DNA of 32,000 nucleotides, taken from assembly GCA_963677105.1 (NCBI GenBank), contig OY781871.1, positions 690,001 to 722,000 on the forward strand. The letters are read 5' to 3'. Source of the stretch: Candidatus Saccharimonadota bacterium. Its GTDB lineage: Bacteria > Patescibacteriota > Gracilibacteria > UBA4473. A model generated the notes under the pieces. It was not told the origin of the DNA and did no database searches. It was given only the letters and a program-made list of their open reading frames with translations. Both the position numbers and the translations under genes were made by a program. Positions 1-32,000 of the stretch are shown here, piece by piece; position 1 is the stretch's first letter; the number at the start of each line of letters is the position of its first letter.

Positions 1-239
1 CCAGAGTGACGATAATATTTTTTATCTTCTTCTTTGTTTCCGGTTACGGATACTTTTTCTGAGTTCAATACAATAACGTAATCACCACCATCAACATGAG
101 GAGTAAAATCTACTCGACGTTTTCCACGGAGAGTGTCAGCAATAGCAACTGCTAATTGTCCAAGAGTTTTTCCTTCTGCATCTACAATCCACCATTGGCG
201 ATCTGTATTTTGTACGTTTTGTCGGAGCGTGGTTTTCAT
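1..239 (-). CDS. rplM: 50S ribosomal protein L13 (N-terminal part; gene runs off window start)
   Basis: My own translation of the reverse strand from the ATG at 239 gives [80 protein letters not shown], a classic L13 N-terminus. It has an ATGA overlap with the rplQ stop. It is absent from the ORF track because no stop codon falls in the window. Confidence 0.9.
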
Positions 240-604
240 TTTTCTGAGATAAGGTCAACTTGCATAATAAGTGCGGAATCACCATCGCGTAATCCAATAC
301 GAGTAGCACGAGTGAAACCAGAAGTTTTCTTTGTATTTTTTGCAAATTCAACAGCTGCACGTTGTGAAGCTTCAGTGAACAAAACTTGTTTTGCATCACG
401 AATAGCATTGAATTCTTCATTTTTCAAAAGAGAACGCTTGAGCAATGTAACAAGTTTCTCTCCCTCCGCCTGCAAAACTTTTGCTTTTGCGTTTGTTGTT
501 TTTACTGATCCTTTTAAGAACAAAGAAGTCATTAAGTTTCGCAACATAGCTTTTCGCTGATCTGCGGGACGATTTAGCGTAGCCTTTCCACTTCGATGTC
601 TCAT
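236..604 (-). CDS. rplQ: 50S ribosomal protein L17
   Basis: 122 aa. [24 protein letters not shown] is the typical L17 start. The start overlaps the rpoA stop (601-604). Confidence 0.95.
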
Positions 605-1617
605 TTTGTTTCCTCAGTATTAAATGATGGCAGTTCTGTTACTGCCGGAACGTATCCACGATCAACTAAAACTTGATCGAGCTCAGTTTTTGCCTTTTGT
701 CCAAATCCACGTAATTGTACTAATTGGTTATTTGGAGTTGATAATAATTGCTCAACAGAAGTAATTCCTCCATTGACCAACGCATTAAGTGTTCGTTGTG
801 ATAATCCCAAAATATCAATTGGAGTAAAAGCAACTTCTTGTGCTTCAGTTGCTGCAGCAGCAGCAGATTCACGACGTTTTTTCAATTCATCAAATGTTGT
901 AGTAAACTCAGCATCCGTATATGCGTCTTCTGTATTAAACAATTGGAAGTAATTTTCTATAATTCCAGCAGAAAGTTTAATCGCATCTTGAGGATCAATT
1001 GTTCCATCAGTATCAACCATCAAAGTAAGTTGATCAAGATTAATTTGTTCTCCAACTCGTGCAGGAGAAATATCATATTTTACGAGAGTAACAGGAGAGA
1101 AGTTTGCATCTAAAAGGATTACTTCAGAATCTTCTTCTTTCGCAGAATCAATATTTGACACCATTCGGTATCCAACACCTTTTTCTACTCGTAGGGTAAT
1201 TTTCTTTTTTGTATTTGCTCCGTTACAAGTAGCAATTACTTGTGATGGATCAAGAATCTCGATATCTGATGAAATTTTTAAATCAGCAGCAGTAATTACT
1301 CCAGTTTTTTTCAAAGCAACGGTAATTTCTTCAACTCCTTTTGAATGTTTTTTCAATCGAAGTTGTCGAATGTTTAATCCTATATCAAACACAGATTCTT
1401 TTACACCTTCAATAGTGGTGTATTCATGTGTTATTCCATCAATTTTCATAGCAGTTACAGCGCATCCTGGCAAACTCGATAACAATACTCGACGAAGGGA
1501 ATTTCCCAACGTAACTCCGTATCCCGAAGGCAATGGTGTCACAACCAATTTGGCTGTATTTCCGTCCCGCGTGATCTTCAACTGCGGTGCGCCGATCTCA
1601 TCGTGAAGAATGTGCAT
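601..1617 (-). CDS. rpoA: DNA-directed RNA polymerase subunit alpha
   Basis: 338 aa with an N-terminal domain (PLPSGYGVTLGNSLRRVLLSSLPG) and a C-terminal helix-hairpin-helix region (LGLSQRTLNAL). Position between rpsD and rplQ is the conserved order. Confidence 0.96.
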   Translation of the reverse strand: MHILHDEIGAPQLKITRDGNTAKLVVTPLPSGYGVTLGNSLRRVLLSSLPGCAVTAMKIDGITHEYTTIEGVKESVFDIGLNIRQLRLKKHSKGVEEITVALKKTGVITAADLKISSDIEILDPSQVIATCNGANTKKKITLRVEKGVGYRMVSNIDSAKEEDSEVILLDANFSPVTLVKYDISPARVGEQINLDQLTLMVDTDGTIDPQDAIKLSAGIIENYFQLFNTEDAYTDAEFTTTFDELKKRRESAAAAATEAQEVAFTPIDILGLSQRTLNALVNGGITSVEQLLSTPNNQLVQLRGFGQKAKTELDQVLVDRGYVPAVTELPSFNTEETK

Positions 1618-1653
1618 TAAGAAAAGGGTAAAAAAGAATGTGTATGTATATTT

Positions 1654-2268
1654 TTATCGTGAGTAGAACTCAACGATCATTTGTGATTCAACAGCTTGTT
1701 CAAAATGTTGAGAAGCTGGTACGTCAGTAATTTCAATTTGTAATTTTTTGGAATCTACTTTCATCCATGTTGGAGCATCAAGATTAGAGCTCTCATCTAA
1801 ATTTTTCTTAAATACAGCAGATCCTTTTGATTTCTGACGAACTTCAATAATATCTCCTACACGAACCTGAATTGATGGAACATCGACACGACGTCCGTTC
1901 AACATAAACAATCCATGAGAAGCGAATTGACGAGCTTGCATTCGAGTCAGAGCAAAACCAGATCGATATAAAACGTTATCTAATCTTCGCTCTAATAACT
2001 GCAAAAGATTTTCTCCCGCAATTCCAGACATTGCTGTTGCACGATCAAATGTACGACGAAATTGTTTTTCAGAAAGTCCGAACATTCGTTTTGCTTTTTG
2101 CTTCTCTCGAAGCTGTTTTGCATACTCAGTCATTTTTCCAAGACGTTTTCCTCCGTGGAGTCCAGGGATTCCAGGACGACGTCCCATTATTTTCTGATAT
2201 TTGTCTGATCCGAAAAGATTAATTCCTTCTCGTCGACATAAACGTGCTTTTGGTCCTGTATATTTCAT
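1654..2268 (-). CDS. rpsD: 30S ribosomal protein S4
   Basis: 204 aa. MKYTGPKARLCRREG start and an S4 RNA-binding domain (RLDNVLYRSGFALTRMQARQ). Confidence 0.96.
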   Translation of the reverse strand: MKYTGPKARLCRREGINLFGSDKYQKIMGRRPGIPGLHGGKRLGKMTEYAKQLREKQKAKRMFGLSEKQFRRTFDRATAMSGIAGENLLQLLERRLDNVLYRSGFALTRMQARQFASHGLFMLNGRRVDVPSIQVRVGDIIEVRQKSKGSAVFKKNLDESSNLDAPTWMKVDSKKLQIEITDVPASQHFEQAVESQMIVEFYSR

Positions 2269-2280
2269 TCAGTAGAGAAT

Positions 2281-2658
2281 TTAAACTTTTCTAACTTTTT
2301 TAGCGCGGCATCCGCCGTGTGGAATACGAGATCGAAGTGAAATAGATTGTACTTGCAATCCACCATTTACTAATCCTCGAACAGTTTGATCTCGTGCTGG
2401 ACCCATTCCAGTTACATAAACATCAACTGCTTTCATTCCAAATTGTTGTGCTTGTTCTGCCACATGTTCTGCTGAAACTTGTCCAGCATATGGAGTAGAT
2501 TGACGAGCTCCTTTAAAACCATTTCGTCCAGGAGTGCTCCATGCTAACACGCTTCCATCAGGATCAGTGAGAGTAACAAGAGTATTGTTCCAATTGGCTT
2601 CGATATACACCTTACCAGTTTCGAACGATTTTCGGATACGTTTTTTAGCTTTTGCCAT
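2281..2658 (-). CDS. rpsK: 30S ribosomal protein S11
   Basis: 125 aa. Carries the GFKGARQSTPYAGQ and PHGGCRAKK motifs. Confidence 0.96.
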   Translation of the reverse strand: MAKAKKRIRKSFETGKVYIEANWNNTLVTLTDPDGSVLAWSTPGRNGFKGARQSTPYAGQVSAEHVAEQAQQFGMKAVDVYVTGMGPARDQTVRGLVNGGLQVQSISLRSRIPHGGCRAKKVRKV

Positions 2659-3032
2659 TACGCTTTTTTCTTCTTAGTAACTGCTGCACCTTTCTTTCCT
2701 TTTCGTGTACGAGCATTTGTTTTTGTTCGTTGACCACGACAAGGTAATTTTCGACGATGTCGAAATCCTCGGTAAGAACCGATTTCTTGTAAACGTTTAA
2801 TGTTGAGTGAAGTTTCACGACGTAAATCAGCTTCAAGGATGAAACCTAATTCAGCGAGAATATCACGCAATGTTTTTTCTTGCTCAGTTGTTAAATCCTT
2901 TACTCGAATATTTTCGTCCAACTTTGCTCTAGCGCAAATCATTTGTGCACGTTTTGGACCAACACCTAAAATATATGTCAATGAAATGACGAGGCGTTTT
3001 TCTGGTGGAATCGATACTCCTGCAATTCGCAT
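2658..3032 (-). CDS. rpsM: 30S ribosomal protein S13
   Basis: 124 aa. [25 protein letters not shown] start. One-nt TAATG overlap with the rpsK start. Confidence 0.96.
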
Positions 3033-3043
3033 TCAATAAAAGG

Positions 3044-3169
3044 TTAACCTTGACGTTGTTTATGTTTTCCACGAGTAGCAGGGTTTCCACAGATTACGCG
3101 TACCACACCTTTTCGGCGGATAACACGACAATCTTTACATATTGGTTTTACGGAAGCTCTAACTTTCAT
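3044..3169 (-). CDS. rpmJ: 50S ribosomal protein L36
   Basis: This is the internal Met of track ORF 3044..3322: [41 protein letters not shown] (41 aa). ATG verified at 3167-3169. The longer ORF is an upstream extension overlapping infA. Confidence 0.9.
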
Positions 3170-3182
3170 GGGAACGTATTTT

Positions 3183-3416
3183 TTAGCGTGGGCGATAGGT
3201 AATGAGTCCTTCATCAAGGTTATACGGAGAAACCTGTAATCGGACCTTATCGCCGGGAACGATCCGTATGTAATGCATTCGCATTTTTCCGGACAACCTT
3301 GCTCTGACTTCATGCTCTTCAAATCCCTCAGTAGTGAGGCTTATGACGAATCGACTTCCTGGAAGCGTGGATTTTACCACACCATCGAGTTCGATTTTAT
3401 CATCATCTTGAGCCAT
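3183..3416 (-). CDS. infA: Translation initiation factor IF-1
   Basis: 77 aa S1-like OB fold: [20 protein letters not shown]...[14 protein letters not shown]. Confidence 0.95.
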
Positions 3417-3450
3417 ATATTTATGTTTGAAGTAAGGCTAGGGCTCGCGG

Positions 3451-3478
3451 ATTCTAGCGGGGATATTCCTTCTGTCAA
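3451..3478 (-). promoter_or_regulatory. Sigma70-type promoter for the infA-rpmJ-rpsM... operon
   Basis: Reverse strand reads TTGACA (3478-3473), a 16-nt spacer, then TAGAAT (3456-3451). It lies about 35 nt upstream of the infA ATG. Confidence 0.6.
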
Positions 3479-3590
3479 GGTTTTTTCGTACTTAAATATA
3501 AAAGAGTTATTTTTAAACATATATTGTTGTGTTATATCAACACTTTTTGTATTTTTATTTTTCTAAAAAATGTAATTCACTTATTGTAAG

Positions 3591-5000
3591 TTGAAAATTT
3601 ACAATCTTCATGGCAGACTCGACGTAATGCAAAACAGTTGGAGCTCATTTGTTTTTGAAAATTGGGAGTGGAACGCAGAAAAGAAGAATCTTTCATTGCG
3701 TTATTCTTTTGATGGAGAAATTCAATTTGAAGAAAATTGGTGGTTTGATTTTGAAATCACAGATCAGATAGATAAGAATGCTTTAGAAAAAGCATTTCAA
3801 GGATTGTGGCTTGCAGCAGGAGTTTCGTATTTCAAAGCAGCTCTTCCGAAAACGATCCGTTTTCGGGAAAGTACAGAGAACAAATTTCAAAGTACAAAGG
3901 GCAAAGAACAAATAGTAAATAACAAACTACAAAGTGCAAATATTTCTGAGTCACAAGCTGCATTTTTTGAAAAAGTGTGGATGAATGGATTGGGGGAGTT
4001 TTTCTTTCAGAACAGAATTGATCCAACGGGAAAAGTTCAGTTTTTGGCAGATAAAACTACAAACTACACACTACAAATTACAAATAGGGAATTCAAACTT
4101 GAGGGTGCATTACTTCCGATTGGTGGAGGAAAAGATTCGCTTGTTTCTGCAATTTTGCTTCGTGCTGGAAATATCGATTTCGAAACGTGGACCGTTGGAG
4201 ATTCAGAAGTGCAATCAGGTTGTTGTACTGCATTATCTGTTCCACGAGCGAAAGTTCGTCGAAAGATTTGTCCAAATCTTCTTCGACTCAATAAAGAAGG
4301 AGCACTCAATGGACATATTCCAATTTCTTCGATTCTTGCATTTGCAGGAGTTGCGTCTGCGTTACTTCGTGGAAAAAAATATGTCATTCTTTCCAATGAA
4401 TCTTCTGCTTCGGAGCCAAACACTGAGTGGGAAGGATTAGAAATAAATCATCAATGGTCGAAGTCGTTGGAATTTGAACAAGAATTTCAAAAATACGTAA
4501 TAGAAAACATCTCATCAGAAGTGAAATACTTTTCATTGCTTCGTCCTTTATCAGAGCTTCATATAGCAGAAATTTTCGCAAAAAAAGGCTGGGAAGAATT
4601 CGGATCGATTTTCTCAAGTTGTAATCGAAACTTTCATTTAGAAGGTTCAAAAATCTTTTCTCGATGGTGTGGGACGTGTCCAAAATGTGTCTTTGTTTCG
4701 CTCATTTTATCGCCATGGATTTCAGAAAAACAGATGAAAGAATCGTTCGGTTCAGTTCCGTTTGCAGAAACAAAAAATGAAACGCTTGTGAAAGAGTTAC
4801 TCGGATTACAAGGAATAAAACCGTTAGAATGTGTTGGAACTATTGCTGAAGCGAGAGAAGCGGTTATTTTGGGATCAGAGAAACACGAATGTTTACAACA
4901 ATGGACAAAAAAGTTTTCAAATCCAAACTTTGATCATCGCAAGTGGCATCAACATCAATTGCCATTAGAATTTGAAACAATTTTAAAAAATATCACATGA
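3591..5000 (+). CDS. PP-loop (adenine-nucleotide alpha-hydrolase-like) protein; candidate MurL-like UDP-MurNAc-L-Ala-L-Glu epimerase
   Basis: 469 aa. Has a PP-loop-like LPIGGGKDSLVS motif, a SNESSASEP segment and a C-terminal CGTCPKC motif. ATGA-coupled to the downstream mini-protein and a MurD-type ligase. The start is TTG at 3591; an alternative ATG is at 3627. Carries two in-frame heptamer arrays. The MurL call is context plus memory, not an alignment. Confidence 0.55.
   Translation: MKIYNLHGRLDVMQNSWSSFVFENWEWNAEKKNLSLRYSFDGEIQFEENWWFDFEITDQIDKNALEKAFQGLWLAAGVSYFKAALPKTIRFRESTENKFQSTKGKEQIVNNKLQSANISESQAAFFEKVWMNGLGEFFFQNRIDPTGKVQFLADKTTNYTLQITNREFKLEGALLPIGGGKDSLVSAILLRAGNIDFETWTVGDSEVQSGCCTALSVPRAKVRRKICPNLLRLNKEGALNGHIPISSILAFAGVASALLRGKKYVILSNESSASEPNTEWEGLEINHQWSKSLEFEQEFQKYVIENISSEVKYFSLLRPLSELHIAEIFAKKGWEEFGSIFSSCNRNFHLEGSKIFSRWCGTCPKCVFVSLILSPWISEKQMKESFGSVPFAETKNETLVKELLGLQGIKPLECVGTIAEAREAVILGSEKHECLQQWTKKFSNPNFDHRKWHQHQLPLEFETILKNIT
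3871..3940 (+). repeat. Heptamer array (NNNCAAA) x10 inside a CDS
   Basis: Units are gtacaga gaacaaa tttcaaa gtacaaa gggcaaa gaacaaa tagtaaa taacaaa ctacaaa gtgcaaa. Translated in frame as ENKFQSTKGKEQIVNNKLQSAN. Confidence 0.8.
4057..4092 (+). repeat. Heptamer array x4 plus TAGGGAAT tail inside a CDS
   Basis: Units are ctacaaa ctacaca ctacaaa ttacaaa, then tagggaat. Translated as TTNYTLQITNRE. The tail matches the intergenic copy at 6487. Confidence 0.85.
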
Positions 5001-5248
5001 AAATCGATGATCAAATACAAGATATTATTGAGCGTAATAAACGTGTTGAACAAGATAAGAAATGGGAAACGTCATGGACACGACGAATCATTTTGACGGT
5101 GCTTACATGGATTGCAGCATTTTTATTTCTCCATATTATTAAGGTAGAAAATCCAGCATTTGCTGCACTCGTTCCAGCGGGAGGATTTTTACTTTCAACA
5201 CTCAGTCTTCCTTTTGTACGTAAAATTTGGGAACATTTTCAAAAATGA
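4997..5248 (+). CDS. Small membrane protein (two predicted TM helices), function unknown
   Basis: 83 aa with hydrophobic stretches IILTVLTWIAAFLFLHII and AALVPAGGFLLSTLSL. ATGA overlaps at both ends (4997-5000 and 5245-5248) indicate translational coupling. Confidence 0.6.
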   Translation: MKIDDQIQDIIERNKRVEQDKKWETSWTRRIILTVLTWIAAFLFLHIIKVENPAFAALVPAGGFLLSTLSLPFVRKIWEHFQK

Positions 5249-6456
5249 AATTATCTAATTTATTGGCAGCAAAAAAAATCTCTATTTCCGGATATGGCGT
5301 AGAGGGAAAGGCTGCAGAAAAATTTTGTAAAAAAAACTGTCCAACAGTTCCACGGAAAATCATTGAATCTGTTACTTCTTCAATGAAAGACGATGGAAGT
5401 GTTTGGATTGTGTCGCCTGGAATTCCACGAAAATATTTTTCCAACATTCCAGTAGAAATGGTTACATCGGGGACAGAAATATTTTTTGATTCTCTTTCGG
5501 AATCACAACGATCACATGTGATCGGGATTTCTGGAACGAAGGGAAAATCGACTACCACAAAGTTTTGTACAGAAGCCTTAAATATTGCGGAAAAAAAAGC
5601 AGTTGCTGCAGGAAATTTTGGTGTTCCGTTATTAGAAATATTTGATTCGTTCACAACAGGCGATATTGATTATGTAGTAGCAGAATTGTCGAGTTATCAA
5701 TTGGAAAATTTACAAACAAGTCCTGGAATCGCTATTTTCCTCAATATTTTCTCAGATCATTTAGATCGTCATGGAAGTTTTTCCGAATACGAAAAAGCCA
5801 AATCGAATCTCTGGGTTCATCAAAAATCGTCAGATAAATTATTCCTTCCAGATGTTTTGAAGAAATCATTTAATACTGTGGCAGAGATGTTTCATACAAA
5901 ATCCTTAAATCCTGACATTTTTCCAGAAGATTCATCGTTTCGAGCGGATCATTGGTGTCAGAATTTCGGAACAATACAAGCGTTGTTTCAGGAACTACAT
6001 ATTTCAAATGAATTTATTGAACAAACAGCGAAACAATTTTCGGGGCTTCCTCATCGATTACAGAAATTTTCAACCGTTAAAAATAGAACATGGTGGGACG
6101 ATTCTATTTGTACAAATCCAGAAGCGGCGATAGCAACTGTGAAATTTTTTGAAACAAAATTAGGAGCACTTATTCTTGGAGGACAAGACCGAGGAATGGA
6201 TTATTCATCTTTATCAAAAGCTATTCCAGCAAACACATTTATAGTGATTCTTGAATCAGAACTTACAGCTCGTCTGAAAAAAGATTTCCCAAAGGCGATA
6301 GTTGTTCCAACTTTCGATGAAGCGGTATCACAAATTCTTGAAAATACAGTTGAAGAAACAAATATAGTTTTGTGTCCTGCTGCACCAAGTTATGACACAT
6401 TTAAAAATTTTAAAGAAAAAGGAAAATTATTTCAGCACGCAGTTGCGCACGCTTAA
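5245..6456 (+). CDS. murD: UDP-N-acetylmuramoyl-L-alanine--glutamate ligase (MurD-type Mur ligase; possibly the L-Glu-adding MurD2 type)
   Basis: N-terminal Rossmann-like ISISGYGVEGKA, P-loop GISGTKGKSTT, ELSSYQLE and NIFSDHLDRHG motifs. I prefer the ATG at 5245 (ATGA overlap) to the track's TTG at 5227. Confidence 0.85.
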   Translation: MKLSNLLAAKKISISGYGVEGKAAEKFCKKNCPTVPRKIIESVTSSMKDDGSVWIVSPGIPRKYFSNIPVEMVTSGTEIFFDSLSESQRSHVIGISGTKGKSTTTKFCTEALNIAEKKAVAAGNFGVPLLEIFDSFTTGDIDYVVAELSSYQLENLQTSPGIAIFLNIFSDHLDRHGSFSEYEKAKSNLWVHQKSSDKLFLPDVLKKSFNTVAEMFHTKSLNPDIFPEDSSFRADHWCQNFGTIQALFQELHISNEFIEQTAKQFSGLPHRLQKFSTVKNRTWWDDSICTNPEAAIATVKFFETKLGALILGGQDRGMDYSSLSKAIPANTFIVILESELTARLKKDFPKAIVVPTFDEAVSQILENTVEETNIVLCPAAPSYDTFKNFKEKGKLFQHAVAHA

Positions 6457-6458
6457 AA

Positions 6459-6494
6459 TATCAAACTACAAACTACAAAGTTCAAATAGGGATT
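6459..6494 (+). repeat. Heptamer array x4 plus TAGGGATT tail
   Basis: Units are tatcaaa ctacaaa ctacaaa gttcaaa, then tagggatt. Starts 3 nt after the murD TAA (6454-6456). Fills the convergent gap to the zinc-ribbon gene. Confidence 0.85.
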
Positions 6495-6500
6495 TTCTTT

Positions 6501-6680
6501 CTAAAAAAAGTCGTCTTTTTCTGGGTCAACGAGTTTTAATTTGATTGGATTTTCTTGCAGTACGACAAGTTCTGCACCACATAAAGGACACTCAATCATA
6601 TCATCTTCTATAATATCACTTTGATCGACGTCAAATTTTCCGCGACAATCTGGGCAAAAGATAATAAGTAGTTTCTCCAT
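6501..6680 (-). CDS. Zinc-ribbon mini-protein (LysW-like CxxC...CxxC fold)
   Basis: Internal Met of track ORF 6501..6758: MEKLLIIFCPDCRGKFDVDQSDIIEDDMIECPLCGAELVVLQENPIKLKLVDPEKDDFF (59 aa). Two CxxC pairs and an acidic tail. The longer ORF would overlap the mutS 3' end. Confidence 0.6.
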   Translation of the reverse strand: MEKLLIIFCPDCRGKFDVDQSDIIEDDMIECPLCGAELVVLQENPIKLKLVDPEKDDFF

Positions 6681-6711
6681 CTGTTTTTTTTTACTAGAAA
6701 TTTCTGAAAAA

Positions 6712-9282
6712 TCAATAATTCTTTGGAAGTTTTTTTTGTAATTCGTACATTTTTTCAAGCGCTTCTTTTGGTGAAAGTGTGTCTGGATCGAGAGTTTCTA
6801 AGATTTGTTCGATTTCAGATTTCATTTGTAGTTCAACAACTTTTTCTACAACTCGTGGTGCAGAAAATAAAGAAGGTTGTGGAGTAATAATTTCCTCTTC
6901 TTCAAGTTTTTTCAAAATTTCGTGTGAACGATTCAACACAGTTTTGGGAACACCCGCGAGTTTTGCGACTTCAATTCCAAAAGAATCAGAAATTCCACCA
7001 TCGGCAATTTTTCTCAAAAATATAATTCCATCTTTATTTTGAGCGACCGTTACGTGTGAATTTTTTCCACCTTCGAGATTTTCCACACAATCAATTAATT
7101 CATGATAATGCGTAGCAAAAATTGTTTTTGCTTTTACTTCATTGTGTAAATATTCAGTAATTGCCCATGCTAAACTAACCCCATCAAACGTGCTCGTTCC
7201 GCGTCCGATTTCATCCAAAATAATAAAACTTCGTTCGGTTGCAGCGTTTAAAATAGCAGCAGTTTCTGCCATTTCTACAAAAAATGTTGATTTCCCTCCA
7301 GCAAGATTATCACTTGCTCCAACTCGTGTAAAAATTCGATCAACAACTCCTATTTCACAGGCACTGGCAGGAACAAATGATCCAATTTGAGCCAATAAAA
7401 TAATGAGCGCATTTTGTCGTAAAAACGTAGATTTTCCTGCCATATTTGGTCCAGTAACAAGATGAAATCTAGATTTTTCACTCATTACCAAATCATTCGC
7501 AATAAACGGTTGATTTGAGATATTTTCCACAACAGGATGTCGTCCGCCCTCGATTCGTAAAACATTTTTTTCATCAAGAACAGTTGGAAGTGTCCATCGA
7601 CTTTTTTGTGCTACTTTCGCTAAAGTTATTAACGCATCGATAGTTCCAATTGCGTCTGCTGCAAGCTGAATTGCTTCCATTTTATTTACTACCTTTTCTC
7701 GTAATTCAATAAAAAGACGATGTTCGAGTTCATACGTTTTTGTTTCGGCAGACAAGACTTTTTCTTCGTGTTCAGCGAGTTCTGGCGTAGTAAATCGTTC
7801 TGCATTCACCAATGTTTGTCGACGAGTCCAGGTTTCTGGAACTTTGTTCATATTCGCCTTGCTCACTTCAAGGCAAAATCCAAAATTATTCGAAAATTTA
7901 ATTCTCAAATTTGAAATCCCACTTTCCTTTTTTTGTCGTTCCAGGAATGATTCAAGCCATGTTTCTGCATTTTTTTTCAAATTTCGTAACGCATCAAGTT
8001 CTTCATTATATCCATCACGGAACATTCCTCCAGCAGTTATTTCTAGTGGAGGAGAATCAACAATTGCATGCTCTAATTCGTTTGCAATTAATTCAAATCC
8101 CTGCAACACGACGGCATTTTCTTTGAGAAACGGTTGTTTGGACTTTTCACACCAATATGCCAGTGTTGGAAATTGATTCAACGACTGACCAATCCAACGT
8201 AAATCTCTCGCGTTTCCACGTCCGACAGCAATTCGTGCAAGTGCACGAGGAAGATCACAAATGTTATTAAGTGGTTCTTCCAGCATAGAAAGAGTATTCT
8301 GTTCTTTCAAAATTTCTGCGACAGAATGAGATCGTTCAGTTATTTTTTCCGCATTCAATAATGGGCGAGCAATCCAATTTCTTAATGTTCGACTTCCCAT
8401 AGCAGTTCCACTTTTTTTTGCAAAAATAGACCACAACGTACTGGCTGTTTCTTCCAAACGCATTGGATAGAAAATTTCTAAATGTTGCAGGGTTTGTGCA
8501 TCGAGCAACATAGTGTTTGATCCATCATAACGAACGAGTTTGCGTACGTGTTTAAGTTGGCTTTTTTGTGTTTCTTGTAAATAATTCAACACCAAAGCAC
8601 TTGCTTCAATTAACGGCGAAAGAGTATCAATTGCAAACACCGAAAGGTCGGAAATAGAAAAATGATCTAAAAGCGTCTGGCGCGCATCATCTGTTTTGAT
8701 TCCTTGTCTTGGAGTGTGAAGACATTGAGGAAGTTTCATACAAAATGTTTCATCAGCAAAAAGGTCGCTCGGGAGTACAATTTCACTTGGAGTGAGGCGA
8801 TACAGTTCGTCTAAAAAAGCAATTTCATTATCAAATTTTGTTGTTCGAAATTCTCCTGTAGAAAGATCAGCAACGGCAATAGCAATTTCTTTTTTTGCGC
8901 GAATTACTCCAACGAGAAAAGAATTTTTATCAGGATCTAAATTTCCTGTTTCAAGAGTTGTTCCGGGAGTTACAACACGCACAATTTCTCGGCGCATCAT
9001 TTTTTTATCCTCACTTTCTACTTGTTCTGCAATGGCAACTTTGTGTCCATTTTCAATAAGTGTTTCGAGATATTCTTTTGCTGAATGATGTGGGAATCCA
9101 CACATTGGCATTTCGTTTTCTGTTCCTTTGTGTCGAGCTGTAAGAGTAATTCCAAGAATGCGGCTTGCTAGTTGTGCGTCCTCAAAAAACATTTCATAAA
9201 AATCTCCCAGTCGAAAAAAAAGTACAGCATCGGGTTGTTGTTTTTTTAGTTCCCAAAATTGTCTTTGTACGGGGGTCGACAT
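6712..9282 (-). CDS. mutS: DNA mismatch repair protein MutS
   Basis: 856 aa. Mismatch-binding N-terminus (TPVQRQFWELKKQQPDAVLFFRLGDFYEMFFEDA), Walker A GPNMAGKSTFLRQ and DEIGRGTSTFDG. Confidence 0.96.
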   Translation of the reverse strand: MSTPVQRQFWELKKQQPDAVLFFRLGDFYEMFFEDAQLASRILGITLTARHKGTENEMPMCGFPHHSAKEYLETLIENGHKVAIAEQVESEDKKMMRREIVRVVTPGTTLETGNLDPDKNSFLVGVIRAKKEIAIAVADLSTGEFRTTKFDNEIAFLDELYRLTPSEIVLPSDLFADETFCMKLPQCLHTPRQGIKTDDARQTLLDHFSISDLSVFAIDTLSPLIEASALVLNYLQETQKSQLKHVRKLVRYDGSNTMLLDAQTLQHLEIFYPMRLEETASTLWSIFAKKSGTAMGSRTLRNWIARPLLNAEKITERSHSVAEILKEQNTLSMLEEPLNNICDLPRALARIAVGRGNARDLRWIGQSLNQFPTLAYWCEKSKQPFLKENAVVLQGFELIANELEHAIVDSPPLEITAGGMFRDGYNEELDALRNLKKNAETWLESFLERQKKESGISNLRIKFSNNFGFCLEVSKANMNKVPETWTRRQTLVNAERFTTPELAEHEEKVLSAETKTYELEHRLFIELREKVVNKMEAIQLAADAIGTIDALITLAKVAQKSRWTLPTVLDEKNVLRIEGGRHPVVENISNQPFIANDLVMSEKSRFHLVTGPNMAGKSTFLRQNALIILLAQIGSFVPASACEIGVVDRIFTRVGASDNLAGGKSTFFVEMAETAAILNAATERSFIILDEIGRGTSTFDGVSLAWAITEYLHNEVKAKTIFATHYHELIDCVENLEGGKNSHVTVAQNKDGIIFLRKIADGGISDSFGIEVAKLAGVPKTVLNRSHEILKKLEEEEIITPQPSLFSAPRVVEKVVELQMKSEIEQILETLDPDTLSPKEALEKMYELQKKLPKNY

Positions 9283-9601
9283 CGGTGAAAAAGGTACAGG
9301 GAGAATGATTTTTTTTCAACCTATTTTTGAAGTATTTATTATTCTTTTTTTTTCACACAAAAAGAATCAAAAAGCTCGTTGCGGTTGTTCGTTCGTAAAC
9401 AAAAATTTCTTGTTCGCTAAAATGTGCAAACTATAACAAAGGGAGTTGTTTCTACGAGCACGTTTTAATCGCTCTCATCGAAAATTTGTTTTTTACTTCA
9501 CTTACAAATGCAACCACTTGAGAAAGGAAAAATCGGTTAGTGTTTTATGGAAGCTTTATTTACTGGCATTTCTTTGGGAATTCAGGTACAACATTGTTCG
9601 T

Positions 9602-10852
9602 ATGCAGAAATTCTTTTGGCTTTGCCTTTTGTTGCTTATTCCAGGGTTACTGGCAAGGATCTCGCTTGGTGGATCAGGGATTTTGGCAACAGATATACTT
9701 GTTCCTCTTTTTGCGGTGTTATGGATTGGAAAGAAAATTATTTTTCATGAAAAATTTCCACGTTGTGATTGGATGAGTGCAGGAATTGCCTTTGTTTCTG
9801 TGGCAATTGTGACATGGTTAATCGGTGCATGGGATTTAACCATTTCTGCAAAAATTCTTTCAGCGGCTTATTTTATTCGAATATTAACAATGTTAATTAT
9901 TGGATGGAGTGCAGGAGAATATTTTCAAACTCCAAACTACAAGTTACAAACTACAGATATAAGTTTAAAAGATGCTTTTTTTAAGCGTTTCTTTTTGATT
10001 TCTAGTGTGGTGATTGTGCTGGGATTTATTCAATTTATATTTATTCCAGACATTTCTCGATTTTCTACAGAAGGAGGATGGGATCCACACACCGGACGAT
10101 TATTGGGAACATGGTTAGACCCCAATTATTTAGCTGGATTTTTAGGATTTTTACTTCCTATAATTGCTGGAGCGTGGTACAAAAAACGAAATCATTGGCT
10201 CTTTCTGCTTGGTTTATTAGCACTTGTCGCACTGTTTCTTACGTTTTCAAGAAGTGGTTATTTAGCAGCAATGATAGGACTAGGAATGTTCTTTTTTTTA
10301 CGAGATTGGAAAATTATTTTGTTAGCAATATTGATTGCGATTTTGGGACTTGCTTCCAGTGAAAGAGCTCAAAAACGTGTAGGAGAATTAACGGGAACAA
10401 TGGCTTCAATTGTATTGCAAGACACAGCCGAAATTGATCCAACTGCAAAATTACGGATTCAAAATTGGATAAAATCGGTTGATTTATGGAAAAAATATCC
10501 GGTAGCAGGAATTGGATATAATACGTATCGTTGGCGAGCGGCAGAAGAAGGAGTGGTTGATGAAAACTATTTTTCAGCGGGAGGAGCTGATGGAACACAT
10601 TTAACGGTTTTAGTTACAACGGGAATAATCGGATCGTTGGTATATTTATGGTTTTTGAATGTGCTTTTTTGGAAACCAGTTATTCGTTGGTGGAAAACGC
10701 GAGATGATCGTCAATTAGGATTTGCGATGGGACTTTTGTCGTTAATAGTTCATTCATTATTTGTGAATTCACTTTTTTTCCCATTGATTTTCTTGCCAGT
10801 AATCATTATTGCTGGAGTGTTACAATCAAATGATTCTGTACTTTTAAAATGA
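9602..10852 (+). CDS. O-antigen ligase / O-antigen polymerase-like (Wzy_C-type) polytopic membrane protein
   Basis: About 10 hydrophobic segments and an LTFSRSGYLAAMIGL motif typical of the family. I prefer the ATG at 9602 (MQKFFWLCLLLL) to the track's TTG at 9446. Contains an in-frame heptamer array. Confidence 0.7.
   Translation: MQKFFWLCLLLLIPGLLARISLGGSGILATDILVPLFAVLWIGKKIIFHEKFPRCDWMSAGIAFVSVAIVTWLIGAWDLTISAKILSAAYFIRILTMLIIGWSAGEYFQTPNYKLQTTDISLKDAFFKRFFLISSVVIVLGFIQFIFIPDISRFSTEGGWDPHTGRLLGTWLDPNYLAGFLGFLLPIIAGAWYKKRNHWLFLLGLLALVALFLTFSRSGYLAAMIGLGMFFFLRDWKIILLAILIAILGLASSERAQKRVGELTGTMASIVLQDTAEIDPTAKLRIQNWIKSVDLWKKYPVAGIGYNTYRWRAAEEGVVDENYFSAGGADGTHLTVLVTTGIIGSLVYLWFLNVLFWKPVIRWWKTRDDRQLGFAMGLLSLIVHSLFVNSLFFPLIFLPVIIIAGVLQSNDSVLLK
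9923..9957 (+). repeat. Heptamer array x5 inside a CDS
   Basis: Units are tttcaaa ctccaaa ctacaag ttacaaa ctacaga. Translated as FQTPNYKLQTTD, between hydrophobic segments. Confidence 0.75.
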
Positions 10853-12654
10853 AATATTTTGGTGCATTTTTGTTGATAGTTGGACTTGCTGGAGTAGCAG
10901 GAAATTTTTACATACAAGAACAATTGCCAGAATTAAAAACAAGCATTTTTGATCTGGTAGAAGAAGCTCAGAACGCAGGAATGAGTGTTGATAAATGGCA
11001 AAAGGTGTCAGTTATGGCAAAAGATGAGATTCCGCCACTGCCGGGATTATTTCGTATTCGGAATGCATTTGGAGAAGTGCCAGAAATTTTAGATTCAGTA
11101 AATGCTTTACAGAAAGAATTTTCAGATATAGATCCATTATCAGAATCAATTCCGATCACGAAAGTTAATAATACTTTTGTTCATTTACGAGAGATTGATG
11201 AAAGTTTAGAAAATATTGAAAAGGCGATTAACATAATCCCAAATTGGATTATTACGAAAGAAATTTTAAGACAAAAACAAGAAGGAGAAGCGCAGATAGC
11301 GCTCATTCGTGAAAGTTTAGCGAACGTATTGGAGCTCGAATCGATTATTACTCGATGGGCAGAAAGACAAGAACGGCTCATTGTTATTCTCCAAAATCCG
11401 AATGAACCGCGATCAACAGGAGGATTTATGGGAAGTTTATTAGTCATTGATTTTCAGAAAGAAAATGTAACGTGGAAATTTCAAGATATTTATGCGATTG
11501 ATCGAAAAATCCCACAAGAAAAGCTTATCTTGACGCCAGATTGGTTTCAGGGACTTTCTCAGTATTTATCATTGCGTGATGCGAACTTTTGGCCAGATTT
11601 TCCAACGAGTGCTGGAGAAATTCGTAATTTATTCGTTCTTGCTGGAGAAAAATCACCAGAAACAGTTATCGCAATTACTCCAGAATGGGTAAAAGTGTGG
11701 CTAGAATTGATTGGCGGAACACGGATGTCGAAATGGAATGTGAATTTTACACCGGAAAATTTTGATTTGGTGTTACAGTTTTTAGTCGAATCAAAAATCG
11801 AAGGTCGATGGGGAGTGAAAAAACCAATAATGAAGCTCGCAGAGCAGTTATTTGCGCCTTATTCCGTGTCGCGTATTACGCCAGAGAAAGTAGCAGAAAT
11901 TGATTGGAAAACATTAGTTGCAGAAAAACATATTTTAGCACATTCTCGAGATAAGAAATTGCAAGAAATCCTAGAAGAATGGAATATTACTGGACATGTG
12001 CAACAAGAAAATGATGCAGATAATTTCTTGGCATTTGATTTTATTTCTATTGGAGCGAATAAATCAGAAAAATTCATTTGGTCTCGACTCGAACATAATT
12101 CTCGGATTGCTCCAGATGGAGCCGTTGAAAATACGTTAAAAATAACGAGAACTCATGCATTGCGTCCAGGAGAAATTTCACAACAATTAGGAGAAAAAAA
12201 ATGGAGTCAAAATGTTCGTGATTTATTGACACCAGATATTCTTTGGAAACTTGGAGCAGGAGAAAATCGTACAATGTTGCGTGTGTGGATTCCACATGAT
12301 TCAGAATTTATTTCGGGAACTTCTCCCTCAGGAAATGTGCGGTTTGTTCCGCGAGCTGAAAAGGATTTCACAATGTTAGAAATTCCAATGAACGTATTAC
12401 CAGGAGAGTCTCTCGTTGCAGAAGTGAAATATAAAACACATATTGCGCGAGGAAGTAGTAGTTGGCGACCGTATAATTTACAAATTGTAGGAACACCAGC
12501 GCGAAAGCAAACAAAACTGATTCCAACAATTTCAGCCGTAGGGAATGGGAAGTTTACGGCAGAAACAATGAATGTAGGAGCGCCGATTTCGTTGCTTGAT
12601 ACGAATGTTCGAGCGGTCGTCAAATTTGATTGCACACTTTCAGTAGATCGCTAA
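10849..12654 (+). CDS. DUF4012-like envelope protein with N-terminal membrane anchor
   Basis: 601 aa. N-terminal TM (FGAFLLIVGLAGVAG). The motif ILQNPNEPRSTGGFMGS matches my memory of the DUF4012 signature. ATGA overlap with the upstream gene. Confidence 0.65.
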   Translation: MKYFGAFLLIVGLAGVAGNFYIQEQLPELKTSIFDLVEEAQNAGMSVDKWQKVSVMAKDEIPPLPGLFRIRNAFGEVPEILDSVNALQKEFSDIDPLSESIPITKVNNTFVHLREIDESLENIEKAINIIPNWIITKEILRQKQEGEAQIALIRESLANVLELESIITRWAERQERLIVILQNPNEPRSTGGFMGSLLVIDFQKENVTWKFQDIYAIDRKIPQEKLILTPDWFQGLSQYLSLRDANFWPDFPTSAGEIRNLFVLAGEKSPETVIAITPEWVKVWLELIGGTRMSKWNVNFTPENFDLVLQFLVESKIEGRWGVKKPIMKLAEQLFAPYSVSRITPEKVAEIDWKTLVAEKHILAHSRDKKLQEILEEWNITGHVQQENDADNFLAFDFISIGANKSEKFIWSRLEHNSRIAPDGAVENTLKITRTHALRPGEISQQLGEKKWSQNVRDLLTPDILWKLGAGENRTMLRVWIPHDSEFISGTSPSGNVRFVPRAEKDFTMLEIPMNVLPGESLVAEVKYKTHIARGSSSWRPYNLQIVGTPARKQTKLIPTISAVGNGKFTAETMNVGAPISLLDTNVRAVVKFDCTLSVDR

Positions 12655-12753
12655 GAGCGATCGACTTATAGTATTACATAAATTTTCCTCTTCAAATCAA
12701 AACACATTCTTTCTCATTTTTTGGGAATTTTGATTTGGGGAAACAAGATTAAA

Positions 12754-12774
12754 TAACAAATTTCAAATATTAAA
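12754..12774 (+). repeat. Weak heptamer array x3
   Basis: Units are taacaaa tttcaaa tattaaa. Shares the AAATAACAAAT core with 25901. Confidence 0.4.
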
Positions 12775-12869
12775 TTATCATTTCAAGCTTGATTTGGAAT
12801 CTAGTTCTTCGAATTGCGGATCAACTCAGTCATGATAGATAGAATAGGATTATTTTGAGGTAAAATAAC

Positions 12870-12898
12870 TTGACAAAATATAGGTCTTATTATATAAG
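12870..12898 (+). promoter_or_regulatory. Strong sigma70-type promoter with a roughly 235-nt leader
   Basis: TTGACA (12870-12875), 17-nt spacer, TATAAG (12893-12898). The next gene starts at 13139. Confidence 0.55.
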
Positions 12899-13138
12899 AT
12901 TAATAGATAGTTCTTTTACGTCGAATGGAAAACTTTGCTTTTGAGTGAATGATGACTCTGTGGATGAATCATTTCAAGGGCAATAATTCTGTTTGAAATT
13001 GATCTTTTACATTTTCGGGAAATAAGACATATCATACTATTTTTTGTTTATATTCTGTTGAATGAAGCATTTTGAGAAGAAAGAATTATTTCTTTTCAGT
13101 GTGTTTCATTTAACAAAAAAAACAAAAGGAGGCCAAAA

Positions 13139-13957
13139 ATGGCTGAAACAAAAAAAGTATGGGTTAAGATCGTAGATGAAGAAGGAAAAAATGTTAACGT
13201 GATTGGGAAAGAATCACTAGAAGGGTTAATGGCAAAAGACACCTTTTACGTTCTTCCTGGTGGAGGAATCTTCAAAAGAGATCAAGTATTTTTCCCAGGA
13301 GATCAAGAGAATACTGAGGTGAAAATATTTGCCAAACTGAAAGTTCTTATAGGAACAGATTACGACTTTCGTGAAGCAGGTTTAATTTCTGACGTTCCAA
13401 AGAACGCAGAAATAGTTTACATCAATCAGGAAGAGCCGTTCAGACACATAAAGAGAACAGCGGACGTTACAAAACATCTTAAAGAGCGAGAATCTGATTT
13501 AGAAGAAGAATCTAAAGGAAAAAGCTCTTCCATGAAATGGATGAGCTGGGGTCTTGTTGGATTAGCGATGCTCGCTGTGGTTTTCCTAATAGGATGGCTC
13601 ACTCAGGTGGGGAAACTCAATGAAGCGCGCGTGTTGATCTCGACGAACGTGATTACCATCGTCCCGGCCACTGACTTTTCCGAGATCAAGAGTAGCAAAA
13701 AAGAGCTCGTGGCTGCTTCAAAAGCGAAAGAGAACGCTGAAAAGCTTCTCATCGTTGCTTATTCTGCTGAAAAAGATGGTGCTTTGAGTTACTTTGTTTA
13801 TCAAAATGGTGTTGCCCTTGAAATGGGGAAACACTTCGCGATTGAGCAGAGTTCTCACAAGAAGACAGTTTCCATTTTCCCAGAAGGAAAGCCGGAAATT
13901 GAATTCCAAATCCCGAACGTGAAAAAAGGAAAGGCAAAGTATATTGCCGTTCCCTAA
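13139..13957 (+). CDS. Hypothetical single-pass membrane protein
   Basis: 272 aa with a central TM (WMSWGLVGLAMLAVVFLIGWL). It is the only gene in the window with a canonical SD: AAAGGAGG at 13125-13132, with a 6-nt spacer. I recognise no family. Confidence 0.7.
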   Translation: MAETKKVWVKIVDEEGKNVNVIGKESLEGLMAKDTFYVLPGGGIFKRDQVFFPGDQENTEVKIFAKLKVLIGTDYDFREAGLISDVPKNAEIVYINQEEPFRHIKRTADVTKHLKERESDLEEESKGKSSSMKWMSWGLVGLAMLAVVFLIGWLTQVGKLNEARVLISTNVITIVPATDFSEIKSSKKELVAASKAKENAEKLLIVAYSAEKDGALSYFVYQNGVALEMGKHFAIEQSSHKKTVSIFPEGKPEIEFQIPNVKKGKAKYIAVP

Positions 13958-13978
13958 ATTGTTTCAAACAGAAAACAT

Positions 13979-14012
13979 AAAGGAGGTGCTCATGTAAGTA
14001 TCCTCCTTTTTT
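13979..14012 (+). terminator. Intrinsic terminator
   Basis: AAAGGAGG (13979-13986) pairs with CCTCCTTT (14002-14009), followed by a T-run. Confidence 0.65.
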
Positions 14013-14036
14013 CTTTGTGAAAAAATAAATGAATAC

Positions 14037-14068
14037 AAAAAAATGGAAGCATTTGCTTCCATTTTTTT
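14037..14068. terminator. Bidirectional intrinsic terminator
   Basis: A-run, then TGGAAGC (14044-14050) pairing with GCTTCCA (14055-14061), then a T-run. Sits between convergent genes. Confidence 0.75.
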
Positions 14069-14088
14069 ATTAGAACTTTCTTAATATT

Positions 14089-16110
14089 TTATTTTGGGAA
14101 ATATTCTGTAGAATTTGGCATAACTCCTTGTCCCTCTAGTGAGTCTTCCATAGGAAGTTCATTTGGGTTAATTCGAGTAGTTGCAGTAGGAATAGCTCCT
14201 TGGTTTTCAAGATTATTAGAAGCAACTAATGTCGGATCTTTTTGTTCTACAACAGGAGTTTGATTTTTAAGGGCTTCCATTACAGGTGATTTTTTCTTAA
14301 ATTGGCTCCAGAATTTTTGCCAACGAGATTTTGGTTTTAACATTTTATCTACGTCTTCTTGTGTTAGTTTTGGTAAGAATCCAAGATCCGGAACATCAGA
14401 GCTGTATGTTTTTGTATCTTTTTTCTCAGTACCATTAATGTCAGTAGAGCTTGGAATAACTCCTTGAGCTTCTAGTTCATCTTCAGAGCCTTTAAATTCA
14501 TAATTTGTTTCTCCGCGGTCTTCATCTTTATGACCAGAAGGTTTGTTTTGAGTAAATTCAGCAGGAGCAGCTATTTTAGGTTTTACAACATTAGTGCGAT
14601 CTATTTTTGTTGTTTCAGTGATTCCATCGAGAGCTGTAGAAGTAGGAATCACACCTTGACCTTCTAAGCTGTCAGAGTCATCAGCCTTTTTTGTATCAGC
14701 TTTAGGTGCAGCAGTAGGTTTAATATTTGGAACATCAGTAGGTTTTTTCTGATCTGGAGAAGCTACTTTTTTCTGAGTTTCAGTATCTTTTGTCTCCGCT
14801 CCTCCAAGAGTCGTAGAAGTAGGAATCACACCTTGACCTTCTAAGCTGTCAGAGTCATCAGCCTTTTTTGTATCAGCTTTAGGTGCAGCAGTAGGTTTAA
14901 TATTTGGAACATCAGTAGGTTTTTTCTGATCTGGAGAAGCTACTTTTTTCTGAGTTTCAGTATCTTTTGTCTCCGCTCCTCCAAGAGTCGTAGAAGTAGG
15001 AATCACACCTTGACCTTCTAAGCTGTCAGAGTCATCAGCCTTTTTTGTATCAGCTTTAGGTGCAGCAGTAGGTTTAATATTTGGAACATCAGTAGGTTTT
15101 TTCTGATCTGGAGAAGCTACTTTTTTCTGAGTTTCAGTATCTTTTGTCTCCGCTCCTCCAAGAGTCGTAGAAGTAGGAATCACACCTTGACCTTCTAAGC
15201 TGTCAGAACCAGAAGCTTTATTTACATTTTCTTTTTTCGGATCTTTTGCAGGTTCTTTATTGTCCCAAGCAGGATTAGCATTTTCTTTTTTCGGATCTTT
15301 TGCAGGCTCTTTATTTTCCCAAGCAGGATTAGCATTTTCTTTTTTCGGATCTTTTGCAGGCTCTTTATTTTCCCAAGCAGGATTAGCATTTTCTTTTTTC
15401 GGATCTTTTGCAGGCTCTTTATTTTCCCAAGCAGGATTAGCATTTTCTTTTTTCGGATCTTTTGCAGGTTCTTTATTTTCCCAAGCAGGATTAGCATTTT
15501 CTTTTTTCGGATCTTTTGCAGGTTCTTTATTTTCCCAAGCAGGATTAGCATTTTCTTTTTTCGGATCTTTTCCGGGTTCAGGATTATTCCAAGCACCATT
15601 AGTCTTTTCTTGTGGTTTGTTTTTTCCCACTACAACAGTCTCTGTTCCTTCTGTCCATACATATTGTCCTGGAGAAAGGAAGTTTGCGTATTGCATTGCA
15701 AATTCTTCCCCGTTAATCATTTTTGTCGCAATATCTTGAGGAATTTTGTATTTACTGTTTTTATTCCATTTATCAATTTGTTCTTGTGAAGGACGAGTTC
15801 CTTCCTCGTATCGTACTTTCGCTTTAAAAATACTTGTAATATTTAATTTCTTAGATTCTTTAAATCCTTTTGTAATAGCACCAATTGTGTCACCAGATTG
15901 AACTTCACGAGTTGAAATGTTTCGTTTTGCCATTTCTTTTCCTAATTCAGTTCCCAATAAATTTTGTTCTGTCTGAGACCAAACTAAAACATCTGTAATT
16001 TCTTTTCCTTGTTTAATTTGATTATTTTGAACTTCCGCACCAATAACTTCATTAGTGAAGAAAAGGAATTTAGCATTTTGCTTTGCCGACGCCAATGAAA
16101 GATTTTTCAT
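14089..16110 (-). CDS. Repeat-built Lys/Pro/Glu-rich protein, function unknown
   Basis: 673 aa. About 170 aa of unique N-terminus, with a possible degenerate LysM-like stretch (VQSGDTIGAI...LSPGQYVW). Then 7 x 18-aa repeats (NPAWENKEPAKDPKKENA) and 3.2 x 59-aa repeats. The motif LE[GAN]QG[VA][IM]P recurs 7 times. No obvious signal peptide. Confidence 0.8.
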   Translation of the reverse strand: MKNLSLASAKQNAKFLFFTNEVIGAEVQNNQIKQGKEITDVLVWSQTEQNLLGTELGKEMAKRNISTREVQSGDTIGAITKGFKESKKLNITSIFKAKVRYEEGTRPSQEQIDKWNKNSKYKIPQDIATKMINGEEFAMQYANFLSPGQYVWTEGTETVVVGKNKPQEKTNGAWNNPEPGKDPKKENANPAWENKEPAKDPKKENANPAWENKEPAKDPKKENANPAWENKEPAKDPKKENANPAWENKEPAKDPKKENANPAWENKEPAKDPKKENANPAWDNKEPAKDPKKENVNKASGSDSLEGQGVIPTSTTLGGAETKDTETQKKVASPDQKKPTDVPNIKPTAAPKADTKKADDSDSLEGQGVIPTSTTLGGAETKDTETQKKVASPDQKKPTDVPNIKPTAAPKADTKKADDSDSLEGQGVIPTSTTLGGAETKDTETQKKVASPDQKKPTDVPNIKPTAAPKADTKKADDSDSLEGQGVIPTSTALDGITETTKIDRTNVVKPKIAAPAEFTQNKPSGHKDEDRGETNYEFKGSEDELEAQGVIPSSTDINGTEKKDTKTYSSDVPDLGFLPKLTQEDVDKMLKPKSRWQKFWSQFKKKSPVMEALKNQTPVVEQKDPTLVASNNLENQGAIPTATTRINPNELPMEDSLEGQGVMPNSTEYFPK
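14636..15205. repeat. 177-bp tandem repeat, about 3.2 copies, identical by eye
   Basis: The register marker aggaatcaca recurs at 14644, 14821, 14998 and 15175. Line-by-line comparison of the three full copies shows no differences. Confidence 0.95.
15225..15602. repeat. 54-bp tandem repeat, 7 copies (the last one diverged)
   Basis: The unit starts at 15225, 15279, 15333, 15387, 15441, 15495 and 15549. The only variation is ggctct versus ggttct. It generates spurious repeat ORFs in other frames (15222..15599 and 15260..15739). Confidence 0.95.
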
Positions 16111-16147
16111 ATATTTTTGTAAAAATCAGGACATCTTACCAGATAAA

Positions 16148-16178
16148 TGCAAAAAACACAAGCGATTCGCTATCGCTT
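16148..16178 (-). terminator. Intrinsic terminator downstream of miaB
   Basis: AAGCGAT (16160-16166) pairs with ATCGCTT (16172-16178). On the minus strand the hairpin is followed by gtgTTTTTTg. Confidence 0.6.
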
Positions 16179-16182
16179 AAAA

Positions 16183-16203
16183 TATCAAAGATCAAAGATC
16201 AAA
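16183..16203 (+). repeat. Heptamer array x3
   Basis: Units are tatcaaa gatcaaa gatcaaa. The preceding gcttaaaatatcaaa is identical to 6452-6465. It lies between the miaB stop and its terminator hairpin, antisense to miaB. Confidence 0.7.
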
Positions 16204-16213
16204 TAATTTTAAT

Positions 16214-17548
16214 TTATTCTTTGTTATCTGAACTTTGAATTACTACTGTTCCATTTAAAACAAATCCGTCTTGATCCGTAACTTTCACATTAGCGATTTC
16301 TCCAGTCATATTTCTTCCACACGTGCAATATACTTCCAAATATTCCAAACTTCGTCCACCACAACGCCACGTTCCATCTTTTTCTTGTGTCGCTTGCTCA
16401 AATAAAACTTCAACTTCTTTTCCAATAAATTCAGCACGACGGGCGAGTGCATGTTTTTTCACCACTTCATCAAATCGACGAAATCGATCTTTTTTATCTT
16501 CCATAGAAACTTGGTCTTCTCGTTCTGCAGCAGGAGTTCCTTTTCGTGGAGAGAAAATTGCTGTGTAGGAAAAATCGAATTTCATGCGTTCTCCAAATGT
16601 GAGTAATTGTTTCACATCTTCTTCTGTTTCCCCAGGGAATCCCACAATAATATCTGTAGCAATTCCGCAATGAGGAATTTGTTGTCGTATTTTTTTCGCG
16701 ATTTCTTCAAACTCTGCGGATGTATAATTGCGTTGCATTTCTTTCAAAATTTTATCACTTCCGTGTTGCGCTGGAAGATGTACATACGGACAAAGGGTTT
16801 CACATTCTGCAATAGCATCGATTACATCATCTTTAAAGTCTTGTGGATGAGGAGAAGTAAATCGAATGCGTTGTAATCCAAATTTTGAAAGTTTATCTAC
16901 TTCACGAAGTAATTCTGCAAAACATTTTTTCCCCTTGTAAGTATAAGAGTTTACGTTTTGCCCAAGAAGCGTTATTTCAAGAGCTCCATTTTTCACCAAT
17001 AATTCACATTCATTTAGAATTTCCCGCATTGGGCGAGAGATTTCTCGTCCGCGAGTATGAGGAACGATGCAGTAAGCACAAAACTTATTACATCCTTGCA
17101 TAATGGGAACAAAGACTTGTTTGTCATTCTGTACGTGAGGAGATATATCAAAATAGTTTTGAATTTCTTCAGCAAAATCTACCTTTCCTGGAAAAAATTC
17201 TTCCATGATTTTTGGTAATTTCCCCAAATCTTCTATACGAAAAACGAAATCAACGGTACCAAGTTTCAAGATTTTATCATTCGATGTTGCGCGTGATCCA
17301 GTTTTTCTCACCATACAACCAGTCACTCCAATACGAATCTTTGGAACGAGTTTTTTTAATTTTCGCATTGCGCCCACAGCTTTGTCTTCTGATTTTTGAC
17401 GAACACTACACGTATTAAAAATAACCAAATCCGCATCTTTTGCTTCATCAATTTTTTTCCAACCAGTGCGTTCTAAGAGTCCAATAATTCTTTCTGAATC
17501 AGAGTAGTTCATCTGACAACCGAATGTTTCAATACAAAACTTTAACAT
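16214..17548 (-). CDS. miaB: tRNA methylthiotransferase, MiaB family (radical SAM)
   Basis: MLKFCIETFGCQMNYSDSE N-domain, a radical-SAM CNKFCAYC cluster motif and a C-terminal TRAM-like domain. I prefer the Met at 17548; the track's 24-aa upstream extension runs into a heptamer array. Confidence 0.85.
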   Translation of the reverse strand: MLKFCIETFGCQMNYSDSERIIGLLERTGWKKIDEAKDADLVIFNTCSVRQKSEDKAVGAMRKLKKLVPKIRIGVTGCMVRKTGSRATSNDKILKLGTVDFVFRIEDLGKLPKIMEEFFPGKVDFAEEIQNYFDISPHVQNDKQVFVPIMQGCNKFCAYCIVPHTRGREISRPMREILNECELLVKNGALEITLLGQNVNSYTYKGKKCFAELLREVDKLSKFGLQRIRFTSPHPQDFKDDVIDAIAECETLCPYVHLPAQHGSDKILKEMQRNYTSAEFEEIAKKIRQQIPHCGIATDIIVGFPGETEEDVKQLLTFGERMKFDFSYTAIFSPRKGTPAAEREDQVSMEDKKDRFRRFDEVVKKHALARRAEFIGKEVEVLFEQATQEKDGTWRCGGRSLEYLEVYCTCGRNMTGEIANVKVTDQDGFVLNGTVVIQSSDNKE

Positions 17549-17600
17549 CGGGGAGAGTGTGCCATTTTTCTCACAAAATTCAACAATATAAAAGGTAAAA

Positions 17601-17636
17601 CTACAAACTTCAAATAACAAACTATAAATATGGAAA
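17601..17636 (+). repeat. Heptamer array x4 plus TATGGAAA tail
   Basis: Units are ctacaaa cttcaaa taacaaa ctataaa, then tatggaaa. Lies upstream of miaB, which is on the minus strand. Confidence 0.8.
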
Positions 17637-17647
17637 TTTTATTAAAT

Positions 17648-17672
17648 AAAAAAGACGCCGAAGCGTCTTTTT
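17648..17672. terminator. Bidirectional intrinsic terminator
   Basis: AAAGACGC (17651-17658), loop cgaa, GCGTCTTT (17663-17670), flanked by A- and T-runs. Terminates the minus-strand gene 17695..18174. Confidence 0.8.
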
Positions 17673-17694
17673 ACAATTCATATTTAGTGAGAGA

Positions 17695-18174
17695 CTATCG
17701 TCCCCAACGTTCTAATTTATACAAACCACTGCGCTCACCTGATAATTGATTTTTTCGTCCACGCATATTTCCTCGAGTTTCAGATTTTACTGCTTGTGCG
17801 CGAGTTGGTTCAAATTTTTTGTAAGATTTTTCATATCCATCAGTTGCACGGTATGCATCTTTCAAACAATTTTTCCAGTGAAAACAATTTCGTCCGAATA
17901 CAACTCCTGGTTTTTTCACTTCTTCAATAATATTTTCTTTGTACGTTTTGTTTACCAAATCTTTATTACAGTATTGCATTGGTTTGTGATCCATTGAACG
18001 AATTCCACTATCGCCACGACGTCCCTTTTGGAACATTTGGTAATCCTCAAGAGTGTTCATGTCTTGAACTTGTGCGAAATACACAGAGAGAGATGCAGTT
18101 TCGTTATTTTCTGCGGGAGTAGCAAATGCGAAAGCTGGCAAAATAGCTACGGCAAGGGTGAAAAGTTTTTTCAT
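17695..18174 (-). CDS. Secreted hypothetical protein
   Basis: I prefer the Met at 18174. MKKLFTLAVAILPAFAFATPAEN is a typical signal peptide. Four Cys and a basic C-terminus. I recognise no family. Confidence 0.65.
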   Translation of the reverse strand: MKKLFTLAVAILPAFAFATPAENNETASLSVYFAQVQDMNTLEDYQMFQKGRRGDSGIRSMDHKPMQYCNKDLVNKTYKENIIEEVKKPGVVFGRNCFHWKNCLKDAYRATDGYEKSYKKFEPTRAQAVKSETRGNMRGRKNQLSGERSGLYKLERWGR

Positions 18175-18266
18175 AGTAAAAGAGTTAAAATTCAAACAGA
18201 TATTGCTATTTTTTCTTGTTTTGTCAAGAATTTTATTGTGAGCATTATTCTGTTACTATTCCGCAG

Positions 18267-19658
18267 ATGATTTTAAACGATACAGTTTTCAGAGCATATG
18301 ATATTCGCGGAGAAGCATTTGTTGATTTTGATGAAGATGGGATGTTTGTTTTGGCTCAAGGATTTGGACAATATTTATGTGAAAAATTGAATACAAATAA
18401 TGCGAATCAACGACTTCGAGTATTAGTTACCGGAGATGGACGACAATCTCAAACAGAATTTGTTCCGGCGATTGAAGCAGGATTAGAAGCAGCTGGCTGT
18501 GATGTTGTTTGGGGAGGAACGGTTCCAACTCCGGTAAATTTCTTTGCCTTTCGAGATCGAGATTTTGATGGAGCAATTCAGTTATCAGCAAGTCATAATC
18601 CAGCAAGTCATAATGGATTAAAATTAACAGATCGTTTGGGAGCAGTGTGTGGTTCAGAAATTCAGAAAATTAAGAAAATTTGTCATTTGCTTGCATCAAC
18701 AACGAAAAAAGGAGTTGTTGAAAGAGAAGATATAGAGGAAGAAATTTTGAAAACATATACACAAAAAATAGAAAAATCAGTAATTCCACATAAAGGAAAA
18801 TCACTTATAATTGATGCCGGAAATGGTGTTTCTGGAATGGTATATCCAGAAATTTATCGTTCACGGGGACATCATGTAGACGAATTATTTTGTGATTTAG
18901 ATACGACATTTCCAAATCATCAACCAGATCCAGAGCGACCAGAAAATTTGCAACATCTTATTTCTCGAGTGAAAGAAGTGGGAGCAGAGTTTGGACTTGC
19001 GTTTGATGGAGATGGAGATCGTTTGGGAGTGGTTTTATCAGACGGAACAATTCTTAATGCGGACAAAATATTATTTGTTCTTGCAGCAGATTTTCTTTCT
19101 CGTAATCCAGGAGCAATAATTATTGTTGATGCTATGAGCTCAGCTACACTTACAGAAAAAATTCGAGAAATTGGAGGAATTGTTATTCGATCAAAAACAG
19201 GTCATTCGTTTATTGAGGAAGCGATGCACGAAAATGATTCTCAATTAGGAGGAGAACAATCAGGACACTTTATGTTGGGAGAAAATTTTTATGGACATGA
19301 TGATGCGTGTTTAGCAGGATTACGATTTCTTGCCGCACTTGAAAAATTTCCAGCATTATTGACAGAAGTGACTATTAAATGGCCAGATCTATTAGAATTT
19401 TCTGAAAAAATACATGTATCTGATGATAAAAAATTTACTGTTTTAGAGCGAGTAAAAGAGGAGTTATTGAAAGATTTTCCACAAGCAGAAACCATAGACG
19501 GAGTTCGAATAGATTGGACAGATGGAGAATGGGCAATTATTCGTTGTTCGAATACTTCTCCCAAGATTGCTGTGCGAATTGAGGCGCGAGATGAAAAAAG
19601 TTTAGAAGAAAAAAGGAAATTATTTGTAGGATTGTTAGAGCAGTTCACGGAGAAATAA
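18267..19658 (+). CDS. Alpha-D-phosphohexomutase (phosphomannomutase/phosphoglucomutase family)
   Basis: Catalytic loop SASHNPASHNGLK, metal loop FDGDGDRLGVV and sugar loop GGEQSGHFM. I prefer the ATG at 18267 (MILNDTVFRAYDIRG) to the track start at 18216. Confidence 0.9.
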   Translation: MILNDTVFRAYDIRGEAFVDFDEDGMFVLAQGFGQYLCEKLNTNNANQRLRVLVTGDGRQSQTEFVPAIEAGLEAAGCDVVWGGTVPTPVNFFAFRDRDFDGAIQLSASHNPASHNGLKLTDRLGAVCGSEIQKIKKICHLLASTTKKGVVEREDIEEEILKTYTQKIEKSVIPHKGKSLIIDAGNGVSGMVYPEIYRSRGHHVDELFCDLDTTFPNHQPDPERPENLQHLISRVKEVGAEFGLAFDGDGDRLGVVLSDGTILNADKILFVLAADFLSRNPGAIIIVDAMSSATLTEKIREIGGIVIRSKTGHSFIEEAMHENDSQLGGEQSGHFMLGENFYGHDDACLAGLRFLAALEKFPALLTEVTIKWPDLLEFSEKIHVSDDKKFTVLERVKEELLKDFPQAETIDGVRIDWTDGEWAIIRCSNTSPKIAVRIEARDEKSLEEKRKLFVGLLEQFTEK

Positions 19659-19744
19659 TAGCTTTCGTTTTACAGAATGAGAGATTTTGTGTAGTATATA
19701 TTGATGTATTTTTATATTCATCCATTTTATCACAGTTTCATTTT

Positions 19745-20470
19745 ATGGAGTTAAAAATAATGAGTTTAAATTGTTGGCTTATGCCAAAACCTTTATCAAT
19801 AAAGGAGAAACAAAGGTTGTCTCAAATAATTTCGGTAATAAGAGAAAACAATCCAGATGTAATTGCATTGCAAGAAGTGTGGCTTAGTAAATATGCGAAA
19901 GAAATAGAGAGACAATTAAAAGAGTATACTTTTACTATGTCAGGTTCTTTTTTCTACAATAAAAGTGGACTGGTGACAGGAGTGAAAAAAAGTAATGATA
20001 TAGAGATCAATTATTTTCCCTTTACAAAGAAACACAGTTTGGTAGAAAGAGTTGCTCGGAAGGGATATCATTCAGTGAAATTATCAAATGATTTATTTTT
20101 TGTTAATACTCATTTATATACTCAAACAAATGATGCAGAAAAAGCGATTACGGCATCACAGTTTCGTTTGATTCAAAAATTGATGCCTACAAAACAAGTA
20201 ATTGTGGCAGGCGATTTGAATTTAAATGAAAGAGAATTAAACAAGTTCAATATAAGATTTGATTATGATACATCGTATGGTTTGACTATTTCTAGTTCGA
20301 ATTATTTAACACAAGCAAGATGTAATAAGTTTCTTAAACAAGACTTAAAAATAGATTATTTACTTGCTACAAAAGAGAAAACAGCATCGCTTGTAACCAA
20401 ATGTATAACAAAGCCAATTGTATCAGATCATTATATGTTGCTTTCAAGTATTAAAATAAAAGCGTCTTAA
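19745..20470 (+). CDS. Endonuclease/exonuclease/phosphatase (EEP) family protein
   Basis: SLNCW, DVIALQEVW, VNTHL, AGDLNL and SDHYML are the ordered EEP catalytic motifs. By eye the gene is more AT-rich than its neighbours. Confidence 0.75.
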   Translation: MELKIMSLNCWLMPKPLSIKEKQRLSQIISVIRENNPDVIALQEVWLSKYAKEIERQLKEYTFTMSGSFFYNKSGLVTGVKKSNDIEINYFPFTKKHSLVERVARKGYHSVKLSNDLFFVNTHLYTQTNDAEKAITASQFRLIQKLMPTKQVIVAGDLNLNERELNKFNIRFDYDTSYGLTISSSNYLTQARCNKFLKQDLKIDYLLATKEKTASLVTKCITKPIVSDHYMLLSSIKIKAS

Positions 20471-20478
20471 TACTCAAA

Positions 20479-20506
20479 TAAAAACCCCACTTGCGCGGGG
20501 TTTTAT
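20479..20506. terminator. Bidirectional intrinsic terminator
   Basis: AAAACCCC (20481-20488) pairs with GGGGTTTT (20497-20504). Sits between the convergent EEP gene and fusA. Confidence 0.75.
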
Positions 20507-20529
20507 CATTACAATATTTTGTGAAATAA

Positions 20530-22608
20530 TTATGCGTTTCGATCTGCAATAATTTTTTCTGCAACGTTGTTTGGAACTTTTGCATAATTTCCAAATTCCA
20601 TTGTGAAGCTTGCTCGTCCTTGAGTAAGTGATCGAAGCTCAGTTGCATATCCAAACATTTCTCCAAGAGGAATTTTTGATTTAATGTATTTGTTCAAACC
20701 ACGATCTCCTTGTTCTTGAATAATTCCACGTTTTGATGAAACATTTCCCATTACATCTCCGAGATAATCTTCTGGAGTAATAACTTCTACGTTCATCATT
20801 GGCTCAATAATTGCTGGTCCAGCTTTCTTTCCCCCTTCTTTGAAAGCATTTGCTGCAGCGATTTTAAATGCCAATTCAGAAGAATCCACATCGTGGTATT
20901 TACCATCGATTAGTTCTACCTCAACATCAACCACTTGATATCCAGCAAGAATACCTCGTGTAACAGCTTCTTTAAATCCTTTTTCACATCCTGGGATATA
21001 TTCATTTGGAATAGAAGCTCCTTTAATTGAGTTGATAAAGTTAAATCCAGATCCAGGTTCTCCTGGACGAATTTTACAGATAACGTGTCCAAATTGTCCT
21101 CGTCCACCTGATTGTTTTTTGTGAACATATTCTGCAGTAACTTCCTGAGTAATTGTTTCTCGGTACGCAACTTGCGGCTCTCCAATATTTGCCTCAACGC
21201 CAAATTCACGTTTCATTCTGTCTACAAGAACATCCAAGTGAAGTTCTCCCATTCCGGCAATAATCGTTTGGTTTGTTTCTTCATCAGTCCAGATTTTGAA
21301 AGTAGGATCTTCTTCAGCAAGTTTTTGCAAAGCAAGTCCCATTTTCTCTTGATCTGCTTTTGTTTTCGGTTCAATAGAAATATTAATAACTGGTTCAGGG
21401 AATTCCATTGACTCAAGAGCGAAGTTCGCTTTTTCATCAGCCAAAGTATCTCCTGTTTTTGTAGATTTTAATCCAACAACCGCTCCAATATGTCCTGCTT
21501 GAATTTCAGAAATTTCTTCACGAGTATTCGCGTGCATTTGAAGTAATCGTCCGATTCGTTCCTTTTGCCCAGAAATAGTATTCAAAACATATGATCCTGA
21601 TTTTAAAGTTCCTGTATAAACACGTACAAATGTAAGCCGTCCAACATATGGATCAGTTGCAATTTTAAATGCAAGAACAGCTAATGGACCGTCTTTTTTT
21701 GGAGGAAAATCAATTATTTTTTCTTCATCATCAATATCAGTTCCTTTTGCTGCAGGAATGTCTAATGGAGACGGCATAATTTCAATAACTTTATCAAGCA
21801 TTGGTTGTACTCCTTTATTTTTCAAAGCAGTTCCAGTCAATACAGCTACAAACTCTCCAGCAATAGTAGCTTTTCTCATTCCATCAATAATATCTTTTTC
21901 AGTAAGTTCTTCTCCAGCAAAATATTTTTCCATCAAAGCATCGTCAGTTCCTGCAACAGCTTCGATCATTTTTTCTCTCCATTTGGTTGCTTCTTCTACA
22001 TATTCAGCAGGAATTTCTCCAACAGTAAAATCTTTCCCCATGTCATCATTGAAAACAGTTGCTTCCATACGAATTAAATCAATAATTCCTTGAAAGTTGG
22101 ATTCCATTCCGATTGGGATTTGAATTGGGAAAGCGTTTTTTGTTAATCGTTCAACAATTGATTCATATGAACGCCAGAAAGATGCTCCAGTTCGATCAAG
22201 TTTATTGATGAAACACATTCGTGGAACGTTGTAGTTGTCTGCTTGTCGCCAAACAGTTTCAGATTGTGGTTCTACTCCAGCAACTCCGTCGAAGATACAA
22301 ACAGCTCCGTCAAGAACACGAAGTGATCGTTCAACTTCAACCGTAAAATCAACGTGACCAGGTGTATCGATAATATTAATTTGGCAATTTTTCCAGAAAC
22401 AAGTAGTCGCAGCTGAGGTAATAGTAATACCTCGTTCTTGCTCTTGCTCCATCCAATCCATAGTAGCCTCACCTTCGTGAACCTCTCCTATTTTGTGGGA
22501 TTTTCCTGTGTAATAGAGTACACGCTCTGTTACGGTAGTTTTCCCCGCATCAATGTGAGCGATAATTCCAATATTACGAACCTTGTCTAACGCTGCAATT
22601 TTGTTCAT
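20530..22608 (-). CDS. fusA: Elongation factor G
   Basis: I prefer the Met at 22608 ([25 protein letters not shown]). Has DTPGHVDF and the full five-domain length of 692 aa. The track's 38-aa extension is low-complexity. Confidence 0.96.
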
Positions 22609-22634
22609 TTGTAAATGTTGTAAATTTCGGCGCG

Positions 22635-22662
22635 ATTGTAGGAAATACAGTAGAGTTGTCAA
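22635..22662 (-). promoter_or_regulatory. Sigma70-type promoter for fusA
   Basis: Reverse strand reads TTGACA (22662-22657), 16-nt spacer, TACAAT (22640-22635). Confidence 0.6.
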
Positions 22663-22684
22663 TTTTTTGATGAGGAAGTATAGT
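22656..22684 (+). promoter_or_regulatory. Divergent promoter for the pilin-like gene (near-leaderless)
   Basis: TTGTCA (22656-22661), 17-nt spacer, TATAGT (22679-22684). The ATG at 22692 is 7 nt after the -10 element. Its -35 element overlaps the fusA -35 on the other strand. Confidence 0.5.
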
Positions 22685-22691
22685 TTAACTG

Positions 22692-23114
22692 ATGAAAAAA
22701 ATACACTTGTTTCTTTATACATTTCTTATTTCTGTTCAAAATACTTTTGCTGAAGATTTAGGAGGAATTATTCCTTCAGGACAAGAAGATGATGCAGCAT
22801 TGAAGGCATTAGCAGATCGTGTAGAATTAGGACAAGTAGAAATAAAAGATGTTTTATTTTTTATAGTAAAATTGATTGATTTAGTTTCAGCATTAGCCGG
22901 AACATTGTGTGTGATCATGCTTTTGTATGGAGGATTTCAATACATGATGAGTGGATTAAATGATGACAAAGAGTCAGCGAAAAAAACATTGCGTTACGCT
23001 ATTACAGGATTGATTGTTACTTTTTTAGCATACCTTATTATTAATCTTATTTTTGCTCAGTTTACTGGTCAGGGAATGTCTTGGGATACAGCATGGAAGA
23101 CTCAGTCCATGTAA
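22692..23114 (+). CDS. TrbC/VirB2-like 'T4SS pilin' family small membrane protein
   Basis: 140 aa with a signal peptide and two TM helices. The [42 protein letters not shown] pattern is common in CPR pilin-like proteins (from memory). Confidence 0.65.
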
Positions 23115-23148
23115 TTCAAATTTCAAACTACAAACTACAAACTTCAAA
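23114..23148 (+). repeat. Heptamer array x5
   Basis: Units are attcaaa tttcaaa ctacaaa ctacaaa cttcaaa. Begins on the last base of the TAA stop (23112-23114). Confidence 0.85.
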
Positions 23149-23220
23149 ATGTCATTGAGATTCCGCTTTGTTGGAGAAGCAATCTTGAAGTTAAAAAGTA
23201 CAAACTTTCAATTTGTTTTC

Positions 23221-23248
23221 TTGACGATTTTCTCAAAAAAAATACACT
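23221..23248 (+). promoter_or_regulatory. Sigma70-type promoter giving a leaderless mRNA
   Basis: TTGACG (23221-23226), 16-nt spacer, TACACT (23243-23248). The ATG at 23256 is 7 nt after the -10 element. Confidence 0.5.
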
Positions 23249-23255
23249 CTTTGCG

Positions 23256-23705
23256 ATGGAAACGATTATTCAAAAGACACTTCGGACATTGCTCGATAAA
23301 TTTGGAGCAGAGTATTTATGTGTGACTGTTGCAGAAGATGCAGGTCATTATCGTGCAACAATAGAAACGGATAATGCTTCTCGGTTAATTGGACGAAGCG
23401 GACAAACATTAAACGCCTTACAGATTTTATTAAAAAATATTCTTTGGACACAAAATGGAGAAAAGGTTTTTGTTACGGTGGATGTTGATGGATATAGGAA
23501 AGAACAAGAAGAAAAAGTATTAGGAAAAGTAAAACACACAATTGAACTTATGAAAGAGAGAAATTTATCAGAAATAAAGTTACATCCAATGTCTCCTTAT
23601 TTTCGACGAGTTGTACATGTATGGATTTCAAATGAATATCCAGAATTAATGACAGAATCAATTGGACAAGGAGAAGGACGTGCAATTAAGGTCCTCTATA
23701 AGTAA
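23256..23705 (+). CDS. KH + R3H domain RNA-binding protein (Jag/KhpB-like, lacking the Jag N-domain)
   Basis: KH GxxG motif LIGRSGQTLNALQ and an R3H-type C-terminus (LHPMSPYFRRVVHVWIS). Confidence 0.8.
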   Translation: METIIQKTLRTLLDKFGAEYLCVTVAEDAGHYRATIETDNASRLIGRSGQTLNALQILLKNILWTQNGEKVFVTVDVDGYRKEQEEKVLGKVKHTIELMKERNLSEIKLHPMSPYFRRVVHVWISNEYPELMTESIGQGEGRAIKVLYK

Positions 23706-23707
23706 AA

Positions 23708-23743
23708 CTTCAATTTACAAATTACAAATTACAAATTTAGAAT
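23708..23743 (+). repeat. Heptamer array x4 plus TTTAGAAT tail
   Basis: Units are cttcaat ttacaaa ttacaaa ttacaaa, then tttagaat. Starts 3 nt after the TAA stop (23703-23705). Confidence 0.85.
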
Positions 23744-23820
23744 GAATGTTTGGTTCTGTATTTTTATTGCATTTTTCATGTACTCAGCTATATATTTATT
23801 GATTTTGAAATAGTATATTT

Positions 23821-25143
23821 ATGAAATTGCCTGAATTATTATTACCCGGGGGATCACTTGAAAAAGCGCGTGTCGCTTTTCGTTATGGAGCGGACGCAAT
23901 TTATATCGGATCGCCGATGTTTTCTTTGCGAACACGAGAAAATAAAACAACAGAAAATGATATTGCAACGATTGTAAAAGAGGCACATGAATTAAAGAAA
24001 AAGGTGTATGTGACGATTAACGCATTTCCGCATCAATCATCGATTCCAGTATTTCGAAAACATTTAGAACGTTTAAAAGAAATAAAACCAGACGGAATTA
24101 TTTTTGCTGATTGGGGAATTTGTGCAATGGCACGAGAAATTTGCCCAGAAATTCCACTACATCTTTCTGTTCAATCTTGCACGATGAACGAACCAGCAAT
24201 TCGTCAATGGCAAAAACTTGGAGTAGTTCGTTTAATTACGGCACGAGAAATGAGTGTTGCAGAAGTAAAACAAATTCATGATTTGATGCCCGATTTGGAA
24301 ATAGAATATTTTATTCATGGAAGTGTGTGTATGGCGTATTCTGGTCGCTGTATTATGTCGGCTTTTACTGGAGGAAGAGACGCAAATGCGGGAACATGTA
24401 ATCATACATGTCGCTGGAATTACAGAGTAAAAGATGAAGATGGAAATGAAGTTGAAATGGGACCACATGTAGCAAATTGCGTAGGATGTTCGGATGGAGA
24501 AACTCGTTCAATCGAGAGTTTTGAAAAAAATTGTTTGATCGAAGAAGAACAAAGAAAAGGAGAACATTTTCCTGTTGAAGAAGATTTTCATGGAACTCAT
24601 ATTATGAGTTCTCGTGACATGGCGATGATTGAGTTTTTACCACAAATCATTGATGCTGGAGTTTGTAGCTTAAAAGTAGAAGGACGAAATAAAACGGCAT
24701 ATTATGTTGCTACAGTTGCGCGCGCATATCGAAAAGCATTGGACAATATTGCACAAGGAAAAGAATTTGATTCTCAATTATGGAAAGAATTACAGGCGAG
24801 TGCGAATCGAGGATTTTTTCCTGGATTTTCTCAAGGGAAACCGCAAAAAGGAGATATCCAATATGAGGCGAATCGATCACATTCCACACATAAATTTATA
24901 GGATATGTTGTGTCATGGAAAAATGGACGAGCAGAAATTATTGTAAAAAATCGTATTGATAACGGAGACGAAGTAGAAGTGGTAATGCCAAATATAGATG
25001 ACGATTTTTCTTTCATTGCGAAAAATATGCAATTTGGAGAAAAGAACGTTGATTCGCTACACGGCGGAAATGGTAATGAAGTTGCGAGTATTGCTTGTGA
25101 AAAAGAGATTCCTCAGGGGGTTTTTTTGAGAAAAAAAGTCTAA
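23821..25143 (+). CDS. Peptidase U32 family protein
   Basis: MKLPELLLPGGSLEKARVAFRYGADAIYIG start and U32 signature EYFIHGSVCMAYSGRC, plus EGRNKTAYYVATV. Confidence 0.88.
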   Translation: MKLPELLLPGGSLEKARVAFRYGADAIYIGSPMFSLRTRENKTTENDIATIVKEAHELKKKVYVTINAFPHQSSIPVFRKHLERLKEIKPDGIIFADWGICAMAREICPEIPLHLSVQSCTMNEPAIRQWQKLGVVRLITAREMSVAEVKQIHDLMPDLEIEYFIHGSVCMAYSGRCIMSAFTGGRDANAGTCNHTCRWNYRVKDEDGNEVEMGPHVANCVGCSDGETRSIESFEKNCLIEEEQRKGEHFPVEEDFHGTHIMSSRDMAMIEFLPQIIDAGVCSLKVEGRNKTAYYVATVARAYRKALDNIAQGKEFDSQLWKELQASANRGFFPGFSQGKPQKGDIQYEANRSHSTHKFIGYVVSWKNGRAEIIVKNRIDNGDEVEVVMPNIDDDFSFIAKNMQFGEKNVDSLHGGNGNEVASIACEKEIPQGVFLRKKV

Positions 25144-25168
25144 TCGACCCAAAAATAAATTTTTGTGT

Positions 25169-25203
25169 TTCCAAATAACAAACTGGAAATACCAAAGTAG
25201 AAA
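25169..25203 (+). repeat. Heptamer array x5 (degenerate)
   Basis: Units are ttccaaa taacaaa ctggaaa taccaaa gtagaaa. Lies between the U32 stop and the terminator hairpin. Confidence 0.65.
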
Positions 25204-25212
25204 ACCGGAAAG

Positions 25213-25238
25213 GCGAAGCGGAAGCTTCGCTTTTTTTT
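25213..25238 (+). terminator. Intrinsic terminator
   Basis: GCGAAGC (25213-25219), loop GGAA, GCTTCGC (25224-25230), then T8. Confidence 0.85.
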
Positions 25239-25249
25239 GTGTATAAAAA

Positions 25250-25800
25250 AAACTCCGTCCAGAGTATCTCTACGAGAATGCAGTATTAAGTGCAACTGAG
25301 AGGACTGAACGGAGTAAGGGGAAACCACCCCCGAACTCTGCCTTGCTGAGGAAATTTTTAAAGACCGCGTTTCCACTCGGTATCCATGATGTAGGAAATA
25401 ACGTTGAAAAGAAATCAAAGAAGTTATAGGCTACGGATAGTAAAAAAAGAAAGAAGAATTTCTAAAGACGAGGTCTTTGGAAATTTTTCAAAATACCACG
25501 AACCGGCTATTGAGAGGCGGCTTCGAGATGGGTCGGAGTCGTCTAAGGATAGTCGAATCGTAATATCTGCCTCTACGCGGTTTCGCGGTGCATCTAAACT
25601 AAGAGGTTAGGCTTAGGAGACGACATCGCAAAGCGGAGAGAACCAAGGAATCAAAAAAGGGTTACTTGAGAATTAATTACTTAATTCTCTCCGGAACTTG
25701 AAGTGTGAAAGATCTGAGAAGGAGGAACACCGGGTAGGAACGTTTCAAAAATAATTGCCCGCTACCCGAATGTTCAGGACATGATATTCACGGAGAGTAA
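25250..25800 (+). ncRNA. Unclassified structured-RNA candidate (one roughly 550-nt RNA, or two RNAs split near 25490)
   Basis: No credible ORF. Hand-counted GC is 55% for 25501-25560 against 27% for 25861-25920. Many complementary segments: 25252-60/25302-15; GGGG 25318-21/CCCC 25328-31; a 13-bp hairpin at 25457-85; 25538-44/25618-24; 25569-74/25602-07; 25635-42/25685-92; 25668-76/25681-89; 25731-37/25762-68; and end-closing 25253-58/25790-95. G-U pairs (T63-G79, G69-T607) fit only the + strand. The boundaries are approximate. Confidence 0.35.
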
Positions 25801-25889
25801 ATTTGTCAAAAAACTCATATTGATCCAAGAAACAAAACATTTTAAAGTATAAAAAATGTATACAAAGAAGGGCCATTTAAAGGGACTTT

Positions 25890-25932
25890 TGTCAAAGTAC
25901 AAATAACAAATTTTAAATAACAAAATTAGAAT
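25890..25932 (+). repeat. Heptamer array x5 plus ATTAGAAT tail
   Basis: Units are tgtcaaa gtacaaa taacaaa ttttaaa taacaaa, then attagaat. Confidence 0.8.
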
Positions 25933-25967
25933 GTTCGTCTTTTAAATGAGGGGAATATTGTAAAAAT

Positions 25968-25995
25968 TTGACGTGATAAGGGAATTTCTTACAAT
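25968..25995 (+). promoter_or_regulatory. Sigma70-type promoter for tRNA-Glu
   Basis: TTGACG (25968-25973), 16-nt spacer, TACAAT (25990-25995). The tRNA starts at 26012. Confidence 0.6.
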
Positions 25996-26011
25996 CATTT
26001 CGTTCTTATTT

Positions 26012-26086
26012 GGCGCCATCGTCTAGTGGTTAGGACTCAGGATTCTCATTCCTGCAACGGGGGTTCGATTCCCCCTGGCGCTACCA
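26012..26086 (+). tRNA. tRNA-Glu (anticodon CUC), CCA encoded
   Basis: Hand-folded cloverleaf. Acceptor GGCGCCA/TGGCGCT, D-arm GTCT-AGTGGTTA-GGAC, anticodon arm CAGGA-TTCTCAT-TCCTG, 4-nt variable loop, T-arm GGGGG-TTCGATT-CCCCC, discriminator A, then CCA. Confidence 0.93.
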
Positions 26087-26207
26087 CGTCAGAATAAGCT
26101 TTGCTTGTTCCGTTTTTTGTTTCACAAAAAAGCTTCACTGCAGCGCTATTCCTCATTTTCCTCGCAAAACATCTTTTATCTTGTCTTTTAGAAATTTTAT
26201 TCAGAGA

Positions 26208-26230
26208 AATGTAGTTTGTAATTTGTTTTT
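26208..26230 (-). repeat. Heptamer array in reverse orientation
   Basis: The plus strand reads aatgtag tttgtaa tttgttt. The reverse complement reads aaacaaa ttacaaa ctacatt. Confidence 0.55.
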
Positions 26231-26405
26231 TAATATTTTACTCGAAGAGTATCCCGCTTATATCGAAAAAAAAGTTGCTTTTTATGAACAATTTGAGATA
26301 GGATTCTTTTCGAATTGTCGCTTACAGGAATTTCTCGGGTGTGTGAAGGCTCTCTAGAAACAGTGAGTCTGCGTCATTCATCCATTAATTCTTAATTTAA
26401 AAAAA

Positions 26406-26681
26406 ATGGAAAACGGTAAAAAATTGTTCATTGGAAATCTTCCATACAGTGTAACAAGTGATGATTTGGAAGCAGCTTTTGCAGAGGCAGGAACAGTTAC
26501 TTCTGCACAAATTGTTACAGATCGAGAAACAGGACGTCCTCGTGGATTTGGTTTTGTTGAAATGGAATCAGATGAAATGGCTCAAGCAGCAATTGAAATG
26601 TGGAACGAAAAAGAACTAAAAGGACGAACAATATTTGTGAATGTTGCTCGACCTAAAAATGACGCACCACGTCGTTACTAA
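26406..26681 (+). CDS. RRM-type RNA-binding protein
   Basis: 91 aa. RNP2 KLFIGNL and RNP1 RGFGFVEM. Confidence 0.92.
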   Translation: MENGKKLFIGNLPYSVTSDDLEAAFAEAGTVTSAQIVTDRETGRPRGFGFVEMESDEMAQAAIEMWNEKELKGRTIFVNVARPKNDAPRRY

Positions 26682-26703
26682 ATTTTATTTTTTAAAAATC
26701 CTG

Positions 26704-26735
26704 AAAACATCTCGCATTGCGGGATGTTTTTTATT
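26704..26735 (+). terminator. Intrinsic terminator
   Basis: AAACATCTCGC (26705-26715) pairs with GCGGGATGTTT (26719-26729) including one G-U pair, followed by a T-run. Confidence 0.8.
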
Positions 26736-26759
26736 TAGAGGTCTTTTTTTAGCAGGTAA

Positions 26760-26787
26760 TTGACAATTTTAAAAAATTCTCTATAAA
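26760..26787 (+). promoter_or_regulatory. Sigma70-type promoter for typA
   Basis: TTGACA (26760-26765), 16-nt spacer, TATAAA (26782-26787). Confidence 0.6.
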
Positions 26788-26812
26788 ATGAAGGATTATT
26801 TTTCTTTATAAT

Positions 26813-28606
26813 ATGGAAATTCGAAACATTGCAATTATTGCCCATGTGGATCACGGGAAAACAACATTAATGGACGCACTTTTGAAAGAAGGTGGAGCAT
26901 TTACAGAACACGAAGAAGTGGCGACCTGTGTGATGGATTCGAATGATCAAGAGCGAGAACGTGGAATTACTATTTACGCAAAAAATGCGGCGATTGAATA
27001 TAAAGGAACAAAAATTAATTTAGTTGATACGCCAGGTCATGCTGATTTTGGTTCAGAAGTAGAACGAGTTTTGAAAACGGTAGATGTAACAGTTCTTGTT
27101 GTAGATGCGTACGAAGGTCCGATGCCACAAACGAAATTTGTTTTGAAAAAATCTCTCGAACAAGGAAAAAAAGTTCTCGTTGTTATAAACAAAATTGATA
27201 AACCAGCAGCGCGTCCAGAATGGGTTGTTGATCAAGTTTTTGATTTATTTGTAAAACTTGGTGCAACAGATGAGCAATTAGATTTTCCGTATTTATACAC
27301 GGTTGCTCGTGATGGAGTTGCGGTAAAAAATTTAGACGACGAACAGAAAGATATTACGCCGTTGTTAGACTTTTTCCTTGAGCATGTTCCAGAAGCAGAA
27401 CAAAACATAAATGCACCATTTCGTATGCAACCAGCAACGCTTGCGTATGATAATTTTCTCGGACGAATTGCTGTAGGAAGAGTTCATGAAGGAACAATGA
27501 AAGTGAATCAACAAGTTTCAATTTTAACTCCAGAGGGACAACGTCGGTCTGGAAAGATTTCAAAATTATTTACATTTCAAGGTCTTAAAAGAATTGAAGT
27601 TTCACAAGTTTCCGCTGGAGATATCGTTGCTATTGCGGGAATTTCAGATATTTTCGTGGGAGAAACAATTGCTTCTTCAGCGGACGTAGAACCACTTTCA
27701 GCGATTAACGTAGATCCGCCATCATTGGCAATGTATTTTCTTGTAAACAATTCCCCATTTGCTGGACGTGAAGGGAAATTTGTAACGAGTCGTCAGATTC
27801 GAGATCGCTTAGAAAAAGAATTGGAAACAAATGTTGGATTGCATATTGAGTTTGGAGAAAATTCAGATCAAATGAAGGTTCTTGGTCGTGGAGAAATGCA
27901 CTTAGCGGTTTTGATCGAAACAATGCGTCGAGAAGGATTTGAGCTTCAAGTTTCACAACCAGAAGTAGTTTTACGTGAAATTGACGGAGTGGTTCATGAG
28001 CCAATTGAAAACGTAGTTGTAAATGTTCCAGAAGAAATTTCAGGAAAAATTGTAGAACTTCTGTCTCGTCGAAAAGGAGAAATGGTAAATATGGTGACAG
28101 AAAATGGAACCACGACATTAGAATTTACAATTCCTGCACGAGGACTATTAGGAGTTCGTTCAAACTTCATTATTCTCACAAAAGGAGAAGGAACAATGTT
28201 TAGTTCATTTTCACATATGGGACCACATGTTGGACCAATTGAAAAACGACAAGTTGGTTCTTTGATTTCTGGAGAAACGGGAGAAACGACAGCGTATTCT
28301 TTATGGAAATTGCAAGAACGTGGACCAATTTTTATTGATCCAGCCGTAAAAATTTATGAAGGAATGATTATTGGAGAGCACAATCAAGGTTCTGATTTAA
28401 CGGTAAATCCGATTAAAGGAAAACAGCTCACAAATGTTCGTTCTTCTGGAGCAGATGATGCGATTAATCTTGTTCCGCCAATTCCGGTTACTCTCGAAAA
28501 AGCACTTGAATATATTAAAGAAGATGAATATGTGGAGGTTACTCCGTTGAATATTCGTTTACGAAAAAAATTCTTGTCTGAATTAGAACGCAAGAGGAAT
28601 CGATAG
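26813..28606 (+). CDS. typA: Translational GTPase TypA/BipA
   Basis: 597 aa. IAIIAHVDHGKTTL, DTPGHADF, NKID, and a BipA-type C-terminal domain. Confidence 0.95.
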   Translation: MEIRNIAIIAHVDHGKTTLMDALLKEGGAFTEHEEVATCVMDSNDQERERGITIYAKNAAIEYKGTKINLVDTPGHADFGSEVERVLKTVDVTVLVVDAYEGPMPQTKFVLKKSLEQGKKVLVVINKIDKPAARPEWVVDQVFDLFVKLGATDEQLDFPYLYTVARDGVAVKNLDDEQKDITPLLDFFLEHVPEAEQNINAPFRMQPATLAYDNFLGRIAVGRVHEGTMKVNQQVSILTPEGQRRSGKISKLFTFQGLKRIEVSQVSAGDIVAIAGISDIFVGETIASSADVEPLSAINVDPPSLAMYFLVNNSPFAGREGKFVTSRQIRDRLEKELETNVGLHIEFGENSDQMKVLGRGEMHLAVLIETMRREGFELQVSQPEVVLREIDGVVHEPIENVVVNVPEEISGKIVELLSRRKGEMVNMVTENGTTTLEFTIPARGLLGVRSNFIILTKGEGTMFSSFSHMGPHVGPIEKRQVGSLISGETGETTAYSLWKLQERGPIFIDPAVKIYEGMIIGEHNQGSDLTVNPIKGKQLTNVRSSGADDAINLVPPIPVTLEKALEYIKEDEYVEVTPLNIRLRKKFLSELERKRNR

Positions 28607-28658
28607 AGTTTTTTATAAAAAGGAAATTTCTAAATTACTACTTTCCGCTACACTACGC

Positions 28659-29984
28659 GTGATGGATTTTACTTTTTCTCCCGAAGCAGAACGCGCTATT
28701 GCATTAGTCGCAAATCAGAATAAAAACGTTTTCATAACTGGAAAAGCAGGAACCGGAAAATCTACGTTGCTCGAACACATGCGAATGACGGCAGATAAAA
28801 AAATGATTGTTCTCGCTCCGACAGGAGTGGCAGCAATTAATGTTCGAGGGGAAACAATTCATTCTTTTTTCAAACTCAAACCCGGATTTGAGCTCGATGA
28901 AGCAACGAATATGCGAATCGATGATAAGAAACGAAAAATGTATGGCAGCATTAAAACAATTTTAATCGACGAAATTTCAATGGTTCGCGCGGATTTGTTA
29001 GATGCAATTGATGTGTTTTTGCGACGAGCACGAATGAGTGAAGAACCGTTTGGAGGAGTTCAAATGATTTTTTTTGGAGACTTGTTTCAGCTGCCACCAG
29101 TGGTTACAAATGCCGACAAACAGCGGTTTTATTCAGAATATGAATCGCCGTACTTTTTTTCTGCACGAGTATTTCAAGCCAGAAATTTGTTTGCTGAACC
29201 ATTTCGAATCGAACGGATTGAGTTGAACGATATATATCGTCAAACGGATGAAACATTTATTAATATTCTTAATGCTGTTCGAGATAATTCTGTAACAGAG
29301 GAAGACTTAGAAATTCTCAATGCTCGAGTTGATGAAGATTTTCTTCCTACAGAAGATGGATCATGTATTCATTTGATGACAACGAATGCAAATGCGCATC
29401 AAATTAACATGATGAAATTGGAGCAAATATCGAAGCCTGAAATGGAATTCATTGCAACAGCAAAAGGAAAATTAACGAAAAGTTTACATCCGAATGACCC
29501 GATGATTACGGTGAAAGTTGGAGCACAAGTAATGTTTATTAATAATGATTCAAAACGTCGATGGGTAAATGGAACATTGGGCGTTGTTCGCAGTTGTGTC
29601 GATCGATACAACGAAGAAACGGACGAAATGGAAACGATATTAATGGTTCGGATTAATAATGGAGAACTCGTTGAAGTAACAAAGCATACATGGGATATTT
29701 CAAAATATAAATTTCAGAATGGCGCGTTTGTTCGTGAAGAAATTGGCTCATTTAGCCAAATGCCATTAAAGCTTGCATGGGCAATTACTATTCATAAAAG
29801 CCAGGGAAAATCTTTTGATAATGTTGTTATCGATCTTGGTTGGGGAAGTTTTGCTCACGGACAAACATATGTTGCACTTAGTCGATGTACAAGCTTAGAA
29901 GGATTAGTCTTAAAGAAACCACTCAAGCCATCAGACGTAATTGTAGATGAGTGCGTTCGAAAATTTGCAAACGGAGAAGGGTGA
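28659..29984 (+). CDS. Pif1/RecD-like superfamily-1 DNA helicase
   Basis: Walker A GKAGTGKST, APTGVAAINVRGETIHSFF, DEISMV, FFGDLFQLPPV and C-terminal TIHKSQGKSFD...YVALSRC. The start is GTG at 28659 or ATG at 28662. No terminator separates it from typA. Confidence 0.85.
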   Translation: MMDFTFSPEAERAIALVANQNKNVFITGKAGTGKSTLLEHMRMTADKKMIVLAPTGVAAINVRGETIHSFFKLKPGFELDEATNMRIDDKKRKMYGSIKTILIDEISMVRADLLDAIDVFLRRARMSEEPFGGVQMIFFGDLFQLPPVVTNADKQRFYSEYESPYFFSARVFQARNLFAEPFRIERIELNDIYRQTDETFINILNAVRDNSVTEEDLEILNARVDEDFLPTEDGSCIHLMTTNANAHQINMMKLEQISKPEMEFIATAKGKLTKSLHPNDPMITVKVGAQVMFINNDSKRRWVNGTLGVVRSCVDRYNEETDEMETILMVRINNGELVEVTKHTWDISKYKFQNGAFVREEIGSFSQMPLKLAWAITIHKSQGKSFDNVVIDLGWGSFAHGQTYVALSRCTSLEGLVLKKPLKPSDVIVDECVRKFANGEG

Positions 29985-29986
29985 AT

Positions 29987-30050
29987 TTTCAATGTACAAA
30001 GTGCAAATAACAGATAATTAATTTTGTCTTTGTGCTTTGAAGTTTGATAT
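29987..30050. repeat. Inverted pair of heptamer arrays (hairpin-capable)
   Basis: The forward arm is tttcaat gtacaaa gtgcaaa taacaga (29987-30014) and the reverse arm is tttgtct ttgtgct ttgaagt ttgatat (30023-30050). 29997-30007 can pair with 30029-30039 (11 bp including 2 G-U). It starts 3 nt after the TGA stop. Confidence 0.7.
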
Positions 30051-30081
30051 TTAGAGTGAAGCGAATTTACAAATTATGTGT

Positions 30082-30110
30082 TTGATTTTTTATTAACGTT
30101 ATGTTAAAAT
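30082..30110 (+). promoter_or_regulatory. Sigma70-type promoter (extended -10)
   Basis: TTGATT (30082-30087), 17-nt spacer, TGtTAAAAT (30102-30110). The ATG is at 30133. Confidence 0.55.
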
Positions 30111-30132
30111 GCCCTGAAATATAAAAATTTCA

Positions 30133-31341
30133 ATGAAAAAAACAACACTGATTATCCGGCAAATTTGGAGCGCAATAGTTTTAACTTCATTAGTATTAGG
30201 AATAGTGCCAACTGTTCAAGCACAGAATACATCATATTTGAACTTTCAGGGACGACTCTTGATGAGTGCTACAACTCCCGCAGCAAATTATACTTTTAAT
30301 CTTCGATTATCTATTTGGGATGATGAAGATTATGTTGCAGCTACAGATAAAAATGGAGCAGGAGCTTTAGTTGGTGCGGCTTGGCAAGAAGTTCAAACTT
30401 TGACGACAGATGCGCAAGGATTCTTCATTGCGAAAGTAGGAAGTGAAACAGCATTGCCTGAATTCGATCCTGCAGTTCACAGATATCTTCAAGCAGATGT
30501 AAAAGCAACAACAGCTGAAAACACAAATTATATTATTCTGGATAATATGATGGCGAATGATGCAGTTGATCGTAAATCAATACTTGATAGCGCATATGCA
30601 CAAAACTCATTATTATTGAACGGACATGATACGGGGACAGACGCTGGAGATATTCCGTTTTTAAATGAAAATGGACAATTAGATCGAGCACTTCTTGATG
30701 CTGGAACATGGTTAGATCCAGTTGCAGATGTTGCTGCACGAGATGCAATTACAGGAATGGTTGATGGATCAGTTGTGTATATTGAGTCAGAAAATAGTTT
30801 ATATGTATACAAAGACAATGCTTGGGCAAAAATGGGATATAATCTTACGTATGATTCAGTAAATGATGAATACGATTTTGGTGGAAGTAAACTTTCAAAT
30901 ATTGCTGGACCAGAAGATGCAGATGACGCTGCAACAAAAGATTATGTAGATACTCTTTTCGCAGAGGCCGCAGAAGCAGGAGGAAAATACATTGGAGTTA
31001 CAACGATAGATAATTTTACGGGAGCTATTGCCGGAGGATATGTTGGAGGAGACACAGCTTGTAGGGTAGATTACCCAGGAAGTCATGTTTGTCGAACAGA
31101 TGAAATTTTGGCAGCTATTAGTACAAAAGATATTAGTACGCTCTTTACGTATACAGATCTTGCAGGAGCATGGATATTAGAGGGAGCTCCAGGATATACC
31201 GCACCAGCAAATGACTGTAATGGTTTGACTGATGGAACAGCGAACTATTTAGGAGCATTTTGGCAATTTAATAATACGACAGGAGGATCTGGACAATTAT
31301 CAATTTGTTCACAACAAAAACCCTTAGCGTGTTGTAAATAA
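30133..31341 (+). CDS. Secreted tail-fibre-like protein with a Cys-rich C-terminal domain
   Basis: Signal peptide (LVLGIVPTVQA/QNT). The N-terminal YLNFQGRL...W.EVQ pattern and the LSNIAGPEDADDAATKDYVD motif recall phage tail-fibre or adhesin proteins (from memory). Six Cys in the last roughly 100 aa, ending ACCK. Confidence 0.7.
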   Translation: MKKTTLIIRQIWSAIVLTSLVLGIVPTVQAQNTSYLNFQGRLLMSATTPAANYTFNLRLSIWDDEDYVAATDKNGAGALVGAAWQEVQTLTTDAQGFFIAKVGSETALPEFDPAVHRYLQADVKATTAENTNYIILDNMMANDAVDRKSILDSAYAQNSLLLNGHDTGTDAGDIPFLNENGQLDRALLDAGTWLDPVADVAARDAITGMVDGSVVYIESENSLYVYKDNAWAKMGYNLTYDSVNDEYDFGGSKLSNIAGPEDADDAATKDYVDTLFAEAAEAGGKYIGVTTIDNFTGAIAGGYVGGDTACRVDYPGSHVCRTDEILAAISTKDISTLFTYTDLAGAWILEGAPGYTAPANDCNGLTDGTANYLGAFWQFNNTTGGSGQLSICSQQKPLACCK

Positions 31342-31371
31342 CAAACATCAAAATAAAAAATATACGATAAA

Positions 31372-32000
31372 ATGAAAAAATATATTTATTCGGCACTGGC
31401 AATTCTCATCGGAATAACCTCGGTTCATGCTGCAGATTACACACAATGGGTAGATGATCCAGCAGATTGTACTGTTGTGTATAACTCAGTGAACTGTGGT
31501 GCTGACTATGTATGTGGAGTTGAGACAACAAATAACTTTCCGTACTGTGCAAGTCTTGAAGATTTGACTGCCCCAACTTTTCCAACTTCATCCAATAGTG
31601 TTTATGGTTCAGGATTGGGAGCGGGTTACGTTCTTAATTGTACAGCAGATGTAACAAATGGAAATGCTAATCCAGCAAATCCATATTGTTCTAACGGAGG
31701 AAATTATTATTGTAACCGTTCATCTCTTTGTAATGGATATTATCGAGATACTGTTTGTTTAGCGAATAACTTTTCTGCATCAGGAGCAGGAGCATTTACT
31801 TGTTCAGAATCATGTCAATCAGGACGATTAGATTGTACAGGAGATGCAACAGAGGGAAGTTGTAGTGTACGAAAAAATATTACCAGTTATCCAACAGGAA
31901 GTAATAATCATTACGGAACAACGTGTGATGCAGCTCAAGTATCATGTAATTCAGGATACTTGGATTGTGATGCTTCAGGGACAGGAGCAACTTCTGGAAC
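31372..32000 (+). CDS. Secreted Cys-rich protein (partial; runs off window end)
   Basis: My own translation gives MKKYIYSALAILIGITSVHA/ADYTQWVDDPADCTVVYNSVNCGADYVCG...SCQSGRLDCTGDATEGSC...SCNSGYLDCDASGTG. It is open to the window end, has a signal peptide and contains more than 20 Cys. It is absent from the ORF track because there is no stop in the window. Confidence 0.7.
   Translation, partial: MKKYIYSALAILIGITSVHAADYTQWVDDPADCTVVYNSVNCGADYVCGVETTNNFPYCASLEDLTAPTFPTSSNSVYGSGLGAGYVLNCTADVTNGNANPANPYCSNGGNYYCNRSSLCNGYYRDTVCLANNFSASGAGAFTCSESCQSGRLDCTGDATEGSCSVRKNITSYPTGSNNHYGTTCDAAQVSCNSGYLDCDASGTGATSG

Follow-up and report, generated by a model that had tools for sequence, protein, structure and literature searches.

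Dispersed NNNCAAA arrays in a CPR genome: a new example of bacterial heptanucleotide simple-sequence repeats

Heptanucleotide repeats in bacteria

Mazel et al. are said to have described, in 1990, the STRR heptanucleotide repeats of heterocystous cyanobacteria. Like the arrays studied here, STRR form families of heptanucleotide tandems spread across a genome (PMC4692102, in part). The STRR units are CCCCAGT, TTGGTCA and CAACAGT, in longer, more perfect runs than ours, and their hosts belong to another phylum. Heptanucleotides also occur in the class of long simple-sequence repeats (LSSR; Mrazek 2007, as summarised in PMC4679880 and PMC4692102). As far as these summaries describe the class, it shares with our arrays short head-to-tail runs of 7-nt units that are far longer than chance, sporadic across lineages and rich in intergenic regions, and a tolerance of non-multiple-of-3 units in ORFs only if the frame is kept. 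By the same summaries, an LSSR repeats one perfect unit, whereas our arrays form a family in which 4 nt are fixed as a core and 3 nt vary freely, and LSSRs of 5–11 nt are mostly those of large GC-rich genomes (PMC4692102), unlike the ~1-Mb CPR host here, with its 36% GC. The LSSR hallmarks of spacer-free head-to-tail 7-nt units in register, an excess over composition and non-coding over-representation are all found in our arrays.

Two further families are closely comparable. Marine Beggiatoaceae, cyanobacteria and some Bacteroidetes carry TAACTGA repeats (MacGregor 2015, PMC4679880), which are likewise dispersed heptamer arrays, of 2–6 copies, mostly intergenic with some in ORFs and ribosomal-protein operons, patchy across phyla and, like ours, with no identified mobilisation mechanism (PMC4679880). 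However, TAACTGA arrays lie in forward orientation just upstream of start codons, whereas ours adjoin stop codons or lie anywhere in spacers, in free orientation; with YTWCAAA units and a single array near a start codon (31339–31359, at 12 nt), they do not belong to that family. The GGGNATC/GGGGAYT repeats of Xanthomonas and Nostoc (Rehm 2015, PMC4692102) are also dispersed intergenic heptamers with ~4 units preferred, enriched ≤50 nt from stop codons and variable among related strains (PMC4692102). These are G-rich and fold into G4, which requires at least four G-tracts; our arrays cannot do so, with a CAAA strand free of G and a complement bearing single Gs only, in keeping with the G-poverty noted in a first-pass annotation of this DNA.

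That annotation had not recognised the repeat as a described family. This stands for the unit, in that our literature search returned no report of an NNNCAAA-type unit in bacteria, but not for the kind, which is documented as LSSR, STRR, TAACTGA and GGGNATC repeats. The arrays add a further case to the heptamer simple-sequence repeats of cyanobacteria, Beggiatoa and Xanthomonas and represent no new kind of element.

Arrays in the window

The window is the whole 32,000-nucleotide stretch of DNA that was analysed. Its host is a small, uncultured CPR bacterium whose genome is Peregrinibacteria/Gracilibacteria-like and A-rich behind stop codons; the window itself is 12.5% non-coding and rich in plus-strand genes, and its plus strand is slightly G-rich, in excess of the coding effect. 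All 15 sites at which heptamer arrays had been reported in the first-pass annotation bear period-7 NNNCAAA units, and ten of them were called independently as period-7 arrays by an unbiased run of Tandem Repeats Finder (TRF), which detected no further true heptamer family in the window. The features are as follows.

3871..3940, plus strand: degenerate array of ~10 units, sense in the murL ORF (3627–5000)
4057..4092, plus strand: 4 units (CTACAAA CTACACA CTACAAA TTACAAA) and the tail TAGGGAAT, sense in murL, residues ~145–157
6459..6494, plus strand: 4-unit array and the tail TAGGGATT, filling a 44-nt convergent spacer
9923..9957, plus strand: 5-unit array, sense in the wzy (O-antigen-ligase-like) ORF (9602–10852)
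12754..12774, plus strand: weak 3-unit array (2 exact) in the long spacer behind a DUF4012 gene
16183..16203, plus strand: 3-unit array (TATCAAA GATCAAA GATCAAA) between two minus-strand genes, antisense to both
17601..17628, plus strand: 4-unit array, antisense to both neighbouring minus-strand genes
23114..23148, plus strand: 5 exact units, beginning within the stop codon of a T4SS-pilin-like gene
23708..23735, plus strand: 4-unit array (CTTCAAT and three TTACAAA), starting 2 nt behind the khpB/jag-like stop
25169..25203, plus strand: degenerate 5-unit array flanked by the stop of the U32 peptidase gene (25143) and an intrinsic terminator (25207–25236)
25890..25924, plus strand: 5-unit array, left arm of an inverted pair, orthologous to 3829–3849 of the relative L004
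25962..26090, plus strand: tRNA-Glu(CTC) cassette, promoter TTGACG-16-TACAAT, tRNA at 26012–26086
26208..26230, minus strand: short array of 2–3 units, right arm of the pair, orthologous to L004 4084–4111
29987..30050, plus strand: imperfect hairpin in which a forward array (29987–30014) and a reverse one (30023–30050) enclose an 8-nt loop
31339..31359, plus strand: weak 3-unit array overlapping the stop codon of a 402-aa gene

The sites at 12754, 31339 and 26208 are weak, with two exact units, and the first two alone had been flagged as such. A detector set to at least 3 units with at most 1 mismatch in CAAA returned 10 plus and 3 minus arrays, two of the latter being weak in-ORF matches, where Markov-1, -3 and -5 models expect ~0.3 arrays per strand. 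Likewise, CAAANNNCAAANNNCAAA has 14 exact matches in the window (13 plus, 1 minus) against 0.10 expected from dinucleotide shuffles, and the shared core AAATAACAAAY, already pointed out in the first-pass annotation, is matched six times, always on the plus strand, against 0.25 expected. Unrelated metagenome loci totalling ~1.2 Mb, used as control DNA, contained zero arrays. The arrays are therefore confirmed as real, ~100-fold above null models, and the nulls and the array-free control bear out the earlier view that they are a non-random family.

The usual array has ~4 units (~28 bp) of consensus YTWCAAA. Across TRF-defined arrays, the CAAA positions carry 1.3–2.0 bits against 0.5–1.0 for NNN, so that a fixed core is joined to a variable part, and neighbouring units resemble each other only slightly more than they resemble units of other arrays (window, P=0.096). 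Array lengths cluster at 3–5 units with no geometric decay. The same pattern is present across many phyla, with TTT, ATT, TAT or TCC units in other genomes. As the first-pass annotation had argued, these contiguous, spacer-free 7-mers are not CRISPR, which requires 24–48-nt repeats with unique spacers, nor are they classical REP sequences, in that single arrays are unstructured as RNA (MFE 0 to −2.7). We also rejected REP/BIME/REPIN systems, which have conserved, imperfect palindromes of 20–40 nt and often a RAYT gene, there being no RAYT or transposase gene in the window and one local inverted pair only. DUS/USS signals, in which one species-specific 9–12-mer recurs at about 1 per kb and equally on both strands, were rejected too, since our arrays have no single fixed 9–12-mer (the CAAA phase alone being common), a strong strand bias in the window and an occurrence in many phyla.

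Placement between genes and within ORFs

Ten of the 13–15 arrays fall within the non-coding 12.5% of the window, a ~20-fold concentration. Five of the seven sense intergenic arrays begin ≤3 nt from a stop codon (P=4e-5), a feature that had been overlooked. The 6459 spacer is bordered by the stop codons of a Mur-ligase gene (6454–6456) and a Zn-ribbon gene (6501). A gap of 10 nt separates the 16183 array from the miaB stop (16214); the array also adjoins a minus-strand terminator hairpin (16159–16179), and the 17601 array, whose plus-strand RNA has no structure (MFE 0), lies between the miaB start (17548, minus) and the terminator hairpin (17649–17672) of the upstream minus-strand gene. At the far end, the 31339 array ends 12 nt upstream of a signal-peptide protein gene, whose ATG is at 31372. 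Among the genes of the window, one for an RRM protein and one that is KhpB-like are each flanked by arrays.

Three arrays are in ORFs, two in murL and one in wzy, which had also escaped the first-pass annotation (3871, 4057 and 9923). They encode LQTTNYK-type peptides in low-confidence loops. The 3871 array is translated as ...STENKFQSTKGKEQIVNNKLQSAN (MurL residues ~83–106), and that of wzy as FQTPNYKLQTTD, between hydrophobic segments. The MurL model averages pLDDT 88, with residues 84–99 below 50 and the second array segment at ~65; the in-ORF arrays are predicted to form poorly ordered protein loops. The insert at the first MurL site measures 3, 11–13, 18 or 25 aa among relatives and is not found in distant MurL proteins; its lengths step by 7 aa, i.e. 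3 units or 21 nt. The reading frame is preserved by the in-ORF arrays in all relatives compared, and with tracts that are also imperfect and short, phase-variation contingency loci were rejected as an explanation. Rickettsia palindromic elements are palindromes of 100–150 bp with conserved sequence. They resemble our arrays as small selfish repeats that occur between genes and in frame within conserved genes, as extra surface loops, but ours are direct heptamer repeats of ~28 bp.

Gain, loss and resizing among relatives

Orthologous loci from relatives (L001, L004, L126, L128 and L209) bear, lack or resize arrays at the same sites. Four window arrays have no counterpart in L001. The 17601 array is absent there, the orthologous L001 spacer at the 16183 site is just 32 nt and has no array, and the 23114 array lies within a ~100-bp insertion relative to L001, in the pilin-khpB spacer. 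Orthologous arrays have also been homogenised to different units: at 23708, the window has (TTACAAA)3 and L001 has CTACAGA/CTGCAAA/CTTCAAA, and the orthologous arrays in L001 and L209 carry, besides other unit variants, an inverted partner arm. At the second murL site, L126 bears (CTTCAAA)4, the window has CTACAAA-type units, and L128 bears a different, palindrome-bounded insert; at the wzy site, the L126 array has 4 units, and L128 has no array, only the seed TATTTTCAAG. Array density is 13 per 32 kb in the window versus 0–4 per 10–21 kb in relatives. The same-species contigs compared were identical sequences, hence no unit-number differences are visible within the species.

Recurrent flanks accompany the arrays, namely a TAAAA head and the TAGGGAAT tail. 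Of the related tails listed in the first-pass annotation, CAAATAGGGAAT/CAAATAGGGATT does recur, at 4081, at 6483 and once more in L004, whereas ATAGGGAAC is also kept in both L126 and L128, whose orthologous spacers lack the 6459 array. In part, the tails resemble terminal units that have decayed.

Inverted partners and orientation

The arrays had been described as direct repeats rather than palindromes, which holds for most of them, 11 of 13 in the window and 74% elsewhere being partnerless, but not for one window pair nor for the 26% of arrays in 120 loci of other genomes that have an inverted partner ≤150 nt away (order F..R 39 vs R..F 9). The window pair at 29987/30023, previously overlooked as a hairpin, begins 2 nt behind the stop of a PIF1-like helicase gene and folds as RNA with −18.6 kcal/mol on the plus strand (z −2.5) versus −9.2 on the minus strand. 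Two-armed copies were seen in L001, L209, L126 and L010. Most arrays are one-armed, and no target-site duplication or common internal sequence of the kind that MITEs have was found. L126 alone has a discrete 75-bp two-armed insertion exactly between wzy and the DUF4012 gene, and L010, a Saccharibacteria ribosomal-protein operon, holds three near-identical two-armed copies whose comparison with Rfam 15 gave sub-threshold chance matches only. Forward-spacer-reverse pairs also occur in GC-rich genomes.

The 120 array-bearing loci form a multi-phylum sample, with 188 arrays for the ORF count. In their tandem-gene spacers, 41 arrays are sense and 39 antisense to transcription, so the arrays behave as a feature of the DNA and not strictly of the mRNA, as the first-pass annotation had suggested. 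Its underlying observation, a plus orientation held even beside minus-strand genes, also stands, with 16183 and 17601 antisense to both neighbours and 3–4 window arrays antisense to transcription overall. Within ORFs (36 of the 188 arrays), sense outnumbers antisense by 34 to 2; in-ORF arrays must be sense because antisense units give stops in every frame, and this partly explains the plus-strand bias. Under the reading favoured below, the bias of the window would largely be a by-product of this coding-sense filter, the excess of plus-strand genes and small counts. The by-product argument is not complete, because solitary intergenic arrays in the clade run ~10 plus to 1 minus, including two beside minus-strand genes. 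Among 157 arrays of other genomes, CAAA lies on the locally G-rich strand in 91 and on the other in 66 (P=0.055), a ratio explainable by sense in-ORF arrays.

Origin and possible roles

We favour, with moderate confidence, a lineage-amplified family of heptanucleotide simple-sequence repeats whose turnover runs through slippage and recombination, which the host tolerates where it does no damage and which in turn promotes recombination. New arrays would be seeded at A-rich proto-units, e.g. where TAA-A follows from a stop codon; TTTCAAG in wzy may exemplify such a seed. Replication slippage, together with recombination or template switching between arrays, would then drive growth, shrinkage and homogenisation. 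Arrays would persist wherever they are harmless and, because of this, would need no cellular function. Several observations sit uneasily with this account. Recent slippage alone would not predict a fixed CAAA together with a weak likeness of adjacent units, a combination that suggests that the CAAA phase is constrained or has a specific source. The clustering of lengths at 3–5 units counts against it, the abutment to stop codons could mark function instead of seeding, and the recurrent head and tail together with the 75-bp insertion of L126 look like copy-and-paste of a pre-formed element.

Cold-shock domains bind heptanucleotides such as GTCTTTG, similar to the NNNTTTG strand. In an unlikely reading, the arrays would be tandem platforms on which a candidate protein (cold-shock-domain, S1, KH (KhpA/B) or RRM) binds single-stranded nucleic acid with a ~7-nt footprint. 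About four protomers or domains might sit on four CAAA (on the other strand, UUUG) phases, and, mainly, 3' UTR starts or intercistronic RNA might be kept unstructured or protected, or coupling tuned. A fixed CAAA beside a free NNN, the ~4 preferred units, the lack of structure in single-array RNA, the adjacency of five of seven arrays to stop codons, the retention of arrays at orthologous sites despite unit turnover and the array-flanked RRM and KhpB-like genes are consistent with such platforms, and binding of S1, Csp or CsrA was proposed for the TAACTGA heptamers by MacGregor (PMC4679880). However, orientation is random in the multi-phylum sample and antisense at 3–4 window sites, and arrays appear or vanish between close relatives and also lie in ORFs. 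It is rather doubtful that the arrays derive from a tiny MITE-like or REPIN-like hairpin mobile element, either as its heptamer-built inverted arms (forward array, short spacer, reverse array) or as their remnants, with solitary arrays as half-elements that survived decay or deletion. The two-armed L126 insertion, the ~100-bp insertion in the pilin-khpB spacer of the window, the L010 copies, the skewed order of paired arrays elsewhere, the recurring head and tail motifs and the pairs in GC-rich genomes argue for such an element, whereas most arrays are unpaired, spacers have no common sequence, target-site duplication and terminal consensus are not definable, neither the window nor the relatives' loci have a transposase or RAYT-like gene, and the 7-aa steps of MurL suit unit-wise slippage better.

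The remaining readings fare worse. Some bacterial DnaG primases prefer to initiate at the trinucleotides CTA and TTA, and the commonest units start with CTA or TTA. We consider it improbable, though, that the arrays are a replication-oriented DNA signal, an idea of the first-pass annotation, in which the CAAA strand would mark one replication strand, be it through clusters of primase initiation trinucleotides on the template of the lagging strand or in the manner of polar KOPS or Chi sites. Its case lies in the 13:1 plus bias of exact matches, the ~10:1 ratio of solitary intergenic arrays, with two on the plus strand beside minus-strand genes, and the G-richness of the plus strand past the coding effect; yet the conserved part is CAAA and not the leading trinucleotide, which elsewhere is TTT, ATT, TAT or TCC, the preference for the G-rich strand is weak, and inverted pairs are common. 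Rho-utilisation-like sites, i.e. G-free unstructured RNA behind stop codons for Rho loading and termination, are very improbable. G-poor, unstructured arrays starting at stop codons, several of them behind a final gene whose neighbour is convergent or under different regulation, would suit Rho, but known rut sites are roughly 60–80 nt and the arrays are ~28 nt with just 1–2 C per 7 nt; several also lie between seemingly co-transcribed genes (pilin-khpB-U32), several are followed by ordinary intrinsic terminators, and orientation elsewhere is balanced. A compositional artefact or chance in an AT-rich genome, for which 36% GC and A-richness behind stop codons could speak, has a vanishingly small probability: it is refuted by the Markov and shuffle nulls (0.1–0.4 expected vs 10–14 observed) and by the array-free 1.2-Mb control, and arrays are present in genomes of 60–66% GC.

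The tRNA-Glu cassette

The tRNA-Glu cassette, the only element of the window above threshold in Rfam 15, lies between inverted arrays and has the opposite orientation in L004. The cassette resembles invertons in that it carries a promoter, sits between inverted arrays and occurs in opposite orientations in two related genomes, but here there is no invertase gene nearby, the inversion is between species and not in a population, and most arrays are unpaired. If the simple-sequence-repeat reading holds, inverted copies would, as a side effect, form hairpins and act as recombination substrates, by which the tRNA-Glu cassette may have been flipped between this genome and L004.

Genomic setting and reality of the arrays

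The window (GC 36–37%) belongs to a CPR/Patescibacteria bacterium with a genome of ~1 Mb, and the nearest named homologues of its proteins are from Candidatus Peregrinibacteria and Gracilibacteria. It holds a ribosomal block (rpoA with ribosomal proteins L17, S4, S11, S13 and L36) together with genes for MutS, two EF-G-family GTPases, a U32 peptidase, MiaB, phosphoglucomutase, a T4SS-pilin-like protein, a DUF4012 protein, a Wzy-like ligase, an RRM protein (26406–26681) and a PIF1-like helicase. The gene murL (3627–5000), which encodes the UDP-MurNAc-L-Ala-L-Glu epimerase MurL, adjoins a Mur ligase gene.

The first-pass annotation had proposed a dispersed family of tandem NNNCAAA heptamers, and period-7 units are indeed present at every site it listed. 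Tandem Repeats Finder (TRF), which is blind to the motif, reports 10 of these sites as period-7 arrays, and the sole other heptamer array that it finds in the window is a two-copy TTTTGCT at 2089–2103. A detector requiring at least three units with at most one mismatch within CAAA returned 10 arrays on the + strand and 3 on the minus strand, compared with ~0.3 per strand in Markov-1/3/5 null sequences. Exact matches to CAAANNNCAAANNNCAAA number 14 (13 on +) against 0.10 expected, and all six matches to AAATAACAAAY are on + (0.25 expected). No arrays were found in 1.2 Mb of control sequence from 74 unrelated metagenome loci (mean GC 46%, MiaB ~38% identity), the remainder of the MiaB metagenome search that also gave six close relatives. 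The finding is real and statistically strong. Within TRF-defined arrays, the CAAA positions (4–7) carry 1.3–2.0 bits each and positions 1–3, which favour Y-T-W, carry 0.5–1.0 bits.

Placement relative to genes

Although ~87.5% of the window is coding, 10 of the 13–15 arrays lie in spacers. Five of the seven arrays situated behind a same-strand gene begin at most 3 nt from its stop codon (P = 4e-5 under uniform placement in the spacer).

Arrays and associated features of the window
6459: array, begins ≤3 nt from a stop codon
23114: array, begins ≤3 nt from a stop codon
23708: array, begins ≤3 nt from a stop codon
29987: array, begins ≤3 nt from a stop codon
31339: array, begins ≤3 nt from a stop codon
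3871–3940: array in murL (site 1), sense and in frame
4057–4084: array in murL (site 2), sense and in frame
9923–9957: array in wzy, sense and in frame
25890–25924, +: array flanking the tRNA-Glu cassette
~25962–26090: promoter and tRNA-Glu(CTC) cassette
26208–26230, minus: inverted array flanking the tRNA-Glu cassette

The three arrays inside ORFs, a location that the first-pass annotation had missed while giving the sites correctly, translate to circular permutations of LQTTNYK. Its statement that the + orientation persists beside minus-strand genes is borne out by arrays 16183 and 17601, which lie between, and antisense to, such genes. The arrays had also been described as direct repeats rather than palindromes, and this describes single arrays, which lack a stem and are entirely unstructured as RNA, but not 29987–30014 and 30023–30050, which together form an imperfect hairpin immediately 3′ of the PIF1-like gene (29987–30050, RNA fold −18.6 kcal/mol, z −2.5, on the + strand versus −9.2 on the minus strand). 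The PIF1-like helicase gene itself spans 28659–29984 (Pfam PF05970, E 4e-33) and is followed directly by this forward/reverse heptamer hairpin.

Several functional readings were rejected. Promoter-like matches show no excess over shuffled sequence, and several of the arrays point towards no gene, which speaks against a general promoter role; three arrays with their tails, the short motifs that follow some arrays, fit TTnACA-17/18-TAGAAT-like patterns. A terminator role was dismissed since single arrays have no stem and the canonical terminators lie beside some arrays, never within one. Phase variation does not suit tracts that are imperfect and frame-preserving, and a DNA uptake sequence would need a fixed 9–12-mer, of which there is none. 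The tail as an element end is suggestive only, with seven matches to CAAATAGGGAAT (≤2 mismatches) against 4.4 expected, and with TAGGGA already present at one site in relatives. The sole Rfam match is tRNA-Glu.

Arrays in related genomes

Syntenic relatives comprise loci L001–L005 (85% amino acid identity, U32), L126, L127 and L128 (72–74%, MurL), L209 (83%, U32) and L129–L134. Array density is highest in the window (13 per 32 kb), the relatives having 0–4 per 10–21 kb. Arrays 16183, 17601, 23114 and 25169 are without counterpart in L001, where the spacers at these four sites are shorter and otherwise contain only recognisable promoters and terminators. At 6459, the array amounts to 30 nt inserted behind the stop codon and ahead of ATAGGGAAC, a sequence that L126 and L128 keep. 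L126 carries a 75-bp two-armed element exactly at the wzy/DUF4012 junction, a point at which the two genes overlap both in the window and in L128. In L126, the arrays of murL and wzy occupy the same codon positions as in the window. L128 has neither the wzy array nor the one at the second murL site: a TATTTTCAAG proto-unit, an A-rich sequence resembling one unit, stands at the wzy site, and murL site 2 (10428–10490) has a different insert, which the 12-nt palindrome AAGTCCGGACTT bounds twice. A loop insert of this type is also seen, at the protein level, in the MurL protein P0125.

In the MurL alignment, site 1 is 3 residues long in distant homologues and 3, 11–13, 18 or 25 in this clade, and its steps are exactly 7 aa, that is 21 nt or three heptamers, the sole unit change that preserves the reading frame. 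The unit variant to which an orthologous array has been homogenised differs between lineages. An AlphaFold2 model of MurL (mean pLDDT 88, pTM 0.89) has pLDDT <50 at array-coded residues 84–99 and ~65 at 141–160. A coding or peptide function was rejected, given that the in-ORF segments are absent in distant homologues and of low confidence in the structure model.

In the related locus L004 (3829–4111), which retains the two arrays and collinear flanking sequence, the tRNA-Glu cassette is reverse-complemented, with the tRNA on the minus strand. The simplest explanation, we infer, is that recombination of the two inverted arrays flipped the cassette.

Strand bias

The antisense units TTTGTAG, TTTGAAG, TTTGTAA and TTTGAAA bring a stop codon in all frames within three units, whereas sense units, as read from sequence, have none in any frame; this accounts for the excess of sense arrays within ORFs in an independent sample among the matches listed (34 sense versus 2 antisense). 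Much of the + bias of the window, but not all, is explained by this stop-codon filter, the + strand gene excess and small counts. Solitary intergenic arrays in this clade remain at ~10 on + versus 1 on minus, including two beside minus-strand genes, and because this excess is left unexplained, a replication-linked or region-specific component may contribute. In other genomes, the CAAA strand coincides weakly with the locally G-rich strand (91:66, matches listed).

The same phase in other phyla

Scanning for YTWCAAAYTWCAAAYTWCAAA across 185,579 species genomes gave at least 120 loci, a sample chosen by the pattern itself, which shows breadth and not frequency. Among the matches listed are Patescibacteria (Saccharibacteria, Levyibacteriota, Paceibacterota, Falkow-, Berkel-, Davies-, Azam- and Gottesmanbacteria) as well as Bacteroidota, Planctomycetota, Acidobacteriota, Nitrospirota, Kuenenia, cyanobacteria and other groups, at 31% to 66% GC. 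Many of the 8-kb loci listed hold extra NNNCAAA arrays with other NNN (e.g. TTT, ATT, TAT, TCC, TCA), and sizes are mostly 3–5 units. In co-directional spacers, 41 listed arrays are sense and 39 antisense, and convergent and divergent spacers hold 23 each; therefore, there is no general tie to transcription direction. An inverted partner lies within 150 nt of 26% of the listed arrays, in the order CAAA-arm then TTTG-arm in 39 pairs versus 9 in the opposite order, and such forward–spacer–reverse pairs are conspicuous AT-rich hairpins in GC-rich genomes. In a Saccharibacteria ribosomal-protein operon (L010), three near-identical two-armed copies lie just upstream of rpsH, rpsQ and rplP; of the two strands, the one antisense to these genes folds better (z down to −6.8). 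A Pyrinomonadaceae locus (L019) has two perfect forward–spacer–reverse heptamer hairpins (3680–3790 and 4053–4140) over putative start codons, the reverse arm of which would encode the hydrophobic start of signal-peptide-like ORFs; this arrangement suggests sequestration of the start region.

Origin of the arrays and relation to known heptamer repeats

We give an even chance to a lineage-amplified heptamer SSR family. Arrays would be seeded at A-rich proto-units behind stop codons and turned over by unit-wise slippage and inter-array recombination, constraints of reading frame and harmlessness would filter which of them persist, and inverted arrays would be recombinogenic. Other readings are kept alive by several features: the CAAA phase is fixed, the modal length is ~4 units, arrays abut stop codons, flanks recur, and part of the strand bias is left over. 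A protein-binding platform is thus conceivable though unlikely, a mobile element of hairpin type is a still slimmer prospect, and a signal oriented by replication is highly improbable. The phase, the modal length of four units and the starts at stop codons also allow a bolder reading, which we regard as a long shot, namely that the arrays are cis-sites read in 7-nt register by a conserved single-strand-nucleic-acid-binding or recombination protein, as part of a heptamer-coded system for regulation or recombination that would be widespread and undescribed. If so, forward–spacer–reverse pairs (4:1 over reverse–forward among the matches listed) would define small modules that can be inverted or processed, with the tRNA-Glu cassette, whose orientation differs between two CPR genomes, as an example, and the system would span Patescibacteria, Bacteroidota, Planctomycetota, Acidobacteriota and others.

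Tandem arrays of heptanucleotides dispersed through a genome are a recognised kind of repeat in bacteria, one that is poorly understood; the STRR heptamer repeats of cyanobacteria belong to it. As summarised in PMC4679880, heptamers are the most abundant long-SSR class, for which Mrazek (2007) proposed polymerase slippage. Beggiatoaceae, cyanobacteria and Bacteroidetes carry TAACTGA repeats, for which binding by S1, Csp or CsrA has been proposed (PMC4679880), and G-quadruplex-forming GGGNATC repeats show a preference for four units and for sites close to stop codons (PMC4692102). The window family shares this kind but differs in its unit, YTWCAAA, so the first-pass view of an undescribed family stands for the unit and not for the kind. 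No paper in our literature search described YTWCAAA arrays from bacteria or, in particular, from Peregrinibacteria; the closest literal match was the unrelated ACAAACT satellite of Drosophila virilis, and exact unit strings otherwise gave only designed unstructured templates and a Lyngbya upstream region with (AATTCAA)3.

CPR/Patescibacteria, with genomes of ~1 Mb, thereby join the short list of heptamer-amplifying lineages. The family offers an unusually clean view of heptamer-repeat evolution, with probable seeding at stop codons, a frame filter in ORFs (only sense survives, in 3-unit steps), arrays written into MurL and Wzy loops, and inverted repeats as likely substrates for tRNA-cassette inversion. 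The occurrence of the NNNCAAA phase in many phyla, often as forward–spacer–reverse pairs, bears on why seven is favoured in bacteria, a question since Mrazek (2007), and provides a concrete motif for weighing protein binding against polymerase slippage.

Gene calling and other features of the window

Sense arrays can mislead gene callers and inflate apparent protein-length variation. ORF calls are extended at the 5′ end because sense arrays and A-rich spacers are stop-free; the source MurL annotation (P0121, 469 aa) appears to start at an upstream TTG instead of the conserved ATG at 3627.

Stop-free stretches extending ORF calls
3591–3626
9446–9601
17549–17620

The cluster of murL, an 83-aa membrane ORF and a MurD2-like Mur ligase (3627–6456) is kept in L126 and L128, and its gene content suggests that this CPR lineage makes peptidoglycan D-Glu by an L-Glu-then-epimerise route. 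ORF 14089–16110 (minus strand, 673 aa) has no Pfam match and contains two sets of tandem repeats, one with a 177-nt unit (3.2 copies, 100% identical) and one with a 54-nt unit (7.2 copies, 95% identical); the L001 gene at this position has an SLH domain, and the product is probably a fast-evolving repetitive surface protein.

A non-coding block of ~590 nt (25245–25835) lies between the U32 peptidase gene and tRNA-Glu. Its identity to relatives is ~88%, against only ~85% for the neighbouring proteins, and it has no ORF and no Rfam or ARAGORN match; it could be a structured RNA, either undescribed or highly divergent.

Counterparts of block 25245–25835 in related loci
L001: 11500–11552
L004: ~3110–3700
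L209: ~1850–2450

In L209, the GC-rich hairpins AGTCGCCGGAGCAGAGTTRAACTCTGCTCCGGCATT and GAGACCGGTCTC occur twice, at 1690–1830 and 2480–2560, around the conserved block. A promoter-like TTGACG-16-TACACT (23221–23258), conserved in L001 (9378–9415), ends 7 nt before the ATG of a khpB/jag-like gene with no Shine–Dalgarno sequence, an arrangement that suggests a leaderless mRNA.

Follow-up and report, generated by a model that had tools for sequence, protein, structure and literature searches.

A putative conserved minus-strand RNA gene with a plus-sense centre beside tRNA-Glu in a CPR bacterium

The island between U32 and tRNA-Glu

In the window, which is the whole 32-kb stretch of DNA analysed here, an 868-bp gap separates a U32-family gene (stop at 25143) from the tRNA-Glu(CUC) gene (26012-26086). 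No ORF matching Pfam and no conserved ORF was found in this gap with translation tables 11 and 25, in agreement with the first-pass annotation, which had seen no credible ORF between the U32 terminator and tRNA-Glu; the terminator (25207-25236) and the tRNA-Glu promoter (25968-25995) that it named are both present. The GC content of the island is 43%, compared with 27% in the flank, and the hand counts made earlier, 55% for 25501-25560 and 27% for 25861-25920, proved exact on recounting (0.550 and 0.267, with a window average of 0.365). The neighbours of the island are housekeeping genes, namely EF-G, Jag/KhpB, the TrhP-like gene, an RRM protein and TypA. The features of the region are as follows.

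25169-25203, plus strand: degenerate heptamer array in the U32 3' spacer, outside the conserved unit (context only)
25207-25236, plus strand: terminator of the U32/TrhP-like gene, a convergent gene, from the terminator scan (context only)
25245-25775, minus strand: predicted primary transcript of ~530 nt, between the conserved promoter and terminator
25315→25245, minus strand: predicted terminator, the long hairpin HT (25252-25315) and then U8 (25245-25252), from the homologue alignment
25318-25332, minus strand: H7, the GGGG/CCCC hairpin, uninformative about strand
25340-25346, minus strand: 3' strand GCAAGGC of a long-range helix predicted by RNAalifold, with partner GCUUUGC at 25628-25634
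25364-25440, minus strand: H6 (25364-25381) and H5 (25380-25440), from alignment and covariation
25404-25432, plus strand: candidate internal promoter TTGAAA-17-TAGGCT, 8/12 in the window and below the scan threshold
25453-25489, plus strand: Hmid, a hairpin of variable sequence, canonical in plus sense only
25495-25589, minus strand: H4 domain, whose outer helix (25581-25589/25495-25502) encloses the composite hairpin
25504-25555, plus strand: composite 8+12-bp hairpin, canonical in plus sense only
25590-25624, minus strand: H3, a hairpin with loop CCUAACCU, in which the inner and outer stems both covary
25635-25692, minus strand: H2, a long hairpin with a variable tip and 8 pairs changed on both sides
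25732-25767, minus strand: H1, the 5' hairpin, truncated in homologues L008 and L019
25809→25781, minus strand: sigma-70 promoter TTGACA-17-TATCAT, the best promoter-like site of the region (11/12)
25843-25867, unstranded: conserved upstream element TTTTAAAGTATAAAAAATGTATACA (plus-strand letters), 35-60 nt upstream of the -35 hexamer
25890-25932, plus strand: heptamer array (NNNCAAA)n at the distal end of the conserved unit, inside the block of L004, L017 and the window
25968-25995: tRNA-Glu promoter TTGACG-16-TACAAT, from the promoter scan

Homologues of the island were found by nhmmer in seven distinct loci (L004, L008/9, L010, L011, L015, L017 and L019), all carried by related Peribacteria/Gracilibacteria-like CPR bacteria. 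The DNA of the element is 71-85% identical among them, which equals the identity of the adjacent U32 protein gene, whereas the flanking spacers cannot be aligned between homologues. Two of the loci, L004 and L017, have in common a block of 669 nt at 98.7% identity in unrelated flanks, U32 and tRNA-Glu in one case versus S1 and RuvB in the other. This block extends from exactly the U-tract to ~115 nt upstream of the -35 hexamer. In every context the unit faces a convergent protein gene on the plus strand, which is U32 or S1. The tRNA adjacency that had been pointed out holds in 5 of 8 contexts, with tRNA-Glu in either orientation, and fails in the others, where RuvB or other genes are found instead. 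It should be mentioned that several contigs terminate inside the element.

The unit occurs once in the 32-kb window. In relatives at 63-71% protein identity no copy sits beside U32 or S1, and synteny walks from four more distant U32 genes and from one more distant S1 gene did not find the unit. Scanning metagenomes with a two-block DNA pattern gave only two true loci and one chance match to unrelated sequence; a scan of viral contigs had no match, and BLASTN had none in a phage collection (50,697 records) or a plasmid collection. As far as found, the family is restricted to a small CPR clade. We consider it fairly probable that the ~680 bp at 25245-25925 form a self-contained non-coding gene unit and represent a previously undescribed RNA family.

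The two heptamer arrays reported around the island do exist, with a period of 7 and the same orientation. They do not bracket a cassette, as had been suggested: of the two, only the right array falls within the conserved block, the left one being outside, and the window contains at least nine arrays of this kind where 0.015 would be expected. Flanking repeats that are specific to the element and present at both of its ends were not found; the arrays belong to a motif that recurs between genes throughout the genome. An 11-nt direct repeat, CAAATAACAAA, at 25172 and 25900 was considered as a target-site duplication and rejected, as it belongs to the genome-wide heptamer motif and its left copy is outside the conserved block.

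Minus-strand gene signals and conserved helices

The promoter at 25809→25781 is also the top-scoring site in L004, L010, L011 and L019. Its hexamers (TTGACA-16/17-TAnnAT) are invariant or nearly so in 8 homologues, with a variable spacer sequence between them. The pattern TTGACA-N16-18-TANNNT occurs only four times in the 32 kb, and the other three sites are directly upstream of genes. Further upstream, the TTTTAAAGTATAAAAAATGTATACA element is kept in 7 of 8 homologues, the exception being L011, and is unique in the window; it may possibly be a regulator site. At the other end, a hairpin followed by U6-U9 is present in 6/6 homologues that include the terminator end, and the HT stem covaries, with U.G kept in the minus sense. 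From these signals, transcription is predicted to start at ~25774 and to end inside the U-tract at 25245-25252. A conserved sigma-70 promoter and a downstream hairpin with U-tract, the pair of signals sought for an independent ncRNA gene, are both found on one strand, the minus strand. The first-pass annotation had proposed an RNA on the plus strand; we assign the island to a minus-strand gene, which is defined by the conserved sigma-70 promoter, by the hairpin/U-tract terminator and by where the recurring unit begins and ends.

The earlier proposal that the region folds as a structured RNA is upheld. Both of its strands fold more stably than dinucleotide-shuffled sequence (z = -5.0 and -4.2), the homologues have folding z values of -4.5 to -8.3, and compensatory changes are found in many helices. 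In the consensus structure 94% of the cells are paired, compared with 35-41% in slid controls. In total, 22 pairs changed on both sides, a number reached by 0 of 500 shuffles, the consensus structures being derived from the same few sequences that scored covariation. This covariation set holds 7 sequences, 5 of which are close relatives, and L011 and L019 supply most of the covariation. Compensatory changes of the kind expected in an ncRNA gene are present, both in this consensus structure and, in the CM-guided alignment described below, in the composite hairpin.

Several of the helices paired by hand in the first-pass annotation were recovered. The stem 25252-60/25302-15, now the terminator stem, the hairpin 25457-85 (Hmid) and the helix 25731-37/25762-68 (H1) are kept in homologues and covary, and the GGGG/CCCC hairpin at 25318-31 is also kept. 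The helices 25538-44/25618-24 and 25569-74/25602-07 are not kept, and neither is the end-closing helix 25253-58/25790-95, which sits in the variable promoter spacer.

Energies of the whole alignment from RNAalifold (-66 vs -71 kcal/mol for the two strands) are uninformative on strand, and H1, H5/H6 and HT are thermodynamically neutral. H3 is stabler in the minus sense in 7/7 homologues and H2 in 6/7. Wobble paths that are possible only in the minus sense occur in H2, H3, H4-outer, H6 and HT. In the H4 outer helix (minus-sense strands ACCGCGAAA/UUCGUGGU), the covariation path runs from C-G+G.U through U.G+G.U to U-A+G-C, which is canonical only in the minus sense; the closing pairs of H5/H6 are A-U, G.U or G-C in that sense. 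The evidence of the flanks for the minus sense is moderate. The predicted long-range helix is invariant in the 7 sequences and thus has no covariation support.

The plus-sense centre and the strand question

The centre of the island (25453-25555) is canonical only in the plus sense, in every homologue. Hmid is stabler in this sense in 7/7 homologues, with a summed MFE of -118.3 (plus) vs -64.6 (minus) and 18 vs 1 G.U pairs. For the composite hairpin, the corresponding values are -166.5 vs -35.9 and 35 vs 0. In a CM-guided alignment, 97.5% of the cells of the composite hairpin are paired; 6 pairs changed on both sides (0/500 shuffles reach 6), and four G.U positions are invariant or nearly so. 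The plus-sense centre is the strongest single structural signal of the island. The statement made earlier that G-U pairs occur only with the plus strand as the RNA is correct for the centre and incorrect for the flanking helices H2, H3 and H4-outer. In most homologues a U-rich run comes after Hmid in the plus sense.

Two other origins of the plus-sense centre were considered and set aside. An invertible segment does not fit, since the repeats on either side (CTACGGATAGT/CTAAGGATAGT) have direct rather than inverted orientation and L011 does not retain them. A mutational bias linked to replication is unlikely to account by itself for the plus-sense wobbles, because the adjacent helices show the opposite pattern.

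Stable stem-loops selected on the antisense strand, as in a cis-antisense RNA, are found here. A terminator that would end the antisense RNA is not: the terminator scan of the window, L004, L010, L011 and L019 found no plus-strand hairpin with U-tract after 25555. The candidate internal promoter at 25404-25432 would start transcription ~14 nt before the plus-sense centre. Its homologous site scores 9-10/12 in L004, L010 and L011 and is absent in L019, and we treat it as a lead, not a finding.

Taken together, the island appears to be a conserved, highly structured ncRNA gene with no match to a known family. On balance, we think it probable that this is a new stand-alone ncRNA gene on the minus strand, ~530 nt long, with a possible nested antisense RNA. 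The gene signals are shown in silico, as are the conservation, the covariation and the mosaic of strands; we infer that the RNA is expressed, that it acts in trans and that an antisense RNA exists. The RNA would start at the near-consensus sigma-70 promoter and end at the long hairpin and U-tract. Its fold would comprise H1 as 5' hairpin, the long hairpin H2, and the predicted long-range helix closing a junction of H3, H4, H5 and H6. By analogy with other large RNAs, it would most likely act in trans as a folded RNA or an RNA-protein scaffold. Leader, riboswitch and mobile-cassette roles are not favoured and are most likely not those of the element. The central two-hairpin module, nested in the long RNA, is selected to pair on the plus strand. 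This is most simply explained if the centre is transcribed from the plus strand as well, perhaps from a weak internal promoter. Such a cis-antisense RNA would pair with the weakly structured centre of the long RNA and control it.

A more far-reaching version, which we regard as conceivable and rather doubtful, is a two-strand chromosomal RNA locus with a ~530-nt RNP scaffold or ribozyme, two copies per ~1-Mb genome, a nested antisense RNA from an internal convergent promoter, and recombining copies. If true, regulation in this module would be by RNA only, with no protein gene involved, and its copies would be recombination substrates that reshuffle synteny (U32 with tRNA-Glu, S1 with RuvB, U32 with RuvB).

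Alternatively, the functional RNA could cover the whole island on the plus strand, with the minus promoter driving only an antisense or spurious transcript; it would then come from an upstream gene (the 3'UTR of U32 or S1) or from an unrecognised promoter. This is consistent with whole-element folding, in which the plus MFE is lower in every homologue and the plus z-score is better in 5 of 6, and with the strong covariation of central hairpins that are canonical only in the plus sense. It is nevertheless unlikely. Upstream of 25247 the plus strand has no conserved promoter, and the A-tract is exactly where the recurring unit starts, so that a plus-strand RNA would have to rely on two unrelated genes upstream of it. 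Most upstream genes carry their own terminators before the island, and the right end has no plus-strand terminator. In the plus sense, A.C mismatches would appear in H3 (7/7), H2 (6/7) and H4-outer, and the conserved A6-9 run before HT would have no role.

It is also improbable that the minus-strand RNA is the only product, with the plus-sense centre serving as a read-through barrier or terminator, or as an ssDNA signal, and no antisense gene. The unit is indeed always convergent with U32 or S1, and the U-rich run behind Hmid would suit a plus-sense terminator in most homologues. However, neither hairpin was called by the terminator scan, whether in the window or in 4 homologues, a U-tail is missing from the composite hairpin, and the upstream genes are already terminated.

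It is very unlikely that the island is mobile or repeated non-coding DNA (MITE-like, a recombination cassette or an intron lacking an ORF) and not a functional RNA gene, although one block occurs in two unrelated contexts at 98.7% identity, several contigs stop within the element and direct repeats are close by. Terminal inverted repeats and a target duplication are lacking at the block ends, which coincide with the promoter region and the terminator. No signal of a group I or group II intron was found, the 32-kb window has one copy only, and the heptamers are genome-wide and not specific to the element. The helices show purifying selection with compensatory changes.

The view that the island is not a standard housekeeping RNA was borne out: it is conserved and covaries, has no conserved ORF, and matches nothing in Rfam. 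With both gathering-score and permissive searches of the window, the island had no match even at E<=10, the only true match being the tRNA; every weak match (L20 leader, MicC and others) maps to the U32 terminator. The models of ROOL, GOLLD, OLE, RNase P, tmRNA, SRP and 6S did not match the island, Rfam covariance models gave no family match at E<=5 in 5 homologous loci, and ARAGORN found no tmRNA in the window or the homologous loci. An extremely divergent RNase P RNA, tmRNA, 6S or SRP RNA that the models miss in this CPR lineage would agree with the size and strong promoter of an abundant housekeeping RNA. The plus strand of the window also contains loose RNase P-like words (GAGGAAA..AAGACCGCG; GGCUUAGG), and words of 8-12 nt are in common with tmRNA (GAUUCGAC, GAUGUAGGAAAU). 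This explanation is highly improbable, given the model and ARAGORN results. Homologues do not preserve the RNase P-like words: AAAGACC varies among them, and GGCUUA is part of a covarying stem. The tmRNA-like words are short matches with no tRNA-like domain; T-arm, acceptor stem and tag ORF are all lacking.

A decayed protein-coding gene is almost certainly not the explanation: plus-strand open stretches of 46-85 codons exist, but frames and stop codons vary among homologues, indels are not multiples of three, Pfam gives no match, and the DNA is conserved like an intact gene with hairpin covariation.

Large (>400 nt), highly structured bacterial RNAs of unknown function are rare, and OLE, GOLLD, ROOL and HEARO each led to unexpected biology. 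CPR genomes are tiny and have little spare DNA. The ~680-bp unit is likely important because it is conserved like a protein gene and has a consensus promoter in such tiny genomes, possibly in two copies. A strand mosaic in one transcription unit is unusual and predicts two overlapping transcripts. As this locus shows, a GC-enriched island without ORFs in an AT-rich CPR genome can point to a new RNA family that Rfam-based annotation misses.

Comparison with known systems

The first-pass annotation was reminded of ROOL and GOLLD, which are encoded in phages and prophages, often near tRNA islands (PMC12286853). The island is likewise >500 nt, helix-rich, ORF-free and sometimes beside a tRNA gene. 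Kinship is not supported by the covariance models, including that of GOLLD with its conserved 3' domain, and the locus has neither phage neighbours nor similarity to phages or plasmids. In contrast to the phage-encoded RNAs, it has housekeeping genes as neighbours, and the single tRNA is not present in every context and occurs in either orientation.

OLE RNA (RF01071) is a stand-alone bacterial ncRNA of ~600 nt, lineage-restricted and presumed to act as a ribonucleoprotein, with many conserved helices and junction nucleotides and a function that was long unknown (PMC12265935). The proposed RNA resembles it in being stand-alone, large, helix-rich and lineage-restricted. However, OLE is found in Firmicutes and the island RNA in CPR bacteria, and the OLE covariance model does not match. 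Partner genes of the oap type were not seen at the island, and OLE has no opposite-strand module.

RNase P RNA is of a similar order of size and also has a strong independent promoter and a long-range helix, predicted for the island RNA, that closes most of the molecule. The homologues of the island differ from it in having no conserved CR-I or CR-V (P4) sequences and no CM signal for bacterial type A or B or for the archaeal type.

Cis-antisense pairs with convergent promoters include ColE1 RNA I/RNA II, R1 CopA/CopT and pCF10 prgQ/Anti-Q. These systems control plasmid replication or conjugation, and the target is an mRNA or a primer. The likeness lies in a short, stable stem-loop RNA, here predicted, opposite the middle of a longer transcript, and in convergent promoters a few hundred bp apart. 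The antisense promoter of the island is a candidate, with no antisense terminator seen. The target also differs, since here it would be a large, structured chromosomal ncRNA.

Setting and conservation of the island

A CPR bacterium is the source of the window: the U32-family protein encoded left of the island is 85% identical to MAG proteins labelled Candidatus Gracilibacteria / Candidatus Peribacteria, and translation table 11, with TGA as a stop codon, keeps the long ORFs intact. The GC-enriched island occupies the 868-bp gap between the U32 gene and tRNA-Glu(CUC). Computation reproduced the GC fractions reported in the first-pass annotation (0.550 in 25501-25560, 0.267 in 25861-25920) and located the flanking U32 terminator (25207-25236) and tRNA-Glu promoter (25968-25995) that it had described. 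Its statement that the gap holds no credible ORF agrees with the finding that no gap ORF matches Pfam. On each strand, the folding of the island exceeds that of dinucleotide shuffles by ~4-5 SD.

Features in and around the island
23821-25143, plus strand: U32 gene, convergent with the RNA gene and its commonest convergent neighbour
25169-25203: left heptamer array, outside the conserved block
25404-25432, plus strand: candidate promoter TTGAAA-17-TAGGCT, just before the centre
25453-25489, plus sense: Hmid, a variable hairpin of the centre
25504-25555, plus sense: composite 8+12-bp hairpin of the centre
25843-25867: upstream element AAGTATAAAAAATGTATACA, AT-rich, unique in the window, strongly conserved
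25890-25932: right heptamer array, inside the conserved block, upstream of the RNA promoter
26012-26086, plus strand: tRNA-Glu(CUC)

Homologues were sought by walks from U32-protein relatives and by a single scan of metagenomes with a DNA pattern: L004, L008/L009, L010, L011, L015, L017 and L019 contain the island, and L002 and L005 contain truncated copies. The island (71-85% DNA identity) is as conserved as the U32 gene (70-80%), and the flanking spacers are not alignable among homologues. The frames and stop codons of the open stretches vary among homologues (tables 11 and 25); together with the gene-like conservation, this marks the island as non-coding and under purifying selection. A pseudogene reading is rejected. 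We conclude that the island is a real, previously undescribed non-coding RNA gene unit. In more distant relatives it was not found beside U32 or S1, so the RNA family is narrow as sampled.

The top match of the U32 gene product is TrhP, a prephenate-dependent tRNA U34 hydroxylase, at 421 bits, below the curated cut-off of 534. Because of this best match, the 'U32 peptidase' may be an RNA-modifying enzyme instead of a protease. A Jag/KhpB-like KH-R3H protein is encoded just upstream of U32, and a small RNA-binding protein of the RRM type ('Rbp regulator' family) adjoins the tRNA-Glu/RNA unit in three contexts (window 26406-26681, L004 4249-4539, L015 5208-5498). Both are candidate protein partners of the RNA.

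Strand and boundaries of the RNA gene

Three independent lines, namely promoter, terminator and unit boundaries, point to a minus-strand gene. On the minus strand, TTGACA-17-TATCAT (25809→25781; 11/12) is the region's best promoter-like sequence, and the homologous site ranks first in L004, L010, L011 and L019. In an alignment of eight sequences the hexamers are kept (TTGACA; TATCAT or TAAGAT), whereas the spacer of 16-17 nt between them is freely variable. The pattern TTGACA-N16-18-TANNNT occurs four times in the 32 kb, the other three occurrences lying immediately upstream of correctly oriented genes. At the opposite end is a long hairpin (HT, 25252-25315), after which, read in minus sense, comes a run of U6-U9 in each of the six homologues that reach this far. 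This terminator and that of U32 stand back to back.

L004 (3182-3850) and L017 (997-1665) share a block of 669 nt at 98.7% identity, with homology ending abruptly at both sides. One edge of the block coincides exactly with the U-tract, and the other lies ~115 nt upstream of the -35 hexamer. The block has no plus-strand promoter ahead of the island and thus comprises a single minus-strand transcription unit plus the region upstream of it. The predicted RNA extends from ~25774 to ~25247, roughly 530 nt. The element AAGTATAAAAAATGTATACA, 35-60 nt upstream of the -35 hexamer, contains GTATA/TATAC half-sites and is kept by every homologue but L011; a regulator may bind there.

The heptamer arrays noted beside the island are real, although they do not bracket a cassette; that reading is rejected, since the left array lies outside the conserved block and the right one inside it. 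The array is a genome-wide intergenic motif: (NNNCAAA)n arrays with period 7 number at least nine in the window against 0.015 in shuffles, and they also occur in homologous loci; in L004 and L017 such arrays precede the RNA promoter. The nine strict arrays are G-poor and consist of 3-5 heptamers NNNCAAA (e.g. CTACAAA). Plus-strand stop codons (6456, 23114, 23705) lie only a few nt from the start of several arrays. They could act as a 3' tract, rut-like or unstructured in another way, or as an RNA-binding-protein site.

Heptamer arrays in the window
3881-3940, 6462-6486, 16186-16203, 17604-17621, 23117-23148, 23718-23735, 25893-25910: plus strand
30029-30046: minus strand

A listed 469-aa TTG-start ORF (3591-5000, plus strand) carries arrays at 3881-3940 and 4049-4091 in its first third; it is therefore probably mis-called, and the arrays point to intergenic spacer there. 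The EF-G ORF (20530-22722) aligns to its family from residue 38 onward only. A perfect TTGACA-16-TACAAT promoter (22635-22662, minus strand) lies inside the called N-terminus, so the first ATG is probably upstream of the true start. Elsewhere, a 673-aa ORF (14089-16110, minus strand) contains tandem DNA repeats at 14623-15234 and 15159-15665 (177 nt, three copies, 94-98% identical; 54 nt, seven copies, up to 96% identical) and probably encodes a repeat-rich surface protein.

Consensus structure and the plus-sense centre

RNAalifold on seven minus-sense sequences predicted 89 pairs, with 94.3% of cells paired and 22 pairs changed on both sides, a number reached by 0/500 shuffles; sliding the partners by 1-3 columns reduced pairing to 35-41%. 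The 5' hairpin H1, the long hairpin H2 (eight covarying pairs), H3, the H4 outer helix, H5, H6 and the terminator stem are well supported. GCUUUGC (25628-34) is predicted to pair with GCAAGGC (25340-46) in a long-range helix that would close a five-way junction; this helix is invariant and so unproven. Among the pairings proposed earlier, 25252-60/25302-15, 25318-31, 25457-85 and 25731-37/25762-68 were retained; 25538-44/25618-24, 25569-74/25602-07 and 25253-58/25790-95 were not.

Most likely the main transcript comes from the minus strand; the plus-sense centre is puzzling. Consensus-fold energies do not separate the strands, and MFE z-scores favor the plus strand in 5/6 homologues. By module, H3 (7/7 homologues) and H2 (6/7) are more stable in minus sense, and H1, H5/H6 and HT are thermodynamically neutral. 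The H4 outer helix changes from C-G+G·U (window) through U·G+G·U (L004, L015, L019) to U-A+G-C (L011), a path canonical in minus sense only. The centre is canonical in plus sense only in all seven homologues, with 53 G·U pairs in plus sense versus one in minus sense and summed MFEs, plus versus minus, of -118 versus -65 kcal/mol for Hmid and -167 versus -36 kcal/mol for the composite hairpin. The first-pass view that G-U pairs need the plus strand thus holds for the centre and fails for the flanks, as module stabilities and wobble paths indicate.

A covariance model of the composite hairpin, built from five sequences, aligned the held-out L011 copy at 22.6 bits. In the model-guided alignment 97.5% of cells pair and six pairs are changed on both sides (0/500 shuffles). 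Four G·U positions show little or no variation, and in minus sense all the sequences would carry A·C mismatches at them. The direct repeat CTACGGATAGT / CTAAGGATAGT (25431-25441, 25543-25553; 10/11 identical), kept in close homologues and not in L011, brackets most of the centre.

A nested antisense RNA is the leading, though unproven, explanation of this mosaic. Its candidate promoter scores 8/12 in the window and 9-10/12 in L004, L010 and L011; L019 lacks it, and no plus-strand terminator was found after the centre. Replication-linked mutational bias alone is rejected, as adjacent helices are biased oppositely. We infer a strongly transcribed folded RNA or RNP scaffold acting in trans, possibly controlled by the nested antisense RNA.

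Genomic contexts and comparison with known RNAs

The reported tRNA adjacency applies to the window, L004, L008, L015 and L019, where tRNA-Glu stands beside the unit on either strand; in L010 and L017 ruvB takes its place, and in L011 other genes do. Three context types were found.

Context types of the unit
U32/tRNA-Glu: L004, U32 on one side and tRNA-Glu/RRM on the other
S1/RuvB: L017, S1-domain gene on one side and ruvB on the other
U32/RuvB: L010 (1836-2439), U32 on one side and RuvB on the other

Two genomic copies recombining with each other would be expected to leave such a pattern. The unit is cut by the contig end in L002, L005 and L015, and this, with the L004-L017 identity, suggests two copies per genome or recent movement.

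The Rfam search proposed earlier, cmscan against all 4227 families, gave a gathering-score match to tRNA only; at E<=10 no match fell within the island, the weak ones all lying on the U32 terminator. Scans of five homologous loci likewise matched no family in the island, ARAGORN detected no tmRNA, and BLASTN against phage and plasmid collections returned no match to the island. A housekeeping RNA recognisable by current models is rejected. ROOL and GOLLD, which the island had been said to resemble, are RNAs encoded by phages or prophages close to tRNA islands (PMC12286853). Neither their covariance models nor their phage/tRNA-island context fits the island; the likeness did not hold up, and identity with either RNA is rejected on both grounds.
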